Part shown: positions 1-41,537 of the stretch, piece by piece | How the letters are laid out: every line of letters begins with the position of its first letter | Position numbering within the stretch: position 1 is the stretch's first letter | DNA from: Phycisphaeraceae bacterium | GTDB lineage: Bacteria; Planctomycetota; Phycisphaerae; Phycisphaerales; Zrk34 | Direction of reading: 5' to 3' | DNA: 41,537 nucleotides | Assembly: GCA_041674345.1 (NCBI GenBank) | Contig: JBAYVY010000001.1 | Span: 1 to 41,537, forward strand | The notes under the pieces: generated by a model | Database searches by the model: none | What the model was told of the DNA's origin: nothing | Seen by the model: the letters and a program-made list of their open reading frames with translations, nothing else | Translations under genes and position numbers: made by a program

Positions 1-213
1 GCGAGGCGGCCGAATCAGCGAGTTGATTCGGCGAACTCGATGGCGAAATGACCGTGAGAACGCGCCACGCGCCCCCTCTTTGTTCCGCATCCGCAGTACA
101 AGGGGTAAATCAGAGGCTCCTTATATCCATAAGGACGGCAAACCCCATCGGGGCTCCTTCTCGACTTTAAAGGCGGTAGTCGAGGCCGCTGAAGAAGAAG
201 GATGAAACTCCCG

Positions 214-618
214 CTACGTTCCGCCGAACAGTCGGTCGCGGATCGCCGCGACCTGGCGTTGCAAATGCGCCGCCGCGCCTGCGCCCATGTCCTGCGCCAA
301 CTGGTCGGTGTGGAACGTCAGCACTGCGTCGCACACCAGCAGCGTCATCGGGTTGCTCAATCCCCGGCGTTGCGCGATGCGGTACAGCGTCCATTGCTGA
401 GACCAGCTCAATCCCAACCGGCTTGCCGCTTGGTTGAACAATCGCACCGGCTCCGAACGGCGCCCGCCGCGACGAATCGCCTTGACGCACCACACCCCCC
501 CGCACACGCCGGCCAACAACGTCAGCACCACCAGCACCGGGCGCAGCGGCAACGTCTGCCCGTCCTGCGGCCAGAAAAACTTCATGATCTCGTCAGCTCG
601 GTATGCCAGTGTCAGCAT
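214..618 (-). CDS. hypothetical membrane protein (one predicted TM helix)
   Basis: Track ORF 214..705 trimmed to the ATG at 618 (alternative ATG at 585), because the upstream part lies in a repeat hairpin. Hydrophobic segment LRPVLVVLTLLAGVCGGVWCV. No family recognised. Confidence 0.4.
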   Translation of the reverse strand: MLTLAYRADEIMKFFWPQDGQTLPLRPVLVVLTLLAGVCGGVWCVKAIRRGGRRSEPVRLFNQAASRLGLSWSQQWTLYRIAQRRGLSNPMTLLVCDAVLTFHTDQLAQDMGAGAAAHLQRQVAAIRDRLFGGT

Positions 619-634
619 GATTCGTGTCCTGTTC

Positions 635-720
635 GCGGCTTGCGGGCAAAACGCAAGCCGCATCCCGCACATCGCATCCCGCAAGCCGCAGGACGCAAGA
701 CGCATCCCGCATCATCCCGC
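635..720. repeat. oligomer-built hairpin element (GCATCCCGCA type)
   Basis: Perfect 10-bp stem GCGGCTTGCG/CGCAAGCCGC (635-661), followed by three GCATCCCGCA units. Related to 14783-14857. Confidence 0.7.
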
Positions 721-2607
721 CTGTTTGCTGTCTTTCATCGCCGTTTTCGCCAAATCCTGCACCACCCGCACGGCCCGCCGCCTCACTTTCGAGTCGCCGT
801 CTTTCCGGGCCAGCAGCGCCACCTGTTCGACCAGTGGGATCAGGTTCATCCGCTCCACCACCCACAGCGCGCTGATGCGGTGCCGTTCATCCGTATCGGC
901 CAGCATCCGCAGCAGCGCCGGCACCGCCTCGTTCATCGGCAGCCCCATCAGCGCCTTGATCGCGTTGGCGCGGCTGCGGTTGCCCCGGCCGGCCGCCAAA
1001 TCCATCAGCGTCTCCCGCACCTGCCCCACGCGCTGCATCGACTCCAGCGATTCGATCGCGTTCGCCCGAACCCGGTCGTCCTGATGCGTCAGCGCCCCGC
1101 TGATCGCCGCGACCGCGCGGGGCGAATCATGCAGCATCGACATCGCGCGAAGCGCCGCCGACGCCACCCGCGCGTCTCCGTCCGCCGCCATCGTCAATAA
1201 TTGCTGCTCGAAATACGTCTCCTGCCCCAACTGCCGGATGATCTGCACCGCCTGCAAGCGGTTTTCCGCCGATTCGTCCACCATGCGATGCGACATCTTG
1301 GCCAGAAATTGGGCATCCAGTTTCATCAACGCCCGTCCGGCCGCCTGCCGCGTCGCGTGGGTCATGTTCGGCCAGTTCGCCCAATACTTTTCAAAACCCA
1401 CCGGCCCGATATGTTGCTCGGCCAGCGCCCGCACGGCCTGGTGGTCCGATCCGATCAATCGAATCATCAACTCGCCCAAACCCGGCCATCGCGTCCGCAA
1501 CAGGTGCCGCAGCGCCAGCCGGGCGATGGCTGGTTCGCTGTCGAAACACATGGACGCGATCACATCATCGGCGCGCATCTGTTCGATTTCCGATTGTCGC
1601 ATCAGCACGCGCAGCGCCATCAGCCGCGTCAGCCGGTCGTGTCCCGCGGCCAAATCCGCCAGGGCCGTGACCCGGCGATTCGGCAGGTTCATCGGTGCCG
1701 GCAGCGCGTCGATCCATTGCGCCAACTGCCGCTGCGTCGCCACGTCCATATCGGCCAGCGACGCGCGATTGGGGAACAGGTGATCCGTCCGCCGAACCTT
1801 GCGGATCGTCGTCCGCACCGCCGGGTCGATTAGCAGCGGCCCGCCCCGCAACACGAACGGCAATTGGCGTCCGACATCCGGCTGAGTCAGCGCGCGAATC
1901 ACGAACGGCTGCATCGGTTCCATCGTCGCCAGCCCCAGCAGCGCCCGGCAGGTGATCGGGTGATCCGCCTGCGCCACCAATTCCCCCAGCGGATTGAACG
2001 CCGGCAATTTGTGATCCGTCACATACCGATACAAACCCGCCGGAAAATGCGGCGCGAAACACAGCAGCGCCATCAGCACGTCCCGCCGGCGGTGCTGGTG
2101 GAAACACGCGCACGCCTCCGCCAGCGCGCTCACCAGATGATGTTGCGCCGCCAGCGTGACGGGCGTCAGCCCCGCCGGTCCGTTGCTGGCCACCAGGTGA
2201 TGCCGCGACAATCGCAACAGCGCCATCGCCGCCGCCTTGTTCAACCGGCTGTCCGATTCATGCAACTGCCTGCTCAAAAGCCACGCCAGTCGTGTCGCCG
2301 TCGTGCGGTGAATGATGTCGATCACGTTCAGTCGCGCCTGCACATCGTCCGATTCGGCCGCGTGACGCATCGCCTCGTCCAGGTGCGTCATCTGATCCAG
2401 CACCAGTTGCTGCGCCTCGGCCGGCAGCTTGTCGAATCGCCGGATCACCCCCACATAGCCCGGCACCTTGCCCCGCGCAAGCAACAACCGCGTCACCTGA
2501 GCGGCCGTCACCTTGTCCGCGTGTTCCAACGACTCAGCCATCGCCACGTCCACACTGACGTGATCGATCCCGGCAAGCAGCGCCAGATGGGCCGGATAAT
2601 CCGACAT
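712..2607 (-). CDS. HEAT-repeat protein
   Basis: 631-aa ORF of helical repeats (e.g. DERHRISALWVVERM, DSKVRRRAVRVVQDL) typical of HEAT/PBS-lyase-like repeats. The overlapping opposite-strand ORFs are R/P/H-rich shadows. Confidence 0.7.
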   Translation of the reverse strand: MSDYPAHLALLAGIDHVSVDVAMAESLEHADKVTAAQVTRLLLARGKVPGYVGVIRRFDKLPAEAQQLVLDQMTHLDEAMRHAAESDDVQARLNVIDIIHRTTATRLAWLLSRQLHESDSRLNKAAAMALLRLSRHHLVASNGPAGLTPVTLAAQHHLVSALAEACACFHQHRRRDVLMALLCFAPHFPAGLYRYVTDHKLPAFNPLGELVAQADHPITCRALLGLATMEPMQPFVIRALTQPDVGRQLPFVLRGGPLLIDPAVRTTIRKVRRTDHLFPNRASLADMDVATQRQLAQWIDALPAPMNLPNRRVTALADLAAGHDRLTRLMALRVLMRQSEIEQMRADDVIASMCFDSEPAIARLALRHLLRTRWPGLGELMIRLIGSDHQAVRALAEQHIGPVGFEKYWANWPNMTHATRQAAGRALMKLDAQFLAKMSHRMVDESAENRLQAVQIIRQLGQETYFEQQLLTMAADGDARVASAALRAMSMLHDSPRAVAAISGALTHQDDRVRANAIESLESMQRVGQVRETLMDLAAGRGNRSRANAIKALMGLPMNEAVPALLRMLADTDERHRISALWVVERMNLIPLVEQVALLARKDGDSKVRRRAVRVVQDLAKTAMKDSKQAG

Positions 2608-2750
2608 GCGGGTTCATCCATGAAACAACATTCTTCGGCTGCACGATCCGGCGTGGCCGACATCCGTGCCGGCCGGCTGCGAATCAGCCGGGACTTCCAA
2701 CTATGGTTATCGGCCAACCCCCGCCCGCCGCTTCAATCCCGACAAGCGGC

Positions 2751-2836
2751 AGAAGGAGACAGGAGACAGGGGACATTATATTCGGCGCGCCGGGGGGGTC
2801 TTACTCCTGACTCCTTACTCCCGACTCCCGACTCCC
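2751..2836. repeat. oligomer-built hairpin element (GGAGACA / ACTCC type)
   Basis: Left arm GAAGGAGACAGGAGACAGGGGAC is imperfectly complementary to right arm GTCTTACTCCTGACTCCTTACTCCCGACTCCCGACTCCC. Confidence 0.6.
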
Positions 2837-2970
2837 AAATGTTAATTTTCCGATTGAAATGCGGCTCACGCCACTCGGCCGGGACGCGGAACGGTACAAT
2901 CCGCAACGGTAACGGCCCGGCTCGACGGATCGACCCGCGCGTTCACCGTTCCGCTTTTGAAAGCGAACCC

Positions 2971-3306
2971 ATGTTCATCATCGGCCTGCTCCGCAAACTC
3001 CAACGCCAGGTCACCGCGTTTTTTCCCGTCGCTTCCAGTCGCACCGGCGAATGCCGGCGCTGCGGCGAATGTTGCAAACTGCCGTATCCCTGTCCGATGC
3101 TGCGATACGATGGGCAGGGCAGGAGCCGGTGTGCCGTTTACCTGTTCCGCCCCCTGAGTTGCCGGGTGTACCCCCGCACCCGCGGCGAACACCTGACCAG
3201 CGCCACCTGTGGCTTCCGCTTCCCCGGCGACCAACCCCAACCCGTCCCCGTCACGCTGTCGGTATCCGCGGAGGCGGAAACGATGGAAAACGATGCGACC
3301 GCGTGA
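2971..3306 (+). CDS. YkgJ-family cysteine-cluster protein (CxxCxxCC zinc/iron-chelating domain)
   Basis: In-frame ATG at 2971 within track ORF 1864..3306. Motifs CRRCGECCK and C-AVYLFRPLSCRVYP match the YkgJ/UPF0153 pattern. Confidence 0.75.
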   Translation: MFIIGLLRKLQRQVTAFFPVASSRTGECRRCGECCKLPYPCPMLRYDGQGRSRCAVYLFRPLSCRVYPRTRGEHLTSATCGFRFPGDQPQPVPVTLSVSAEAETMENDATA

Positions 3307-3430
3307 GGGGCCGGAGGCCGGGGAGCCGCGGGTTTTCACCGCGCGGCTATACGGATCAAACTCATCATCGCGGCTTTGAGGGACGTGACCAACTTTCGGG
3401 CGCGATCAACCGAGAGGGTAAGTTCTCACC

Positions 3431-3835
3431 TTATTGTTTTTCCGCTTTTATTGCCTTGGCGCTTCCAAAACCACCAAGAAAACCGAGCAAACCAACAATA
3501 ATTTTTTCGGTCAAGGCGATCTCGTGAAGAAACAAACCACAAATTGCCACAGAGATTATCAAACCCGCCAGCAACGTAGCACAATAGATAATTCGCCGTT
3601 GTGTCTTCGCTACAATTTCCGTTTGCTTGGTGGTTTCTTGAGCAGTCGTTGTCACCATATCTTTGACAAAAGGCAAAAGCGATTGAGCAAGAGCCCGGAG
3701 CGCATGTAGTTCTTGCTCTTCCTGTGTTGGTTGTTTTTGTTTATCCGTTTGGGCAATACTTAGCTCAGATGGTGATCCCGTTTCGCTTAATTGGGAATCA
3801 TGGCTTGAAATCGAATCCACTTCTTGTTGTCCCAT
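3431..3835 (-). CDS. hypothetical small membrane protein (two C-terminal TM helices) on an AT-rich insertion
   Basis: 134-aa ORF with an AAGGA-like RBS upstream. Polar Q/E/T-rich N-terminal half, then IIYCATLLAGLIISVAICGLFL and IIVGLLGFLGGFG. Composition is clearly AT-richer than the flanks. Confidence 0.55.
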   Translation of the reverse strand: MGQQEVDSISSHDSQLSETGSPSELSIAQTDKQKQPTQEEQELHALRALAQSLLPFVKDMVTTTAQETTKQTEIVAKTQRRIIYCATLLAGLIISVAICGLFLHEIALTEKIIVGLLGFLGGFGSAKAIKAEKQ

Positions 3836-3851
3836 TTTCTACATCCTTATT

Positions 3852-3926
3852 TCACCTTGACTCCGGCATAAGTGCCATGCGAATCGCTTCAAGAATGCTC
3901 TCCAGATACAACCGATCCGTACTCAC
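3852..3926 (-). pseudogene. hepT: truncated HepT (DUF86) toxin remnant, N-terminal 24 codons only
   Basis: GTG overlaps the mntA stop (GTGA). The translation VSTDRLYLESILEAIRMALMPESR* matches the conserved HepT N-terminus (D-x-LYL-x-DILEAI). It stops at the junction with the AT-rich segment. Confidence 0.6.
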
Positions 3927-4217
3927 AGTGAGACGCCCTCCTCCAGAACTTGTTGGCGGATGGCCGGGTGGATCGCCTCATCGGACACCACATCGACGGG
4001 GACGCCGAACAGGTCTTGCAATTCGTTTTGCAACGCCACCTGGTCGATCAGGGAACGGTTGTCGTCGAAATGCACCAGCAGGTCGATGTCGCTGGCGACC
4101 GAAGCCCGGCCTTTCGCCACGGAGCCGAACACGCGGACGCGGCGGGCGCCATGACGCTCGGCGATCCGCGGAATCGTCCGGCGACTTTTTTTTCAGATGG
4201 TCCAACGTGATGGCCAT
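3923..4217 (-). pseudogene. mntA: MntA-type nucleotidyltransferase antitoxin, frameshifted at an A8 run
   Basis: The downstream frame reads ...RIAERHGARRVRVFGSVAKGRASVASDIDLLVHFD (minimal nucleotidyltransferase GS-x10-DxD). The N-terminus MAITLDHLKKK is in another frame. Removing one base from the T8 run at 4186-4193 gives an intact protein of about 97 aa. Confidence 0.7.
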
Positions 4218-4301
4218 TCCTTAATCATGCCACATGAAACGAGGAGATAGTGACTGCGGCGAGGACGCTGCAATCGAGAGGGGAACCGGATGTACGGATT
4301 T

Positions 4302-4405
4302 CACAAAGCCGCGACCGGTGGTCGCGGTCCCGGAAGTTGAGTAATCGTTGGAGAAGTGAGCGCGCTATGTGTTCCAAGACCGCGACCAGCGGTCGCGGCT
4401 TTGTG
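4302..4405. repeat. REPIN-like doublet of two 26-nt GC hairpins in inverted orientation
   Basis: CACAAAG-CCGCGACC-GGT-GGTCGCGG (4302-4327) and CCGCGACC-AGC-GGTCGCGG-CTTTGTG (4380-4405). The second is the reverse complement of the first except for the loop. Confidence 0.75.
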
Positions 4406-4414
4406 AACAAATCG

Positions 4415-4840
4415 TCACACCGTGCCGGACCAGTCGGGGGGGAAGATGAGGACGGGGCGGTCGGCTTGTCTTAGCACCTGTTGCGGCACGTCGCCGGCGA
4501 GCAGGCGGGCGACGCGGCCCTTGCCTGTCGCGCCCAGAATCAGCAGCGACGCATGATGGGCCTCGGCGGCATTCAAAATGGCGCGGGCGATGTCGTCGCC
4601 GAACAGCAGGACGCCCTCGGCGGGGATTTTCACTTCGGACAAACGGGTGGTCAGCGTGGAGAGGGTCAGTTCGCCTCGCTGTCGGGTGTCGGCTTCGGAT
4701 TCGTCCTCCTCATGGGGCACGGCGACATGGGCGACGATGACCGAGCCATCGAGGCGCACCGCCAGATCGCGCACGGTCTGGAACAGTTTTTCACTGGCCC
4801 AGGGGGTGCTGACCGCCACCATGATGCGACTTTTAGCCAA
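4415..4840 (-). CDS. universal stress protein (UspA family)
   Basis: 141 aa. IMVAVS start, ...ASLLILGATGKGRVARLLAGDVPQQVLRQADRPVLIF is the typical Usp C-terminal ATP-binding region. Confidence 0.8.
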   Translation of the reverse strand: MAKSRIMVAVSTPWASEKLFQTVRDLAVRLDGSVIVAHVAVPHEEDESEADTRQRGELTLSTLTTRLSEVKIPAEGVLLFGDDIARAILNAAEAHHASLLILGATGKGRVARLLAGDVPQQVLRQADRPVLIFPPDWSGTV

Positions 4841-4916
4841 GAGCGCCTCCGAATGAACGACCCGATGTCAGCGGGCATTATAACGCAAAGGGGGCGGGAG
4901 AAGGGGAAAGAGGCCA

Positions 4917-5672
4917 TCAGTAGCTGCCGGTCGATGGAGAAGCGGGGGCGAATGGGATGGCATCGAGGCCCAGTTCGTTGCGGAGTTGGTCGCAGATGGA
5001 TTGGGTGGCGGACGCGCCGATACGGGTGCAGCCGAGGTCGCGGATTTGTTTGGCGCGTTCGAGGGTGCGAATGCCCCCGGCGGCTTTGACCTGCATCGGG
5101 GCGGGGCTGTGTTGAAGCATCAGTTTCAAGTCGTCATCCGTCGCTCCCCCGCCCCCGGAAGCAAAACCCCCGGAAGCAAAACCCGTGGAGGTTTTCACCC
5201 AATCGGCGTGGAGCGCGGCGCAGATTTCGCACAGCCGGATTTTGTGTTCGTCTTTCAGATAGCAGTTCTCGAAGATGACCTTGACTTTTCGGCCCAGGTC
5301 GTGGGCGACGGCGATCACGGCGGCGATGTCCTTGTGGACCGTCATCCAGTCGCCGGTGAGCGCGGCGGAGATGTTGCACACCATGTCCAGTTCGGTCGCG
5401 CCCTCGGCAAGGGCCTGCCTGGCCTCGGCGACTTTGGCGTCGGTGGTGTTCACGCCGAGCGGGAAGCCGATCACCGTGCAAGGTTGCACACCGGAGCCGG
5501 CGAGCCATTGAACGCAGCGGCGAAGGTAGTACGGCATGATGCAAACGCCGGCCACCTGGTAGGCGCGGGCCATGAGGCAGCCGTCGTCGAGTTGCCGCTG
5601 GGTGAGCGTGGGCGCGAGCAGCGCGTGGTCAATGCGACCGGCGATGTCTTGGTAGGCGGCGAGGGAGGACAT
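4917..5672 (-). CDS. deoC: deoxyribose-phosphate aldolase
   Basis: 251 aa. Motifs DMVCNI, VKVIFE, WVKTSTGF...GGAT and VKAAGGIRT are characteristic of class I DERA. Confidence 0.9.
   Translation of the reverse strand: MSSLAAYQDIAGRIDHALLAPTLTQRQLDDGCLMARAYQVAGVCIMPYYLRRCVQWLAGSGVQPCTVIGFPLGVNTTDAKVAEARQALAEGATELDMVCNISAALTGDWMTVHKDIAAVIAVAHDLGRKVKVIFENCYLKDEHKIRLCEICAALHADWVKTSTGFASGGFASGGGGATDDDLKLMLQHSPAPMQVKAAGGIRTLERAKQIRDLGCTRIGASATQSICDQLRNELGLDAIPFAPASPSTGSY
5154..5183. repeat. 15-nt perfect tandem duplication inside deoC
   Basis: CCCGGAAGCAAAACC x2 (5154-5168 and 5169-5183), encoding GFASG-GFASG. Confidence 0.9.
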
Positions 5673-5684
5673 GGATGCTCCGGG

Positions 5685-5799
5685 AATGTGCGATGTTCAA
5701 TGTGCGATGTTTGAAGAATCCCGGCCAAGCCGCCCCCGGAAGCAAGATGGCATGGCCGGGCTTGGATACATCGCACATGGCACATTGAACATCGCACAT
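5685..5799. repeat. hairpin element, ATGTGCG/ATGTTCA family, copy 1
   Basis: Arms AATGTGCGATGTTCAATGTGCGATGT and ACATCGCACATGGCACATTGAACATCGCACAT, with inner stem CCCGGCC/GGCCGGG. Confidence 0.85.
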
Positions 5800-5804
5800 C
5801 GTCA

Positions 5805-6194
5805 TCAGTCGTAGTTGAACACGCCCTTGCGGAAGGCGTAGATGTAGGCGATGACGCTGGTGCCCAGGAAGAACAACATGCGGCCGAGGAATTGCCAAGC
5901 GAGCGATTCGCCGTGCGCGAGATTGGGGAAAACCGTCGCCCAGGGATAGAGGAAGACGATTTCGACATCGAAGACCAGGAAGGTCATGGCGACGATGTAG
6001 AAGCGGATATTGAAGCGTTTGCGCGCGGTGCCGACGGGGTTCATGCCGGCTTCGTAGATGCCGCCTTTGACGGCCCCCTTGCGCGACGGGCCGAGGACAT
6101 AGGTCAGACCCAGATTCATCACGGCGAACCCGACCGCCATGAGTACGAGAATGCCGAGCGCGGCGTAGTGGTTGACATCAGCGAGGATCAGCAT
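5805..6194 (-). CDS. nuoA: NADH-quinone oxidoreductase subunit A
   Basis: Track ORF trimmed to the ATG at 6194. YEAGMNPVGTARKRFNIRFYIVAMTFLVFDVEIVFLYPWA matches the NuoA/ND3 signature. Confidence 0.85.
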   Translation of the reverse strand: MLILADVNHYAALGILVLMAVGFAVMNLGLTYVLGPSRKGAVKGGIYEAGMNPVGTARKRFNIRFYIVAMTFLVFDVEIVFLYPWATVFPNLAHGESLAWQFLGRMLFFLGTSVIAYIYAFRKGVFNYD

Positions 6195-6222
6195 GGCAAG
6201 GTTCCGGGAGGGGTTGCGTTTC

Positions 6223-6352
6223 GAGAATGACGAAATCCGAATGACGAATGAATATCCAAATTCCAATGTTCAAACCGCGGACGTAATCGGAAGTTTGGAA
6301 TTTTGAATTTGAAATTTCATTCGTCATTCGGATTTCGTCATTCGTCATTTCC
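6223..6352. repeat. hairpin element, AATGACG family, copy 1
   Basis: 27-bp perfect arms AATGACGAAATCCGAATGACGAATGAA / TTCATTCGTCATTCGGATTTCGTCATT. Confidence 0.9.
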
Positions 6353-6434
6353 TCAACCATCGTACCGACTGCTCGGCGACAGGCAAGGGGCGACCCCTAC
6401 GCATTCCACGCCCGCCCCTGTTATCATTGACCCC

Positions 6435-7637
6435 ATGATCATCGACAACGATTCACCGCTGAATATCATCCGCCGCGGCACCGAGGGCATCTACAGCGAA
6501 GCTGAGCTTGCCGCCAAGCTCGCTTCCAATCGCCCGCTGCGCATCAAGCTCGGCATGGACCCCACCGCGCCCGACATCCACCTCGGCCACTCCGTCGTCC
6601 TCCGCGAAATGCGACAGTTCCAGAACCTCGGCCACCAGGCCATTCTCATCATCGGCGACTACACCGCACGCATCGGCGACCCCACCGGACGCGATACCAC
6701 CCGCCCCATCCTTTCCGAACAGGCCATCCACGCCAACGCACAAACCTACCTCGAACAGGCCGGCAAAATCCTCGACACCGCCCCGGGCAAACTCGAAGTC
6801 CGACACAACAGCGAATGGCTCAGCAAACTCTCCTTCGCCGATGTGCTCAACCTCACCGGCCAGATCACCGTCCAGCAAATGCTCCACCGTGAAAACTTCG
6901 CCCTCCGCATCAAAGACGGACGCGAAATCATGGTCAGCGAATTCATGTACCCTCTCATGCAGGCCTACGATTCGGTCGTCATCAAAGCCGACGTCGAACT
7001 CGGCGGAACCGATCAGACCTTCAACTGTCTCATGGGCCGCGAACTGATGAGCAAAATGGGCCTGGAAAAACAGGTCGTCCTCGTCATGCCCCTCCTCGTC
7101 GGACTCGACGGCCACGAAAAAATGAGCAAGTCCAGGGGCAACACCATCGCACTGACCGATTCACCCGATGACATGTTCGGCAAAGTCATGAGCATCCCCG
7201 ACGCGCTGATGCCCAATTACTTTCAACTGCTCACGCTGCTGCCGACCGACCGCATCCGCAGTCTGCTCGATTCCAACACCACGCATCCCCGCGAGGCGAA
7301 GGACACGCTGGCGCGCGTGATCGTCGAGGGATATCACGGTTCGCAAGCCGCGAATGCCGCCAGCGCCGAGTTCCGACGCCGATTCGCCGAGAAACAACTG
7401 CCCACCGACCTGGAAACCAAAACCGTCGCCGAGCCGACGATTCACCTGTCCAAACTCATCGTCGAAATCGGCTTCGCCGCGAGCAACGGCGAAGCGAAGC
7501 GATTGATCCAGCAGGGCGGGGTCAGTTGGGCCGGCGAAAAAATCACCGACCCGCAGGCCGCCGTCGAAATCCCCGATCAAACCCCGGTGATTTTGCAAGT
7601 CGGCAAACGTCGCGTGTGCCAGATTGTGAGGGGTTAG
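6435..7637 (+). CDS. tyrS: tyrosine--tRNA ligase
   Basis: Start set to the ATG at 6435, since the upstream part lies in a hairpin repeat. HIGH-type motif HLGH, KMSKS motif, C-terminal S4-like domain. Confidence 0.92.
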   Translation: MIIDNDSPLNIIRRGTEGIYSEAELAAKLASNRPLRIKLGMDPTAPDIHLGHSVVLREMRQFQNLGHQAILIIGDYTARIGDPTGRDTTRPILSEQAIHANAQTYLEQAGKILDTAPGKLEVRHNSEWLSKLSFADVLNLTGQITVQQMLHRENFALRIKDGREIMVSEFMYPLMQAYDSVVIKADVELGGTDQTFNCLMGRELMSKMGLEKQVVLVMPLLVGLDGHEKMSKSRGNTIALTDSPDDMFGKVMSIPDALMPNYFQLLTLLPTDRIRSLLDSNTTHPREAKDTLARVIVEGYHGSQAANAASAEFRRRFAEKQLPTDLETKTVAEPTIHLSKLIVEIGFAASNGEAKRLIQQGGVSWAGEKITDPQAAVEIPDQTPVILQVGKRRVCQIVRG

Positions 7638-7641
7638 CGAG

Positions 7642-7660
7642 CCGCGGCGTGTCGCCGCGG
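7642..7660 (+). terminator. GC hairpin after tyrS (weak terminator candidate)
   Basis: CCGCGGCG-tgt-CGCCGCGG, 5 nt after the stop. The trailing sequence TGTTCATC is only weakly T-rich. Confidence 0.4.
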
Positions 7661-7725
7661 TGTTCATCGGCAATTGTCCCTGTGTCGCTCTTAACGGAAT
7701 TCGGTTTTTCAAATGAGTCTGGGGT

Positions 7726-9228
7726 ATGTCAATGCTCACGAACATTCTCTTGGTCATATGCGTTCTCCTGGCGGTTCTTCTGGTTGTCATGGTTTGGAAG
7801 TTACTGCAACGCCGATCCGACACATCGACGGGAGTTGACCTCGCGCCCAGATTCGACGAACTGGCAAAAGGGCTGGACCGTTCGGAAAAAACTTTGAAAG
7901 ATGAACTTTCGCGGAACCGTGAAGAAGCCGCAACCTCTTCACGCCAACTCCGGGAAGAGGTCAGCAAATCCATCGGCGGCTTGGTCGAAAGTGTGCTCGC
8001 TCAAATCCGGGCCTTCGGGGAGTTCCAAACCAAGCAATTGGAAATATTTGCGAACCAATTGAAAGAGACCGGGCAATTGACGGCGGAAAAACTCGATTCC
8101 GCCCGTACCGCCAATGCTGAACAACTAAAGAACTTCGGCGAAACACTTAATGGATTCCAGAAACAACAGCATGATGCTCTGGCCGCCCATATCAAGAATC
8201 TGACCGATGCCAACGAAAAGCGTTTGGAATCGCTGCGAGTGACGCTCGACCAAAGACTTCAGCAGATACAGGAAGATAACTCCAAGAAACTCGAAGCAAT
8301 GCGGGCCACCGTGGATGAAAAGTTGCAGGGAACCCTTGAAAAGCGATTGGGGGAAAGCTTCAAACTGGTCAGCGAGCGGCTTGAACTGGTGCATAAGGGA
8401 CTCGGCGAAATGCAATCGCTCGCCAACGGCGTCGGCGATCTGAAACGTGTGCTGACCAACGTCAAGACGCGGGGGAATTGGGGAGAAATCCAACTCGGTA
8501 CCTTGTTGGAGCAAATGCTGACGCCCGATCAATATGAGCAAAACGTGGCGACAGGTGACACATCCGAAAGAGTCGAATACGCGATCAAGCTGCCTGGAAA
8601 ACACGAACATCCCGGCGATTTCGTGTGGCTTCCCATTGATGCCAAGTTTCCGACGGAAAGCTACCAGCGATTGGTGGAAGCACAGGAAGCCGCCGATGTC
8701 GTTGCGACGGCGCTGGCCATGAAAGAACTGGAAGCGAGGGTCAAGGGGTGCGCCAAGGATATCTGCACCAAATACATCAACCCGCCCAAGACCACTGATT
8801 TCGGCATTATGTTTCTTCCAACGGAAGGTCTGTATGCGGAAGTTATTCGCCGCGCCGGACTGGTTGAATCCATTCAGCGGGAATACCGCATCGTGATAGC
8901 CGGTCCAACAACTCTAGCGGCTTTGTTAAACTCGCTGCAAATGGGGTTCCGAACACTCGCCATCGAAAAACGCAGCAGCGAAGTATGGGAATTACTTGGC
9001 GGAGTAAAAACTGAATTCGGAAAATTTGGAGATGTCATCGGAAACATCCAAAAGAAACTTTTGTCTGCATCCAATGAATTCGATCAAGTCGCAGTACGAA
9101 CACGTGCGATCAATCGCAAGCTGCGGGGCGTGCAACAACTGAATGACAATGAATCCTTGCAAATTCTTGGGGAAACCGACGGCATCGCAAGTGCGGAGGA
9201 TACGGATTCTGACGCCGGGGGCAATTAA
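7726..9228 (+). CDS. rmuC: DNA recombination protein RmuC
   Basis: 500 aa. N-terminal TM helix, long coiled-coil, then the conserved RmuC core (RGNWGEIQLGTLLEQ..., FVWLPIDAKFP, FGIMFLPTEGLY). Confidence 0.88.
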   Translation: MSMLTNILLVICVLLAVLLVVMVWKLLQRRSDTSTGVDLAPRFDELAKGLDRSEKTLKDELSRNREEAATSSRQLREEVSKSIGGLVESVLAQIRAFGEFQTKQLEIFANQLKETGQLTAEKLDSARTANAEQLKNFGETLNGFQKQQHDALAAHIKNLTDANEKRLESLRVTLDQRLQQIQEDNSKKLEAMRATVDEKLQGTLEKRLGESFKLVSERLELVHKGLGEMQSLANGVGDLKRVLTNVKTRGNWGEIQLGTLLEQMLTPDQYEQNVATGDTSERVEYAIKLPGKHEHPGDFVWLPIDAKFPTESYQRLVEAQEAADVVATALAMKELEARVKGCAKDICTKYINPPKTTDFGIMFLPTEGLYAEVIRRAGLVESIQREYRIVIAGPTTLAALLNSLQMGFRTLAIEKRSSEVWELLGGVKTEFGKFGDVIGNIQKKLLSASNEFDQVAVRTRAINRKLRGVQQLNDNESLQILGETDGIASAEDTDSDAGGN

Positions 9229-9239
9229 TTGCCCCCGCC
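9214..9239. repeat. 26-nt palindrome, copy A (GCCGGGGGCAATTAATTGCCCCCGCC)
   Basis: Perfect 20-nt core GGGGGCAATTAATTGCCCCC. Its central TTAA provides TAA stops for rmuC (+) and the phosphodiesterase gene (-). Confidence 0.95.
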
Positions 9240-10145
9240 GATGATCTGCGTCACCGGTTTGCCGTCGATGTTTTTATCGCAGGGGATGCGCATGAACCAA
9301 CACGCGGTGGCGAAGGTGTCTTCGGTGTTGACGATGAGTTTTTCGTCGAGGGTCAGGTCGTAGTCCGCTTTCACACCGGGGCCGGTGGCGATCCAGGGAA
9401 TGTGCCGGCTGCGGGGGTCGTCGGGGCCGTGGGTTTTGCCTTGCCCGCCGTGGTCGGCGGTAACGATGACGAGGGTTTGCGACAATACGTTGGCCTGTTT
9501 CATGGCGTCCAGCACGCGGCCCAATTGTTTGTCGGCGTTGGCGATGACCTGCAACTGTTCGTGCGACCCCCAGCCGAACTTATGGCCGAACGTATCGGCA
9601 TCGGGGAAGTGGACGAACAGCACCCGGGGCTGATGTTCGGCGATGACCTTGACCGCCGCGTCGCCGACTTCTTCGTCGCCGCCCTTGGTCTGATCGGGCA
9701 GGTAAACGAAGTCGAGGGTGCCGGGTTTGTTGAGGGCGGTGAACTTGGATTTACCGGCGATCATCGCGGTGGAGTAACCGGCTTTTTTCGCCAGTTCAAA
9801 CAATGTGGGAAACGCGGGGTATTTCAGTTCTTCGGCGGGGATGTCTTTGTTCCAGGTGACGCCGTGCCGTTCGGGCGTCACGCCGGTCAACATGCTGGTG
9901 TGCGAGGGCAGCGTGACGGACATGGCGGTGGTGCGTGCCCACATGGTGAAGGTTCCCTCGCGCATCAGGCGTCGGAGGACGGGGGTGTCGGCGCGCAGCA
10001 TCGCGTCGGGGCGCATGCCGTCGATGCTGACGATGAGAACGCTTCTGTTCGCCCCCGGAAGTTTGGGTTCGGCATCCTGCGCCATGAGGGAGGTGGTGAA
10101 GGTCAGCACCACCGCCGCCAGTAACATCGTGAATCGTTTGAGCAT
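9225..10145 (-). CDS. secreted alkaline-phosphatase-superfamily phosphodiesterase / nucleotide pyrophosphatase
   Basis: Trimmed to the ATG at 10145, giving signal peptide MLKRFTMLLAAVVLTFTTSLMAQD. Motifs SIDGMRPD, TLPSHTSMLTG, DTFGHKFG, TADHGG. Confidence 0.8.
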   Translation of the reverse strand: MLKRFTMLLAAVVLTFTTSLMAQDAEPKLPGANRSVLIVSIDGMRPDAMLRADTPVLRRLMREGTFTMWARTTAMSVTLPSHTSMLTGVTPERHGVTWNKDIPAEELKYPAFPTLFELAKKAGYSTAMIAGKSKFTALNKPGTLDFVYLPDQTKGGDEEVGDAAVKVIAEHQPRVLFVHFPDADTFGHKFGWGSHEQLQVIANADKQLGRVLDAMKQANVLSQTLVIVTADHGGQGKTHGPDDPRSRHIPWIATGPGVKADYDLTLDEKLIVNTEDTFATACWFMRIPCDKNIDGKPVTQIIGGGN

Positions 10146-10205
10146 GATGCCGCGCTCCTGTGAAGTCAATGGATATAGCATGGATATAGCATATCCAACT
10201 GTGCG

Positions 10206-11132
10206 GTGCGAAATGTTAGAATCTGGTTGAAACGCCTGTGGAGTATCGCATTGAAACTGCAATGTCCGGCCAAATTGAATCTCGCCCTGTCCACCGGCTC
10301 GCCGCGGCGGGGGCAATTAATTGCCCCCGCCCCCGCCCCCGGAAGCGCCGGATTTCACCCCATCGCGTCGTGGATGGTGACGGTGAATCTGTTCGACGAC
10401 CTGACGGTGGAACCAAGCGAGGGTGACAGCACGTTCGACATCGCGTGGGCGGACGATGCGCCGCAGCCGTCGCCGATCGACTGGCCGGTCGAGGAGGACT
10501 TGATCTTCCGGGGGCATCAGTTGATCGAGCGTCATGTCGGGCGGAAGTTGCCGGTGCGTGTGACGCTGCGCAAGCGCATCCCGGTGGGGGCGGGCATGGC
10601 GGGCGGATCGACGGACGGCGCGGGCATGTTGAAGGCGGTGAACGAGGTTTTCAATCTGCGATTGCCGCGACAAACGCTGATTGATTTCGCCATGCAACTG
10701 GGCAGCGATTTGGCGTTCTTTTTTACTTCCGGGGGCGCGTTGGTGACGGGGCGTGGTGAGGGATTGGAGCCGGTGCCGGCGAGGGCGATGGATTGGGTGT
10801 TGGTGTTGCCGCCGCTGCACTGCCCGACGGGAGCGGTGTATCGGAAGTTTGATGAGTTGTCGCCCTATGCGAAAGTGAACGAGCAAGCCGTGCGTGAGGT
10901 GATCGCGGGCCGGCGTGAGCCGTTCAACGATTTGGGAGCGGCGGCGCTGGCGGTGGAACCGCAACTGGCGGCGTTGCGTGATGAACTGCAAAAGAAATTG
11001 GGGCGCACCTTGCACATCACCGGCAGCGGCGCGGCGATGTTCATTGTGGCGCGCGATAGCAAGGATGCGACGCGGTTGGCCGCACAAATCACGGAAGTGC
11101 CGGTGCGTGTGGCGAGGGCGGGGGATTGCTAA
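10206..11132 (+). CDS. ispE: 4-diphosphocytidyl-2-C-methyl-D-erythritol kinase
   Basis: N-terminal PAKLNLAL, GHMP-kinase motif IPVGAGMAGGSTDGA, DLAFFF. GTG start at 10206 is uncertain. Carries an in-frame palindrome insertion. Confidence 0.85.
   Translation: MRNVRIWLKRLWSIALKLQCPAKLNLALSTGSPRRGQLIAPAPAPGSAGFHPIASWMVTVNLFDDLTVEPSEGDSTFDIAWADDAPQPSPIDWPVEEDLIFRGHQLIERHVGRKLPVRVTLRKRIPVGAGMAGGSTDGAGMLKAVNEVFNLRLPRQTLIDFAMQLGSDLAFFFTSGGALVTGRGEGLEPVPARAMDWVLVLPPLHCPTGAVYRKFDELSPYAKVNEQAVREVIAGRREPFNDLGAAALAVEPQLAALRDELQKKLGRTLHITGSGAAMFIVARDSKDATRLAAQITEVPVRVARAGDC
10306..10331. repeat. 26-nt palindrome, copy B (GGCGGGGGCAATTAATTGCCCCCGCC)
   Basis: Perfect palindrome inside ispE, read as RRGQLIAPA. 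Confidence 0.95.
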
Positions 11133-11188
11133 GCCGCAAGCGGCGGGAGGCGTTGAGGCAAGCCGTTCGCGGCATCAAGGGGAAATAT

Positions 11189-12160
11189 TTATGCGTGTTC
11201 GGTTTGGATAGCGGCGATGGCTTTGAGTTTGTCGGCGGAGCGGTATTTGAGTTCCTGGGGTTTGTTGTAAACGAAGTGGCCGGGCGGGACGGAGGCGGTG
11301 AGGAACACGCCGCCGCCGATGACGCTGCCTTTGCCGATGATGGTTTTGCCGCCGAGGATGGTGGCGTTGGCGTAGATGACCACGTCGTCTTCGAGTGTGG
11401 GGTGGCGTTTGGCGCCGCGTGAGGACTGGCTGAGGTTGGCGGCGGGCGCGCCGATGGTGACGGACTGATAGATTTTGACGCGGTTTCCGATGACGGAGGT
11501 TTCGCCGATGACGACGCCGGTGCCGTGGTCGATGAAGAAGGATTCGCCGATGGTCGCGCCGGGGTGGATATCGATGCCGGTCAGGGAATGTGCGTGTTCG
11601 TTGAGGATGCGCGGAATGAGCGGCACGCCGACGGTGAACAGTTCGTGAGCGACGCGGTGGACGAAGATGGCGAACACGCCGGGGTAGCAGAAGATGGCTT
11701 CATCGGTGTGGCGGCAGGCGGGATCGCCGTCGAACGCGGCCCGGACGTCGAGGGACAACAGGCGGCGAAGTTCGGGTACGCGATGAATGAACGCATCGGT
11801 GATGCGACGGGCTTTTTCGGTGCATAGGTCGCAGGCGTCGCCGTGGCCGGCCTGTTCGAGATTCTCGGCGTAACGCAGGGCCTCGTCGATCTGCTTTTCC
11901 ATCAGGTCGCGGACCTGCTGGAGCAGTTCGCCGAGGTGGAAGGCGATGTTGTCGCTGGTGAGACGGCGATCGCAGAAGAAGCCGGGAAAGATGAGGTCGC
12001 GCACCAGATCGAGCAAGGCGATGGCCTGGTGGCGCGAGGGGAGGAACGTGGCGTCGATGTGTTCGAGGCGAAGGTCGGCGTGGTAACTGGCGAGGATGGG
12101 GCTGACCAGTTCGTCCAGATGCGGACGCGGGGCGGATGGCTTGGAATGCGAAGCGTTCAT
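11189..12160 (-). CDS. cysE: serine O-acetyltransferase
   Basis: Trimmed to the ATG at 12160. Motifs DPA..., YPGVFAIFVHRVAHEL and TGIDIHPGATIGESFFIDHGTGVVIGETSVIG (hexapeptide repeats). Confidence 0.85.
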   Translation of the reverse strand: MNASHSKPSAPRPHLDELVSPILASYHADLRLEHIDATFLPSRHQAIALLDLVRDLIFPGFFCDRRLTSDNIAFHLGELLQQVRDLMEKQIDEALRYAENLEQAGHGDACDLCTEKARRITDAFIHRVPELRRLLSLDVRAAFDGDPACRHTDEAIFCYPGVFAIFVHRVAHELFTVGVPLIPRILNEHAHSLTGIDIHPGATIGESFFIDHGTGVVIGETSVIGNRVKIYQSVTIGAPAANLSQSSRGAKRHPTLEDDVVIYANATILGGKTIIGKGSVIGGGVFLTASVPPGHFVYNKPQELKYRSADKLKAIAAIQTEHA

Positions 12161-12222
12161 GGGGATATGGTATGCGGAGAAATGCCCCATCACCAATTTC
12201 CAATGACGAAAACTTCGCAGTC

Positions 12223-12265
12223 CACCACGGCCTGCCGCCGAAGGCGGCGCCATTCCGTGCTTGAG
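12223..12265 (-). promoter_or_regulatory. conserved leader stem-loop motif, copy 3 (upstream of cysE)
   Basis: The minus strand reads CAAGCACGGAATGGCGCCGCCTTCGGCGGCAGGCCGTGG. Outer stem CACGG/CCGTG, inner stem GCCGCC/GGCGGC. About 63 nt upstream of the cysE ATG. Confidence 0.55.
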
Positions 12266-12300
12266 ACCGGAGATGGGTCATTACCCGGATGGCCAAGCGA

Positions 12301-12473
12301 ATCGCGGGCGAGCCAGGCGGAGTTTGCTCGAACCCCAGTAACAGGTGGGTGCGTCAAGTCCTGTCCGGGCCTTCCACTCGTAGGTGGCTTGACCGTCGCA
12401 GGTCTTTGGACGCTCCCTGGGGGTCCTTATCGGTTCGAGCAATAAATGTCCGCGACTGGCTCGAACCCGCGAT
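12301..12473. ncRNA. candidate structured RNA or MITE-like element (unclassified)
   Basis: 31 bp of nested long-range pairing: 12301-12308/12466-12473, 12310-12316/12456-12462, 12317-12321/12449-12453, 12324-12334/12432-12442. An alternative 9-bp helix is 12432-12440/12459-12467. Strand undetermined. Confidence 0.35.
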
Positions 12474-12635
12474 CGTTCAGCAACCGACGGTTACTGCACC
12501 CACATTATACCTCATGGGAAAAGCGAAGCGTGAAAAATCCGTTTGTTCATGAAAATGTTTGTCGTCCCCGACCCGCCGGTTGACACGCGGCGTAACCGGC
12601 AGATAATGAAAAGAACACTTGAAAGGCAGGCCCCC

Positions 12636-12893
12636 ATGAAGTATGTTCTGACGTTCGTCGTACTGGGTATCGCGGCTCTGACGCTCACCGGCTGCAATGA
12701 CATCACCGCCGATTCCATCCGATCCGATCTGCCCAAGGATTTGCACACGCCCGGCGAAACCAAGGGCCAGGTCGATAATCGCGTCGCGTTCACTTCCACG
12801 GTGAACCTGCGGAACTTCAACCAGGACATGCTGCGATTCATGCTGATGGACCGCCCCAGCCGCTCCATCGACTATCCAAGCATCGGCGAATAA
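12636..12893 (+). CDS. small lipoprotein, function unknown
   Basis: Internal ATG at 12636 gives MKYVLTFVVLGIAALTLTGC, with lipobox LTGC. Confidence 0.55.
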   Translation: MKYVLTFVVLGIAALTLTGCNDITADSIRSDLPKDLHTPGETKGQVDNRVAFTSTVNLRNFNQDMLRFMLMDRPSRSIDYPSIGE

Positions 12894-12895
12894 TC

Positions 12896-12988
12896 GCAAG
12901 ACAACAGAACAGCAAGACAACAGAACAGCAGAACATGCGCGAACAATGCCATGTTCTGCTGTTTTTCTTTTCTGATGTTCTGCTTTGC
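12896..12988. repeat. oligomer-built hairpin element (CAGAACA type)
   Basis: ACAGCAGAACATG / CATGTTCTGCTGT 13-bp core stem, flanked by (CAAGACAACAGAACAG)x2 and T-rich imperfect partners. Confidence 0.7.
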
Positions 12989-13014
12989 GGCCTGCCGCCC
13001 GGTACAATCCGGCC

Positions 13015-13800
13015 ATGATAGACGCATCACCCAGCACCCTCCGCATCGCGGCTTACAACATCCTCGAAGGCGGGATGGGCCGGCTTGATCCGATCGCCCA
13101 GACGCTGGGGACGTTGCAAGCCGATCTGATCGCGTTGATCGAGGCGAACGATCCGCGGGCCGTGGCATACCTGGCGGAATGCACGGGGATGCACCACGCG
13201 CTGGCCGAGTCGCCGACCGGGCGGTTTCACGTGGCGCTGCTGTCGCGGCATCCGATTCGTCAGATGCTGAATCTGGGCGTGAAACACCGCTCGCTCAGCC
13301 GGGCGGCGATGCTGGCGAATATCGAAGTACGCGGCCGGCCTCTTCGCATGGGCGTGTTCCATCTTCAATCGGGGCTGGGGCGGGAATGCGAGGATCAGCG
13401 GCTGAAGGAATTGGAGTGGTTGCTGCGCGACCTGGGCGACGGGGCGACGCCGACGGTGCTGGCCGGTGATTTCAACACCAACGCGCCGTGGCATCCGATT
13501 GACGTGGAGCGGGCCGAGCCGTCGGTGAGACGCCGATTGCGTGCCGACCCGGCGCTGGTGTGTCACGATGTGGTGGAACAGTTGACCGCGGCGGGCTGGG
13601 CCGAGGCGTATCACCGCGCGCACCCCGATCAGCCGGTGCATACCTTTTCGACGGGCTTTCCCTCGACGCGGCTGGACTACATTTTCGCCGATCACACGCT
13701 GGCCGACCGCGTCACCGGCGCGGGCGTGGAGACCCGCGGTTTCGCCCCCTATTGCTCGGACCATTTCCCGCTTTATGCGGACCTGAAATGGGAGGAATAA
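13015..13800 (+). CDS. endonuclease/exonuclease/phosphatase (EEP) family protein
   Basis: LRIAAYNILEGG, DLIALIEAN, LAGDFN and SDHFPLYADL are EEP catalytic motifs. Start set to the ATG at 13015. Confidence 0.8.
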   Translation: MIDASPSTLRIAAYNILEGGMGRLDPIAQTLGTLQADLIALIEANDPRAVAYLAECTGMHHALAESPTGRFHVALLSRHPIRQMLNLGVKHRSLSRAAMLANIEVRGRPLRMGVFHLQSGLGRECEDQRLKELEWLLRDLGDGATPTVLAGDFNTNAPWHPIDVERAEPSVRRRLRADPALVCHDVVEQLTAAGWAEAYHRAHPDQPVHTFSTGFPSTRLDYIFADHTLADRVTGAGVETRGFAPYCSDHFPLYADLKWEE

Positions 13801-13900
13801 TGTGCGATGTTCAATGTTCAATGTGCGATGGTGCAGAGGCGAATCCGGAATCGCACCGCTCCGCATCACATCGCACATCGCACATTGAACATCGCACATT
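13798..13900. repeat. hairpin element, ATGTGCG/ATGTTCA family, copy 2
   Basis: Arms AATGTGCGATGTTCAATGTTCAATGTGCGATG and CATCGCACATCGCACATTGAACATCGCACATT. The left arm includes the TAA stop of the EEP gene. Confidence 0.85.
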
Positions 13901-13943
13901 CCCCTCAAGTTCCCCCTTCCAAGGGTCGATAACAGCCCTAGCG

Positions 13944-14783
13944 ATGACCATGACCATCGACAGTTTGCCCGCGGACTGGCTTTCGCTGGTCGCCGATACG
14001 GAGCGGCGAAACGGCACGGTCGAACTCTGCCCCGACCCCGATCACTACGACACCCACTTCTGCCAGGTCAACATCCACAAAGTGCGACTGCTCTACCTTC
14101 AGGACCGACGCTGGATCATCGAGCGGCCGTTCTCCCTCAAGGGCCAGCCCGCCATCACGCGCGACATGCACCTGCTGGGCATTCTCGGTTCCGGCGCGCA
14201 CCGCTGGAGCTTCCGCACCACCGTCGAGGCGGTCGTGCGATTCAAACTCAACGACACGCAGACCGTGGCGGCCCTGCGGCTGTCCGCCCCGACCGATGTG
14301 CAGTCCGCGCAACGCCGGGCGTTTTTCCGGGTCCATCTGCTGGCGGCGAACATCCCCGATGTCACGTGCTGGCCGCTGCTGGATTTGTCCAGCGCGATCG
14401 AATCCGAAAAGGCCGACGAACATCTGCATCGTGAAGGCGAACTTCCCTCGCCCCGTCCGCTCCCGCCGACCACCGATCAGCCGTTCACCGCGCCGCTCAA
14501 TGACCTCAGCGGCAACGGCGTGTCGATCCTCGTCGATGATGAACACCTCAAAAAACTCGAGCAAAATCCGCTGCTCTGGCTGAAACTTGATCTGCCCGAT
14601 CTGTCGCATCCGCTGATGGTGGTCGCCCGCTACGTGCGGCAGCAGCCCGACGCCGTGGGTCGCCGCGTGGTCGGGCTAACCTTCCAGTTCCGCCACAATC
14701 GCAGCCACGAATCATTCATCAACGATCAAATCTGCCGCTGGGCCGCCGCCGAGCAACGCCGACAACTCCATCGCCCCCGCTGA
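13944..14783 (+). CDS. PilZ-domain (YcgR-like) c-di-GMP binding protein
   Basis: In-frame ATG at 13944. QRRAFFRV ... DLSGNGVSI matches the PilZ RxxxR / D-x-S-x-x-G motifs. The N-terminal domain is of YcgR-like size. Confidence 0.7.
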   Translation: MTMTIDSLPADWLSLVADTERRNGTVELCPDPDHYDTHFCQVNIHKVRLLYLQDRRWIIERPFSLKGQPAITRDMHLLGILGSGAHRWSFRTTVEAVVRFKLNDTQTVAALRLSAPTDVQSAQRRAFFRVHLLAANIPDVTCWPLLDLSSAIESEKADEHLHREGELPSPRPLPPTTDQPFTAPLNDLSGNGVSILVDDEHLKKLEQNPLLWLKLDLPDLSHPLMVVARYVRQQPDAVGRRVVGLTFQFRHNRSHESFINDQICRWAAAEQRRQLHRPR

Positions 14784-14857
14784 TGCGCATTGCGGTATGC
14801 GTCCTGCGTCCTGCGTTGGGAACGATTTCCCGCAAACCGCATCCCGCATCCCGCGAT
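14783..14857. repeat. oligomer-built hairpin element (GCATCCCGCA type), copy 2
   Basis: TGCGGTATGCGTCCTGCGTCCTGCGTTGGGAA ... TTCCCGCAAACCGCATCCCGCATCCCGCGA, between convergent genes. Confidence 0.65.
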
Positions 14858-14862
14858 GATTG

Positions 14863-15765
14863 TTACACCCCCCACTCCGCCCGCGCCGCCTCCATCGTCT
14901 TCATCTTGCCCGGTTCCTTCCCCCACGCATAATGTCCCTTCGGCTGATCCCCCATCCACCGTTCATCCGCCTCATCCCCTGCCGGCTGATACCGCACATC
15001 GCAGCTCAATCGAAAACGGTTCGTCAGGTTCGTCGTCGAGGCGTGCATCTCGTACATCCCGAAAATCATCACGTCCCCCATCCGAAAGTTCGTCGTCGCC
15101 CACTGTCCGCCGAACTTCTCCGTGATCTCCATCGGCTCCTTCGTGAACCATCCCTCCACCAGATCCCGGTCCACATCCATCCGACCGTAAGTCCGCCTCA
15201 GCTTCTCAAACTCCGCCGCGCTGTGCGACCCCACGCACATCGCCAGCGTGCCCTGCTCCACATCCATGTCCCCCATCGGTATCCACGTCGTGTGAAGCCG
15301 ATCCGATCCGCGACCCATATAGACAATGTCGTAATGCGCCCCGGTGTATTCCTCGTTGCCCACCGCGCGCAGCCACTTGTAATTGAACGTCTTCGCCGGC
15401 TCCCCGAACAATCCGCCGAACAACTCGAATAGTTCCGGCGCCTCCAGCACCCGCGACACCTTCGGGTCGTTCACGATCCCCTTGCGACCCATCATGCCGA
15501 CGTTCTTCCCCCCCGCCGGCATCACGCCCTCCAGCACCGGCTGCCCCGGCACCAGCGCCTGCTGCGCCGCCAGATGCCGCATGATCGTCGCCCGCGCCTC
15601 CATCACCGCGTCCCGATCAATCAACCCTCGCAAGAACAAAAATCCGTCACGGTCCAGCCGCGCCCCCAACGCCCCCGCGTCATGCAGCACATCATTGCTG
15701 TCGCGCAACTCCGTCAACTGCTCGCTCGGAAACTCCATCTCACGATGACCAAATCGAACCTTCAT
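14863..15765 (-). CDS. phytanoyl-CoA dioxygenase (PhyH) family Fe(II)/2-oxoglutarate oxygenase
   Basis: Trimmed to the ATG at 15765 (MKVRFGH...). GAHYDIVYM ... MHASTTN ... RLSCDVRY is consistent with a PhyH-type H-x-D...H facial triad. Confidence 0.75.
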   Translation of the reverse strand: MKVRFGHREMEFPSEQLTELRDSNDVLHDAGALGARLDRDGFLFLRGLIDRDAVMEARATIMRHLAAQQALVPGQPVLEGVMPAGGKNVGMMGRKGIVNDPKVSRVLEAPELFELFGGLFGEPAKTFNYKWLRAVGNEEYTGAHYDIVYMGRGSDRLHTTWIPMGDMDVEQGTLAMCVGSHSAAEFEKLRRTYGRMDVDRDLVEGWFTKEPMEITEKFGGQWATTNFRMGDVMIFGMYEMHASTTNLTNRFRLSCDVRYQPAGDEADERWMGDQPKGHYAWGKEPGKMKTMEAARAEWGV

Positions 15766-15787
15766 GGCACATCTCCTGCCGCTCGCG

Positions 15788-15834
15788 GCTCCAAGCACGG
15801 GATGACGCCCCGTCTTCGGGGCGACAGACCGTGG
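15788..15834 (+). promoter_or_regulatory. conserved leader stem-loop motif, copy 1 (upstream of the AraC-family gene)
   Basis: GCTCCAAGCACGGGATGACGCCCCGTCTTCGGGGCGACAGACCGTGG. Outer stem CACGG/CCGTG, inner stem CGCCCCG/CGGGGCG. Confidence 0.55.
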
Positions 15835-15957
15835 CTGATGTTGATGTTGTCCTTCACACTTGAGGCACTCCCATTCTCCCCCACACCCCGCCCCCAGGCC
15901 ATAGACGCCCCATCGCAAAACTTGTACGATTTGGCAATCCACGCGGAGCCACCCCCT

Positions 15958-16797
15958 ATGGTTGACGCAACTCGCATCGTCGCACGATATGCCTCGCTTT
16001 CCGCACTCGGAGGCATCACCGAAATCGGAATGCGACCCAGCAATCGCGGCATCCCACCCGAAAACATGCGCATTTTCGGCCAGTATGCCCTGGTTTATAT
16101 CTTCGACGGTGCCGGTCGCTACGCCGATGCGCACGGACTGAATCGCGCCATCGGACCCGGCGATCTCATCTTCGTCTTCCCCGATCTCGCTCACTCCTAC
16201 GGCCCCATCGAAGGACAAACCTGGAACGAGTTCTTCCTCGTCTTCCAAGGCCCCCTCTTCGACCTCTGGCACACCACAGGCCTCCTCAACGAGCATCAAC
16301 CCATCCTCCACCTCGAACCCATCGACCACTGGCTCGCACGCTTCGAGTCCGTCCTCTCCGGCTCACGACAGCCCGGATGGTCCCCCCCGCTCCTCGAAGT
16401 CACCCGACTCCAGCAAGTCCTCGCCGAAGTCCTCGTCGGCGGGTCCAAATCCGCCATCCCCAACGACGATCTCCGCTGGGCCTCCCGCGCCTGCGCCCTG
16501 CTCGAAGCCGATCTGTCCCCCTCCGTCGAGCTGCATCGCATCGCCGATCAACTCAAAATCAACTACGAATCCTTCCGCCGCCGATTCACCCAGATCGTCG
16601 GCCTGCCCCCCGCTCGCTACCGCGCTTCACGCCTCATCGACCGCGCCTGCGAACTGATGCAAACCTCCGACATGTCCGACAAACAAATCGCCTACTCGCT
16701 CGGCTTCTGCGACGAGTTCCACTTCTCCCGACGCTTCAAACAAATCCTCGGCTCCAGCCCCCGCAACTACCGCGCCACCCTGCCACGCACCTCATAA
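15958..16797 (+). CDS. AraC-family transcriptional regulator (cupin sensor + HTH)
   Basis: ATG at 15958. N-terminal cupin-like region, C-terminal IAYSLGFCDEFHFSRRFKQILGSSPRNYR AraC HTH signature. Divergent from the PhyH gene. Confidence 0.85.
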   Translation: MVDATRIVARYASLSALGGITEIGMRPSNRGIPPENMRIFGQYALVYIFDGAGRYADAHGLNRAIGPGDLIFVFPDLAHSYGPIEGQTWNEFFLVFQGPLFDLWHTTGLLNEHQPILHLEPIDHWLARFESVLSGSRQPGWSPPLLEVTRLQQVLAEVLVGGSKSAIPNDDLRWASRACALLEADLSPSVELHRIADQLKINYESFRRRFTQIVGLPPARYRASRLIDRACELMQTSDMSDKQIAYSLGFCDEFHFSRRFKQILGSSPRNYRATLPRTS

Positions 16798-16816
16798 AAC
16801 ACCCCGCCACACAATT

Positions 16817-16859
16817 GCTCCAAGCACGGGATGACGCCGTCCTCGGCGGCAGACCGTGG
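16817..16859 (+). promoter_or_regulatory. conserved leader stem-loop motif, copy 2 (upstream of the MBL hydrolase gene)
   Basis: GCTCCAAGCACGGGATGACGCCGTCCTCGGCGGCAGACCGTGG. Same flanks as copy 1, with the inner stem shortened to CGCCG/CGGCG. Confidence 0.55.
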
Positions 16860-16881
16860 TCGATCCGCGTAAACTATTCCC

Positions 16882-17670
16882 ATGTCCCTCACCCTCACAC
16901 TCCTGGGCACAGGCACCAGCGCCGGCGTTCCCATGATCGCCTGCACCTGTCCCGTCTGCACTTCCACCGACCCGCGCGACCGCCGTGACCGCTCCGCCGC
17001 CATGTTTGAGTGGAACGACAAACGAATCCTCATCGACACCTCCCCCGACCTGCGCTGGCAGTTGATCCGCCACCACGTCATGCGCATCGACGGCGTGCTC
17101 TACACCCACAACCACGCCGACCACGTCTTCGGCATCGACGACCTCCGCCGATTCAACGCCGTCCAAAAACAACCCATCGACCTCTTCGGCGAACCCTCCG
17201 TCATCGACTGGCTCCGTCGCACCTATCCCTACATCTTCGAGCCGCACAAAAACGTCAATCAATCCTTCGTCCCCACCTTGATCCCCCAACCCATCGAACC
17301 CGGCGAACCGTTCACCGTCGCCGGTCGCTCGTTCCTGCCGCTGCGTCTCATGCACGGCCGGCTCCCCATCCTCGGCTTCCGCGCCGCCGACGTCGCCTAC
17401 TGCACCGACGTCTCCAGCATCCCCCCGCAAACCTATCCCCTGCTCGCCAATCTCGACATCCTCGTCATCGATGGCCTGCGCCACCGACACCACCCCACAC
17501 ACCTGACCATCCGGCAAGCCATCCAGATCATCGAGGAACTCAAGCCCAAACGCGCCTACCTCACCCACATCGCCCACGACATCAAACACAGCGAAGTGGA
17601 TCCAACGCTCCCCGAAAACATCCACCTCGCCTACGACGGGTTAACGCTCGAAAGCGACGACCCGGCATGA
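16882..17670 (+). CDS. MBL-fold metallo-hydrolase (PhnP-like)
   Basis: LTLLGTGTSAGVP, CxCxxC segment and HNHADH metal motif. 262 aa. Confidence 0.85.
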   Translation: MSLTLTLLGTGTSAGVPMIACTCPVCTSTDPRDRRDRSAAMFEWNDKRILIDTSPDLRWQLIRHHVMRIDGVLYTHNHADHVFGIDDLRRFNAVQKQPIDLFGEPSVIDWLRRTYPYIFEPHKNVNQSFVPTLIPQPIEPGEPFTVAGRSFLPLRLMHGRLPILGFRAADVAYCTDVSSIPPQTYPLLANLDILVIDGLRHRHHPTHLTIRQAIQIIEELKPKRAYLTHIAHDIKHSEVDPTLPENIHLAYDGLTLESDDPA

Positions 17671-17855
17671 TGAACCCCGGAACTTCCGGGGGTTCCGGGG
17701 GTTCCGGGGATCGGCCCGCCCGCTTCAGCGGGCGGGGAGTGTTCCGCACCTTCGCGGTTCTGATCTTCGTGACGCCCATCGTGGGACTCACCGGCACACT
17801 GTACGATGTCATTCGTTACATCCATGCCATTCCTTGGCCGCCCTGTTCAGCTTGA
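17667..17855 (+). CDS. possible small membrane protein (62 aa)
   Basis: ATG overlaps the stop of the MBL gene (ATGA). One hydrophobic helix FAVLIFVTPIVGLTG. The N-terminus is encoded by a 3x TTCCGGGGG tandem. Weak support. Confidence 0.3.
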   Translation: MMNPGTSGGSGGSGDRPARFSGRGVFRTFAVLIFVTPIVGLTGTLYDVIRYIHAIPWPPCSA

Positions 17856-17998
17856 TTAGTTCGAGCACTTTCTCTCAAGCCCATGCAAATAAGCGTTGCG
17901 GCAATCACCTTTAGCGATTGGTCGGCCAGGTACTCATTTCAAAACGGAGATATTTTGAAGGAAGTAACGAACAGGGGAGATCATTGACGCCGGTCGCG

Positions 17999-19615
17999 CT
18001 AGATTTCGACGAACTGGATTTCGGGTTCGCGGTAATCGGCCTTGTTGAATGCTTGGATGCCGGTGGCGAACGGCTCGCCCATCTGCTGCCGGGTGGTTGG
18101 CACGTTGTAATTGCTCCACGCGCATTGCCCGGCGGCGGCGGCGATGTCGATGGCGATTTGCGCTTCGGGTCGGCTGTATTCCAGCGGGGCGATGGCCTGG
18201 TCGAAATGCTGAATCAGGTTTTTCGCGTTCTCGAAGCAGCCGGACTTTTCGACCCACGTCGCCCCCGGAAGCACGATGTCGGCTTTGGGCGCGAGTTTGA
18301 CCGGCAGCGTGTCGATGAGGATGAGTGTTTTGCCGCCCCCGGAAACGGCATCGAGCAGATCGTCGGGCACCCAGCAGTTGGGGTAGTTGCCGGTGATGAC
18401 GAGAACGTCGGCGTTTTTGAATTGCTGGATCAGCGACGCTGCGTCATGCACCTGACCACCGTTGGCGGCGAGGGACAGGGCGCGATGCACGCCGCGCGCG
18501 TTGGGGGCTTTCTCGGCGTGGATCGTGTAGCCGCCCCTGAAGGTTTGATCTTCGCCGATGAACGGCACGGGGCCGACGCCGAGCGCCGCCTGCGCATCGA
18601 ACCCCCGCATGGTTTTCGCCAGCAGATAGGCGTCTTCACAGCTCAGCATCGGGCTGGCCATGAAGGCGATTTTTTTGCCCTTGAGTTTTGCGACCGTCGC
18701 GGCGACGGCGTCTTTCCAGTTGGCTTCCATCGCTGCACCGTTGACTTTCACCAGCGGCATTCGCAGGCGATTGTCGCAATGCACGAAGTTCCAGCCGTGG
18801 CGGATTTCATCGCTGGTCCACCACTGGTTCACCTGGGCGTTGTAGCGCGGCTTGACGCGCCAGACTCTGCCTTCGTTGTGGTCGATGAACAGGTTGTCGC
18901 CGCTCGCGGTGATGCCGTCGATGCTGGGCGTGCTGGTCAGGAACCACACACGCTGCTCGAAGAGGAACTCCTTGTCGAGCAGCGCGCCGACGGGGCAAAG
19001 ATCGACGACGCAGCCGGAGAGCGGGTTGTCGAGGGGTTTGCCGGGGAAGACGTCGATTTCCTCACGGTTGCCGCGTCCGACCACGCCGAGCTCCGATGTG
19101 CCGGTGATTTCACGGGTGAAACGGACGCATCGGGTACACATGATGCAGCGGTCGGAATAGAGCAGGACGTGGGGGCCGATGTCTTTTTTCGGCTGCTTGA
19201 TTTTGTCTTCTTCAAAACGCGAGTAGCCGCGCCCGTAGCGATAGCTGTAATCCTGCAAATAACATTCACCGGCCTGGTCGCAGACCGGGCAGTCCAGCGG
19301 ATGGTTGATGAGCAGGTCTTCCATTACCTGCTTCTGATTGTCGCGGGCCTTGTCGGTTTGGGTGAACACTTCGGAGCCATCGACGGCGGGCGTCTGACAG
19401 GTGGGCATCAGCTTGGGGATCAGCGTCGGCTTGTTGTTGTTCCGCGGGTCGGGCTGCGCGACCTCGGCGAGGCAGATGCGGCAGCTTGCGACGACGCTGA
19501 GTCCGTCGTGATAACAGTATTGCGGGATTTCCACGCCGTTTTCGTTGGCGACCTGGAGAATGGTTTTCCTGCCTTCAAAGTGACATGATTTACCGTTGAT
19601 TTTAATGCGGGGCAT
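17999..19615 (-). CDS. nuoG: NADH-quinone oxidoreductase subunit G-like (Fe-S / molybdopterin-oxidoreductase fold)
   Basis: MPRIKINGK..., CYHDGLSVVASCRICLAEV (2Fe-2S), HPLDCPVCDQAGECYLQD (4Fe-4S). 538 aa. Confidence 0.88.
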   Translation of the reverse strand: MPRIKINGKSCHFEGRKTILQVANENGVEIPQYCYHDGLSVVASCRICLAEVAQPDPRNNNKPTLIPKLMPTCQTPAVDGSEVFTQTDKARDNQKQVMEDLLINHPLDCPVCDQAGECYLQDYSYRYGRGYSRFEEDKIKQPKKDIGPHVLLYSDRCIMCTRCVRFTREITGTSELGVVGRGNREEIDVFPGKPLDNPLSGCVVDLCPVGALLDKEFLFEQRVWFLTSTPSIDGITASGDNLFIDHNEGRVWRVKPRYNAQVNQWWTSDEIRHGWNFVHCDNRLRMPLVKVNGAAMEANWKDAVAATVAKLKGKKIAFMASPMLSCEDAYLLAKTMRGFDAQAALGVGPVPFIGEDQTFRGGYTIHAEKAPNARGVHRALSLAANGGQVHDAASLIQQFKNADVLVITGNYPNCWVPDDLLDAVSGGGKTLILIDTLPVKLAPKADIVLPGATWVEKSGCFENAKNLIQHFDQAIAPLEYSRPEAQIAIDIAAAAGQCAWSNYNVPTTRQQMGEPFATGIQAFNKADYREPEIQFVEI

Positions 19616-19728
19616 GGTTCACCAAATGGGGTTACGAGGAACGGAAATAGTATCGAAAATCAGAGGAACAATCCACCCCCGGTCCCGGAACCAAGGCAAC
19701 GGGTCTGCCCAATTTTTCAGGGCCGACA

Positions 19729-19866
19729 GGAAATGACGAATGACGAAACTCGAATGACGAATGAAATCCCAAATTTCAAACACCAATCCGATGAACGCAC
19801 CGGATTCTTGAAACATTGGAATTTGGAACTTGATTCGTCATTCGGACTTCGTCATTCGTCATTCGA
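19729..19866. repeat. hairpin element, AATGACG family, copy 2
   Basis: GGAAATGACGAATGACGAAACTCGAATGACGAATGAAATCCCAAATTTCAAA ... TTGGAATTTGGAACTTGATTCGTCATTCGGACTTCGTCATTCGTCATTCG. Confidence 0.9.
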
Positions 19867-19967
19867 CCTCCAACCAACTTAAGTCACGGCGGCCCCGCCC
19901 CCTGGCCCCCTCCCGGATCATTGGGCAGCCCCACGGCAACCGCATCTCCTTTTATTCACTACAACGG

Positions 19968-20036
19968 GCCACGGATTAACACGGATAGGATTTTTTGAAA
20001 CAAGGCCATCCGCGTTTATCTGTGTTTATCTGTGGC
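19968..20036. repeat. oligomer-built hairpin element (CACGGATA / TATCTGTG type)
   Basis: GCCACGGATTAACACGGATAGG pairs imperfectly (several G-T positions) with CCATCCGCGTTTATCTGTGTTTATCTGTGGC. Confidence 0.55.
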
Positions 20037-20049
20037 TCAATCCTCCCGG

Positions 20050-20086
20050 AAAAAGAACCCCGGTTCCGTGAGGAGGGCGGGGTTCT
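20050..20086 (-). terminator. intrinsic terminator downstream of pntB
   Basis: The minus strand reads AGAACCCCG-(15 nt loop)-CGGGGTTCT followed by TTTT. Confidence 0.6.
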
Positions 20087-20112
20087 GTATCGGCGTCGCG
20101 GATCGAAGCGGA

Positions 20113-21654
<1,542 letters not shown>

Positions 21655-21660
21655 GGTGTT

Positions 21661-21978
21661 TTAGCCCTTTTTCTTGAACATTCCGAGCATGCGGTCGGTG
21701 ACGAGATACCCGCCGACGACGTTGATCGTCGCGGCGACGATGGCGATGAAGCCGAACACGGTGGTCAGTACGGCGGATTCGGAACCGGCGGCGATCAGCG
21801 CGCCGACGATGGTGATGCCCGAAATCGCGTTCGAGCCGCTCATCAGCGGCGTGTGCAGCGTGGGCGGAACCTTGGTGATCAGATCGGCGCCGTACATCGT
21901 CGCCAGGATAAAGATCGTGAACAGCGCGATGAACGAACCACCGGACGTTTGGGCGAGAATGAGGGGGAATATGTGCAT
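21661..21978 (-). CDS. pntAB: NAD(P) transhydrogenase subunit alpha part 2
   Basis: 105-aa membrane protein. HTPLMSGSNAISGITIVGA signature. Lies directly upstream of pntB. Confidence 0.88.
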   Translation of the reverse strand: MHIFPLILAQTSGGSFIALFTIFILATMYGADLITKVPPTLHTPLMSGSNAISGITIVGALIAAGSESAVLTTVFGFIAIVAATINVVGGYLVTDRMLGMFKKKG

Positions 21979-22011
21979 CGTTGCGACCTTTCGTAATCGA
22001 AGTATGCGGAT

Positions 22012-22163
22012 TAATGACGAATGACGAAATCCGAATGACGAATCAATGACGAATGCCCAATGACGAATGTCGAAACGGAAGAAACTCGGCGAGGCGCGGT
22101 TCTATTTTGAACATTGTCATTTGGAGTTTCATTCGTCATTCGGATTTCGTCATTCGTCATTTC
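22012..22163. repeat. hairpin element, AATGACG family, copy 3 (inside the pnt operon)
   Basis: Left arm holds five AATGACGAA(T/A) units. Right arm TTTCATTCGTCATTCGGATTTCGTCATTCGTCATTTC ends 2 nt from the pntAA stop. Confidence 0.9.
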
Positions 22164-22164
22164 T

Positions 22165-23313
22165 TCACGCTCCCATCGCCTGTTTCACGCGCTCATGCAC
22201 GACCTGCCCGTCCCTGGTGACCAGCACACCCCTGGTGATCTCGTCTTCGAGATTCCACTGGATTTCCTGGGTCTTGCCGATCAGGTGTTGAATGAGCTTC
22301 ACGACGTTGCCGGCGTACATGGTGCTGGCGTCGTAGGCCACGTCGCTGGCGATGTGCAGATGGCCGACGAGGGTGACGCCGTGCTTGACGACGGTTTTGC
22401 CGGGTTCGGTCAGTTCGCAGTTGCCGCCGCGCTCCGCCGCCATATCAACGATGACGCTGCGGGGCGCCATGCGTTTGACCATGTCTTCGGTGATGAGTTT
22501 GGGCGCGGGCCGACCGGGAATCAACGCCGTGGTGATGACCACATCGGAATCCGCGACGACATCGGCGACCAGCGCTTTCTGTTTGGCCTGTTGTTCGGGG
22601 GTGAGTTCCTTGGCGTAGCCGCCTTCGCCCTCAGCCATCGCTTCGGGGACCATGACGAACTTGCCGCCGAGCGATTCGACCTGTTCCTTGGTGGCCGGAC
22701 GAACGTCGGTGGCGCTGACCGCCGCGCCCAGTCGCTTGGCCGTGGCGATCGCCTGCAAACCGGCGACACCGGCGCCGATGATGAACACCTTGGCGGGTTT
22801 CAATGTCCCGGCGGCGGTCATCATCATCGGAAAAATCTTCGGCAGATGGTCCTGCCCGATCAACACCGCCCGATACCCCGCCAGGTTCGCCTGACTGGAC
22901 AGCGCGTCCATCGCCTGGGCGCGGGTGGTGCGGGGAATCAGCTCCATCGCCAGCAGCGACACGCCCCTGGCCGCCATCGCCTTGGTTTGTTCATGCGCCA
23001 GCAGCGGCTCGGCGTGGCCGATCACGACCTGACCGGCTTTCATATGCTGAAGGTCGTCGAAGCCGCGGTCGGGGTTCGCGCCATAGGCGCGCACCTGCAC
23101 CAGCACGTCGGCTTGTTGAATCAGTTGGGCGCGATCCGCCACGACCGTCGCGCCTTTGGCCTGGTATTCGCTGTCGGGGAATCCCGCCTCGTCACCGGCG
23201 CCGGCTTGGACCTGAATCTTCAGGCCGGCTTTAATCAGCGGCGTCAAGGACGCCGGGGTGAGAGCGACGCGACGTTCGCCGTCGCACGTTTCTCGGCAAA
23301 TGCCCACAATCAT
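22165..23313 (-). CDS. pntAA: NAD(P) transhydrogenase subunit alpha part 1
   Basis: Trimmed to the ATG at 23313 (MIVGICRETCDGERRVALTP). Alanine-dehydrogenase/PNT fold with GAGVAGLQAI Rossmann motif. Confidence 0.9.
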   Translation of the reverse strand: MIVGICRETCDGERRVALTPASLTPLIKAGLKIQVQAGAGDEAGFPDSEYQAKGATVVADRAQLIQQADVLVQVRAYGANPDRGFDDLQHMKAGQVVIGHAEPLLAHEQTKAMAARGVSLLAMELIPRTTRAQAMDALSSQANLAGYRAVLIGQDHLPKIFPMMMTAAGTLKPAKVFIIGAGVAGLQAIATAKRLGAAVSATDVRPATKEQVESLGGKFVMVPEAMAEGEGGYAKELTPEQQAKQKALVADVVADSDVVITTALIPGRPAPKLITEDMVKRMAPRSVIVDMAAERGGNCELTEPGKTVVKHGVTLVGHLHIASDVAYDASTMYAGNVVKLIQHLIGKTQEIQWNLEDEITRGVLVTRDGQVVHERVKQAMGA

Positions 23314-23486
23314 GGGTACACCTCGTACAAGGTCGCGGTTTTCACAATGTCTTCCATCGCTTCCAATCCAGACCTGATGGACAGCGAAGTCGCAGATAAT
23401 ACAGATGAATGTATCCGAAATCAAGGGCGAGCGGAGAATGGGGTTTTGTCCTGATCGCACCCACCGAATCGCCGGAAAGCGGATGT

Positions 23487-23546
23487 CGAAACCCGAAACT
23501 CAAAACAGCCCGGCAATCTTCCTTTCAAGTTTCGGGTTCGGGTTTG
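23487..23546. repeat. oligomer-built hairpin element (CGAAACC type)
   Basis: CGAAACCCGAAACT ... AGTTTCGGGTTCGGGTTTG. Confidence 0.6.
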
Positions 23547-23601
23547 CTCACTTCCCCGCCGACGCCCGACGTTTGCGGAACCTGCCCAGGCGGATCGGGC
23601 C

Positions 23602-26085
23602 TCATTTCCCCTCATCGCCCGTCGCCTTTCGCTTCTCGTCGTCTTCCAGCACGGCGCGGGTCGCCGCCGCGAAGGCGTTGATCGTCATGTCTCCGCTGCG
23701 AAGGCCGGCGTTCAATATCGGATCATCGACCTTATGCACCTGCGTGGCCAGCATCGTCAACTGCACCAGCGGGTGAGGGGTCTGCGCCGCGGCGGACAGC
23801 ACGTCGGCCAGTGGTTTGACCACCGTGTCATTCGGCGGGATCAGCGACACGAGGTATGCCTGTTGCACCGGCGAATAACCGGGGAACGCGGCAACCAACG
23901 CCCGCGTGATGTCGTCATCGGGGCGGGGGAAATTCATTTCCCCCGCCGGCTCGGACAGCACGGCGACGAGCATGGCCATCGCACGCATCGCCGCGGCCGG
24001 ATCGGAACTGCCCAGTTCGATGATTTTCTGTTGGACGGCCTGCTGGGTGATCGGCACATTGCGGCGGACCAGATCGCGCAGGAACGCGGTGGAGCCGAGC
24101 ATCCCCGGCGCGAACGCCCCGCCGGAGGCGACGGTCGGATTGAGGATCGCCAGTTCGCCGATCTGCACCCTGGCCCACGGCGAATCGGTCAGCAGCATGC
24201 CCAGGTCCGCGCTGTCCAATCGCACGGGGATCGACAGCGACCGCAACGGCTCGATCCGCAACCGGCGGGACACATCCATCACCATCGGCGACAACGGAGA
24301 CGCCGGCCGCAAATTCACCGACACCGACGGCGAAAGGAACAGCCGCGTCGGTATCGAACCGTCCGGCCCCATCGACAACGGATAAGTGTTGACATTGCGA
24401 AGTTCCAGCACGGCGGTGATTGGCTGACCGAAGTCGTACCGCATCATCGGACAGACCCATCGCACCTGCACGAAGCTCATCGGATCGGCGGCCATCTGTC
24501 GCAGCGCGGGGGGCACGGCGGCGAACACGGCGGCCACCTGCCGCGCCTCGGCCGGAGCGGGCAGGGGCAGGGACATGCGGCGAAGCTGCGCCGCGGCGGT
24601 CATGCCGAATATGTCCGTCGGCGATTGAAGCACGACCTGACGCAGATGTTGGATCGCCCGATCCTTCGCATCGGACTGCGCCAGTTCGGCCATCGCCAGA
24701 CCGAGCGCCGCGCGCGGATCGGCGTCCGCCAGGGGCGTGAGCAGTTGCGTGGCGATGTCGAGTTGGCCGGTGCGCATCGCCAGCCAGCCGCGCATCAGCG
24801 GCAGTTGAAGGTTCGCCGCATCGGGCTGCGTCGCCAGTTTGTCGAGCAGCGCGGCGGTCTGATCGGTGTTCTGATCGCAGAGGAGCTGCGCCCAGACCTG
24901 TGCGACGGCGGGGGCAATGAATTGCCCCCGCCCCAGTTCGGCGTTCAATCGGTCGTCCAGCCGCTTGAACGCGACGGACAGATCGGCGGAGGTTCCGTTG
25001 TTGGCCAGGATCGCCGCCCGCAGCATCAACGAGTCAAGCGGAGGCCAGTCCGGGTTCGCGGGAGGGGGTGCCTTGTCGGACTTCGCTTCCGGGGGCGGGG
25101 GCGATGAATCGCCCCCGCCTTTGGGGGCGGGGACCGGGGGCGGGTCGAGTTGTGCCAGCAGCGATATCGCATCGCTTCCGCGACCGGCCCCCCACAACGC
25201 CAGCGCCCATTCGTGCAGCAGCGAGATCGAGCCGGTGCGACGGTTGGCGGTGTCGATCCGCGCCGCGCCGGCGAACCAATCGGCGGCATCGTTGTATTGC
25301 GCCATCGACATGAGCATCTGCCCGATGGCCGCATGAGCGCGACCGTCGGCCGGGTCGGCCTGGAAGAGCGTCAACATCGCCGCGGCCCGCTCCTGGGCCG
25401 TGCTTTTTTCACTGGCGCTGAGTACCCGCAACGATTCGGCGGCCGCCTGTTTGTTCGTCGAATCCAACTGAAGCGCCATCGTCAGCAGGCGACCGTATTC
25501 GCCGGGCTGCCCCAGTTCGGCCGCGAGAATCGCCGCCCGCAGCGCCACGCGACTGCGCAGCGGAGCGCTGAAATGTTCGGCCGCCGGTCCTTCGGTGATT
25601 TTCAACAGGTACGCCAGTCGCAGATCGGCGGTCTGCATTTTTGCCGTGAGCAGGTCGATCAGCCGCAGTTGTGCCGCGTCGTCGGCCGGCGCCAGCCGCA
25701 TGTATTGTTTGAGCGCGTCGATCTGCGCGTCGCGGTCGTCGCAAAGCGACTGCGCCTCGGCGGTCAGCAGCCATCGCTCGGCGTCCGTGCCGTCCAAAGC
25801 GTTGGCCTGTTCGAGCAACAGGCGCGCCTGCGTGATGCGGGCCGGTTGGGGCTGGGCCTGGTCCGCAGACACCAGCGCCCGCCGCGCCAGCATCGTCAGC
25901 CGGTGCGCCAACATCCGCGACGCGGTGGGATACGACGCGGCGTCCGGCGGGGTTCCTGGAGCATCCGGGGTTCCGGGGGCATCCGGAGGGACGGCCTGTG
26001 CCGGCGCGATGCCCGTCGCCATCGCGATCAGCAGCAGCATTATGAACGCGGTCGATCGATTGGTTTTCACTGACAGACCCTTCAC
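23602..26085 (-). CDS. large secreted TPR-like/helical-repeat protein, function unknown
   Basis: 827 aa. GTG start at 26085 (alternative ATG at 26040) gives signal peptide ...LLLIAMATGIAPAQA. Alanine/leucine-rich helical repeats. Contains two palindrome copies in frame. Confidence 0.6.
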   Translation of the reverse strand: MKGLSVKTNRSTAFIMLLLIAMATGIAPAQAVPPDAPGTPDAPGTPPDAASYPTASRMLAHRLTMLARRALVSADQAQPQPARITQARLLLEQANALDGTDAERWLLTAEAQSLCDDRDAQIDALKQYMRLAPADDAAQLRLIDLLTAKMQTADLRLAYLLKITEGPAAEHFSAPLRSRVALRAAILAAELGQPGEYGRLLTMALQLDSTNKQAAAESLRVLSASEKSTAQERAAAMLTLFQADPADGRAHAAIGQMLMSMAQYNDAADWFAGAARIDTANRRTGSISLLHEWALALWGAGRGSDAISLLAQLDPPPVPAPKGGGDSSPPPPEAKSDKAPPPANPDWPPLDSLMLRAAILANNGTSADLSVAFKRLDDRLNAELGRGQFIAPAVAQVWAQLLCDQNTDQTAALLDKLATQPDAANLQLPLMRGWLAMRTGQLDIATQLLTPLADADPRAALGLAMAELAQSDAKDRAIQHLRQVVLQSPTDIFGMTAAAQLRRMSLPLPAPAEARQVAAVFAAVPPALRQMAADPMSFVQVRWVCPMMRYDFGQPITAVLELRNVNTYPLSMGPDGSIPTRLFLSPSVSVNLRPASPLSPMVMDVSRRLRIEPLRSLSIPVRLDSADLGMLLTDSPWARVQIGELAILNPTVASGGAFAPGMLGSTAFLRDLVRRNVPITQQAVQQKIIELGSSDPAAAMRAMAMLVAVLSEPAGEMNFPRPDDDITRALVAAFPGYSPVQQAYLVSLIPPNDTVVKPLADVLSAAAQTPHPLVQLTMLATQVHKVDDPILNAGLRSGDMTINAFAAATRAVLEDDEKRKATGDEGK
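24907..24932. repeat. 26-nt palindrome, copy C (GGCGGGGGCAATGAATTGCCCCCGCC)
   Basis: One central substitution relative to copy B. In frame in the TPR-like gene as GRGQFIAPA. Confidence 0.9.
25094..25119. repeat. 26-nt palindrome, copy D (GGCGGGGGCGATGAATCGCCCCCGCC)
   Basis: Same GC clamps, with centre CGATGAATCG. In frame in the TPR-like gene as KGGGDSSPPP. Confidence 0.8.
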
Positions 26086-26274
26086 TTGGATTGCCCATCC
26101 GCTTCAATAGCCAATCGGCAATCGCAAACCATAAACTCCAGCCCGAAAAGCGGCAACCGCGCGACCGGCGGTTTGAATTGACCTGCCGACGCACTGCGAC
26201 TAGCATAGCTGTTCTAGTCGCCGCCGGCTTTTCGGGGGTCCGTAACGAACCTTCCCCGACCCGCGGCCGGCACC

Positions 26275-26889
26275 ATGATGGAGTCAGCACCCGTGGCCAA
26301 AAAGAAGACCACCCCCCAACGCAAAACCACCCGTCGCGCCCCGGCGCCGGCCTCGAAATCCAAGACGCCCGCCCCCCCAAAGCCGGTCGCCAAGGGCACC
26401 AAGGTCGCCAGGAAACCGACCCCCAAGCCCGCCCCCAAGGCCAAGCCCCCGGTCGTCAGCGACAAACCCGTCAAGATCGGCAAGACCAAAATGTCCAAGC
26501 AGGAGTTGCTCCACTATCGCACGCTGCTGTTGGTCAAACGTGCCGAACTGGTCGGCGATATCGACGGCATGGCCGATTCCGCCCTCCGCGGAAAAGATAC
26601 GTCCAATCTCTCCACCATGCCCCTCCATATGGCCGACGTCGGCTCCGACAACTATGACCAGGACCTCATGCTCGGCCTGATGGAATCCGAACGCAAACTC
26701 CTCCGCGAAATCGACGAGGCCCTGAATCGCATCGCCGACGGAACGTTCGGCATCTGCCAGGCCACCGGCAAACCCATCAACAAAGCCCGCCTCGAAGCCA
26801 AGCCCTGGGCCAAATACTGCATCGAAGCCGCCCGCGAATTCGAACGCAACGGCAACGGCAACGGTAATGGCAATGGCAATGGACGGTGA
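26275..26889 (+). CDS. DksA/TraR-family regulator, DksA2-type (CxxT-x17-CxxA) with K/P-rich N-terminal tail
   Basis: Coiled-coil plus C-terminal GICQATGKPINKARLEAKPWAKYCIEAA, where only 2 of the 4 zinc-finger cysteines remain. Histone-H1-like KP-rich N-terminus. (NG)6 tail. Confidence 0.75.
   Translation: MMESAPVAKKKTTPQRKTTRRAPAPASKSKTPAPPKPVAKGTKVARKPTPKPAPKAKPPVVSDKPVKIGKTKMSKQELLHYRTLLLVKRAELVGDIDGMADSALRGKDTSNLSTMPLHMADVGSDNYDQDLMLGLMESERKLLREIDEALNRIADGTFGICQATGKPINKARLEAKPWAKYCIEAAREFERNGNGNGNGNGNGR
26848..26883 (+). repeat. (AAY GGN)6 microsatellite encoding (NG)6 at the DksA-family C-terminus
   Basis: AACGGCAACGGCAACGGTAATGGCAATGGCAATGGA. Confidence 0.9.
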
Positions 26890-26905
26890 GGCACATCGCA
26901 ATGCC

Positions 26906-27025
26906 TAATGACGAATGTCGAATGACGAAGGAATGACGAAGGAATGACGAAGGAATGACGAATGTCGAATGACGAATGTCCAAACGCGGAGTTCTCATTG
27001 TTTCGTCATTCGTCATTCGTCATTC
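26906..27025. repeat. hairpin element, AATGACG family, copy 4 (asymmetric, with 11-mer tandem)
   Basis: The long left arm includes GAATGACGAAG repeated about 4x (26920-26963). Short right arm TTTCGTCATTCGTCATTCGTCATTC. Confidence 0.85.
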
Positions 27026-27072
27026 TTACTCCGCCGATCGGCAATCCCGGACGATCCCGGTAAGACGCCCTC

Positions 27073-27651
27073 ATGCCTCAATCCCCCCCCACCCCCGACT
27101 CCCCCGACTCACCCGGCTCCCCGCCCCTCTACCGCTTTCCCCGGCGCATCATTTTGCTCCTCGCCCTCGCCGCCGCTCTCCTCGCCGGCGACCTGTTCCT
27201 TAAACAGTGGGCCTTCGCCAACGTCCGCGATATCCGCACCGTCATTCCCAACGTCCTTGATCTCCGTCTGACCCTGAACCGGGGAGCCGTGTTCGGCATC
27301 GGACAGGGCTACGTCTTCGTCTTCGTCATCATCACCTTCATCGCCGTCGCCCTCATCGGCTACGCCCTGCTCGCCAGTCGCCGCCGGCAATCGGTCTTCC
27401 AACTCGCCCTCATGCTCGTCCTCGCCGGCGCGCTGGGCAATCTCCACGACCGCATCATGCTCCATGAGCATGCCGTCCGCGACATGCTCCTCATCTTCCC
27501 CAACTCCCACCTCCCGTTCGGCTGGCACTGGCCCGGCGGACGCACCGAACTCTACCCCTGGATTTTCAACCTCGCCGACGTCTATCTCAACATCGGCATC
27601 GGAACGCTGATCGTCAGATCACTGTTCTTCGCCGGAAGACAGAGGGATTAG
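27073..27651 (+). CDS. lspA: lipoprotein signal peptidase II
   Basis: LTLNRGAVFGIG, GALGNLHDRI and FNLADVYLNIG are LspA signatures. Confidence 0.85.
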   Translation: MPQSPPTPDSPDSPGSPPLYRFPRRIILLLALAAALLAGDLFLKQWAFANVRDIRTVIPNVLDLRLTLNRGAVFGIGQGYVFVFVIITFIAVALIGYALLASRRRQSVFQLALMLVLAGALGNLHDRIMLHEHAVRDMLLIFPNSHLPFGWHWPGGRTELYPWIFNLADVYLNIGIGTLIVRSLFFAGRQRD

Positions 27652-27748
27652 GGCGAGGGGCGAGGGACTGGGGACGAGGGATCGGCGCATCTTCTTCTTC
27701 CCCAGCCCCCAGCCCCCAGCCCCTACAGCCCCTAATCCCTAACCCCTC
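27643..27748. repeat. oligomer-built hairpin element (GGGGAC/GGGCGA vs CCCCAG type)
   Basis: The left arm GAGGGATTAGGGCGAGGGGCGAGGGACTGGGGACGAGGG contains the lspA TAG stop. Right arm CCCCAGCCCCCAGCCCCCAGCCCCTACAGCCCCTAATCCCTAACCCCTC. Confidence 0.7.
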
Positions 27749-27780
27749 TTCCCTCCTTCCCCTCCCCCTATAATTCCCTC

Positions 27781-29157
27781 ATGCCCCCCTTCCCCGAACG
27801 CCTCCAGCAACTGGCCGCCAAGGCGCACGCCCTGCCCAAAGTGCCCGGCGTCTATCTGATGAAAGACGACCGCGGCATCGTCCTCTACGTCGGCAAAGCA
27901 CTCGTCCTCCCCAGCCGCGTCTCATCCTACTTCCAACCGTCCACCTACTTCGCAACCAACACTTCCGCGGGCGGTGCGCTCGGCCCCAAAAAGCAGCCGA
28001 TGCTCGACCTCATCGCCGACTTCGACATCATCCCCTGCGACGGTGAATGGGAAGCGCTCCTCACCGAAAACCGTCTCATCAAAGACCTCCATCCCCGCTT
28101 CAACGCCCGCCTCACCGACGACAAAACCTTCCCCTACCTCGTCATCACCACCCGCGAAGATTTTCCCGGCATCTACATCACACGCGATCTGTCCGATGAA
28201 AACTTCCGGGGGCGGGGACGGGGCGCCAAAATCCTTGGCCCGTTCACCAGCGTGTATGCCCTGCGTCATTCCATCAATCTCCTTCAAAAAGTTTTTCGCT
28301 TCCGTACCTGTGAATTGGAAATCGACGCCGACGATCCGAAACTGCGATTCTTCCGCCCCTGCATTCTTCACGCCATCAAACGATGCTCCGCCCCCTGCGC
28401 CGCCCGCATCGACAAAGCCGCCTACCGCGCCGACATCGACCGTTTCATACGGTTCATCGAATCCAAACGATCCGTCATGCTTCGTCAGATGCGGGATGAG
28501 ATGGCCGACGCCTCGAAGCAACTTCAATTTGAAAAAGCAGCCGCGTTGCGCGATCAGATTCACGCCATCGAACAACTGGATCAGCGGGGCAAACGCTCGG
28601 CCAACTGGCAACCCGAAACCGAAGCCGCCTACGTGGACCCCCGCAAGGGTTTGGCCGCGATAGCGAAAGCGCTCGGCGTGGATCGCCAGCTCCGTTCCAT
28701 CGAATGTTTCGACATCGCCCATTTGCAGGGCGAGCAGACCGTCGCCTCGAAAGTCTGCTTCATGGACGGCCGGCCCATGAAAAACGCCTACCGACGCTAT
28801 CGCATCACCACCGCCGCCAACGATGATTTCGCCTCCATGCGCGAAGCCGTCAGCCGCGCTTATCGTGACGCCGGCGCCGGCACCGGCGTGTACCCCGACC
28901 TGATCCTCATCGACGGCGGCCCCGCGCAGCTCTCCGCCGCGATCCAATCCATCGCAGACTATGCCCATCAACCCCCGCTCATCATTGCCCTGGCCAAAAA
29001 AAAAGAAGAAATCCACCGCCCCGGCGACCCGATCCCCCTGAAACTTTCCCGCCACAACCTCGGCCTCAAACTCATCCAGTCCGTCCGTGACGAAGCCCAC
29101 CGCTTCGCCCAACACTACCACCACCTGTTACGCAAAAAGAAAACCCTCGATCAATAA
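27781..29157 (+). CDS. uvrC: excinuclease ABC subunit C, lacking the C-terminal (HhH)2 domain
   Basis: GIY-YIG (VPGVYLMKDDRGIVLYVGKA), UVR motif (LQFEKAAALRDQIHAIEQL) and RNase-H-like endonuclease domain (IECFDIAHLQG, LILIDGGPAQL, VRDEAHRFA). Ends about 20 aa after DEAHRF. Confidence 0.85.
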   Translation: MPPFPERLQQLAAKAHALPKVPGVYLMKDDRGIVLYVGKALVLPSRVSSYFQPSTYFATNTSAGGALGPKKQPMLDLIADFDIIPCDGEWEALLTENRLIKDLHPRFNARLTDDKTFPYLVITTREDFPGIYITRDLSDENFRGRGRGAKILGPFTSVYALRHSINLLQKVFRFRTCELEIDADDPKLRFFRPCILHAIKRCSAPCAARIDKAAYRADIDRFIRFIESKRSVMLRQMRDEMADASKQLQFEKAAALRDQIHAIEQLDQRGKRSANWQPETEAAYVDPRKGLAAIAKALGVDRQLRSIECFDIAHLQGEQTVASKVCFMDGRPMKNAYRRYRITTAANDDFASMREAVSRAYRDAGAGTGVYPDLILIDGGPAQLSAAIQSIADYAHQPPLIIALAKKKEEIHRPGDPIPLKLSRHNLGLKLIQSVRDEAHRFAQHYHHLLRKKKTLDQ

Positions 29158-29423
29158 CCCCAAGCCACCGGGATGCGCGATGTGAAGACGCCGGATCGAC
29201 CGAAGACGATTGTTTCAGGAAGGACAAGCCCCCCAGGACCGCCCCCCCGCCAACGAACACAGGGACGCCCCTTGAGAAGCAACCCCCCGCCGCGTCTAGG
29301 GGGGACACGCCTTGACTTCTCGCTTCATATAGGTGCAGCCCGCGACGGATGATTGTAATTTTTTATCCTGTTATTCGCGATTTCATGTCACGTGTGCTTG
29401 TGCCGCGATGACGGGCGGCGTCG

Positions 29424-29460
29424 CAATAAAAGACGCCGAACCTTGGAGGGCTTCGGCGTC
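29424..29460 (-). terminator. intrinsic terminator downstream of the cytochrome operon
   Basis: The minus strand reads GACGCCGAA-gccctccaagg-TTCGGCGTC followed by TTTTATT, 48 nt after the stop of the last operon gene. Confidence 0.65.
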
Positions 29461-29507
29461 AATTGCCCCGCTATCGAACGGGGCAGGTCTGGCGTGAAAT
29501 GAAAATG

Positions 29508-30506
29508 TTACGGCTGCGCGGGGGCGGGAACCGCCAGCGTCCGGCCCGACACGCTGGTCTCGAACGCCAGGCGAAACGACTCGGCCGCGTGTTCCCAATC
29601 CTTGTCGTGCTGATACACCAGCCCCAGCGCGTAATGCACCTCAGCCGGTTCGGGGTTCAGCGCCAGCGCTTCGCTCAATAACTGTTTCGCGTCGCCCCAC
29701 TGACTCAACGCGACCATCGCCCGGCCCTTCAATGCATTGACGCGCCAACCCGCCACTGTTTTTTCGTCCACGTTTCGCAGTGTTTTCATCGCTTCCGCCG
29801 GCCGGCCGACGGCGATGTCCAGCCGCGCCATCGCCAACAGCAGCAATGCGGATCGGGGTTCTTTCTCCAGCCCCTTGGTGATCTCGGTACGGGCTTCGCC
29901 GTAATCGCCTTTCTCCATCAATCGCTGCGCCAGTTGGAGGTGGCGATTGGCGATGTCGCCGTCGGTGCTGCCGACGACGCCGCGGTCGGCCAGTCGTTGT
30001 CTGAGCGTCGCCTCGTCGATTTTGCCGGATGCGAAGTCGATGTAAGCCGCCATGTCTTTGCTGTACGACGCGGGACATCCGCCGATGTGCGCGATGAGTT
30101 TGCCGTCACCGGCGATCACCAGCGTGGTCGGCCAGACGCGCACAAGCATCCGACCCGACGCGTCGTATTTCGGATCGACGACCATCGGCAGCGTCCACCG
30201 GGTCTGTTCAACCAGCGTCGGTGCGAACGCCCCCGCCTGTTCGCCGCTGATGATCGCGGCGATCCGCGCATCGCTCCGACCGGCCAGTACCTGTTGCGCG
30301 TAACCCATCGCGTGTTTGCTGTGGTCCTGGTCGGCCATGACGAACAACAGCACCGTGACGCGACCGGCGAGGGGCACGGCGAACGGTTGGCCGGTGGTAT
30401 CCTGCGCGGCCCAGGTGATCGTTTTCGGCGCAAGTTCCTGCGCGATGAGCGAGCATGTCAGGCCGAGCGTCAGCAGCATGGATGCGAGAAATGTACGGCA
30501 AATCAT
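29508..30506 (-). CDS. periplasmic thioredoxin-fold (no CXXC) + TPR protein
   Basis: Signal peptide. TlpA/redoxin-like fold with VLLFVMADQDHSK where WCxxC is expected. C-terminal TPR repeats (GDYGEARTEITKGLEKEP..., ALGLVYQHDKDWEHAAESF). The start overlaps the upstream stop (ATGA). Confidence 0.7.
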   Translation of the reverse strand: MICRTFLASMLLTLGLTCSLIAQELAPKTITWAAQDTTGQPFAVPLAGRVTVLLFVMADQDHSKHAMGYAQQVLAGRSDARIAAIISGEQAGAFAPTLVEQTRWTLPMVVDPKYDASGRMLVRVWPTTLVIAGDGKLIAHIGGCPASYSKDMAAYIDFASGKIDEATLRQRLADRGVVGSTDGDIANRHLQLAQRLMEKGDYGEARTEITKGLEKEPRSALLLLAMARLDIAVGRPAEAMKTLRNVDEKTVAGWRVNALKGRAMVALSQWGDAKQLLSEALALNPEPAEVHYALGLVYQHDKDWEHAAESFRLAFETSVSGRTLAVPAPAQP

Positions 30507-32002
30507 GGCTTGGGTACCTCCGTGGAAGAAGGAGCGGGCGCTGGGGCGGCAGCCGCATCTGGTTTCGTTTCGCGGGCCGGGGCTGATTCCGGGGGCGGGG
30601 GGGCGTTGTAATCAACGGGGTGATCGCGGTCGTAATTCAGCGGCTTGTGGCAGCCGGGCGAGCAGCTTCCGCCGGTCTTGACGGGCGTGTAGCTGATCGG
30701 CAGCGTCCAATTGCCGTAAGGCACCGATTCGCGGATGTGCATCGACTGCGTGCTGGCGTGGGTACTGTGACAAGCGCGGCAGGTTCGGCCCCGTGATTCC
30801 TTCTCAACATGCACATAATGAAGGTTCCGCGAGCCGTTGCGGAAACCGGTGAGTGAACGGGTGTCTTTTTGCGTCGCCAGGTCTTTGCTGTGACAGGTGA
30901 AGCACAGGCCGTAGTCATCGACCTTGAACGATGCGTAGAACTGTTCGGGGTAGGGCTTGGCCAGCAGGCGTGACACGTCCGAGCCGTGGACGTTGTGACA
31001 TCCGCCGCAACCGCCTTCTTTCAACGGGCCGTGCAGGTACATGCCCGGCTGGGTGATCTCCGCCGCCGAATGCACGACTTTGCCGCCGGACTGCGTGATG
31101 TCCTTGTCGTGGCACTTCATGCAAATGGTGATCGGCTGATCTTTCAGCAGTTTCGACAGGTTGCCGCCGTGCGCCGTGTGACAGTTGACGCAGGCCCGCC
31201 CCTCGGTCACGGCCGAGTGCTTGTATTTCGCATCGAACGCGGCTTTGCCGATGTCCTTGTGGCAACGGGTGCAAAGCTGAAGCGGTGCCGCCTTCAACAC
31301 CGGCGCGTTGTCGCCGGCGTGCGGATCGTGGCATTGGATGCAGTCGCCGTCCGTCACCGGCTTGTGCGCGAATTGAACATGCTTGAGCTGGTCGCCCATT
31401 TCCGTGTGGCAGGTGAGACACAACTGGTTCGCGGGTTTGACCAGCAGGTGATCGTTGGCCGACAGATGCGGCTGGTGGCACGCGCCGCATGCGCCGGCGG
31501 CCACCGGACCGTGTATCGACTTGTGATCTTTGGTCATGTCCTGGTGGCACGTCTTGCAAAGATCGCCCATCGACTTGGCGCGAAGCAGATTCCGGTCGAA
31601 CCCGCCGTGCGGGTCGTGGCAACTCTGACACTGCCCGGCGGCCAGCGGCTTATGCACGACCTTCGCCCCGGAGGTATCCATCTGATGACAGAACGCGCAA
31701 AGTTTGTCGGGGCTGCGCAACAGCGTGAACTTGTGCGTCTTGGCGTCGGTGAGCGTGTGGCAGGCGTCGCAGGCGTTGACGTTCACCGGGCCGTGTACCT
31801 GCGGATGTTTTTTCACACCCGCGTGGCAATCGGCGGTGACGCAGTCCTTCATGGCCACCACGGTGGTCGGTTTTGTCACGGCGGATGCGATGGGAACTGC
31901 GGGAACCGCGGGTCGGGCGGCGGGCGCGGCATCGCCGGCGAACGCCGGCGATCCGATCGCCGCGAGCATCGCAATGGACAGCAACATCACATATCGTTTC
32001 AT
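30503..32002 (-). CDS. periplasmic multiheme cytochrome c (13 CXXCH + CX4CH + CX3CH)
   Basis: Signal peptide MKRYVMLLSIAMLAAIGSPAFA. Paired CXXCH ... H-x-P ... CXXCH-x-PH spacing, as in Geobacter-type doubled-CXXCH cytochromes. Paralog of the upstream gene. Confidence 0.9.
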   Translation of the reverse strand: MKRYVMLLSIAMLAAIGSPAFAGDAAPAARPAVPAVPIASAVTKPTTVVAMKDCVTADCHAGVKKHPQVHGPVNVNACDACHTLTDAKTHKFTLLRSPDKLCAFCHQMDTSGAKVVHKPLAAGQCQSCHDPHGGFDRNLLRAKSMGDLCKTCHQDMTKDHKSIHGPVAAGACGACHQPHLSANDHLLVKPANQLCLTCHTEMGDQLKHVQFAHKPVTDGDCIQCHDPHAGDNAPVLKAAPLQLCTRCHKDIGKAAFDAKYKHSAVTEGRACVNCHTAHGGNLSKLLKDQPITICMKCHDKDITQSGGKVVHSAAEITQPGMYLHGPLKEGGCGGCHNVHGSDVSRLLAKPYPEQFYASFKVDDYGLCFTCHSKDLATQKDTRSLTGFRNGSRNLHYVHVEKESRGRTCRACHSTHASTQSMHIRESVPYGNWTLPISYTPVKTGGSCSPGCHKPLNYDRDHPVDYNAPPPPESAPARETKPDAAAAPAPAPSSTEVPKP

Positions 32003-33510
32003 GGTGTACCCGCTTTCGGCACAGGGTTCAAATCGCGCTTGTACGTTTTGGGTTCATGGCAGCCGGGCGAGCAACTGCCGCCGCCGGATGCTTTTTGGAA
32101 CTTGATCGGCATGGCCCACTGGCCGCCCTCGAACGGCACGCTGGTGGCGATGTGGTTCGGCAGATCGCTGCCATGAATGTCGTGACAGGTCTTGCAGGTT
32201 CGGCCTTTCTCCGCCCGATGCACATGCACGTAATGAAGGTTCGCGTCCCCGTTGCGGAAGCCCGTGAGATTGACGGTTTTTTCTTCAAGCACCAAATCTT
32301 TGTTGTGACAGGTGAAGCAGAGCGCGTAATTTTGAAGATCGAATTTCGCGTAAAAAGTTTTGGGGAAGGTTTGGACGAGCAATCGTTCGTGGCCGGCGCC
32401 GTGGACGTTGTGGCAGGCGGTGCAGTCGCCGGACCGCACCGGGCCGTGAAGGAACTTTTGATTCAGCGTGGGGCGCATGTCGGGAATGGTGTGGCCGTCG
32501 TGCGCCGGCAGCGGTTTGTCGTGGCAGGTCATGCAGAGTTTGTCGGCCCGCTGCTTCAGCAGGTGCGGCTGAGGCGAGGCGTGGGCGTCGTGACAGTTGG
32601 CGCAACCATCGGCGATCACCAGCGCATCGTGCGAAACAGTCGCGTTTTCAACGGTCTTCGCCATGTCCTCGTGACACGACAGACAGGTGGCGTCGATGGG
32701 CTTGCGAAGTTCATATGGATTGTCGGAAGTGTGCGGATCGTGACAAGTGGTGCATTGATCTTTGGCCGGGGCGTGGACGAAGGGTGAATCGGCGATGGCC
32801 CGTTGTTTGTCGGCATGGCAGCCGAAGCAGACCTTGGGTTCATCGCCGCCGCGCAACAGTTTGTTGAAATTGGATTCGTGGGGCTGATGGCAGAGCGTGC
32901 ATTGCCCGGCTTTGAACGGCTGGTGGGCGTGTTTCCGCCAGGGGATGTCGTGGCACTTGGCGCAGAGTTGTTCGGTGTTGTCAGCGGTGAGCAGGAACTT
33001 GGCGCGCGAGGCGTGGGGATTGTGACAGGTGGTGCAGCCGTTGTCGGCGACGGCTTTGTGCTGGTGCGCGGCGGTGTCGGTGACGGTGTGACAATACGTG
33101 CAGGTGGCATCTTTTTCGCGTTTGAGCGGATAAGTGTGTCCGCCCTGGTCTTCTTTGTGACAGGCGAAGCAATTTTTCAGCGCGACCGGGCCGTGGATGC
33201 GCGAGGCGGTTGCGAAGGAAGCGTGACAGGCGGGAGTGACGCAGGAAGCGTCGGCGGGCAGGGGGCCGGTGGGCTTGGGGTCGGGCGCGACGGGGACGGG
33301 CGCGATCGGGCCGGACCCGCCCCCGGAAGTGAAGCGGGTCACGCCGGGAGAAGTGAGCGGAAAACTTTCGGTGGACGCGGCGGGCGCGGCGCCCCTGGTC
33401 GGCTCGACGGGCTTGGGTTTGCGACCGCAAGCGATCAGCGCGACGCACAGGCACAACAGCAGCGACGGCGCGATGAAACGGAGCGCGGGATGTGCGGGGC
33501 GCGGGGTCAT
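31999..33510 (-). CDS. multiheme cytochrome c lipoprotein (13 CXXCH + CX4CH + CX3CH)
   Basis: Track ORF 31999..34107 trimmed to the ATG at 33510. That start overlaps the upstream stop (ATGA) and gives lipoprotein signal LLLCLCVALIAC. The longer N-terminus is an R-rich shadow. Confidence 0.88.
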   Translation of the reverse strand: MTPRPAHPALRFIAPSLLLCLCVALIACGRKPKPVEPTRGAAPAASTESFPLTSPGVTRFTSGGGSGPIAPVPVAPDPKPTGPLPADASCVTPACHASFATASRIHGPVALKNCFACHKEDQGGHTYPLKREKDATCTYCHTVTDTAAHQHKAVADNGCTTCHNPHASRAKFLLTADNTEQLCAKCHDIPWRKHAHQPFKAGQCTLCHQPHESNFNKLLRGGDEPKVCFGCHADKQRAIADSPFVHAPAKDQCTTCHDPHTSDNPYELRKPIDATCLSCHEDMAKTVENATVSHDALVIADGCANCHDAHASPQPHLLKQRADKLCMTCHDKPLPAHDGHTIPDMRPTLNQKFLHGPVRSGDCTACHNVHGAGHERLLVQTFPKTFYAKFDLQNYALCFTCHNKDLVLEEKTVNLTGFRNGDANLHYVHVHRAEKGRTCKTCHDIHGSDLPNHIATSVPFEGGQWAMPIKFQKASGGGSCSPGCHEPKTYKRDLNPVPKAGTP

Positions 33511-35018
33511 GGGGTGGTTTGCGTGACGATCTTTTCGCAGTTGTCGATGGCGACGTGCAGCAGGGCGGTGGCGTAGGTCATGTTGTGAACGCCGCGACCG
33601 ATGCGGACCAGTTCGATGTTGTGCCGGGCGTCGTCGAACAGTTGTCGCAGTTGCAGTTGTTTGGGCGCGGGCAGGGCGTCGATGTGCTTGAGCGACTCGG
33701 CGGCCCGTTTCGCGGCGGCCTGCGCGTCGGCGAGGTCTTTGTCGATGGCGACTTTCCACTCGGCGAGTTTGTCGTTGTATTGTTCGCCGTGGCACTTGGT
33801 ACACGCGGCCTGCGCGGCGCGGAAGGTCTGGCCGGACACCAGCGCGATGTCGCCGGCGTGTTCGGGGAAATCGTGACAGGCGATGCAATCGACCTGCGTG
33901 CGGAACATGACGCTGGGCGAATCGCTCACGCCGCGCCCGCCGGTGCCGCGATACAGATCGAGCGAACCGCTGTGCAGTTGTTCGTGGCATTGGGCGCAGG
34001 AGCCGGCCTGCATGACGACCTGGTTGGCGTTGCCGATGACGCGCTCGGCTCCGGCGGGCGCGCCGGCGGTCAAGCTGTGCGTGATCTGAATGTGGCAACT
34101 GGAACATTCGACCTTGTGTTCGTTGACGTGGGCTTGGTGCATGAAGCTAGTTTCGCTGTACCGGGCGATCTGGACCGGCTGATTGTGACAGGTCCAGCAG
34201 CCCTGCCTGGGGACCGCGCCGTCACCGCTGATCGCGTCGGAGTGGCAGTTCTGGCACGTCACGCCGCGGTTGATGAAATCGGCGTGGTTGAACAACCCGG
34301 TGCTCAGACGAATCTTCTCTTTGGGCGCATCGTGGCACGCGCGGCAGCCGCCGAGCGTCTGATCGTCGCGTCCGTGCTTGAAGCCCTTGAAGTGGCAGAG
34401 GAAGCAGGTGTCGAGCGTGACGACGATGTGCTGGCCCTGCACGATTTGCGAGTGGCATGAGACGCAGCGGAGTTGTTTGCCGCGGCGGTCCTGTGTGAGG
34501 TGGGGCGTGTGATCGAAGCGGATGGTGATGGTGTCGCCTCGTGAACTTTTGACATCCCAGTTGACCTTGCCTTCGAGCAGGCGGCGTTCGTGGCAGCCGT
34601 CACGCATGCAGGCGGCGTCATGGACCTCGGCGTGGGGCTTGGAGCCGTAGGTGTGGGTGATGTATTTGACGGCCTGACTGGAGGCCTGGAACTTTCCGTA
34701 GAGGGTGTTGCCGACGCCGGGGTCGAAGTGACATTTGACGCAGGGCACGTCTTTGTGGTTGGAGGTGTGCCAGGCCTGGTAGTAGGGTTCCATGATGTGG
34801 CAGGAACGGCAGAAGTCGGGCTGCATGGAATACTCGGCGAAGCCGATGGAGCCGATGACGCCGAACACCGCGCCGAACAGCACCATGCCCCACAACGTCA
34901 GGCCCAGAGGGATGCGTTTGCCGTGCCTGCGGCGGATGCCGAGTACGCGCTGCCACTTGGGGCGTTGTGACGCCGCGGGGGGCGGGGATGCGGTCGGTTG
35001 ATTTTCCTGCGGCTCCAT
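33507..35018 (-). CDS. membrane-anchored NapC/NirT/NrfH-type multiheme cytochrome c (11 CXXCH + CX4CH)
   Basis: N-terminal TM helix LTLWGMVLFGAVFGVIGSIGF, followed by CRSCHIMEPYYQAWHTSNHKDVPCVKCH, the NapC/NirT signature. Further hemes and a C-terminal helical region. Confidence 0.85.
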   Translation of the reverse strand: MEPQENQPTASPPPAASQRPKWQRVLGIRRRHGKRIPLGLTLWGMVLFGAVFGVIGSIGFAEYSMQPDFCRSCHIMEPYYQAWHTSNHKDVPCVKCHFDPGVGNTLYGKFQASSQAVKYITHTYGSKPHAEVHDAACMRDGCHERRLLEGKVNWDVKSSRGDTITIRFDHTPHLTQDRRGKQLRCVSCHSQIVQGQHIVVTLDTCFLCHFKGFKHGRDDQTLGGCRACHDAPKEKIRLSTGLFNHADFINRGVTCQNCHSDAISGDGAVPRQGCWTCHNQPVQIARYSETSFMHQAHVNEHKVECSSCHIQITHSLTAGAPAGAERVIGNANQVVMQAGSCAQCHEQLHSGSLDLYRGTGGRGVSDSPSVMFRTQVDCIACHDFPEHAGDIALVSGQTFRAAQAACTKCHGEQYNDKLAEWKVAIDKDLADAQAAAKRAAESLKHIDALPAPKQLQLRQLFDDARHNIELVRIGRGVHNMTYATALLHVAIDNCEKIVTQTTP

Positions 35019-35027
35019 GATCGGCTC

Positions 35028-37202
35028 CTAAATCGCCTCCAGTCCGGCGAGGATGATGAGGACGGCCATCGCGGTTCCGACGAGCATGGCGAGGATGCCC
35101 AGCGCGACGGCGACGTAACGGTACCATCGCGGCGGGAGGGGAACGCGGTATTTTTCGATTTCGCCGGATGCGACCAATCGTTCGTATTCTTCGGGGCGTT
35201 CGTGTTTGAACTCTTCTTCCGAAAGCTGGCCGGTGAACATGACGTCATCGACGGGGAACTTTTCGGGTCGGACGTGCGCGTTGAAGAAATGGATGGTGAA
35301 GATGAAGACGACGGCGAGCAGGGCCTCGTAGCCGTGAATCAACGTGGCGATGTTGAAGGTCCAGCCGGGCAGGATGTGGGCGGTGGTGGTGGGGAACCAG
35401 AGCATCAGGCCGGTGATGCCGATGACGAAGGTGCCGAAGATTTCAGCCCAGTAGTCGAACTTTTCCCAGTAGGTCCAGTGATCGAAGCGGGGCGGGTTTT
35501 TGCCGGTGAAGAACCAGCGGAACATGGCCAGACAGTCTTTGGCGTCCTTGGGTTTGGGGACCAGGGAGTTGGGGCCGGTGAGGAACCTGAACAGCGAGAC
35601 GTGGCGTTGCCTGGCGCGGTGGACGACGCCGGCGATGTGTACGGCGAAGTTGCCGATGAGTATGACGGCGCAGATGCGGTGGATGATGCCGGCGGAGTGG
35701 ACCCCGCCGAGCATGTCGGCCAGCACGATGGCCCACTGGTGATCGCTGAACAGCAGGGGCATGCCGGTGAGGGTCAGTCCGAAGAAGCTGACGATCATCA
35801 GGCCGTGGTTGACGCGATCGACGCGGTTGAAGCGTTTGATGCCGTGGGTTTTGTGCGAGTGTTTGGGTTTGCCGTTTTTCAGGCGTTCGATGTGGGCGCG
35901 GATGAACCAGAGGATGGTGTGGACGCCGAAGAAGCTGAACGTGGAGCTTATCACGATGATGAAATAGAGCCAGACGTAATGGAGGAGCGGGAAGTTTTTG
36001 GCGCTGTGGAAATCGGCGTGGGGGCGGAACTCGGTGAACATGGCGGTCGCGCCTTCGTGACATTTGGCGCAGGTGTCGATGCGATGGTCGGGGGCGAGGC
36101 GCGAGTCGGGATCGTTCGGCGGGAGGATGTCGTGCGAGCCGTGGCAATCGCTGCAACGGGCGGCGCGCATGAAGCCGAGCTTGTTGACCTGGCCGTGGTA
36201 GCTGCCGCGATAGGTTTTGTAGAGCGAAGCGCCGTCGGGGTCGTTTTTCAGGGGTTTGTCGTGGCACTTGCCGCATTCGTTCACGATGTCGAGCATGAAC
36301 AGCGGCGTGTCGGCGGAACTGATGCGATGCGCGGTGTGACAGTCGATGCAGACCGGGGCGTTGGGATCGCCCTGGGCCAGTCGCTGACCGTGAACGGACT
36401 TTTCGTAGATTTCGTTGACGCCGACGTGACACCGGCCGCAGGTGTCGGGGACATGGGCGCGGTTGACCGAGGAGTTTTCATTTTTCGCCGGTTCGATGTC
36501 ATGCGGGCGATGGCAGTCGGCACAGGTGGCGGCGACGACCAGCCCGTTTCGCACCGCCTTGCCGTGGACGCTTTCCAGATAATTGGACACGGTTTGCCGC
36601 GGGTTCAGACCGGCGGGCGTCGGCGCGGTGAACTTCGAGTGGCATTCGGCGCAGGTCTTGATGATGTTCAGCGGATAAACCTTCGACCGGCGATCGGCGG
36701 GAGGCAGGATGTCGTGCCCGCCGTGGCACGAGGCGCAGGTCGGCGCCAGCGGGTTGTGATCGGCGACGGCTTGCGCGTGGGTGCTTCGGCGATACGCGGC
36801 GGCCTCGGCGGTGTGACACCCGCTGGTCGTGCAATCGACCCGGCTCATCTTCTGCGGATGCGGAAGATTTTCCGCGGCGGTGTGGCAACTGACACACGCC
36901 AGCGCCGCGTGCGGCCCCTGCCGAAGCGCGCCGGGCGCGATATACAAATCCGGCCTCGCCCCCGGAAGTTCACCCGCCATGTCCGTCTTACTTCCGGGGG
37001 CGGGGGCTGGGGTGGGGGCGGCTTGAATCATCGACCGACGCTCGGCGGGGGTCAGGTCGGCGATGTGCGACTGGCCGTGACAGGCGAAGCATCGCCGGTT
37101 GGACAGTTCGGCCTTGTCGAGTTCGATCGCATGAGTGATCGGCGTGAGGCACGCAAACGCCAGCACACCGGCAAACCACATCAACCGTAGGGAGTCGGGC
37201 AT
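35028..37202 (-). CDS. fusion of periplasmic multiheme cytochrome c (10 CXXCH + CX4CH) with an integral-membrane b-type cytochrome domain (CbcL-like)
   Basis: Signal peptide and heme motifs in residues ~1-390. Then 5-6 TM helices with conserved His (RVNHGLMIV, IIHRICAVILIGNFAVHIAG, TLIHGYEALLAVVFIFTIHFFNAH), as in HydC/FdnI-type dihaem cytochrome b. Confidence 0.85.
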   Translation of the reverse strand: MPDSLRLMWFAGVLAFACLTPITHAIELDKAELSNRRCFACHGQSHIADLTPAERRSMIQAAPTPAPAPGSKTDMAGELPGARPDLYIAPGALRQGPHAALACVSCHTAAENLPHPQKMSRVDCTTSGCHTAEAAAYRRSTHAQAVADHNPLAPTCASCHGGHDILPPADRRSKVYPLNIIKTCAECHSKFTAPTPAGLNPRQTVSNYLESVHGKAVRNGLVVAATCADCHRPHDIEPAKNENSSVNRAHVPDTCGRCHVGVNEIYEKSVHGQRLAQGDPNAPVCIDCHTAHRISSADTPLFMLDIVNECGKCHDKPLKNDPDGASLYKTYRGSYHGQVNKLGFMRAARCSDCHGSHDILPPNDPDSRLAPDHRIDTCAKCHEGATAMFTEFRPHADFHSAKNFPLLHYVWLYFIIVISSTFSFFGVHTILWFIRAHIERLKNGKPKHSHKTHGIKRFNRVDRVNHGLMIVSFFGLTLTGMPLLFSDHQWAIVLADMLGGVHSAGIIHRICAVILIGNFAVHIAGVVHRARQRHVSLFRFLTGPNSLVPKPKDAKDCLAMFRWFFTGKNPPRFDHWTYWEKFDYWAEIFGTFVIGITGLMLWFPTTTAHILPGWTFNIATLIHGYEALLAVVFIFTIHFFNAHVRPEKFPVDDVMFTGQLSEEEFKHERPEEYERLVASGEIEKYRVPLPPRWYRYVAVALGILAMLVGTAMAVLIILAGLEAI
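36957..37002. repeat. 13-bp inverted repeat inside the CbcL-like CDS
   Basis: CGCCCCCGGAAGT (36957-36969) and ACTTCCGGGGGCG (36990-37002) with a 20-nt spacer. Encodes a low-complexity segment PAPGSKTDMAGELPGA. Confidence 0.85.
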
Positions 37203-37464
37203 GGGGGCGTATCACCGCGTCAAAAAAATCGCTGCGGCGCCTTGGTACGGGGGTGGGGGTGGGGCGCGGGCCGGCGGCGTGGAAGGTTCCCTGATCGGCC
37301 CTGTTCCCACGTCGGCTTGCCATGCGATAAGCATATCCCGTGCCTGACAATGGGCTGTCAGTAAAGGAGTTAGAATGAGATGTCAATGGGTTTTTCTTGC
37401 GAATGGGAAAATGTGCTTATGGGGCTTCCCGTAAGCAAGAGGGAGGGGGGAAGGGAGGGAAGGG

Positions 37465-37595
37465 GAAACTCGAAATCCGAAACTCGAAGCTCGAATCAAA
37501 CTCGAAGTCCGAAACTCGAAACAAGAGGCGGCCTTCTTTTTCGATTTTCGAGTTTCGGACTTGATTCGAGCTTCGATCTTCGAGCTTCGAGTTTC
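37465..37595. repeat. oligomer-built hairpin element (CTCGAAA/CTCGAAG type), about 50-bp stem
   Basis: GAAACTCGAAATCCGAAACTCGAAGCTCGAATCAAACTCGAAGTCCGAAACTCGAAA ... TTTCGAGTTTCGGACTTGATTCGAGCTTCGATCTTCGAGCTTCGAGTTTC. Lies between the kinase stop and the cytochrome operon. Confidence 0.85.
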
Positions 37596-37625
37596 GTCAT
37601 TCGCCGCATACAGATCGTAGGCGAC

Positions 37626-38984
37626 TCACGGCACCGAAGGTTTCGCCGAGATCGTCAGATGATTCACCGCCGTCGCCGCCGTCGGCTTGGGCAGAACAAT
37701 CGTCATCGTCGTGCCCCGACCGGGCGCGCTGTCCACCTCAATCCGCCCGCCCTGCTTGTTCACCAGCGAATAGCTGATCGCCAGTCCCAGCCCCGTGCCC
37801 TTGCCCACCGGTTTGGTGGTGAAAAACGGCTCGAAAATGTGGTCTTTGTGTTCCGGCGGGATGCCCGTGCCGTTGTCCGTGATGCTGATGTGGCACTCGT
37901 TGCCCACGCATCGCGTTCGCACGATCAGCTTGGGGTTGGTCGCGCTGCCCACCGCGTCGATCGCATTGAGCAACAGGTTAATCAACACCTGCTGCATCGC
38001 GTGCGGCTGAATGTGCAACAGACACGGCGTCGGACTGAAGTCCCGCTCGATCAGCACCGCGCGGTGTCGCCGGTCGAATCGCACCATCGCCAGTCCCGTT
38101 TCCACCAGATCAATGATCGGCATCATCTCCCAGTGCATGTCGGTCGGATGCGAGAAGTTGGTGAGCTGGCTGAGTATCTGCCGGATGCGGGCGGCCTGTT
38201 GACGCAGCGTCGTCAGTTTCTCGCCGGTCATGCGGTCGGGGTGGCGCTCGGCCAGTTGCAACATGCTGTCGATGTTGGCCAGGGGATTGGCGATTTCATG
38301 CGCCACGCCCGCCGCCATCTGTCCCATCGCCACCATCTTCTCATGTTGAATCATCGTCTGTTGCTGCAATCGCAGGGTCTTGGCCATCGCGCGGACGCGG
38401 TGGTTCTGCGACAACAGCCGCGTGCGATGCCGGCGCAAGCTGCGCATGATGCTGTTGGCCAGATAGACCGTCAGCGCCAGCGTCAGTATCCACCCGGCCA
38501 TCACCAGACGCGGATACATCTCGACGCCTTCGGTCGGCGGTATTTGTCCGCTGAACCATAGGCAGGCCGTGACCATGATGACGGAGACCGCCGCCCCGGC
38601 GTAGGCCGTGTGACGGGGCAATAGCAGACTGGCGAACACCATATGAAAGACGAAAAACCCCATCAGCGGACTGGTCACGCCGCCGGTCCACATCGTCAGC
38701 AGCGACAACGCGCCCAGGTCCAGAACGATCTGCCCCCACGACAGCACTGTTCCCCGTCGCCGACCGAACACCGCGTGGCCCAGCAGCGAGCGAAACATCA
38801 GGTTGTAAATCAGAATCGCCAGTCCGACGAACAATATGTCCTGGTTCTTCGGGTACCAGTGCATGATCCAGCGATCGGCCAGCGCCCCGGCGATCACCGT
38901 CAACCCCGCCAGCCAGCGCAGACGAACAAACCAGCGCAATCGCACCAGCAACATCCGATCCTGGACCTGATCCGACCGAATCAT
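37626..38984 (-). CDS. polytopic sensor histidine kinase (RegB/PrrB-like architecture)
   Basis: Track ORF trimmed to the ATG at 38984, which overlaps the upstream stop (ATGA). About 6 TM helices with short loops, H-box [10 protein letters not shown]-box LLNAIDA, G-boxes DNGTGIP and GTGLGLAIS. Confidence 0.85.
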
Positions 38985-40081
38985 GTCTGCCGATTCTCCG
39001 GGATTCTCGCCAAAGTTTCCACCCCCGTCCCCGGAAGGGTTTCCTCCTGTGTTTCGGGCAGGGGTTCCAAACTCGACTGTTCCAAATCCAGCATCTTCAC
39101 TCCGCCCACATAATCGGTCAGCACGATCCGTCTCACATTCTTCAATGTCTGCACCACCCGGGTCATTCGGCCAAGCGTTTGGTGAATCTGCGTCAGACAC
39201 GTTTCCATCGCCTGCTTGTCGCCGACCTGCCTGCGAAGCAAACGCAACTGCAAGTCGATCACCGCCGCCGCGTTGTTCAGTTCGTGGTTCAGCGTCAGCG
39301 CCACCTGCTGTAACGTCTCGATCTTGCGCTGTTCGTTCTGTTCCAGTTGTGACGCCAGGTGATTGTAGGCCTGCGCCAGTTCGTCGAACTCATCGCGCTG
39401 GCTCAGGTCCACGCGGTAGTGGAAATGTTCCATCGCCAGTTCTCGCGTGGCCTCCAGCAGTTTGTCCATCGGCCGGAGGATGATGTTCGCCGACCGCAGC
39501 AGCACCAGTATCGAAATGTTGATGACCAGCAGGAAACCCGCCGCGATCGCCACGACGAGCACGCGGAATCGTCCGGTCAGTTCCGCCATTTCGTCCTGTC
39601 CGTGCTGATGCGCGAATTGCGCGACCCGCAACATGTCGTCGCGCAGCTGCGCCGCGTCGGTCAGCGCCGCCAGGTTGTGCCGGGCCGCCAGTTCCGGGTC
39701 TTCCGTGGTCGCCAGCGTGCCGACCTGCCGCTCGAACTGGTTCAGCCGGTCGCACATGCGCGAATAGACCGGCGCCATCGGTTCGCGGTGAACCACGTAA
39801 TACCCGCCCAGTTCGCGGTTCAGTTGCCGCATCCGTTGCACCGAGTCGATCAGCGGATCGAGATGGTGCGTCTTGCGGTCTCGCAGTTCATGCAGCGAAA
39901 TCTCGACGCGCGAAATCATCGAACTCAACTGGTTCGCCAGATCGACGACCTTGTTCGTCTGCGTGTTGATGTGGTTCAGCCCGCCGAATATCGACTGGAG
40001 CGACACCAGCGCCGCCACCGCCAGTATCATCAGCAGCACGATCACGCTCGACAGAATGATGAGCAGTTTTCGACGAAGCAT
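38981..40081 (-). CDS. membrane sensor with periplasmic helical domain, HAMP and DHp (HisKA-like) domain but no ATPase domain
   Basis: Start set to the ATG at 40081 (MLRRKLLIILSSVIVLLMILAVA), 2 nt after the upstream stop. Second TM, HAMP (ILRPMDKLLEATRELA...DEFDELAQAYNHLASQLE), H-box-like LNHELNNAAAVI. No N/G boxes. Confidence 0.75.
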   Translation of the reverse strand: MLRRKLLIILSSVIVLLMILAVAALVSLQSIFGGLNHINTQTNKVVDLANQLSSMISRVEISLHELRDRKTHHLDPLIDSVQRMRQLNRELGGYYVVHREPMAPVYSRMCDRLNQFERQVGTLATTEDPELAARHNLAALTDAAQLRDDMLRVAQFAHQHGQDEMAELTGRFRVLVVAIAAGFLLVINISILVLLRSANIILRPMDKLLEATRELAMEHFHYRVDLSQRDEFDELAQAYNHLASQLEQNEQRKIETLQQVALTLNHELNNAAAVIDLQLRLLRRQVGDKQAMETCLTQIHQTLGRMTRVVQTLKNVRRIVLTDYVGGVKMLDLEQSSLEPLPETQEETLPGTGVETLARIPENRQT

Positions 40082-40083
40082 GT

Positions 40084-41046
40084 TCAGTTCCCCGGTGTCA
40101 GCGGTTTGGGTGGCGGCCCCGCCACCCCCAGTTGATCCCACGCCGATCCGATCTCGTCCACCATCCGGTACACCGCCTGGTAATCCTCGATCCGGCAGGG
40201 CGCGAAACCCTTCGATCCGAACGCCTTCAACGCCGCCCGGCCCCGCTCGTCCTGATCCATCTTCAGCAGCGTTTCCCGCAGCGCCCGCATCTGATCGGCC
40301 GGCATGTCGCCGCTGACGATCAGCCCGTTGTCCGGCACCTGGTCGCTGGTCGCCAATCGACGAATCCGCACCTCCGGGTGTTCCGTCAGGTACGCATCCA
40401 GCCGCAGGTTTTTCACCGCCCCGGCATCGACGGTTCCCGCGATCACTTCGTTAATCACATCGTCGTGTGTGCCGACCCATCTGAAAATCGGTCGCTTCAC
40501 ATCGGTCAGCATGTCGTTCCGGTGAAACAGGTAAATCGGAAACAGGTTGCCCGCCGTGGTCGTCCGCACCAGCGCGATCGATCGGCCGGCCAGTCCCGCG
40601 ATATCGCTGATCGGCGAATCATCGCGCACGATGATGACCCCGGCGTAGGTCGATACGCCGTCCGGATGCGCCGGCTTGGCCAACACCACCGTGCCCAGCC
40701 GCTCATATGCCAGCACCGCGAGCATCGACCCGACGAACGCGCCTTCGATGTGCTTCTGCGCGAACTCGTCCAGCACGCTCTGGTAGGTGTTCAAACTGAC
40801 CAGTTCGACGGGGCGATTCAGATGCTCCGCCAGGTCGTCCGCCAGCGACTGGTAACGCTGGCGTTGCGCGAAAATGTTGCGTTCGGGGATCAGCGCCAGT
40901 CGCAGCGGGGTGGCGTTCGTCGCCGGGCCGGTTTGGACCGGCGGCGGCCCTTGCCCGTCCGTACCCGACTTGTACGCGGCACAGATGAACATGCCGACCA
41001 CCACCAGCACCAGCATCGCCGACAGAATGATCGCCGTCATACGCAT
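40084..41046 (-). CDS. membrane-anchored PhnD-like (phosphonate/phosphate ABC-type) periplasmic binding-domain protein
   Basis: N-terminal TM anchor. LRLALIPERN..., TYAGVIIVRDDSPI, AGAVKNLRLD resemble PhnD-type substrate-binding proteins. No ABC permease or ATPase gene nearby. Confidence 0.75.
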   Translation of the reverse strand: MRMTAIILSAMLVLVVVGMFICAAYKSGTDGQGPPPVQTGPATNATPLRLALIPERNIFAQRQRYQSLADDLAEHLNRPVELVSLNTYQSVLDEFAQKHIEGAFVGSMLAVLAYERLGTVVLAKPAHPDGVSTYAGVIIVRDDSPISDIAGLAGRSIALVRTTTAGNLFPIYLFHRNDMLTDVKRPIFRWVGTHDDVINEVIAGTVDAGAVKNLRLDAYLTEHPEVRIRRLATSDQVPDNGLIVSGDMPADQMRALRETLLKMDQDERGRAALKAFGSKGFAPCRIEDYQAVYRMVDEIGSAWDQLGVAGPPPKPLTPGN

Positions 41047-41294
41047 CGCGGTTTTCCCAGCAGAATCACGTCACCAAACCGGATAACATGATTCAGCATA
41101 CAAACCGCGGGCCGAAAGATATACCCGCACTTCGACGATGACCGCCGCGATTCGGTTATCACTCGTAAGAAAAAAACGCCCTCCGCATTGCCGCTTGCGG
41201 CTTAACACCCGCAAAACCCCTCTAAACGCCTCAAAAACCCCCTGTTCTCCTTTTGGCACGCCGATTGATAGAATCCATCCGGGAGCCACACGCC

Positions 41295-41537
41295 ATGAAC
41301 CACCCGCACACGATCAACGCCACGAACCCCGCCCCCCCAACGCCGCCGCTGCGACTGCTGTTCTGGGAGACCACCGCCGCGTGCAATCTCGCCTGCGTCC
41401 ACTGCCGCCGGCTCGATGTCTCGGCCAAACTCTGCAAAGACGATCTGACCACCGAACAGGCGTTGACCATGATTCGCTCCCTGCCGCAAACAGGCCGGCC
41501 CATCCTTGTCTTCTCCGGCGGCGAACCGCTCATGCGA
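41295..41537 (+). CDS. radical SAM protein, 5' partial (AhbD/NirJ-like N-terminus)
   Basis: ATG at 41295, open to the window end. LLFWETTAACNLACVHCRR is a CxxxCxxC radical-SAM cluster motif, followed by ILVFSGGEPL. Confidence 0.75.
   Translation, partial: MNHPHTINATNPAPPTPPLRLLFWETTAACNLACVHCRRLDVSAKLCKDDLTTEQALTMIRSLPQTGRPILVFSGGEPLMR

Follow-up and report, generated by a model that had tools for sequence, protein, structure and literature searches.

Introduction

The abundance of heptanucleotide repeats in some bacteria has been known since 1990, and since 2007 heptanucleotides have counted as the most over-represented class of longer repeats. Tandem heptanucleotides are in excess in the intergenic DNA of bacteria, the cyanobacterial repeats included. 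The heptanucleotide tandem repeats of cyanobacteria go by the name STRR. For Calothrix PCC 7601, three heptanucleotide tandem repeats are on record as far as a later study quotes them (cited in PMC4692102). Genomes of Xanthomonas campestris and X. axonopodis each contain GGGAATC arrays in 70-75 convergent inverted pairs (Rehm et al. 2015, PMC4692102). [quoted passage not shown] Direct heptamers of the TAACTGA type occur in marine Beggiatoaceae, cyanobacteria and Bacteroidetes (PMC4679880). In Coxiella, the IVS of the 23S rRNA has a stem that is cut by RNase III, with variable GACAGAT heptamers (three to four copies) on its 5' side before the S23p ORF (PMC4990558). REP units are imperfect palindromes of 20-40 bp with a GTAG or CGTC tag (PMC3733652, PMC3116915).

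Here we describe 14 hairpin elements in a stretch of 41,537 nt (hereafter the window) from a Phycisphaerales-like, GC-rich planctomycete. The sequence-only reading from which the work started did not recognise in them a described repeat class. The kind is, however, already known from the cyanobacterial heptanucleotide repeats and the inverted GGGAATC arrays of Xanthomonas, and the planctomycete elements belong to this inverted heptamer-repeat kind.

Results

All 14 elements (14/14) were present at the coordinates first given for them, and they were recovered independently by an inverted-repeat scan, Tandem Repeats Finder (TRF) and RNAfold. According to the inverted-repeat scan the arms are 23-65 nt long with a complementarity of 70-96%, and the RNAfold energies (dG) of the elements range from -18 to -71 kcal/mol. 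In the list below no strand is assigned, arm complementarity is given in brackets after arm length, dG is in kcal/mol, and z compares the folding of each element with 100 dinucleotide shuffles.

635-720: CGCAnnn array with a short hairpin (TRF, RNAfold; z -2.3); the hairpin, at 635-661, has arms of roughly 10-12 bp, and the direct CGCAnnn heptamer array is at 652-716
2751-2836: AGGAGAC (x3) against ACTCCCG (x5), arms complementary at only 6/7 bases per unit (TRF, RNAfold; z -0.6)
5685-5799: ATGTGCG/ATGTTCA-family hairpin with a GC-rich centre; arms 46 nt (80%), dG -64.9, z -8.3
6223-6352: AATGACG-family hairpin; arms 51 nt (86%), dG -63.5, z -10.7
12896-12988: hairpin with the 16-nt (8+8) unit GCAAGACAACAGAACA in its arms; terminator-like central stem followed directly by the U-rich 3' arm TGTTTTTCTTTTCTG; dG -38.9, z -5.2
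13798-13900: second copy of the ATGTGCG/ATGTTCA family; arms 32 nt (94%), dG -56.9, z -8.5
14783-14857: TGCGTCC (x2.7) against TCCCGCA (x3.9), moderate complementarity, units related to CGCATCC at 635-720 (TRF, RNAfold; z -2.1)
19729-19866: AATGACG-family hairpin; arms 48 nt (85%), dG -62.0, z -9.6
19968-20036: hairpin of 10-nt units, CACGGATTAA / GTTTATCTGT (TRF; dG -29.3, z -5.2)
22012-22163: AATGACG-family hairpin in the pnt operon; arms 65 nt (75%), dG -71.3, z -8.7
23487-23546: short CGAAACC/CGAAACT hairpin of the CGAA-core family; dG -17.6, z -2.0
26906-27025: AATGACG-family element with unequal arms, the 11-nt variant GAATGACGAAG (x4.9) on the 5' side and perfect TTCGTCA (x3.4) as the 3' arm (TRF; dG -50.2, z -5.3)
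27643-27748: GGGNNNN against CCCCAGC heptamers, Xanthomonas type (TRF; dG -57.9, z -3.7)
37465-37595: GAAACTC-family hairpin containing the irregular 11-mer GAATCAAACTC; arms 65 nt (77%), dG -67.8, z -7.0

Folding was strongly non-random in 10 of the 14 elements (z -3.7 to -10.7 against the dinucleotide shuffles), and the remaining four (635, 2751, 14783 and 23487) are weak as hairpins (z -0.6 to -2.3). The elements had been placed in at least 14 spacers and in most of those available; the 14 elements stand, but they occupy only 13 spacers, because those at 19729 and 19968 share a single one, and 13 of the 25 spacers of at least 40 nt amounts to about half. A separate, REPIN-like element was seen at 4300-4407.

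The arms had been described as runs of 6-11-mers, and while the oligomer runs are real, the period of 7 had been missed. Unit length is overwhelmingly 7 nt, with 25 of the 83 TRF rows in the window at period 7, and intergenic self-match is 0.341 at lag 7 and 0.310 at lag 14 against about 0.27 at other lags; the coding DNA of the window has period 3 only. Other units occur at 12896 (8+8 nt) and 19968 (10 nt). Compared with a control set of 1.12 Mb of loci from other phyla, period-7 arrays are dense in the window (6.0 versus 0.6 per 10 kb), and those with an inverted partner number 17 in the 41.5-kb window versus 15 in the whole of the controls. Of the 25 period-7 arrays of the window, these 17 have their partner at a distance of up to 250 nt. 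An assembly artefact can be ruled out: elements of this kind are found also in relatives that were assembled independently, L204 being an NCBI MAG and L206/L207 coming from two sequencing runs.

The unit sequence is not simply different at each locus, as had been supposed; at least five unit families are present in the window, and the loci group into few families with a common unit order. In the AATGACG family, the six arms of three loci (6223, 19729 and 22012) form one consensus of about 55 nt, AATGACGAATGACGAAATCCGAATGACGAATGAA..TCCAAATTCCAATGTTCAAA, the centres of the copies are unrelated to one another and only the terminal inverted repeats are conserved. The elements at 5685 and 13798 have termini in common, and the irregular 11-mer of 37465 is found also in the arms of the pnt-spacer element of relative L206, although the two loci are not orthologous. 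From the outer to the inner unit, identity to AATGACG runs 1.0, 1.0, 0.79, 0.66, 0.40 and 0.29, the variant unit AAACTCG occurs within AATGACG arms, and GC content is 0.41 in the arms versus 0.58 in the centre. The elements form dispersed sequence families, in which the order of unit variants in the arms is conserved around unrelated, GC-richer centres.

This composition bears on the non-B DNA regulators (G-quadruplex, i-motif) that have been proposed for the G-rich heptamers of Xanthomonas and Nostoc. At 27643-27748 the units include GGGNNNN, as in Xanthomonas, and for such units G4 formation has been observed in vitro (PMC4692102). However, AATGACG, ATGTGCG, GAAACTC and CAGAACA are without G-tracts and cannot form G4, yet they have the same architecture. 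As most families lack G-tracts, G4 formation is not the unifying property, and it is extremely unlikely that non-B DNA explains the elements as a whole.

Orthologous spacers were compared between the window and relatives, as the sequence-only reading had suggested, and both presence/absence and family-swap polymorphism were found. Four relatives (L204, L205, L206 and L207) have 92-93% identity to the window in pntAA DNA. The spacer between pntAA and pntAB measures 186 nt in the window, where it holds an AATGACG hairpin. In L206/L207 it measures 145 nt and the hairpin is of the GAAACTC family, and in L204/L205 it measures 51 nt and is free of hairpins. The tyrS-rmuC spacer likewise differs between the window and L211, and a relative of 73% identity with the same synteny had no such arrays in 15 kb. 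Elements have been gained, lost or exchanged for another family between genomes that are about 92% identical, and their turnover is fast.

The families and their turnover can be set against the idea that the elements are purely simple-sequence repeats formed in situ, where a small hairpin would grow by 7-nt slippage, its symmetry maintained by intrastrand template switching, with no copying between loci. The strict period of 7, the unequal arms, the differences in arm copy number and the inner units being less perfect than the outer are all as this would have it, and AAACTCG within AATGACG arms means that one family could seed another. Furthermore, heptamer over-representation in bacteria is known and polymerase slippage has been proposed for it (PMC4679880; PMC4692102), and the Xanthomonas arrays mostly keep the same flanking genes while varying in length (PMC4692102). 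What this account does not accommodate is that unrelated loci, and different genomes, have a non-trivial order of unit variants and an irregular 11-mer in common, and that the whole pnt-spacer element, its centre included, differs at about 92% DNA identity, which exceeds gradual drift in situ. We find growth in situ without copying unlikely.

Copying could instead be the work of a transposase encoded elsewhere, for which the tandem heptamers would serve as multiple binding sites within terminal inverted repeats. The conserved arms of about 35-55 nt with their variable length, the AT-rich arms within a GC-rich genome, the presence/absence polymorphism among relatives and the passenger genes occasionally found between arms are compatible with such mobilisation. 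On the other hand, target-site duplications are absent, the interior differs from copy to copy, the contig is without a transposase, and five or more unit families would require either several transposases or one that reads structure, so that we regard this explanation as improbable. At the flanks of four AATGACG copies neither a target-site duplication nor a defined boundary was found, so that any mobility of the elements is putative.

All 14 elements lie in spacers, and where they reach into a gene end the overlap does not exceed 9 nt. From the upstream stop codon they are separated by a median of 2 nt, and from the next start typically by 26-47 nt or more. All three spacer orientations are occupied, as had been noted, with elements in 10/14 co-directional, 1/5 convergent and 2/7 divergent spacers, these numbers being small. 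The element at 635-720 fills the spacer separating two minus-strand genes and provides the gene at 712-2607 with its TGA stop, and the one at 2751-2836 is in a divergent spacer. At 5685-5799 the nuoA stop is 5 nt before the element and a deoC-like start 12 nt after it, and 6223-6352 is in the divergent nuoA/tyrS spacer. The element at 12896-12988 begins 2 nt past the upstream stop, the opening TAA of 13798-13900 is the stop codon of the EEP gene, and 14783-14857 is in a convergent spacer. Around the pnt genes, 19729-19866 is downstream of the operon, past a canonical terminator; 19968-20036 directly follows this pntB terminator, and an array related to it was found upstream of pntAA in relative L206. 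The element at 22012-22163 begins 1 nt past the pntAA stop and ends 33 nt ahead of the pntAB start, and 23487-23546 is situated upstream of the pntAA promoter. Finally, 27643-27748 contains the TAG stop of lspA together with the three codons before it. The overlaps with the stop codons of the EEP gene and lspA and the abutment to the pntAA stop, all pointed out earlier, were verified, with a HEAT gene added to the overlaps, as were the spurious peptides MTNDEIRMTNE and MCDVQCAMCDV.

That the hairpins are not ordinary intrinsic terminators was also borne out. A separate canonical terminator, a GC stem with a U-tract, follows pntB (20050-20086, minus strand) and is kept in relatives, and hairpins occur within the pnt operon and in divergent spacers. 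Unlike an intrinsic terminator, the elements have stems of 30-65 bp that are mostly AT-rich. The claim that they lack U-tracts holds in that there is mostly no trailing T-run, but 12896-12988 has a U-rich 3' arm. No consistent difference between sense and antisense was found across the elements in folding energy or in the count of G.U pairs; at the DNA level they are symmetric, without a bias towards the sense strand.

These data allow us to judge whether the elements are RNA elements selected by the host, either bidirectional terminators poor in U-tracts or 3' stem-loops protecting mRNA, as enterobacterial REP/BIME. The median start 2 nt past stop codons and the higher frequency of elements in co-directional spacers would suit such a role, and most genes followed by an element have no other terminator-like site. 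In addition, 12896-12988 resembles a real terminator with its A-rich 5' flank and U-rich 3' arm, and arms of the AATGACG family are, on both strands, A-rich on the 5' side and T-rich on the 3' side. Yet canonical terminators are in use in this organism, one element sits between pntAA and pntAB, which need co-expression and between which close relatives lack an element, two are in divergent spacers and only 1/5 convergent spacers is occupied. Together with the missing sense-strand G.U bias and with orthologous sites that conserve neither sequence nor presence, this speaks against host selection, which we hold to be rather unlikely.

The same arms are found far beyond this organism. A scan for (AATGACG)x3 found AATGACG arms in at least 120 metagenome contigs, and among the matches listed 39 of 130 AATGACG arrays had a strict inverted partner within 200 nt downstream versus 1 upstream. 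AATGACG arrays occur also in cyanobacterium-like contigs bearing GCGATCGC motifs. Arms of this type surround four-helix-bundle genes of the 23S rRNA IVS protein family in Verrucomicrobia, cyanobacteria and Chloroflexota. One such gene (L160, 6950-7408) matches TIGR02436 (E 1.5e-13) and PF05635 and is flanked by AATGACG and CGTCATT arms, and at the orthologous locus in L178/L193 the arms enclose a short centre. In Ca. Udaeobacter the order is mlaE-[arm-4HB-arm]-mlaF-[ORF-less hairpin]-mlaD, where 4HB is the four-helix-bundle gene. On plasmids, five of the seven annotated four-helix-bundle genes inspected (Dolichospermum, Nostoc (two), Chlorohelix and Planktothrix) are enclosed by inverted heptamer arrays abutting their start and stop codons; in the other two the flanking arrays are direct, not inverted. 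ORF-less inverted pairs are present on the same Nostoc plasmid as the enclosed genes. Forms with and without an ORF are found at one and the same locus, within a single operon and together on one replicon. Among the called genes of the 46-kb contig there is neither a four-helix-bundle gene nor a transposase, and the link to IVS cassettes consequently rests on other lineages.

The arrays could also be bound by a protein that reads nucleic acid in its single-stranded form, 7 nt at a time; the hairpin would then be secondary, and a cold-shock-type protein or the four-helix-bundle protein itself would be candidates. The period is constant while the sequence varies, a 4-nt core is kept per unit (CGAAnnn, CGCAnnn, GGGnnnn), four-helix-bundle genes are tightly associated with such arrays, and CspB is quoted as binding direct heptamer repeats with one protein per heptamer (cited in PMC4679880). 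But no motif is common to all families, units within a duplex of 30-65 bp would not be single-stranded, and close relatives lose arrays without replacement, and we thus consider binding arrays very unlikely.

Discussion

On the whole, it seems probable that the elements are copies of small palindromic repeats, ORF-less and selfish or neutral, each with two arms formed by inverted arrays of a 7-nt unit. What they do and how they spread is inferred. The arms may lengthen through slippage during replication, in steps of 7 nt at the base of the stem, where a one-sided gain would leave the pairing undisturbed; slippage at this position would account for the outermost units being the most perfect and for the arms being often unequal. 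Copies may spread or replace each other by transposition or ectopic template switching, and the hairpins of the window could be ORF-less counterparts of IVS-like four-helix-bundle cassettes. By analogy with the stems of rRNA IVSs, RNase III would cut the 30-65-bp duplexes in read-through transcripts; transcribed elements are probably cut in this way, and the cut would separate or insulate adjacent cistrons. The elements would persist where insertion is tolerated, just past stop codons, and would not be terminators designed by the host. RNA stability or processing, slippage and non-autonomous mobile elements had been offered as three possible explanations; the latter two are favoured here in combination, while RNA processing comes in as the likeliest consequence of their transcription.

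A wider and more tentative possibility is that hairpins with heptamer arms, free-standing S23p/PF05635 genes and rRNA IVSs make up one widespread and hitherto unrecognised class of selfish cassette. Such a cassette would consist of an inverted pair of heptamer arrays with a four-helix-bundle gene as an optional part, colonise positions just after stop codons, operon junctions and the tips of rRNA helices, and range over Planctomycetota, Verrucomicrobiota, Cyanobacteriota, Chloroflexota and Proteobacteria. Recognition or propagation of the 7-nt arrays might fall to the four-helix-bundle protein, acting in trans. If this were true, it would account for the long-noted excess of heptanucleotides in bacterial genomes.

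What this contig adds is the grouping of the arms into dispersed families and the very fast turnover of these. Here the heptamer architecture is built from mostly AT-rich units although the planctomycete is GC-rich, which argues against the G-quadruplex as a common denominator, and tying the arms to four-helix-bundle genes of the IVS family provides a hypothesis for both orphan features that is concrete and can be tested. The elements matter in practice as well, since they break short-read assemblies, alter gene ends, create spurious ORFs and probably introduce RNase III sites into operons.

Among the known systems, a comparison with MITEs finds conserved terminal inverted repeats in the elements, but no target-site duplication or conserved interior. 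With REP, BIME and REPIN they share abundance as extragenic palindromes after genes, dimers in the form of long hairpins, an occasional position inside operons and fast turnover within the genome; unlike REP and REPIN, their arms are non-palindromic period-7 arrays with no tag, and no RAYT gene was seen among the called genes of the 46-kb contig. The TAACTGA repeats are likewise intergenic tandem heptamers and occur across distant phyla, but they are almost exclusively direct and located just upstream of starts, with one inverted case, whereas the window has inverted pairs past stops. As in the rRNA IVSs of Coxiella and Leptospira, a long stem is made from terminal inverted repeats, and ORF-less short forms of IVS exist; similarly to IVS loops, elements with AATGACG arms in Verrucomicrobia hold a PF05635/TIGR02436 gene. 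Tandem heptamers of variable copy number, as on the 5' side of the Coxiella IVS, are a further common trait. Whereas IVSs are in helices of 23S or 16S rRNA and are removed by RNase III, as demonstrated for the one of Coxiella, the elements of the window, which contains no rRNA, are between protein-coding genes and have ORF-less loops. The cyanobacterial repeats also are intergenic tandem arrays of 7-nt units, with several unit sequences per genome, but are described as direct arrays, a definition that does not include hairpins, while those of the window, in a GC-rich planctomycete, are mostly paired (17/25).

Against the single G-rich unit of the Xanthomonas arrays, the window has its five or more families, mostly AT-rich, with G-tracts only in 27643-27748. 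It differs also in that the host is a planctomycete, that unit order defines dispersed families and that orthologous sites swap family. As in Xanthomonas, the units are tandem 7-mers with a conserved core and variable positions, arranged as convergent inverted pairs, and the elements, small as the numbers are here, are nearer to the upstream ORF, mostly co-directional and strongly variable in length and sequence between close species.

Heptamer-periodic hairpins in the spacers

The elements studied here are heptamer-periodic palindromic repeats. The claimed loci came out on top in an unbiased inverted-repeat scan, with arms of 23-65 nt that are 70-96% complementary and contain tandem arrays in which a period of 7 is by far the commonest (25 of 83 Tandem Repeats Finder rows). 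All 14 elements (named by their start position) folded into long hairpins with dG of -18 to -71 kcal/mol, and against dinucleotide shuffles ten of them reached z of -3.7 to -10.7, the weak ones being 2751 (z -0.6), 635 (z -2.3), 14783 (z -2.1) and 23487 (z -2.0). Element 635 is mainly a direct CGCAnnn array with an adjoining short hairpin of about 10-12 bp arms. Self-match over all spacers was 0.341 at lag 7 and 0.310 at lag 14, with other lags at about 0.27, and coding DNA had period 3 only. Period-7 arrays were ten times as frequent per kb in the window as in control loci of other phyla (1.12 Mb), and those that have an inverted partner were about 30-fold more frequent than in the same loci.

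The window corresponds to bases 19-41555 of an ENA metagenome contig (ERZ27247358:k141_1643295, 45,891 bp). Its gene map, drawn from called genes and their Pfam matches, holds 35 genes and 25 spacers that are 40 nt or longer. The sequence-only reading had placed hairpins in at least 14 spacers, and in most spacers of the window; the 14 elements were recovered, but they occupy 13 of the 25 spacers. Its description of stop-codon overlaps and of spurious peptides created by the elements was borne out. Rfam gave only sub-threshold matches to miRNA-precursor models, as expected of generic long hairpins; a BLAST search of one element against plasmids gave no match, probably due to low-complexity masking; and a literature search by the literal repeat sequence found nothing relevant. 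The same kind of element occurs in independent assemblies of relatives, and an assembly artefact was therefore rejected.

Families and anatomy

The unit sequence had been said to differ between loci, but the 14 elements are not unrelated and belong to dispersed families with common arms. The six arms of 6223, 19729 and 22012 form one consensus of about 55 nt (AATGACG AATGACG AAATCCG AATGACG AATGAAn nTCCAAA TTCCAAT GTTCAAA) around unrelated centres, and 26906 is a variant of this AATGACG family with an 11-nt unit expanded on one side. The terminus AATGTGCGATGTTCAATGT is common to 5685 and 13798, CGCATCC-type units to 635 and 14783, and CGAAACT-type units to 37465 and 23487. Units in many cases follow a grammar of a conserved 4-nt core and three variable bases (CGAAnnn, CGCAnnn, GGGnnnn), and unit composition rules out G-quadruplex formation as a general explanation.

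Across 20 AATGACG hairpins drawn from window and metagenome sequences, the units match the canonical one less and less towards the centre (identity 1.0, 1.0, 0.79, 0.66, 0.40 and 0.29, outermost unit first); the first two values were set by how the hairpins were selected. GC is 0.41 in the AT-rich arms and 0.58 in the centres, near the genome value of 0.61. Arms would lengthen through 7-nt slippage at the stem base, where a one-sided gain keeps the pairing, which fits both the outer-to-inner decay and the unequal arms. According to passages in two papers (PMC4679880, PMC4692102), heptanucleotide repeats are the most abundant longer simple-repeat class in most bacterial genomes, and polymerase slippage is their proposed cause. 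Slippage purely in situ, at each locus separately, is a main rival and is compatible with our preferred reading, in which copies would also have spread or been exchanged between loci. Such copying is the simplest account of irregular units common to unrelated loci.

The orientation of AATGACG is fixed (86 arrays against 2). A purine-rich 5' arm as a general polarity was rejected: it is a trait of this family, and other units are just 4/7 purine, with exceptions, so polarity was not taken as evidence. With three AATGACG units, all frames meet a TGA before the stem; stops in all three frames did not hold as a general rule, since inspection found no stop codons in ATGTGCG, CGCATCC, GAAACTC and GGAGACA arms.

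Position and strand symmetry

The elements hug the stop codons of upstream genes. Relative to this codon, they start at -9 to +30 nt (median 2 nt), those outside this range being the ones behind another feature, and in three cases the element itself supplies the stop codon. Among co-directional spacers 10 of 14 hold an element; the figures are 1 of 5 for convergent spacers and 2 of 7 for divergent ones. They would be tolerated right after stop codons, where the next promoter or ribosome-binding site is left undisturbed.

A position behind genes would also suit a terminator or stabiliser role selected by the host, another main rival compatible with the preferred reading. When the strands were folded separately, the sense strand had no consistent edge in energy or G.U pairs, so RNA-level selection in one orientation was rejected; the elements are symmetric at the DNA level, and the symmetry therefore belongs to DNA and not to one transcript. 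Protein-binding arrays, in which the repeated units would serve as binding sites, form a further main rival and are likewise compatible with the reading that we prefer. The elements also coexist with ordinary terminators, as behind the pnt operon:

20050-20086 (-): canonical intrinsic terminator directly 3' of pntB, stem GAACCCCG/CGGGGTTC followed by TTTTT

It was missed by a simple terminator scan because its loop is long, and it is kept in the window and in the relatives L204 (an NCBI MAG) and L206. Beyond it stand two elements in the window and other arrays in the relatives. Transcribed copies, with duplexes of 30-65 bp, are predicted RNase III substrates.

Close relatives and turnover

By PntAA (94-95% identity) and TyrRS (96%), the nearest relatives are a Phycisphaerales MAG (GCA_054605035.1) and Logan assemblies. 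The next matches are at most 75% identical, the named ones including Phycisphaeraceae, Phycisphaerae and other Planctomycetota, and with GTDB species representatives the best match reaches 66%. The host (GC 61.5%) is therefore a Phycisphaerales-like planctomycete of a sparsely sampled lineage.

The pnt operon is common to the window, L204/L205 and L206-L210, with pntAA DNA 92-93% identical to that of the window. Comparison of orthologous spacers for presence or absence, which the sequence-only reading had proposed as a check, found the pntAA-pntAB spacer polymorphic: it is 186 nt with an AATGACG hairpin in the window, 145 nt with a hairpin of another family in L206/L207 (two sequencing runs), and 51 nt with no hairpin in L204/L205. 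The L206/L207 hairpin has the irregular unit GAATCAAACTC in common with window element 37465, at a non-orthologous locus. Wholesale replacement at this spacer, at about 92% identity, would again be most simply explained by copying between loci. The tyrS-rmuC spacer has a direct G-rich heptamer array in L211, against a small GC hairpin in the window, and L204 has its own heptamer hairpins in spacers not common with the window. No intergenic heptamer array was found in 15 kb of L212, a syntenic Phycisphaerae contig (TyrRS 73% identity), and a phylum-wide trait was rejected on this ground. The trait is therefore lineage-specific, and single elements turn over much faster than their flanking genes diverge.

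Target-site duplications were looked for in the flanks of four AATGACG copies and none was found; the frequency of the ATGCGGTTGCC motif around the pnt elements was not above chance. Classical MITEs are a main rival, also compatible with our preference for copying plus slippage.

Several further observations concern these relatives. L206 and L207 encode identical PntAA, and the arms of their hairpins in the pntAA-pntAB spacer (L206 1411-1555) differ by three transitions, all at CpG (TTCGAA to TTCAAA twice, GTTCG to GTTTG), which are not compensatory (dG -83.6 vs -70.8); methylated cytosines that deaminate at TTCGAA may be the cause. Contigs of these short-read assemblies break in or beside tandem arrays of 7-11-nt units (both ends of L206, start of L211), which suggests that short-unit repeats fragment them. 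A promoter-like site and leader lie 5' of pntAA (23314-23430 (-); TTGATT-17-TATTAT at 23424-23396); this segment of about 110 nt is near-identical in L204, L205, L206 and L207, with unrelated sequence further upstream, and may be a regulatory 5' UTR.

The same arms in other genomes

A scan of metagenome contigs for exact (AATGACG)x3 found at least 120 contigs with GC of 0.39-0.70. Among the arrays listed, a strict partner, (CGTCATT)x2 no more than 200 nt away, lay downstream in 39 of 130 and upstream in 1 of 130. As in the window, the outer units of the metagenome hairpins are perfect, the inner ones are degenerate CGAAnnn, and the centre is GC-rich. In low-GC contigs with GCGATCGC motifs, which look cyanobacterial, AATGACG stands among other heptamers, mainly in direct arrays. 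Inverted arrays of other units occur in control-loci MAGs labelled Deltaproteobacteria, Calditrichaceae and Planctomycetota.

The arm type is also common to cassettes with a gene of the family of 23S rRNA intervening sequences (IVS). Among the arrays listed, five have their partner about 510 nt away, and a 150-aa ORF lies between the arms. The protein matches TIGR02436 'four helix bundle protein' (E 1.5e-13), Pfam PF05635 '23S rRNA-intervening sequence protein' (35 bits, over the cut-off) and PDB 2rld. It has thousands of homologues, and those with a name are from Candidatus Udaeobacter and other Verrucomicrobia. A jackhmmer profile from one sequence detected 5 four-helix-bundle proteins in the metagenome loci; given its low sensitivity, 5 of 130 is a lower bound. 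A Udaeobacter contig has the order mlaE, AATGACG arm, four-helix-bundle gene, CGTCATT arm, mlaF, ORF-less AATGACG hairpin, mlaD; at the mlaE-mlaF junction of the related L178 and L193, the arms surround a short GC hairpin in place of the gene. A tblastn search of annotated plasmids with the 150-aa protein gave 22 records, mostly Nostoc, and inverted heptamer arrays enclose 5 of the 7 annotated four-helix-bundle genes inspected, abutting start and stop codons:

Inverted arrays enclosing the gene (5 of 7): Dolichospermum, Nostoc flagelliforme (two genes), Chlorohelix, Planktothrix
Direct arrays on both sides (2 of 7): Bernardetia, Pseudanabaena

Within 50 kb of the Nostoc plasmid both four-helix-bundle genes are so enclosed, and three or four more inverted pairs of related units have centres of 70-140 nt and no such gene. 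The elements of the window would be the ORF-less form of IVS-like cassettes. No four-helix-bundle gene was found in the window's contig, and unannotated small ORFs beside elements (214-618, 12636-12893, 2971-3306) had no family match.

The four-helix-bundle genes sit between functionally linked genes (L213, L215, L217, L218 and L220, among the plasmids and the Udaeobacter contig), for example between helicase and methylase, between an MmeI-type enzyme and DISARM drmD, just 5' of cas1, or between mlaE and mlaF; they look like insertions into operons. In the metagenome contig L126 (8403-9330), AATGACG x7 and CGTCATT x3 arms stand 858 nt apart around two minus-strand ORFs, one with an HNH-like motif (CEYC...HH...CxxC), and the arms can therefore flank other cargo as well.

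Other features of the window

Other repeats and a match to an RNA family were located in the window:

12306-12465 (-): 6S RNA (Rfam RF00013), full-model match, 48.1 bits (gathering score 46.4), within divergent spacer 12191-12635 (445 nt)
9217-9236, 10309-10328, 23925-23944, 24910-24929, 25097-25116: 20-nt palindrome GGGGGCAAT(T/G)AATTGCCCCC
4300-4407: non-heptamer inverted repeat, 36-nt arms, 92% complementary, z -10.5, with a small palindrome (GCCGCGACC..GGTCGCGG) in each arm

The 20-nt palindrome is a second repeat family (5 sites, 0.01 expected by chance); one copy lies at the overlap of convergent genes, and the 10309 copy is kept in L211. An 812-aa called gene (23602-26040 (-)) has no significant domain, a weak TPR match only, and three GGGGGCAAT..ATTGCCCCC palindromes inside; the call may be unreliable in parts. 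The repeat at 4300-4407 looks like two REP hairpins joined in a REPIN-like dimer.

In the region 3307-4132, a 69-aa gene (3923-4132 (-)) matches the MntA antitoxin at 52.5 bits, under the cut-off of 60, and the adjoining 616-nt 'spacer' has no called gene. A 134-aa ORF there (3431-3835 (-)) had no match to HepT/HEPN models, so a toxin partner is either absent or not recognised as such. Upstream of element 26906, a 198-aa protein (26293-26889 (+)) is DksA/YteA-like with scores under curated cut-offs and a C4 zinc-finger region.

Comparison with known systems

We consider the elements mainly selfish or neutral. The repeat class had not been recognised as a described one, but the kind is already in the literature, though poorly understood. 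REP elements have another definition, being 20-40-bp palindromes that bear a GTAG or CGTC tag (PMC3733652). Rehm et al. described 183-186 GGGAATC-type arrays in two Xanthomonas genomes, 70-75 pairs of them convergent inverted; the arrays are 89-93% intergenic, with a mean distance of 28 nt to the upstream ORF, seldom occupy divergent spacers and vary between species, and no function was found (PMC4692102). New here are heptamer-array hairpins in one more phylum, several mostly AT-rich families within one genome, evidence of dispersal and replacement and, via related loci, the link to four-helix-bundle/IVS cassettes, for which our literature search found nothing beyond a remark on the Coxiella IVS. 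In Coxiella, the 23S rRNA IVS has a stem of terminal inverted repeats cut by RNase III, and three or four GACAGAT heptamers, variable between strains, stand ahead of its S23p four-helix-bundle ORF (PMC4990558).

What the first reader, a model, noticed from the sequence alone, without database searches (positions are those of the whole stretch)
10306..10331. The same palindrome sits in frame inside the essential gene ispE
A perfect copy of GGCGGGGGCAATTAATTGCCCCCGCC, followed by CCCGCCCCCGGAAGC, is read as RRGQLIAPAPAPGSA. It lies between the conserved N-terminal PAKLNLAL...SPR segment and the GFHPIASW segment. From my knowledge of IspE these two segments are normally almost contiguous (R-x-DGYH). 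The reading phase avoids the TAA. In-frame insertion of a palindromic repeat into coding sequence is the behaviour described for Rickettsia palindromic elements. Here the same 9-residue peptide (RGQ[LF]IAPA) also appears in an unrelated protein (copy C).
Basis: partly seen in the sequence, partly recalled or inferred. Interest (0 to 1): 0.65.

Follow-up and report, generated by a model that had tools for sequence, protein, structure and literature searches.

The report
Translated REP-like palindrome inside ispE
A 26-base perfect palindrome from a dispersed repeat family sits in frame inside the isoprenoid kinase gene ispE of an uncultured Phycisphaerae bacterium and adds a floppy 12-residue loop, a new example of the known habit of small REP/RPE-type selfish hairpins of settling inside working genes.

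Summary
GGCGGGGGCAATTAATTGCCCCCGCC lies at 10306-10331 inside ispE and is read as RRGQLIAPA. With the GCCCCC/CCCCCGGAAG tail it makes the beta1-beta2 loop 12 residues longer than in 30 of the 32 more distant orthologs.

It is one of five copies in the window (none expected by chance). Three lie in one 827-aa TPR gene, each in a different reading phase. One supplies the overlapping TAA stops of the convergent genes rmuC and a phosphodiesterase.

A further 58 copies occur in related Phycisphaerae contigs from landfill and groundwater. About half are inside coding sequence, always in a stop-free phase. Arm variants are mostly symmetric, so the hairpin is preserved.

In a related contig the palindromes flank, and also sit in frame inside, a HUH-Y1 gene. 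Its predicted fold best matches E. coli TnpA-REP (4ER8).

ispE stays under purifying selection (dN/dS 0.2-0.26). AlphaFold models the insert as a disordered loop.

Best reading: a REP-like element family without the usual sequence tag, living mostly inside genes, probably moved by a RAYT-type transposase. It is tolerated only where it stays translatable.

Intragenic REPs and RPEs are already described. This is a new variant of a known kind, of moderate interest.

The parts
10306..10331 (.). Perfect 26-bp palindrome (11-bp stem, 4-nt loop) inside ispE. Read in phase 2 as (R)RGQLIAPA, codons 19-27.
   Evidence: Hairpin energy is -15.2 kcal/mol as DNA and -24.3 as RNA; 0 of 200 shuffles fold as well.
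10332..10346 (+). Tail CCCGCCCCCGGAAGC. With the right arm it forms three GCCCCC hexamers (APAPAP), and it holds one copy of the over-represented word CCGCCCCCGGAAG. Read as PAPGS(A).
   Evidence: (L001 has one hexamer fewer; L003 keeps only this tail).
10251..11132 (+). ispE (4-diphosphocytidyl-2-C-methyl-D-erythritol kinase), 293 aa, carrying the insert as residues 20-33.
   Evidence: Pfam GHMP_kinases_N. Homologs named IspE. PDB IspE hits. AF2 pLDDT 92.6, with only the insert of low confidence. dN/dS 0.26 and 0.195.
9214..9239 (.). Family copy with 1 mismatch at the junction of two convergent genes. Its central TTAATTAA gives the TAA stop of rmuC (9226-9228, + strand) and of the phosphodiesterase (9225-9227, - strand). 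Both proteins end in ..GGN.
   Evidence: The syntenic genome L001 has a different, roughly 125-nt hairpin element and a 135-bp spacer at this site.
7726..9228 (+). rmuC, whose last codons and stop are supplied by the palindrome.
9225..10148 (-). Type I phosphodiesterase/sulfatase-family gene whose C-terminal GGGN and stop are supplied by the palindrome. L001 ends ..IMGDK*.
24907..24932 (-). Family copy with centre TGAA on the + strand, read in phase 2 as RGQFIAPA in the 827-aa TPR-like ORF.
23922..23947 (-). Family copy with a compensated arm variant (GGGGGAAAT/ATTTCCCCC), read in phase 1 as AGEMNFPRP. Its centre is flipped relative to the two orthologous genomes.
25094..25119 (-). Family copy with a compensated arm variant (GGGGGCGAT/ATCGCCCCC), read in phase 0 as GGGDSSPPP. 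This is possible only because its centre is TCA, not TAA. The copy is absent from ortholog L102.
23602..26085 (-). 827-aa TPR-like ORF carrying three family copies, one in each reading phase.
   Evidence: dN/dS 0.27-0.29.

Best explanation
The palindrome in ispE is one copy of a dispersed family of short, REP-like hairpin elements in a lineage of uncultured Phycisphaerae from landfill and groundwater.

The core is a dyad-symmetric 26-mer that folds, as single-stranded DNA or RNA, into an 11-bp G+C-rich stem with a 4-nt loop. It is often followed by GCCCCC/CCCCCGGAAG units.

Copies land both between and inside genes, and selection keeps only those that leave the gene readable.
- In phases 1 and 2 the element has no stop on either strand and is translated as AGA[IM][NH]CPR or RGQ[LF]IAPA.
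- In phase 0 its centre is a TAA on both strands. It then survives only at gene ends, where it supplies the stop, or after the centre has mutated.

In ispE a phase-2 copy plus its tail enlarged the beta1-beta2 loop by 12 residues before the window and L001 lineages split. The kinase stayed functional.

Shown here:
- family membership;
- translation phase;
- a lineage-specific insert;
- purifying selection on the host genes;
- a predicted disordered loop;
- symmetric (hairpin-preserving) arm variation;
- turnover at orthologous sites;
- a TnpA-REP-like HUH-Y1 gene flanked and invaded by the same palindromes in a related genome.

Inferred:
- that this RAYT-type enzyme cuts and rejoins the single-stranded hairpin and so spreads the copies;
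- that arm symmetry is kept by hairpin-templated correction, by conversion between copies, or by selection for the enzyme's substrate.
For: Family and chance: 5 copies in the window against 0 expected. 64 copies in 320 kb of window plus related contigs. Contig depth about 760 at the palindrome against about 10 in the flanks in the source landfill run, with similar excess in two groundwater runs.

Insert in ispE: 30 of the 32 orthologs more distant than P0002/P0003 have no more than 4 extra residues at this loop (25 have the plain PR-x-D-G[YF]H). The window has +12, L001 a decayed copy, and L003 only the tail.

Translation: the N-terminal segment with the catalytic-site motif PAKLNLAL is conserved in the same frame upstream of the palindrome.

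Function kept: dN/dS is 0.26 and 0.195. The AF2 model has pLDDT 92.6, and only residues about 20-33 are low-confidence coil. The fold matches IspE structures at TM 0.76-0.83.

Phase filter: of 32 copies judged internal to coding sequence, 23 are in phase 2, 8 in phase 1, and 1 in phase 0 with its TAA destroyed. Six copies supply stops.

Hairpin maintenance: 18 symmetric against 14 asymmetric variant arm positions. All five window copies fold as 11-bp stems.

Turnover at orthologous sites: both arms changed together in L102, the centre flipped at 23922, presence versus absence at 25094, and in-frame 6- and 24-nt tail indels.

Enzyme link: L062 ORF 5905-6570 matches NCBIfam NF047646 (REP-associated tyrosine transposase) over profile positions 3-145 of 146, E 6e-16 to 3e-17. 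Homologs are named RayT by JGI. The NHYH motif and a Tyr are invariant. The AF2 model's top PDB hit is 4ER8, TnpA-REP bound to a REP hairpin, followed by IS200/IS605 transposases. [quoted passage not shown] A paralog in L015 is flanked by a different palindrome.
Against: No RAYT-like gene lies in the window itself. The link comes from a related organism.

That locus is so dense in palindromes (17 in 9.8 kb) that flanking could be coincidental.

The NCBIfam score (59-63 bits) is below the curated cut-off of 80, and Pfam gives no hit.

No clean empty-site/filled-site pair with defined ends or a target duplication was found.

At two TPR sites the palindrome causes no net length change relative to 38%-identical orthologs. 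'Insertion' is therefore not demonstrated there.

The neighbouring 9-mer TTCCGGGGG has arisen in ispE by point substitutions. A conversion-like or motif-driving process may also act in this genome.

The census is biased: the contigs were selected because they hold a copy. It also rests on a home-made coding-potential score.

No transcript or peptide data are available.
Confidence: 0.75

Rival explanations
1. The palindrome is not mobile DNA. It is a functional site kept or driven by the host: a binding site for a dimeric protein, a chromosome-organising or uptake-type signal, or an mRNA structure. It would spread by point mutation and biased conversion, as uptake sequences or cyanobacterial HIP1 do.
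For: The neighbouring word CCGCCCCCGGAAG is 20-fold over-represented, and in ispE it arose by point substitutions, including non-synonymous ones. Two TPR copies cause no net length change. Arm symmetry is what a dimeric binder would require. Copies persist at orthologous sites through about 11% nucleotide divergence.
Against: The ispE copy is a clear 12-residue gain. Copies differ in presence between close genomes. Arm variants change the sequence while keeping the pairing, which fits a hairpin better than a fixed protein-recognition sequence. A TnpA-REP-like gene is flanked and invaded by the copies. A 26-mer cannot easily arise many times by point mutation.
Confidence: 0.12
2. Each palindrome forms locally from G5/C5-rich low-complexity sequence by template switching or fold-back synthesis during replication. 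No transposase or copy-and-paste step is involved.
For: The copies are perfect dyads. The centre is flipped at an orthologous site. Both arms changed symmetrically at an orthologous site. L003 has the G/C-rich tail but no palindrome.
Against: Dozens of copies in unrelated genes share the same AT-rich centre CAAT-TA-ATTG and the same arm sequence. Local fold-back of unrelated sequence would not produce that. The association with a RAYT-like gene also argues against it.
Confidence: 0.07
3. The palindrome in ispE is not translated. Either the real start lies downstream, or this ispE is a decaying pseudogene and another copy does the work.
For: A strong hairpin sits 55 nt into the ORF. An in-frame ATG lies at codon 42. 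Only 41.5 kb of the genome is visible.
Against: Residues 6-18, including the invariant PAK-N-AL-G-P motif, are conserved in frame with synonymous differences across three genomes. Gene-wide dN/dS is 0.2-0.26. All indels in the insert are multiples of three. Truncation at M42 would remove the first strand and the conserved Lys.
Confidence: 0.04
4. The palindrome is an assembly artefact.
For: Palindromes and repeats can confuse assemblers. Contigs break at the element in Logan unitigs.
Against: The same element stands at the same ispE position in independent assemblies: the NCBI MAG GCA_054605035.1, Logan SRR36271376, and a groundwater run contig. The family is also present in JGI and ENA assemblies.
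Confidence: 0.01

Closest known systems
REP / REPIN elements with their RAYT (TnpA-REP) transposases, including the intragenic REPs of Opitutus terrae, Thauera and others (Di Nocera et al. 2013, PMC3733652; Quentin et al. 2018, PMC6006769)
   Same: A short G+C-rich stem-loop present in many dispersed copies. Several sub-families coexist in one genome. A HUH-Y1 gene is flanked by the repeats in a REPtron-like layout. Copies sit at convergent gene ends and supply stop codons. [quoted passage not shown]
   Different: There is no GT[AG]G or CGTC foot (2 of 128 half-sites each). The core is a perfect dyad, so the two strands are equivalent. About half of the copies, not a small minority, are inside coding sequence. 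The associated protein scores below NCBI's equivalog threshold and has an NHYH motif.
Rickettsia palindromic elements (RPE; Ogata et al. 2000, as cited in PMC3733652 and PMC3184786)
   Same: Palindromic repeats inserted in frame in functional, conserved genes, translated, and thought to sit in surface loops without destroying function.
   Different: RPE-1 elements are 100-150 bp and encode 30-50 residues. They come from Rickettsia, and no transposase is assigned to them. Here the unit is 26-40 bp and encodes about 9-14 residues. No sequence similarity was looked for or expected.
IS200/IS605-family single-strand transposition (IS608, ISDra2)
   Same: The associated protein has the same HUH-Y1 fold. 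The enzyme family recognises DNA hairpins on single strands.
   Different: These palindromes are not the ends of an insertion sequence carrying its own transposase. No target tetra- or pentanucleotide was identified.
Over-represented short words in coding DNA: Neisseria DUS pairs, Haemophilus USS, cyanobacterial HIP1 (from general knowledge)
   Same: High density, occurrence inside genes in tolerated phases, and inverted pairs acting as terminator-like structures at gene ends. The companion word CCGCCCCCGGAAG behaves this way.
   Different: The 26-mer is far longer than such words. It causes length gains and varies in sequence while keeping its pairing.
Coding palindromes and GC-cluster hairpins in organelle genes (e.g. 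Nematomorpha mitochondria, PMC6649704; Volvox organelles, PMC2670323)
   Same: Hairpin-forming repeats tolerated inside protein-coding sequence.
   Different: These are organellar systems. Their repeats are much longer or of different origin, and no RAYT is involved.

Membership tests
REP/REPIN-RAYT system | Short (20-40 nt) sequence able to form a stable stem-loop | tested here: met
   26-nt dyad with an 11-bp stem and 4-nt loop. Energy is -12 to -17 kcal/mol as DNA and -22 to -26 as RNA; 0-1 of 200 shuffles fold as well.
REP/REPIN-RAYT system | Many dispersed copies in one genome | tested here: met
   5 copies in 41.5 kb against 0 expected. 64 copies in 320 kb of related contigs. About 75-fold excess of contig depth at the element in the source run. 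A whole-genome count was not possible.
REP/REPIN-RAYT system | Extragenic location | tested here: not met
   32 of 64 copies are internal to coding-like ORFs, 6 supply stops, 12 are ambiguous at 5' ends, and 14 are non-coding. In the window, 4 of 5 are intragenic.
REP/REPIN-RAYT system | Conserved GT[AG]G (or CGTC) foot at one end of the stem | tested here: not met
   GT[AG]G occurs in 2 of 128 half-site flanks, and CGTC in 2 of 128.
REP/REPIN-RAYT system | A cognate HUH-Y1 (RAYT/TnpA-REP) gene flanked by the repeats (REPtron) | tested here: inconclusive
   Met in the related contig L062/L103. The ORF matches NF047646 (E 3e-17, below cut-off) and its fold best matches 4ER8. It has four flanking and two internal copies. 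No such gene lies in the window. The locus is unusually palindrome-dense.
REP/REPIN-RAYT system | Inverted doublets (REPIN/BIME) | tested here: inconclusive
   Six close pairs lie 26-54 nt apart, mostly in L062. The remaining copies are singletons. Orientation is undefined for a perfect dyad.
REP/REPIN-RAYT system | Cleavage and rejoining of the hairpin DNA by the RAYT | not testable with these tools
   Needs biochemistry.
Rickettsia palindromic elements (RPE) | In-frame insertion in conserved, functional genes | tested here: met
   ispE gains 12 residues against its orthologs, with dN/dS 0.2-0.26.
Rickettsia palindromic elements (RPE) | Element of about 100-150 bp encoding 30-50 residues; Rickettsia lineage; sequence homology to the RPE families | tested here: not met
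   The element is 26-41 bp and encodes 9-14 residues. The host is Phycisphaerae, judging by the names of the closest homologs.
Rickettsia palindromic elements (RPE) | Encoded peptide lies in a surface loop away from the core fold | tested here: met
   In the AF2 model, residues 16-37 are coil between strands 2-15 and 38-55, and the insert has pLDDT about 50. This is a prediction only. The loop directly precedes the conserved G-[FY]-H, which by my recollection of the E. coli IspE structure contacts the cytidine of the substrate.
MITE | Terminal inverted repeats around a core, 70-300 bp, with target-site duplication | tested here: not met
   The element is only two abutted arms, and no direct repeats flank the copies.
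Intrinsic terminator | G+C-rich hairpin followed by a T-run | tested here: not met
   No T-run follows any of the five window copies. The unrelated singleton hits in other phyla do have A/T runs.

The most novel reading that the evidence does not exclude
This could be a REP-type system whose main habitat is coding sequence. The element would be shaped by that life:
- two stop-free phases on both strands;
- a built-in two-way TAA in the third phase;
- arms kept symmetric by hairpin-templated correction.

It would be serviced by a Planctomycetota-wide NHYH family of RAYT-like enzymes. Together with the CCGCCCCCGGAAG word, it would continually remodel protein loops and gene ends, and possibly mRNA structure, in these bacteria. 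On this reading it would be a host-integrated process, not a rare accident.
Probability: 0.15. Interest if true: 0.7.

Novelty: new variant of a known kind. Interest (0 to 1): 0.45.

Why it matters
It shows that a strong 11-bp G+C hairpin can persist for a long time inside a conserved metabolic gene, right next to its substrate-binding motif, without loss of purifying selection.

The family gives a clean natural experiment in how reading phase filters selfish DNA. The same 26-mer is seen translated in two phases, used as a stop in the third, and rescued in that third phase by a centre mutation.

It extends REP/RAYT-like biology to uncultured Phycisphaerae, with an element that lacks the canonical tags.

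For annotation, such copies explain odd low-complexity loops (RGQLIAPA, AGAINCPR), shared C-terminal GGGN tails and overlapping convergent stops in these MAGs.

Tried and rejected
- The exact 26-mer found nothing in the GTDB species-representative genomes.
- The relaxed 20-mer found only single hits in unrelated phyla. Many are flanked by A/T runs and look like ordinary terminators. They are background, not this family.
- Pfam gave no hit for the RAYT-like ORF. A phmmer search of the PDB found nothing meaningful. Only NCBIfam and the fold search connected it to TnpA-REP.
- Rfam has nothing at any palindrome copy; its only hit in the window is 6S RNA.
- The first crude gene caller missed ispE because the upstream ORF over-extends. 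It was replaced by per-copy scoring of flanking coding potential.
- The window's IspE is not on record under the TTG start, so no external gene calls for the window were obtained.
- The runs holding the window are kept only as contigs, so rare insertion or excision variants could not be looked for.
- The RmuC and TPR copies were examined for clean empty sites. The regions are too diverged, or are occupied by another element.
- A 'functional peptide motif' reading was rejected. The same DNA is read in three phases and on both strands, and it also occurs outside genes.
Full report
**1. The observation**

The sequence at 10306-10331 is the perfect dyad GGCGGGGGCAATT|AATTGCCCCCGCC, followed by CCCGCCCCCGGAAGC.

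It lies in a 293-codon ORF (TTG 10251 to 11132).
- The ORF has a GHMP-kinase N domain.
- Its relatives are named 4-(cytidine 5'-diphospho)-2-C-methyl-D-erythritol kinase.
- By sequence and by predicted fold it matches solved IspE structures.

In the gene's frame the palindrome starts at the second base of codon 19. It is read GG CGG GGG CAA TTA ATT GCC CCC GCC, that is (R)RGQLIAPA, so the central TAA is out of phase.

Allowing three mismatches, the 26-mer occurs five times in the window. None is expected in dinucleotide-preserving shuffles.

**2. The five copies in the window**

- **Copy 9214-9239** straddles the ends of two convergent genes. Its centre TTAATTAA provides the TAA of rmuC (9226-9228) and, on the other strand, the TAA of a type I phosphodiesterase-family gene (9225-9227). 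Both proteins end ...GGN.
- **Copies 23922, 24907 and 25094** all lie in one 827-codon TPR-like ORF on the minus strand. Each is read in a different phase: AGEMNFPRP, RGQFIAPA and GGGDSSPPP.
- The phase-0 copy (25094) is readable only because its centre is TCA instead of TAA.
- The arm variants are compensated: CAAT/ATTG, AAAT/ATTT and CGAT/ATCG.
- All five copies fold as an 11-bp stem with a 4-nt loop. Energies are -12 to -17 kcal/mol as DNA and -22 to -26 as RNA, better than all or all but one of 200 shuffles.

**3. Is it an insertion in ispE?**

In an alignment of 35 IspE proteins from Phycisphaerae and Planctomycetota, the conserved CPAK[VL]NLALS.G.P.. strand is normally followed by two residues (x-D) and then G[YFM]HPIASWM.
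- A few lineages have up to four extra residues there, so the loop is permissive.
- The window has 14 residues in place of the two, a net gain of 12.

At the DNA level:
- The closest genome (L001, NCBI MAG GCA_054605035.1; 85% protein identity) has the same element with one arm mismatch (A to G, still G·U-compatible) and one GCCCCC hexamer fewer.
- The next relative (L003, 79%) has no palindrome but keeps ACCCCCGCCCCCGGAA.
- A groundwater contig laid on the window also carries the intact 26-mer, with a frame-preserving set of indels in the tail.

So the element has been in ispE since before these lineages split. L003 either lost it or shows the earlier state.

Evidence that the gene still works:
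- The segment upstream of the palindrome is conserved in the same frame with synonymous differences.
- dN/dS is 0.26 against L001 and 0.195 against L003.
- AlphaFold2 on the alignment gives pLDDT 92.6. Only residues about 20-33 are of low confidence. They are modelled as coil joining strand 2-15 to strand 38-55.
- The model superposes on solved IspE structures at TM 0.76-0.83.

From my recollection of the E. coli IspE structure, the G-[YF]-H that follows the insert contacts the cytidine of the substrate. The insert therefore lies next to the active site. This point was not tested here.

**4. The family beyond the window**

Collection scans:
- The exact 26-mer is absent from the species-representative genome collection.
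- A relaxed 20-mer finds only single, unrelated, terminator-like hits there.
- In JGI metagenomes, about 40 contigs of one sample (Ga0172380, G+C 0.58-0.64) carry the full GGC-GGGGGCAAT-NN-ATTGCCCCC-GCC form.
- These contigs are not the window's loci. They share a second repeat family with it, so they come from a relative.

Census over 320 kb (window, L001, L003 and 33 such contigs):
- There are 64 copies, and 41 have consensus arms.
- The centre is TTAA in 37, TTCA in 14, TGAA in 11 and TAAA in 2.
- Variant arm positions are symmetric in 18 cases and asymmetric in 14.
- Recurring sub-families are GGGGCCAATTAATTGGCCCC, GGGGGCACTTAAGTGCCCCC and GGGGGGAATTAATTCCCCCC.

Location, judged by flanking coding potential:

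| Class | Copies |
|---|---|
| Internal to coding-like ORFs | 32 |
| Ambiguous, near 5' ends | 12 |
| Supply the stop codon of a gene (GGGN*) | 6 |
| Non-coding | 14 |

- Of the 32 internal copies, 23 are in phase 2 (RGQ[LF]IAPA), 8 in phase 1 (AGAxxCPR) and 1 in phase 0, with its TAA destroyed.
- All six stop-supplying copies have the TTAA centre.

One 741-codon membrane/TPR gene, also called as a gene in an independent ENA assembly, carries seven internal copies. Two more lie near its start.

In the landfill run that holds the window, contig depth is about 760 over the palindrome and about 10 beside it. Two groundwater runs show the same pattern.

Caveats: the contigs were chosen because they hold a copy, and the coding calls are my own scoring. 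The proportions are indicative only.

**5. Behaviour at orthologous sites**

The TPR gene was compared in three genomes that are about 89% identical.

| Site | Window | L101 | L102 |
|---|---|---|---|
| 24907 | ...CAAT-TC-ATTG... | centre TA, plus a 24-nt in-frame tail (CCCGGAATCGCGACAGGCCCCGCC) | GGGGCCAATTAATTGGCCCC, both arms changed together |
| 23922 | centre GA | centre TC | centre TC |
| 25094 | present | present | absent |

- The GA/TC difference at 23922 is what an inversion of the hairpin loop gives.
- At the rmuC/phosphodiesterase junction, L001 has a 135-bp spacer filled by a different element of about 125 nt with a long hairpin. The window has the 26-mer and no spacer at all.
- Against 38%-identical orthologs, sites 24907 and 23922 show no net length change. 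Only the ispE copy is a demonstrated gain.

**6. The enzyme link**

In contig L062 (also L103), a 221-codon ORF matches NCBIfam NF047646, 'REP-associated tyrosine transposase'.
- The match covers profile positions 3-145 of 146.
- E is 5.8e-16, or 2.9e-17 once its palindrome-derived insert is removed. The scores of 59-63 bits are below the curated cut-off of 80.
- It has more than 1,500 homologs, mostly about 200 residues long and from Planctomycetota. JGI names many of them 'REP element-mobilizing transposase RayT'.
- An NHYH (HuH) motif and a downstream Tyr are invariant.
- Its AlphaFold model (pLDDT 80) finds 4ER8, E. coli TnpA-REP bound to a REP hairpin, as the only PDB hit below E 1e-3. 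IS200/IS605 transposases follow.

Layout around the gene:
- It has two family copies on each side.
[quoted passage not shown] These form a 28-residue insert that the other 10 aligned family members lack; two of them carry shorter, unrelated inserts in the same loop.

A 59%-identical paralog in L015 is flanked by a different palindrome, CCCGCCCGCTTCAGCGGGCGGG. That palindrome also occurs once in the window, at 17715. This fits the one-enzyme, one-repeat-family pattern of REPtrons.

No such gene is in the window.

**7. How it most likely works**

Shown:
- a dispersed hairpin family;
- translation in stop-free phases;
- supply of stop codons in the third phase;
- a lineage-specific 12-residue gain in a conserved kinase that remains under purifying selection;
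- hairpin-preserving variation;
- turnover between close genomes;
- co-location with a TnpA-REP-like gene.

Inferred:
- The HUH-Y1 enzyme recognises the hairpin on single-stranded DNA and cuts and rejoins it, as described for E. coli TnpA-REP and IS608-type transposases. This would disseminate the copies.
- Selection then removes every copy that breaks a frame or introduces the TAA within a gene.
- Arm symmetry is kept by correction templated on the hairpin, by conversion between copies, or by selection for the enzyme's substrate.
- Tail indels arise by slippage of GCCCCC and CCCCGGAA units and are filtered to multiples of three.

No target site or element ends could be defined.

**8. Comparison with what is known**

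- Di Nocera et al. (PMC3733652) describe REPs entirely inside ORFs in several species, most in Opitutus terrae and Rickettsia conorii. They also describe REP ends that supply stop codons, and REPs abutting both convergent genes.
- Quentin et al. [quoted passage not shown] They also describe an HYH-motif subclass and a Planctomycetes-rich class whose repeats lack the GT[AG]G foot.
- RPEs are the classical in-frame case.

The present family behaves like all of these but fails two defining features of REPs:
- it is not extragenic;
- it has no GT[AG]G or CGTC foot (2 of 128 half-sites each).

It is also far shorter than RPE-1. I therefore call it a new variant of a known kind. It is not a member of the described REP super-families.

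**9. Rivals**

- **A host-maintained binding or uptake-type signal.** The companion 9-mer CCCCCGGAA supports this. It occurs 18 times against 0.7 expected, and in ispE it arose by point substitutions. This does not explain the length gain, the pairing-preserving sequence variation or the RAYT context.
- **Purely local fold-back origin.** This cannot explain the shared AT-rich centre in dozens of unrelated genes.
- **A non-translated or pseudogene reading.** The in-frame conservation upstream of the palindrome and the low dN/dS contradict it.
- **An assembly artefact.** Four independent assemblies exclude it.

**10. Verdict**

The phenomenon is of a known kind, and the particular family and its mostly intragenic life are new. 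Interest is moderate.

Noticed in passing
window 6225-6353, about 19730-19870, 22012-22166, probably 26907-27025; L001 8692-8827; L034, L030, L041, L015, L022: A second repeat family: a long-hairpin element of about 125-130 nt built from AATGACG heptamers (AATGACGAATGACGAAAC.CGAATGACGAATGAAGTTCCAAATTCCAATGTTCAAA ... mirror arm) with a variable loop. All copies seen are intergenic. AATGACGAA is the most over-represented 9-mer in the window (30 against 0.5 expected). In L001 this element fills the rmuC/phosphodiesterase spacer, where the window has the 26-mer.
   Followed up: partly
window, 18 sites, e.g. 5152, 5167, 10052, 10336, 10506(-), 10727(-), 17684-17709(-), 25087(-), 25971(-): The word (CG)CCCCCGGAA(G) occurs 18 times against 0.7 expected, on both strands, about 0.3-1.1 per kb in related contigs and never in unrelated high-G+C loci. 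In ispE two copies arose by point substitutions (Y to F; D to S) without length change. Elsewhere the word comes with in-frame indels: 12 nt in the phosphodiesterase signal region, and 42 nt at 25948-25986 adding PDAPGTPDAPGT. It often abuts the palindrome in a fixed register. Whether it is a target or foot for the palindrome, a decay product, or a separate driven motif is open.
   Followed up: partly
window 17715-17736; L015 2893-2914 and 3781-3835: A third palindrome, CGG-CCCGCCCGCTTCAGCGGGCGGG-GAGTG, is identical including its flanks in the window and next to a second RAYT-like paralog in L015. In the window it is preceded by TTCCGGGGG x2.9 in tandem.
   Followed up: partly
L062 3683-5908(-), the same gene as L103 7783-10008: A 741-residue membrane/TPR protein, called as a gene in an independent assembly, carries seven internal palindrome copies in two phases, sometimes as abutted pairs, with two more near its start. 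Encoded peptides include AGALKCPRPNFRGRGQFIAPAV, RGELIPPA, AGPINWPRP and AGGINSPRRRGHLSAPA. It is the most heavily decorated gene seen.
   Followed up: partly
window 12306-12465 (-): 6S RNA (Rfam RF00013, 48.1 bits, full-length match). This is the only Rfam hit in the window.
   Followed up: no
window 10169-10192: A perfect tandem, ATGGATATAGC x2.2, lies in the roughly 100-bp divergent spacer between the phosphodiesterase gene and ispE. It may be a promoter or operator feature.
   Followed up: no
RAYT-like family (alignments A5, A6): [quoted passage not shown] This loop seems to be a recurrent landing place.
   Followed up: no

Follow-up and report, generated by a model that had tools for sequence, protein, structure and literature searches.

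What does a bacterium do with a dense run of multihaem cytochrome genes that has no recognisable terminal reductase beside it? The question arises from a contig of 41,537 nt (the window, that is, the whole stretch of DNA analysed here). A first-pass annotation had taken the genome for a non-proteobacterial one, and the stretch indeed proved to be a Phycisphaerae contig whose closest locus, in a Phycisphaerales MAG, is 90% identical at the DNA level. Five minus-strand genes, A to E, translate cleanly and together encode 53 haem motifs, 47 canonical CXXCH and 6 variant; CXXCK occurs in none of the five translations. A and B are separated by a 9-nt gap with an AGGAG ahead of it, and the other three junctions are ATGA overlaps (B/C, 33507-33510; C/D, 31999-32002; D/E, 30503-30506). 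Downstream of E lies an intrinsic terminator (29425..29485, minus strand) made of two GC-rich hairpins (29464-29485 and 29432-29460) and a U tract (29425-29431), with a fold z-score of -3.5 relative to shuffles. The gene order, motif counts, junction coordinates and terminator given in the first-pass annotation were thus all borne out, and its domain calls for A-E agree with those of Pfam and NCBIfam. Since the motif inventory is also kept in orthologues, the haem pattern is not a product of chance. The tight packing of the genes recurs in relatives as well. These results confirm that A-E is a genuine five-gene operon.

The first gene, A (35028-37202, minus strand), encodes a 724-aa fusion of the CbcL/MtoC/MtrH type with 10 CXXCH motifs and one CX4CH. 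A predicted signal peptide and an 11-haem c domain precede a C-terminal FdnI/HydC-like cytochrome b with 5-6 predicted transmembrane (TM) helices, whose histidines are invariant among orthologues. Matches to Ni_hydr_CYTB and FdnI-gamma (Pfam, NCBIfam), and of the family profile to FdnI (1kqf_C), support the original description of A as CbcL-like. In Geobacter sulfurreducens CbcL, and in MtoC and MtrH, a secreted multihaem c domain is likewise followed by a HydC/FdnI-like cytochrome b of about six TM helices with conserved histidines; A has 11 haem sites and CbcL 9, and the likeness is one of architecture and family profiles. Orthologues of A keep 10 haem motifs plus one site that alternates between CX2CH and CX4CH. 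Homologues number about 2000, with 53-92% identity among Phycisphaerae orthologues and 38-44% in many phyla outside the Planctomycetota. The family had been met in this group before: two planctomycete homologues were already reported (PMC6295460), and FeGenie surveys flagged it in Phycisphaerae (bioRxiv 10.1101/2022.03.26.485925). Unlike CbcL, MtoC and MtrH, A is part of an operon of five fixed genes that has a dedicated sensor.

The second gene, B (33507-35018, minus strand), encodes a 503-aa membrane-anchored cytochrome with 12 haem motifs (11 CXXCH and one CX4CH), an inventory that its orthologues keep; full-length orthologues of A and B run to hundreds. That B is of the NapC/NirT type, as first proposed, is supported by a Pfam score of 45 bits (cutoff 24.1 bits) and by a match of its family profile to NrfH (2j7a, E 1e-9). 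The N-terminus shares with NrfH and CymA, quinol dehydrogenases of the NapC/NirT family, a single predicted TM anchor, a first haem site CXXCHxM (with an invariant M76) and, in the NrfH alignment, a conserved lysine (K109). The profile also matches OcwA, the nonahaem surface reductase of Thermincola potens (PDB 6I5B, E 2e-15), and this match covers the five last haem motifs and the C-terminal helices of B (OcwA residues 253-497). The NrfA-like active-site haem of OcwA lies in the N-terminal half and is unmatched in B. B joins both modules in one anchored chain, with 12 haems as against 4 in NrfH/CymA or 9 in OcwA. Foldseek matches of B to NrfH, TvNiR, NrfA and MccA were weak because the AF2 model is poor (pLDDT 63.5).

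The next two genes encode paralogues with 41% identity over 421 aa and the same inventory of 15 haem motifs (13 CXXCH, one CX4CH and one CX3CH), which is kept in their orthologues. C (31999-33510, minus strand, 503 aa) is an MtrA-like lipoprotein and D (30503-32002, minus strand, 499 aa) a predicted soluble periplasmic protein with a Sec signal (AFA|GD). The LIAC lipobox of C is conserved in orthologues from loci of the ABCDE type whereas three loci that lack B (L010, L012, L015) have a TM anchor in its place. Six Paired_CXXCH units were found in each protein (Pfam), and their profile matches MtrA (6r2q_A) with an E value of 1e-27. C and D are built of the same doubled-CXXCH units as the decahaem cytochromes MtrA and DmsE, and both match the DmsE family model, though at 131 and 149 bits, below its cutoff of 192. 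They differ from these decahaems in having 15 haem sites, including the conserved CX4CH and CX3CH, and an extra C-terminal domain; furthermore, in contrast to the porin-cytochrome conduits of MtrA and DmsE, no MtrB or MtrC is encoded nearby, and C is a lipoprotein.

The last gene, E (29508-30506, minus strand), encodes a predicted secreted protein of 332 aa that bears no haem motif and belongs to a narrow family (187 representatives among 1.84 billion). The public gene call places its start 9 codons downstream; the earlier ATG gives the better predicted Sec signal. The thioredoxin fold and TPR assigned to E initially both stood: in the AF2 model (pLDDT 86.9) the N-terminal domain superposes on ResA, DsbE and TlpA with TM scores of 0.83-0.87 and about 2 Å rmsd, and some 4.5 TPR repeats, also matched in Pfam and NCBIfam, follow this ResA/CcmG-fold domain. 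A redox thioredoxin is what E is not. In family alignments the active-site CXXC is replaced by QxxS while the cis-Pro loop (WPTT) is retained, as in the maturation thioredoxins ResA, CcmG (DsbE) and TlpA; CXXC is absent from every family member aligned, the site being QxxS or degenerate, and we rejected a redox role. The overall layout parallels that of YbbN/CnoX, a thioredoxin-fold and TPR chaperone. Unlike any of these proteins, E carries a secretion signal and is fused to, or encoded directly 3' of, a 15-haem cytochrome. D and E form a single polypeptide in other lineages, and because such fusions exist, we infer that E is a physical, non-redox partner of D. Depending on the lineage, the D/E unit adjoins a CbcL-like A, a Rieske/cytochrome b or a fused NrfC-NrfD quinol module; by this comparison of loci, it is a constant core beside a quinone module.

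Comparison of synteny bore out that relatives retain the five-gene block in intact form. With identical haem inventories it occurs in about 12 loci, two isolates included (it is present in Fontivita pretiosa, strain ZRK34 and many MAGs), and orthologues in 14 or more other loci keep the same motif inventory exactly. By gene order and motif counts, the A-E operon is widely conserved in Phycisphaerae (Planctomycetota). The presence of two quinol modules in one operon had been considered unusual, which no longer holds: A and B also adjoin in loci of Elusimicrobia, Calditrichota, Thermodesulfobacteriota and Eisenbacteria, and Rhodoferax has cymA and mtrH within one cluster (PMC6295460). Five related loci retain C, D and E but lack B, and four of these five carry a second CbcL paralogue. 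Since B-less relatives usually make up the pair in this way, two quinol modules per cluster look like a selected design.

The surroundings of the block add a context that the first-pass annotation did not contain, namely a sensor operon, a sigma-54 promoter and a haem-synthesis gene. The sensor operon, on the minus strand, begins with a membrane-anchored PhnD-like periplasmic binding protein, a putative ligand sensor (40084..41046; Pfam Phosphonate-bd, E 4e-50), which has an N-terminal hydrophobic anchor. Its PhnD/TIGR01098 matches fall below cutoff, and its third-best NCBIfam match is a putative selenate-binding protein. The gene is kept upstream of the cytochrome genes in seven related loci (L001, L002, L003, L008, L009, L083 and L084). 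The likely ATG (40081) of the next gene (38981..40081) lies 2 nt past its stop; this gene encodes a HAMP protein (Pfam HAMP) with two predicted TM helices (residues 28-46 and 194-212) and a periplasmic loop of about 150 aa, apparently the sensing part of a kinase divided between two proteins. Its stop is in turn overlapped, as ATGA, by the ATG (38984) of a polytopic PilS-like histidine kinase (37626..38984; HisKA, HATPase_c and 6TM_PilS). In L083 the two are fused into an 859-aa HAMP+HisKA+HATPase protein. Judged from gene order and overlaps, the three genes are a conserved, tightly coupled sensor operon. About 130 nt upstream of A, a sigma-54 type -24/-12 promoter element (AGGCACGGGATATGCT; 37330..37345, minus strand) was found; of 13 orthologous loci, 11 have an element of the form TGGCACG-N4-xTGCw ahead of A, while the background frequency of such elements is 0.084 per kb. 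No response regulator is encoded in the 41,537-nt stretch; L002 and L083 have a gene for a sigma-54 response regulator close by. An AhbD-like radical-SAM/SPASM gene of the haem b synthase family diverges from the sensor operon and runs off the contig, which retains only its 5' fragment of 81 codons (41295..41537, plus strand). This fragment is 92.6% identical (tblastn) to a protein of L084 whose best NCBIfam match is TIGR04545, heme b synthase, at 438 bits, below the 500-bit cutoff. The adjoining genes for haem supply comprise ahbAB, ahbC-like and ahbD-like genes.

Separate binding protein and kinase are known from TorT/TorS, which control a NapC/NirT operon by a logic similar to that of the A-E sensor. 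A PhnD-like periplasmic ligand-binding module set over a respiratory operon, as at A-E, is found in TtrS and ThsS, which sense tetrathionate and thiosulfate (PMC5408782). Unlike both systems, the A-E sensor is split into three proteins and has a predicted sigma-54-dependent output.

No molybdopterin, CXXCK or copper reductase adjoins the block in this contig, nor does the inspected annotation of comparable loci show one there, in keeping with the original statement that no terminal reductase is recognisable. The related statement that a catalytic subunit is missing is unproven, because the C-terminal half of B is OcwA-like. As for an outer-membrane β-barrel, the contig has none. Among about 17 related loci, however, six have beside the block a candidate outer-membrane module, consisting of a β-barrel candidate X (about 700 aa, a signal peptide, no family match and a conserved C-terminal ...RRxF), an NHL lipoprotein and a 12-haem cytochrome, F; it is absent from this contig and from most related loci within ±10 kb. 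Consequently, the description of the conduit as self-contained is doubtful. In their gene combination these six loci resemble the Desulfovibrio ferrophilus clusters DFE_0448-0451 and DFE_0461-0465, which pair multihaem cytochromes with NHL β-propeller proteins and whose deletion left Fe(III) oxide reduction unimpaired (PMC9769857). The linked module, with its 12-haem paired-CXXCH cytochrome, differs from the D. ferrophilus clusters in having the candidate β-barrel X beside it.

We consider it somewhat better than an even chance (probability about 0.55) that the locus is an inducible respiratory module that carries electrons from quinol to the periplasm, perhaps to the outer membrane, under its own sensor and sigma-54 promoter. 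The three-gene sensor would detect a periplasmic small molecule, probably oxyanion-like, and act via a sigma-54-dependent response regulator encoded just beyond the contig, so that the -24/-12 promoter turns on A-E. A, as a dihaem-b/11-haem-c fusion, and B, as a 12-haem NrfH-type anchor, would link the menaquinone pool to the periplasm and hand electrons to the 15-haem wires, soluble D and lipid-anchored C. E may be a docking or stabilising subunit of D or a dedicated assembly factor. From the cytochromes, electrons would go directly to an acceptor accessible from the periplasm or, where the outer-membrane module is present, might pass instead to X, the NHL lipoprotein and F for extracellular acceptors. 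With a sensor for a soluble ligand, a soluble acceptor is easier to reconcile than mineral reduction.

An unlikely but not far-fetched alternative goes one step further: the PhnD-like sensor would detect an oxyanion of S, Se, As or N, for example thiosulfate, tetrathionate, sulfite or nitrite, and a multihaem protein of the operon, most plausibly B, or else C/D, would itself be the periplasmic terminal reductase, with no outer-membrane step. The ligands of TtrS and ThsS (PMC5408782), the selenate-binding match of the binding protein and a YgbA_NO gene that adjoins the sensor in Fontivita and ZRK34 are consistent with this, as are the OcwA-like half of B, its weak similarity to TvNiR, NrfA and MccA, and the absence of an outer-membrane module from most loci, this contig included. 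Such a reductase would, however, have to work without CXXCK and, if it were B, without the part of OcwA and NrfA that holds the catalytic haem; five related loci with C, D and E dispense with B, and no operon protein has a substrate-specific family match at cutoff.

Electrons might also flow inward: the cytochromes would take them up from a donor in the periplasm or outside the cell, for instance Fe(II), reduced humic substances or, as for the Hmc-type high-molecular-weight cytochromes, a periplasmic dehydrogenase, and pass them through A and B to the quinone pool. Sequence does not tell direction in the CbcL/MtoC/MtrH family, one member of which, MtoC, comes from Fe(II) oxidisers (PMC6295460); the Desulfovibrio high-molecular-weight cytochromes (PDB 2e84, 1h29) and the NCBIfam HmcA model are likewise matched by the C/D profile, and D-E fusions adjoin NrfCD-like modules as HmcA does HmcBC. 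This is rather improbable, given that, in the loci with inspected annotation, genes for a hydrogenase, formate dehydrogenase or Cyc2/MtoAB are missing from the neighbourhood of the block, that among 139 Phycisphaerae OTUs a FeGenie survey found markers of oxidative EET in just 3 (bioRxiv 10.1101/2022.03.26.485925) and that the relatives described so far live as organotrophic facultative anaerobes (PMC13514998). We give still less credence to a periplasmic electron store or redox buffer, in which each set of roughly 53 haems would serve as a capacitor, so that a fermentative or facultative organism could discharge quinol transiently as redox conditions fluctuate, with no dedicated acceptor. A dedicated ligand sensor and sigma-54 switch argue for a specific inducing condition, and the outer-membrane module, present beside the block in about a third of the loci, points to a specific sink; a capacitor would account for the very high haem density without a reductase partner and for two 15-haem paralogues, but leaves two or three different quinol modules unexplained.

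Returning to the respiratory module that we favour, the cytochrome families from which A-E is assembled are known, and what had not been described previously is their arrangement and one partner protein.

The minus strand carries five closely packed genes, A (35028-37202), B (33507-35018), C (31999-33510), D (30503-32002) and E (29508-30506). All five translate as the first-pass annotation had described them: A (724 aa) contains 10 CXXCH motifs and one CX4CH, B (503 aa) 11 CXXCH and one CX4CH, C (503 aa) and D (499 aa) each 13 CXXCH with one CX4CH and one CX3CH, and E (332 aa) no haem motif at all. A recount over A-E gave the totals claimed earlier, 47 canonical and 6 variant haem motifs, and no CXXCK was found in the five translated proteins. 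The junctions were also as described, with three ATGA overlaps and, between A and B, a 9-nt spacer, which is preceded by AGGAG. The intrinsic terminator proposed 3' of E was recovered: at 29425-29485 a pair of hairpins precedes a U tract (fold z-score -3.5). Profile-HMM annotation, suggested as a check, was run with Pfam and NCBIfam and confirmed the domain calls: A has cytochrome b561/FdnI-gamma at its C-terminus and B has NapC/NirT and NrfH at its N-terminus, while C and D have six doubled-CXXCH units each and E has TPR repeats. The NCBIfam search of A-E returned no equivalog-level match. The set of 13 CXXCH plus CX3CH and CX4CH is kept in every orthologue of C and D examined, and 11 plus CX4CH in every orthologue of B; at the eleventh site of A the spacing alone varies among orthologues, from CX2CH to CX4CH. 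Since the same inventory recurs in every orthologue examined, the variant haem motifs are not noise.

The window is a whole 41.5-kb contig, and its DNA is about 90% identical to that of a Phycisphaerales MAG contig (L084), confirming that the host is not a proteobacterium. The databases hold about 2000 relatives each of A and of B. The best 120 clusters for each are full-length and 53-95% identical, and the named members among them are all Phycisphaerae (Tepidisphaeraceae, Phycisphaeraceae, Fontivita pretiosa and strain ZRK34). A-like proteins turned up in at least 582 species from many phyla when one genome per species was scanned; the rest of the block accompanied A (at 44% identity or more) in Planctomycetota loci only. 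When synteny was compared, the order A-B-C-D-E recurred in Fontivita pretiosa, ZRK34 and about 10 MAG loci. The A-E genes are intact in all relatives, which excludes pseudogenisation. B is missing from five loci, four of which carry a second CbcL-like paralogue instead, and in three of the B-less loci an uncleaved membrane anchor in C replaces the lipobox conserved in loci of the ABCDE type. An extra D'-E'-Rieske-cytochrome b-multihaem block, in which D' and E' are second copies of D and E, is inserted in Fontivita and two MAGs. In Fontivita pretiosa (L001, 4672-9918) the second D'-E' pair is followed by genes for a Rieske protein, a split cytochrome b and a multihaem cytochrome c, and this bc-type complex with D'-E' lies between the sensor kinase gene and A. 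In L004 and L006 a D' copy lies upstream of A, at the position that matches the Fontivita insert.

Protein A consists of an N-terminal secreted multihaem c-type domain (a signal peptide, 10 CXXCH and one CX4CH) followed by 5-6 hydrophobic TM helices with invariant histidines H428, H466, H508, H522, H623 and H638. Its C-terminus matches PF01292 at 42.5 bits (cutoff 30.1 bits) and FdnI-gamma TIGR01583 with an E-value of 6e-11, and the A family profile matches FdnI (1kqf_C) with an E-value of 0.0025. Syntrophaceae, Thermodesulfobacteriota and a wide range of other phyla contain full-length homologues at 38-44% identity. A secreted multihaem c domain joined to a HydC/FdnI-like cytochrome b is the architecture described for CbcL/MtoC/MtrH (PMC6295460), and we assign A to it by architecture and family profiles, as a predicted member with 11 sites where CbcL of G. 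sulfurreducens has 9 haem motifs (PMC6295460). Protein B has a TM helix (40-58) and then CRSCHIM (70-76), in which M76 is invariant in 60 sequences; it matches PF03264 at 45 bits (cutoff 24.1 bits) and aligns with NrfH (2j7a_C) with an E-value of 1e-9. It shares with NrfH a single N-terminal TM helix directly before the first haem and the CXXCHxM signature, but scores 50 bits against TIGR03153 (NrfH), below the 134-bit cutoff. It also has 12 motifs in 503 aa, whereas NapC/NirT proteins are tetra- or pentahaem proteins of about 150-400 aa. B contains an NrfH-like module and is not an NrfH or CymA equivalent. Its architecture also differs from that of Geobacter ImcH, which has three TM helices and seven haems where B has one helix and 12 motifs.

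The remainder of B resembles part of a surface reductase. With the family profile, residues 244-492 of B, which take in the final five haem motifs and the C-terminal helices, match residues 253-497 of the Thermincola protein OcwA (6i5b) with an E-value of 2e-15. The C-terminal pentahaem region and long helices are thus alike in the two proteins, but the N-terminal 250 residues of OcwA, the half that bears its active site, are unaligned, and B has no CXXCK. Because that half is unmatched, B may or may not have a catalytic role. The AF2 model of B is poor (pLDDT 63.5) except for three confident long helices at 417-501, and for this reason the Foldseek matches to NrfH, TvNiR, NrfA and MccA are weak (E about 0.01, TM about 0.2); the assignment of B rests instead on the profile-to-sequence matches to OcwA and NrfH. 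The first-pass annotation had considered two types of quinol module in one operon unusual. It is not unprecedented: co-clustering of NapC/NirT and CbcL-family genes has a precedent in Rhodoferax (PMC6295460) and was seen here in other phyla.

C and D are paralogues (41% identical), each with six Paired_CXXCH units (E-values of 1e-63 to 1e-65); C has a conserved lipobox and D a Sec signal. The C/D family profile matches MtrA (6r2q_A) with an E-value of 1e-27. The two proteins are related to MtrA but half as long again, with 15 motifs against the ten haems of the MtrA/DmsE decahaem family, and at 131 and 149 bits they fall under the 192-bit cutoff of TIGR03508. No porin gene, of the MtrB type or any other, was found in the window. 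E had been described as a thioredoxin-fold/TPR protein. Foldseek and Pfam uphold the fold and the TPR repeats: the AF2 model is confident (pLDDT 86.9), its N-domain superimposes on ResA/DsbE/TlpA with TM scores of 0.83-0.87 (rmsd 1.8-2.1 Å to ResA/DsbE), and the overall thioredoxin-fold plus TPR layout is like that of YbbN/CnoX. E also shares the cis-Pro loop of ResA/CcmG/TlpA, invariant as WPTT, but lacks their redox-active CXXC, in whose place the window protein has QDHS. No CXXC was present in any of the E orthologues, paralogues or fusions examined (QxxS or degenerate). We therefore rejected a redox thioredoxin or peroxiredoxin function, the catalytic cysteines being absent across the family.

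Among 1.84 billion representative proteins, a filter-free search with the E N-domain recovered just 187 relatives, and in at least 8 of these a D-type 15-haem cytochrome is naturally fused to an E-type tail. The missing CXXC in all relatives, together with the D-E fusions, suggests that E is a non-redox physical partner of D; the fusion proteins also lower the weight of a purely transient maturation chaperone. Wherever the D/E unit was found, it lies beside a quinone-interacting membrane module whose type differs by lineage: a CbcL-like protein with or without an NrfH-like protein (this locus), Rieske/cytochrome b (Fontivita) or a fused NrfC-NrfD (beside D-E fusion genes). The D/E unit is the constant element of these loci. 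In three loci (L085, 6517-12301; L086 and L087, 7815-13465) genes for 15-haem cytochromes fused to a ResA-fold/TPR part lie directly 3' of a gene for a fused 4Fe-4S (NrfC-like) and NrfD protein of 726-758 aa. Several URO-D family genes surround the fusion loci in L086 and L087.

Directly upstream of the block, on the same strand, are three sensor genes coupled by a 2-nt gap and an ATGA overlap, which encode a membrane-anchored PhnD-like binding protein, a two-TM HAMP protein and a polytopic histidine kinase. This trio is kept next to the cytochrome genes in relatives, in one of which the HAMP protein and kinase are fused. Between the kinase gene and A, AGGCACGGGATATGCT constitutes a sigma-54 -24/-12 element (consensus GG-N10-GC) that is conserved upstream of A: 11 of the 13 orthologous loci have an equivalent element there, where the background frequency is 0.084 per kb. 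Across the window the sigma-54 pattern was not enriched (35 matches, 54 expected), and the sigma-54 inference rests on the comparative test of upstream regions, not on this count. A sigma-70 promoter scan gave nothing above chance. A sigma-54-dependent enhancer-binding response regulator is encoded nearby in ZRK34 (L002) and in L083; it is not in the window. By its promoter element, A-E is thus a predicted sigma-54-dependent operon. Between the kinase stop codon and the sigma-54 promoter is an imperfect inverted repeat (37465-37595) with 65-nt arms of TCGAA-type oligomers, which could be REP-like or could serve as terminator of the sensor operon. Related CGAAACTCGAA motifs are also found at other places on the contig, including 19742-19754 and 23492-23536 (7 matches, 1.3 expected). 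L084 has an extra 460-aa gene between the kinase gene and A (6017-7399), with a MauG/dihaem-peroxidase-like C-terminus; the window has no counterpart of it, and the palindromic repeat occupies that place (37375-37640).

In relatives, alternative haem-biosynthesis genes flank the sensor: an ahbAB fusion scoring above the NCBIfam cutoffs, and radical-SAM genes that are ahbC-like and ahbD-like. In the window the ahbD-like gene (41295-41537) is cut off by the contig end. In both cultured relatives a small gene of the YgbA_NO ('nitrous oxide-stimulated promoter') family separates the ahbD-like gene from the sensor operon (L001, 482-871; L002, 5689-6084), which hints at a link to nitrogen-oxide stress.

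The rest of the window bore out the claim that there is no recognisable terminal reductase. The search found housekeeping genes only (nuoA, tyrS, pntB, a NuoG-like gene, uvrC and lspA); elsewhere on the contig there was neither another multihaem cytochrome nor a molybdoenzyme or copper protein, and any ORF outside A-D contains CXXCH at most once. The nuoA-like gene (5805-6266), the NuoG-like Fe-S/molybdopterin-fold gene (17999-19615) and pntB (20113-21654), all on the minus strand, are scattered and form no nuo operon. An 827-aa minus-strand ORF (23602-26085; GC3 0.82) has no Pfam match, and neither have two plus-strand ORFs (20032-21996 and 22114-23454); these two overlap minus-strand genes with better scores and are likely to be spurious. 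An outer-membrane β-barrel had also been said to be lacking. This is true of the window; some relatives have a candidate module of three genes, X-NHL-F, which is absent from the 41.5 kb examined here. The module adjoins the block in L002 (18066-22107), L008 (472-5424), L011 (130-4280) and L014 (2-3778), while L006 and L009 show just F, at the edge of the locus (6 of about 17 related loci). X, a protein of about 700 aa, carries a signal peptide and, at its C-terminus, a conserved ...RRxF; NHL is an NHL-repeat lipoprotein and F a 12-haem paired-CXXCH cytochrome. X gave no Pfam or PDB match, and a crude hydrophobic-moment test gave z = 0.6. On its signal peptide and C-terminal RRxF, X is a candidate outer-membrane β-barrel, and X-NHL-F could be an outer-membrane exit. 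In gene combination, the module is like the NHL plus multihaem clusters of Desulfovibrio ferrophilus (PMC9769857).

We propose that the three-part sensor would sense a periplasmic ligand, upon which a sigma-54 activator would switch on A-E, with haem supply co-located with the operon. A and B would then exchange electrons with menaquinol, D (with E) and lipid-anchored C would move them through the periplasm, and they would end at a periplasm-accessible acceptor or, where present, at the X-NHL-F module. The analysis itself establishes the gene composition, the protein families, the predicted topology signals, the conservation of genes and promoter, and the D-E fusions; quinol oxidation by A and B, the order of the carriers, the outward direction, the ligand, the acceptor and the role of E are what we infer from these components. 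The same genes might instead form a soluble-oxyanion reductase system, which we consider unlikely. Electron flow might run inward, a reading to which we give little credence, and a redox capacitor seems very improbable.

For the D/E unit, sometimes a single polypeptide, we advance a more speculative and rather doubtful idea: it might be an unrecognised, self-sufficient terminal redox module able to connect with no fewer than three unrelated kinds of quinol oxidoreductase (CbcL-like, Rieske/cytochrome b and NrfCD-like). Its degenerate thioredoxin/TPR part would be a docking or substrate-presenting element, or else a new client-specific cytochrome-assembly factor for System II organisms. If this is true, the Phycisphaerae would gain a widespread respiratory route to extracytoplasmic acceptors without a classical porin. 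The D/E pairing and its fusions also represent a new family of accessory proteins for multihaem cytochromes.

Each cytochrome domain described here belongs to a known family (CbcL/MtoC/MtrH, NapC/NirT, OcwA-like or MtrA-like), and FeGenie surveys had flagged 'CbcL' and 'DFE' matches in Phycisphaerae. In the literature searched there is no account of the fixed five-gene operon, of its split sensor and sigma-54 control, of the family of cysteine-less ResA-fold/TPR partners and their fusions, or of D/E being paired in modular fashion with three quinol modules. The cluster also goes unmentioned in a 2024 genomic survey of the class Phycisphaerae (PMC11266412). The recurrence of two different quinol modules parallels, in an unrelated phylum, the potential-dependent ImcH/CbcL/CbcBA logic of Geobacter. 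Direct tests are feasible, as two carriers, Fontivita pretiosa and strain ZRK34, are in culture. Sediments, soils, hot springs and bioreactors all harbour Phycisphaerae in abundance, and these bacteria are usually described as fermenters (polysaccharide degraders) or as organisms with a simple respiration of nitrate or oxygen. Their operon of about 53 haems, which is conserved, under specific regulation and represented by hundreds of orthologues, suggests that they have a respiratory capacity so far unrecognised; among the candidates are the reduction of metals, humics or sulfur oxyanions, and electron uptake.

Follow-up and report, generated by a model that had tools for sequence, protein, structure and literature searches.

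AioXSR is the precedent for a PhnD-like periplasmic sensor that acts with a kinase and an RpoN-dependent regulator (PMC5908839). In HisKA-type kinases the DHp domain carries the motif H-E/D-x-x-T/N; kinase chemistry depends on the Glu/Asp beside the His and phosphatase activity on the Asn/Thr at His+4, and the DHp of EnvZ or NtrB is by itself sufficient for phosphatase activity (PMC3510030). Contacts between the DHp domains of different proteins are documented for RetS-GacS and ChrS-HrrS (PMC8498467, PMC9491836). In the redox-responsive kinase RegB, residues N110, F112 and Q38, which are fully conserved in RegB homologues, are important for ubiquinone binding, while Cys265 serves as the redox switch (PMC3000548).

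In a landfill Phycisphaerae bacterium, three genes related to parts of these systems (g1, g2 and g3) lie in a tight row beside a multiheme cytochrome operon, within the window (the whole 41.5-kb stretch of DNA analysed):

40084..41046, minus strand: g1 (320 aa), periplasmic oxyanion-binding protein of the PtxB/PhnD type; hydrophobic anchor at the N-terminus, Pro/Gly-rich tether
38981..40081, minus strand: g2 (366 aa), TM1, periplasmic four-helix bundle, TM2, HAMP, HisKA-type DHp hairpin and conserved tail
37626..38984, minus strand: g3 (452 aa), complete kinase (HisKA/HATPase) whose six-helix membrane domain resembles those of RegB and PilS (Pfam, NCBIfam, AlphaFold2 (AF2))

The packing reported in an earlier, sequence-only reading of this DNA (a 2-nt gap between g1 and g2, and an ATGA overlap between g2 and g3) is exact: only AC stands between the g1 stop codon (TGA, 40086..40084) and the g2 ATG at 40081, and the g2 TGA and g3 ATG have three bases in common in ATGA (38984..38981). 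Together g1, g2 and g3 are a conserved sensing module, restricted to the Phycisphaerae and kept as a unit across that class. The proposed link to the cytochrome operon recurs in relatives, where a multiheme ORF is present at 44 of the 51 module loci with long flanks and the module is also linked to heme-synthesis and cytochrome-maturation genes.

The most unusual member is g2, in which Pfam recognizes HAMP alone (E 1e-11) and no ATPase domain is found by Pfam, NCBIfam, PDB profile search or AF2. The AF2 model (mean pLDDT 84) comprises TM1, a ~145-aa periplasmic helical bundle, TM2, HAMP and a DHp hairpin formed by helices at residues 231-284 and 289-323, the last ~45 residues being without fold. 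The top Foldseek matches are the NarQ sensor-TM-HAMP fragment; BaeS and other NCBIfam kinase models align on g2 through the DHp, which in the PDB profile search matches LvrB, CckA and ThkA and in hhalign matches the g3 DHp with a probability of 94.7%. The best 120 of 453 g2 homologues (E <= 1e-5) are all 326-373 aa long and have no HATPase match, and 150 representatives (50% identity, E <= 1e-30) are 330-390 aa or fragments, fusions excepted. Judged from these homologues, g2 lacks the ATPase as a trait of its family and not through truncation. The earlier description of g2 as a HAMP-DHp protein without ATPase therefore stands, the domain profile searches suggested along with it having revealed no cryptic HATPase and the ATPase-less form being conserved in homologues. 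Two segments of g2 are set apart by their conservation:

39272..39292, minus strand: H-box LNHELNN, residues 264-270
39071..39133, minus strand: C-terminal tail RRIVLTDYVGGVKMLDLEQS, residues 317-337

H266, E267, N269 and N270 are invariant across 61 homologues, and in a family set of 74 the counts are 74/74 for H266, 73/74 for E/D267 and 74/74 for N/T270, in agreement with the HisKA motif. The H-box stays fixed in homologues of ~35-65% identity while the remaining DHp drifts. The tail, disordered in the monomer AF2 model, is the most conserved stretch of g2 (mean pairwise identity 0.69-0.72 vs 0.52-0.60 for DHp and HAMP) and on this pattern is a strong candidate protein-binding motif.

g2 and g3 probably work together, since their 4-nt overlap is conserved and the two genes have fused naturally. 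The overlap occurs at 34 of 63 loci (54%, vs ~25% expected by chance on a rough estimate), and in one lineage, the closest genome relative, g2 and g3 are fused into one polypeptide of 826-833 aa. Three assemblies with identical gene context carry this fusion, which arose in one evolutionary event; another candidate (P0279) lies on a long-read contig of 1.75x and may owe its appearance to an indel artefact. About nine related loci carry the regulator described below and g2 with no adjoining g3, so that g2 can be encoded apart from g3.

The binding protein g1 matches Pfam Phosphonate-bd (PF12974, E 4e-50) and falls under the PhnD equivalog cut-off of NCBIfam (112.6 vs 261 bits); its nearest solved structures are PtxB 5o2j (E 4e-17), ArrX 6x6b and AioX 6esk. 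The pocket motifs NTY, STY, TTTAG and WVGTHD are kept across 42 orthologues. A hydrophobic segment of ~20 residues followed by a variable linker is likewise retained, and no conserved lipobox or AXA site is found across the orthologues. The N-terminal TM anchor claimed earlier is thus likely from the retained segment, though not proven. g1 lies immediately upstream of g2 in 41 of 72 related loci, the gaps being mostly -4 to +20 nt, and no permease or ATPase gene adjoins it here or in those 41 loci. This arrangement, with the sensors AioX and ArrX among the solved relatives, supports the earlier suggestion that g1 is a ligand sensor lacking ABC partners rather than a transporter subunit.

The kinase g3 was described earlier as complete, with about six TM helices and minimal loops, and both Pfam (HisKA and HATPase_c) and the AF2 model (six TM helices, short loops, mean pLDDT 85) agree. 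No variation is seen at H229 or at the N, G1, F and G2 box residues, the H-box is NtrB-type (HEIANPL), and the best NCBIfam matches, AtoS and ZraS, have NtrC-type partners. 6TM_PilS reaches 26.0 bits (cut-off 27), with precomputed matches in many g3 orthologues. The match to the ActS/PrrB/RegB family of NCBIfam is full length and scores 135.6 against a cut-off of 350. The RegB likeness centres on one loop:

38664..38684, minus strand: g3 loop GGVTSPL, residues 101-107, between TM3 and TM4 (AF2)

GGVTSPL is the positional equivalent of RegB GGXXNPF, and GG..SPL is kept in the g3 family. The g3 family profile and S. meliloti ActS align along the whole of ActS (E 1e-38), which places GGLANPF against GGVTSPL, and the TM1 Arg (RegB R31) is retained within an invariant RLRW. 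Because the two loops align, the RegB resemblance noticed in the sequence-only reading is real homology. Its functional side fares less well: N110 is replaced by Ser, F112 by Leu, Q38 by Val/Ala and Cys265 by Ile, and with these RegB-defining residues gone quinone sensing is unproven.

Downstream of g3 lie a hairpin, the control region and the cytochrome operon, and upstream of g1 a divergent gene leaves the window:

41295..41537, plus strand: 5' portion of a gene for an AhbD-like radical SAM/SPASM protein of heme b synthase type, divergent from g1
37465..37595, minus strand: near-perfect hairpin of ~130 nt directly 3' of the g3 stop, between the sensor genes and the cytochrome operon
37426..37441, minus strand: weak second putative activator site CTCTTGCTTACGGGAA, differing from the dyad at 2 positions and placed 96 nt ahead of the promoter
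37394..37409, minus strand: upstream activator dyad TTCCCATTCGCAAGAA, 64 nt before the promoter, consensus TTCYCR-N4-YGRGAA
37330..37345, minus strand: sigma-54-type promoter AGGCACGGGATATGCT (-24 GG, -12 GC); the start codon for the cytochrome follows ~130-140 nt downstream
35028..37202, minus strand: CbcL-type fusion of a periplasmic multiheme c domain with a membrane cytochrome b (quinol dehydrogenase type)
33507..35018, minus strand: NapC/NirT/NrfH-family membrane-anchored multiheme cytochrome (Pfam Cytochrom_NNT, MtrC/MtrF domain II/IV)
31999..33510, minus strand: periplasmic multiheme cytochrome, paired CXXCH, DmsE/MtrA-like (Pfam Paired_CXXCH_1, E 1e-65)
30503..32002, minus strand: second paired-CXXCH multiheme cytochrome (Pfam Paired_CXXCH_1, E 3e-63)
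29508..30506, minus strand: TPR protein (Pfam TPR families), last gene of the cytochrome operon

The CbcL-type protein matches Cytochrom_c3_2, Cytochrome_C7 and Ni_hydr_CYTB in Pfam and, weakly, formate-dehydrogenase gamma models; the DmsE-family match of the periplasmic cytochrome at 31999..33510 is sub-threshold, and the TPR protein keeps its place at the operon end in relatives. A sigma-54 match of at least 9/12 occurs within the same spacer in 27 of 32 related loci. The dyad is present with at most 1 mismatch in 24 of 26 related promoter regions (0.04 expected), its spacing from the promoter being quantised at 64-66 and 95-98 nt; the second of these preferred spacings fits the position of CTCTTGCTTACGGGAA, a site identified by eye. 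The hairpin (RNA fold -80.5 kcal/mol, z = -7.6), whose arms have no further copies in the window, may act as terminator or insulator, or represent a repeat element. The AhbD-like gene is full length at 3347-4579 of L001, the 4.8 kb upstream of g1 (TIGR04545 439.7 bits vs cut-off 500; Pfam Radical_SAM and SPASM).

A tblastn search with three orthologous regulators and CheY, together with Pfam scans of the main ORFs, detected no receiver domain in the window, as had been stated, nor in the remaining 4.4 kb of the contig. As a property of the system, however, the lack of a response regulator does not hold, since relatives encode a nearby NtrC-type sigma-54 activator and the cytochrome operon here bears the matching sigma-54 promoter and upstream dyad; the absence reflects where the contig ends. 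Of 51 related loci, 35 have an NtrC-type REC / AAA+ / HTH_8 protein encoded no more than 10 kb away, often amid alternative heme-synthesis genes, and in 22 its gene comes immediately before g2. With the cognate regulator off the contig, its tie to the trio rests on synteny in relatives.

With moderate confidence we infer that the adjacent multiheme cytochrome operon is controlled by a sigma-54-dependent system of four proteins, the trio being its sensing half. Membrane-tethered g1 would bind a small oxyanion in the periplasm and, by analogy with AioX and AioS, dock on the g2 four-helix bundle, g2 then relaying the ligand signal via TM2 and HAMP to its own DHp helix. g2 and g3 would form one complex in which the g3 ATPase, the sole one, provides the phosphoryl groups and the six-helix domain of g3 contributes a membrane-borne input. 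As for the mode of action of g2, we infer that its DHp, which retains His and Glu for phosphate acceptance and Asn at His+4 for phosphatase activity, would act as a second, ligand-gated face phosphorylating or dephosphorylating the regulator, with the tail as the likeliest docking element. The phosphorylated NtrC-type regulator would bind the dyad and activate sigma-54 transcription of the cytochromes.

Three other accounts of g2 bear on this model. The two proteins may form no complex, a g3 homodimer being the only kinase and a g2 homodimer a phosphatase gated by the g1 ligand, its His never phosphorylated. The sufficiency of the EnvZ or NtrB DHp for phosphatase activity (PMC3510030), the invariant Asn at His+4, the persistence of g2 beside the regulator where g3 is not adjacent, and the prediction of HisKA proteins without ATPase but with HE/DxxN/T as a recurrent class (PMC3591291) are all consistent with this. 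We nevertheless consider it unlikely, though a serious contender, given that the Glu/Asp needed for kinase rather than phosphatase chemistry (PMC3510030) is kept in 73/74 homologues, that the 4-nt overlap and the fusion suggest 1:1 co-assembly, and that the highly conserved tail is left without a role. That last element would find a use were g2 a membrane-bound anti-activator, binding the sigma-54 activator directly through DHp and tail in the manner of NifL-NifA and with no phosphoryl chemistry; the g2-regulator pair that persists without g3 in some loci also fits. This is highly improbable: the regulator retains its standard receiver, phospho-acceptor Asp and GAFTGA loop, the H-box chemistry of g2 is conserved, and the GHKL (ATPase) domain with which NifL still binds ATP/ADP is missing from g2. 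PilS-type six-TM kinases sense partner proteins inside the membrane, as would be the case if g2 were a non-catalytic pseudokinase acting allosterically on g3 via TM, HAMP or DHp, its His having no chemical part. Bacterial precedents needing neither His nor ATPase exist (PMC9491836; DivL, PMC4211667), but the H-box His, Glu/Asp and Asn, invariant at ~35-65% identity while the rest of the DHp drifts, would not be expected were the chemistry unused, and we regard this account as quite improbable.

The inputs to the complex can also be read differently. In the g3 membrane domain, the full-length homology to RegB/ActS with GG..SPL in the TM3-TM4 loop, the TM1 Arg in the invariant RLRW and the quinol-dehydrogenase type of the regulated cytochromes would suit a RegB-type quinone sensor, the complex integrating quinone-pool redox state and periplasmic ligand. 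This is doubtful in view of the replaced ubiquinone-binding residues (N110, F112 and Q38; PMC3000548), the Ile at the redox Cys265, the low RegB-family score and a partner regulator that is NtrC-type with an AAA+ domain rather than RegA-type. At the periplasmic end, PF12974 and TIGR01098-type similarity and PtxB as the nearest solved structure would allow g1 to be merely the binding protein of a phosphonate/phosphite ABC importer encoded elsewhere, its place beside g2 and g3 incidental. The lack of an adjacent permease or ATPase gene here and in the 41 loci with g1 directly before g2, the short g1-g2 gaps, the scores under transporter equivalog cut-offs and an apparent membrane tether in place of a cleavable signal peptide make this extremely unlikely.

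Several known systems come close to this one. With NarX/NarQ, g2 shares a periplasmic four-helix bundle, TM and HAMP, NarQ fragments being its best fold and sequence matches, whereas its DHp is HisKA-type rather than HisKA_3, it has no ATPase and, in the PhnD-linked clade, its ligand is probably delivered by a separate binding protein. g3 resembles PilS of PilS-PilR in its six-TM input, NtrB-type H-box and NtrC-family partner; it differs in a slightly sub-threshold Pfam match, a cytochrome output with no pilin genes and the two extra sensor proteins g1 and g2. Six TM helices with minimal loops, a HisKA-HATPase core, an N-terminal ..LRW.. helix with a conserved Arg and a GG..(S/N)P(L/F) TM3-TM4 loop align g3 with RegB/PrrB/ActS, from which it departs in lacking N110, F112, Q38 and Cys265, in a score far under the family cut-off, in its NtrC-type rather than RegA-type regulator and in its ATPase-less partner.

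As in the split kinase CheA3/CheA4, a phospho-acceptor/phosphatase module and an ATPase reside on separate polypeptides, but g3 is no ATPase-only fragment: it is a full kinase that has a DHp and a His of its own, so that two DHp modules are present per one ATPase and the split is not a simple one. g2 itself, with a HisKA-type DHp, no HATPase and HE/DxxN/T, fits the class of HisKA proteins lacking HATPase that Amin et al. predicted in 2013 (PMC3591291). DivL-CckA, the evolved ChrS_CA-fs/HrrS and RetS-GacS likewise have a kinase-like protein, unable to autophosphorylate, that acts on or with a true kinase; in DivL and ChrS_CA-fs the protein's own His is dispensable, whereas the whole H-box is invariant in g2. 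The g2 proteins make up an ancient family that is of natural origin and spans the class; they are translationally coupled to their kinase and in one case have become fused with it.

AioXSR, ArxXSR and ArrXSR, which sense arsenic oxyanions, also pair a PhnD/PtxB-fold periplasmic sensor with a membrane kinase-type protein bearing a periplasmic domain, and the regulator of AioXSR-type systems acts at an RpoN (sigma-54) promoter before a respiratory enzyme operon (PMC5908839). Here, g2 occupies the AioS position without an ATPase and is followed by the complete six-TM kinase g3; g1 has Gly at the position of the arsenite-binding Cys106 of AioX, and its ligand therefore differs from that of AioX; and the target is a multiheme cytochrome operon rather than a molybdoenzyme. 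The trio and its regulator would thus represent three-component, AioXSR-like signalling in a form with an ATPase-less sensor partner.

The three sensor genes are arranged head to tail on the minus strand of the window, with ORFs called at the following positions:

41046..40084, minus strand: g1, the PhnD/PtxB-type binding protein (320 aa, ORF call)
40081..38981, minus strand: g2, the ATPase-less HAMP-DHp protein (366 aa, ORF call)
38984..37626, minus strand: g3, the complete six-TM kinase (452 aa, ORF call)

The sequence-only reading had described the trio as tightly packed, and the junctions bear this out exactly, with a 2-nt gap between g1 and g2 (...GGG AAC TGA AC ATG CTT...) and an ATGA overlap between g2 and g3 (...CAG ACA TGA TTC...). 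The window is a piece of a 45.9-kb metagenome contig, and the sequencing runs that hold its sequence, the best-matching of which is a landfill metagenome, are DNA metagenomes only. A g3 variant 93% identical to that of the window (P0121, Logan assembly) comes from another public run, thus a closely related strain has been sampled elsewhere too. The remainder of the window (1-29.5 kb) looks housekeeping (TyrRS, RmuC, NuoG-like, alanine dehydrogenase, UvrC and a PilZ-domain ORF), and two large ORFs have no Pfam match (23602-26085, minus strand, 827 aa; 20032-21996, plus strand, 654 aa).

The sole Pfam domain of g2 is a HAMP (PF00672, 45.2 bits against a cut-off of 25; residues 198-248) that directly follows TM2 and aligns with the NarQ HAMP in a PDB profile search, while kinase models of NCBIfam such as BaeS align to g2 onward through the DHp. 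The AlphaFold2 model (mean pLDDT 84) comprises TM1, a periplasmic helical bundle, TM2, the HAMP and a helical hairpin (231-284, 289-323), past which the roughly 45 residues that follow DHp helix 2 adopt no fold; its top Foldseek match is the NarQ sensor-TM-HAMP fragment. The g2 family profile matches the DHp of solved kinases, and hhalign aligns g2 residues 251-316 to the g3 DHp (residues 214-277) with a probability of 94.7% and 28% identity. The window g2 falls short of the Pfam HisKA threshold; many of its homologues have a precomputed PF00512 match.

No HATPase_c domain (N, G1, F and G2 boxes) was found in g2 by Pfam, NCBIfam, PDB profile search, AlphaFold2 or Foldseek, by which a cryptic ATPase is rejected and the earlier proposal that the protein ends without ATPase boxes stands. 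A search of 5.8 billion proteins returned 453 homologues, the best 120 of which are 326-373 aa long and contain a HAMP with or without HisKA and in no case a HATPase. An exhaustive profile search gave the same picture, the 150 representatives at 50% identity (E <= 1e-30) being 330-390 aa long or fragments, fusions excepted. Because the whole family has the same length, truncation or pseudogene status of g2 is ruled out, and the absence of the ATPase is a trait of the whole family, whose members NCBI names only 'HAMP domain-containing protein'. The best-conserved stretch of g2, above both HAMP and DHp, is a 20-residue tail, RRIVLTDYVGGVKMLDLEQS: across 74 genome-derived members the mean pairwise identity is ~0.7 in the tail, 0.52-0.60 in HAMP and DHp and 0.20-0.34 in the periplasmic domain. 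The tail is disordered in the AlphaFold2 monomer model and matches nothing, the hhalign comparison with g3 and the profile matches to solved kinases all ending at residue ~316; the idea that its 'KMLDL' is a relic of the first ATPase strand is unsupported.

The gene that accompanies g2 encodes its putative partner kinase, g3. A 4-nt overlap is found at 34 of 63 g2-g3 junctions, and in the closest genome relative of the window g2 (65% identity) g2 and g3 form one protein (P0244, 826 aa, 'bacterium AH-315-I18'; L091 1189-3669, GCA_017113845.1). It is also recorded under P0392 and L010 1411-3914. Besides P0244, the assemblies that show it are an ENA contig, with the same sequence at 833 aa, and the MAG NORP295, where the downstream frame is the same and an extra frameshift breaks the protein. 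The PhnD-to-cytochrome gene context is identical in all fusion assemblies, and the fusion is one evolutionary event in three assemblies. Its linker of ~55 residues runs from the g2 tail to the g3 N-terminus, and the fusion is topologically consistent because both the g2 C-terminus and the g3 N-terminus are cytoplasmic. A second candidate fusion, P0279, was discounted since its contig has 1.75x long-read coverage and frame breaks downstream.

A species-representative genome collection yielded 80 loci with g2 relatives, almost all of which carry a Phycisphaerae or Planctomycetota label; for their annotation we used profiles made from the window and three relatives. Where enough upstream DNA is available g1 directly precedes g2 in 41 of 72 loci, and in 22 loci g1 is absent and its place directly before g2 is taken by an NtrC-type sigma-54 activator (hereafter the regulator). 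In most loci g3 follows g2, and every g3 partner has the LRW..LRW six-TM N-terminus, a PAS domain being inserted in a few. About nine loci have no adjacent g3 and instead combine the regulator and g2 with ResB and CcsA (cytochrome c maturation) or with an FeS / NrfD / multiheme unit:

about 11.0-14.5 kb in each of L062, L064, L065, L068, L072, L076, L077, L084 and L088: g3-less sub-clade

In L062 and L064 a PAS-kinase-receiver hybrid is encoded further downstream. Flanks longer than 8 kb on each side are available for 51 loci; 44 of these have one or more ORFs containing no fewer than four CxxCH motifs, in line with the proposed link between the trio and the cytochrome operon, and in 35 the regulator is encoded within 10 kb. 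One locus labelled 'Bacillota bacterium MAG104' (L027, JBLNDH010000387.1) is a full Phycisphaerae-type locus (AhbAB, AhbC, regulator, AhbD, YgbA, g1, g2, g3), and the label probably reflects a mistake in binning or classification. In most g1-linked relatives (L003 8470-8865 in strain ZRK34, L006 8440-8829 in Fontivita pretiosa, and others) the AhbD-like gene and g1 are separated by a small YgbA_NO (PF11756) gene, which the window's contig lacks.

The partner kinase g3 has a HisKA and a HATPase_c domain (Pfam, the latter at 97 bits) and scores best against AtoS and ZraS. In its AlphaFold2 model (mean pLDDT 85) six TM helices lead straight into the DHp helix bearing H229, followed by a normal ATPase domain; H229, N336/N340, D370-x-G-x-G, FEPFFTTK and GTGLGL are invariant in 54 sequences. 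It is thus a complete kinase with six TM helices, as had been recognised from the sequence. The same reading had tentatively noted a resemblance to the quinone-sensing RegB/PrrB kinases and their GGxxNPF motif. This resemblance is right as homology, because S. meliloti ActS (annotated ActS/PrrB/RegB family) can be aligned over its whole length to the profile of the g3 family (E 1e-38), its LVRLRWLA opposite the N-terminal segment of g3 and its GGLANPF opposite GGVTSPL, which the model places in the TM3-TM4 loop, where RegB carries GGXXNPF as well (PMC3000548). The ActS/PrrB/RegB family model NF033792 likewise covers g3 residues 12-433 with positions 6-419 of 423. Family membership did not hold up: g3 scores 135.6 bits against a cut-off of 350 (85 against 570 for the RegB equivalog). 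RegB homologues invariably conserve N110, F112, R31 and Q38, and the N110Q substitution leaves almost no ubiquinone binding (PMC3000548). Since only the Arg is kept in g3, while N110 is replaced by an invariant Ser, F112 predominantly by Leu, Q38 by Val/Ala and the redox-active Cys265 between H-box and ATPase by Ile (ActS SERCRDIL over AARIRQIL; family consensus Ile), g3 is not a member of the RegB family by that family's own criteria; it may still sense something in the membrane. The PilS-like PF25323 scores 26.0 bits on the window g3 against a gathering cut-off of 27, and about half of the g3 orthologues among the matches listed have a precomputed match to it. In seven loci (L049, L050, L067, L073, L075, L079 and L085) g3 orthologues contain an extra ~110 residues between the six-TM domain and the DHp, ending PAS-like.

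At the other end of the trio, g1 matches PF12974 (Phosphonate-bd; 170.9 bits against a cut-off of 27, E 4e-50) and lies under the equivalog cut-offs (TIGR03431, 112.6 against 261.1; TIGR01098, 109.6 against 112.05). No ABC permease or ATPase genes were found beside it, its neighbours here and in relatives being g2 and the AhbD-like gene, which agrees with its description as a PhnD-type binding domain lacking transporter partners. Among solved structures the phosphite binder PtxB is nearest (E 4e-17), and ArrX and AioX, both sensor proteins, are more distant. The pocket motifs NTY, STY, TTTAG and WVGTHD are kept in 42 orthologues, and we tentatively matched them through the PtxB alignment, rather than by direct alignment to AioX, to the oxyanion pocket of AioX (Tyr88, Tyr131, Ser161/Ser163, His192; PMC5908839). 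Arsenite is contacted by the AioX-specific Cys106 (PMC5908839), whose position would be occupied by Gly in g1 (..AFVG.. motif), as in PhnD and PtxB. A membrane tether, proposed from the sequence as a TM anchor, is likely, because in the 42 orthologues the N-terminus retains ~20 hydrophobic residues and then a variable linker, and no lipobox or AXA site is conserved.

Between g3 and the cytochrome operon, a set of multiheme cytochrome genes of which the first is CbcL-type, lie the candidate control elements:

37465-37595, minus strand: near-perfect hairpin, ~130 nt long and made of TCGAA-rich units, directly after the g3 stop (-80.5 kcal/mol, z = -7.6)
37409..37394, minus strand: dyad TTCCCATTCGCAAGAA, exactly 64 nt from the promoter
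37345..37330, minus strand: sigma-54-type -24 GG/-12 GC promoter AGGCACGGGATATGCT, by sequence pattern

Of the loose pattern GGCAC-N6-TGC the window holds two copies where 2.7 would be expected, a count that is meaningless alone; the argument for the promoter rests on its position and its conservation in relatives: 27 of 32 related loci have a match of at least 9/12 in the same spacer (consensus TGGCACG-N4-(A/G)TGC(A/T)). Enumeration of dyads upstream of the related promoters yielded TTCYCR-N4-YGRGAA, which 24 of 26 promoter regions contain with no more than one mismatch, against 0.04 expected. It stands at one of two discrete distances from the promoter, 64-66 nt (38 cases) or 95-98 nt (24 cases), and both sites are often present in tandem, about three helical turns apart; in the window a weaker second site is found at 96 nt. 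These dyad-promoter composites precede CbcL-type, NapC-type and paired-CXXCH cytochrome genes and, in the g1-less clade, also the regulator-g2-g3 operon. Judged by sequence pattern and spacing, the predicted promoter and its phased dyads are laid out as is classic for enhancer-binding-protein regulons. In the PhnD-linked clade neither a sigma-54 promoter nor a dyad was seen before g1, and scans of 37100-41537 with sigma-70 and terminator consensus sequences gave nothing above chance. The hairpin, of which the window holds no further copies, could be a terminator, a small repeat element or, probably, an insulator between the constitutive sensor genes and the regulated operon. The palindrome TGACAgcccatTGTCA (37346-37363, minus strand) adjoins the -24 element and was not seen at the same place in ZRK34.

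The regulators of strain ZRK34, Fontivita pretiosa and a marine-sediment genome have the domains REC / Sigma54_activat / HTH_8, score best against AtoC and NtrC, and contain the receiver Asp and the GAFTGA loop. In ZRK34 the regulator is flanked on one side by an AhbC/NirJ1-like radical SAM gene and on the other by a fused AhbA/AhbB siroheme decarboxylase, the latter above its cut-offs (L003 3100-8407). The contig has a related neighbour:

L001 (contig DNA including the stretch upstream of g1) 3347-4579, its first 243 nt being window 41295-41537, plus strand: AhbD-like radical SAM/SPASM gene, divergent from g1 (score 440 bits, cut-off 500)

The module is thereby placed among genes of alternative, siroheme-dependent heme synthesis, and exact dyad copies lie upstream of heme-synthesis genes in ZRK34 (L003 2905, 8434) and Fontivita (L006 8405). 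SnoaL and PEP-CTERM genes break synteny upstream of the AhbD-like gene before the contig end, where a partial gene (L001 3-644) has no Pfam match. Searches by tblastn with three orthologous regulators and CheY found no receiver or regulator in the window and the extra contig DNA (45.9 kb), so that the regulator would be encoded off-contig. The sequence-only reading was accordingly right that the window has no response regulator; as a statement about the module it gives way to the NtrC-type protein that relatives encode beside it.

Onto the observed parts of the trio, their conservation and linkage, and the promoter and operator, we would place the following mechanism. By analogy with AioX and AioS, g1 would bind a small oxyanion and signal to the periplasmic bundle of g2. 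In a complex of g2 and g3 the g3 ATPase would be the sole source of phosphoryl groups, and the g2 DHp would be a ligand-gated acceptor and a phosphatase face toward the regulator. Phosphorylated regulator would then bind the dyads and drive sigma-54 transcription of the cytochromes; the operon of the regulator itself and heme-related genes are probably further targets in relatives. We hold the system-level reading to be highly probable and the shared-ATPase detail to be tentative, somewhat short of an even chance; for the two taken together our judgement is about evenly balanced. An elaborated form, which we think unlikely, is an obligate asymmetric g2-g3 kinase in which two different DHp modules share the one ATPase of g3, recruited to the g2 His by the ultra-conserved tail of g2. 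A periplasmic ligand (g1, g2) and a membrane signal (the RegB-like six-helix domain) would be computed on one enzyme, and this would set the phosphorylation of the sigma-54 activator that, throughout Phycisphaerae, controls heme synthesis, cytochrome c maturation and multiheme cytochromes.

Other roles for g2 turn on its H-box. Across the 74 genome-derived members H266 is invariant, E/D267 is found in 73 and N/T270 in all 74, and the window motif H266-E-L-N-N270 corresponds to the HisKA H-E/D-x-x-T/N, in which kinase chemistry depends on the acidic residue and phosphatase activity on the Asn/Thr (PMC3510030). The main rival makes g2 a free-standing phosphatase, an activity for which the DHp of EnvZ or NtrB alone suffices (PMC3510030); the motif of g2 also retains the residue needed for kinase chemistry. 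A purely allosteric pseudokinase fits poorly with the invariant H-box of g2.

HisKA proteins that lack an ATPase and have the phosphatase motif make up ~1.7% of kinases in databases (PMC3591291), and almost none has a known partner or role. The g2 family comes with a partner kinase (overlapping, once fused), a regulator, a promoter and an operator, and two hosts of the module, Fontivita pretiosa and strain ZRK34, are cultured, which makes the role of an ATPase-less HisKA directly testable. The module also offers a regulon logic that spans the class Phycisphaerae and takes in multiheme cytochromes, alternative heme synthesis and cytochrome c maturation; these bacteria are abundant in sediment, groundwater and landfill, and their electron-transfer physiology is poorly known. 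The pairing of TTCYCR-N4-YGRGAA with a sigma-54 promoter 64 or 96 nt away is usable for regulon prediction in any genome of the group.

The trio belongs with multi-component two-component signalling. AioXSR (PMC5908839), RegB (PMC3000548), the CheA3/CheA4 split kinase, alongside which HisKA-only proteins were counted in databases (PMC3591291), a ChrS pseudokinase evolved in the laboratory (PMC9491836), DivL and RetS-GacS have all been described; our literature search found no naturally occurring HAMP-DHp sensor devoid of ATPase that is coupled to a complete six-TM kinase, and no account of this Phycisphaerae cytochrome regulon. As with AioX, ArxX and ArrX, g1 is encoded with a sensor and a sigma-54-dependent regulator system at a respiratory operon, a setting based on synteny in 41 loci, the NtrC-type regulator nearby and the sigma-54 promoter with its dyad, and g1 extends the AioX-type role of PhnD-fold proteins as respiratory sensors. 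g2 itself resembles the split bifunctional kinases as defined in PMC3591291, being of HisKA type without HATPase and having the HE/DxxN/T motif; there the partner is an ATPase only, whereas g3 is itself a complete kinase that includes a DHp.
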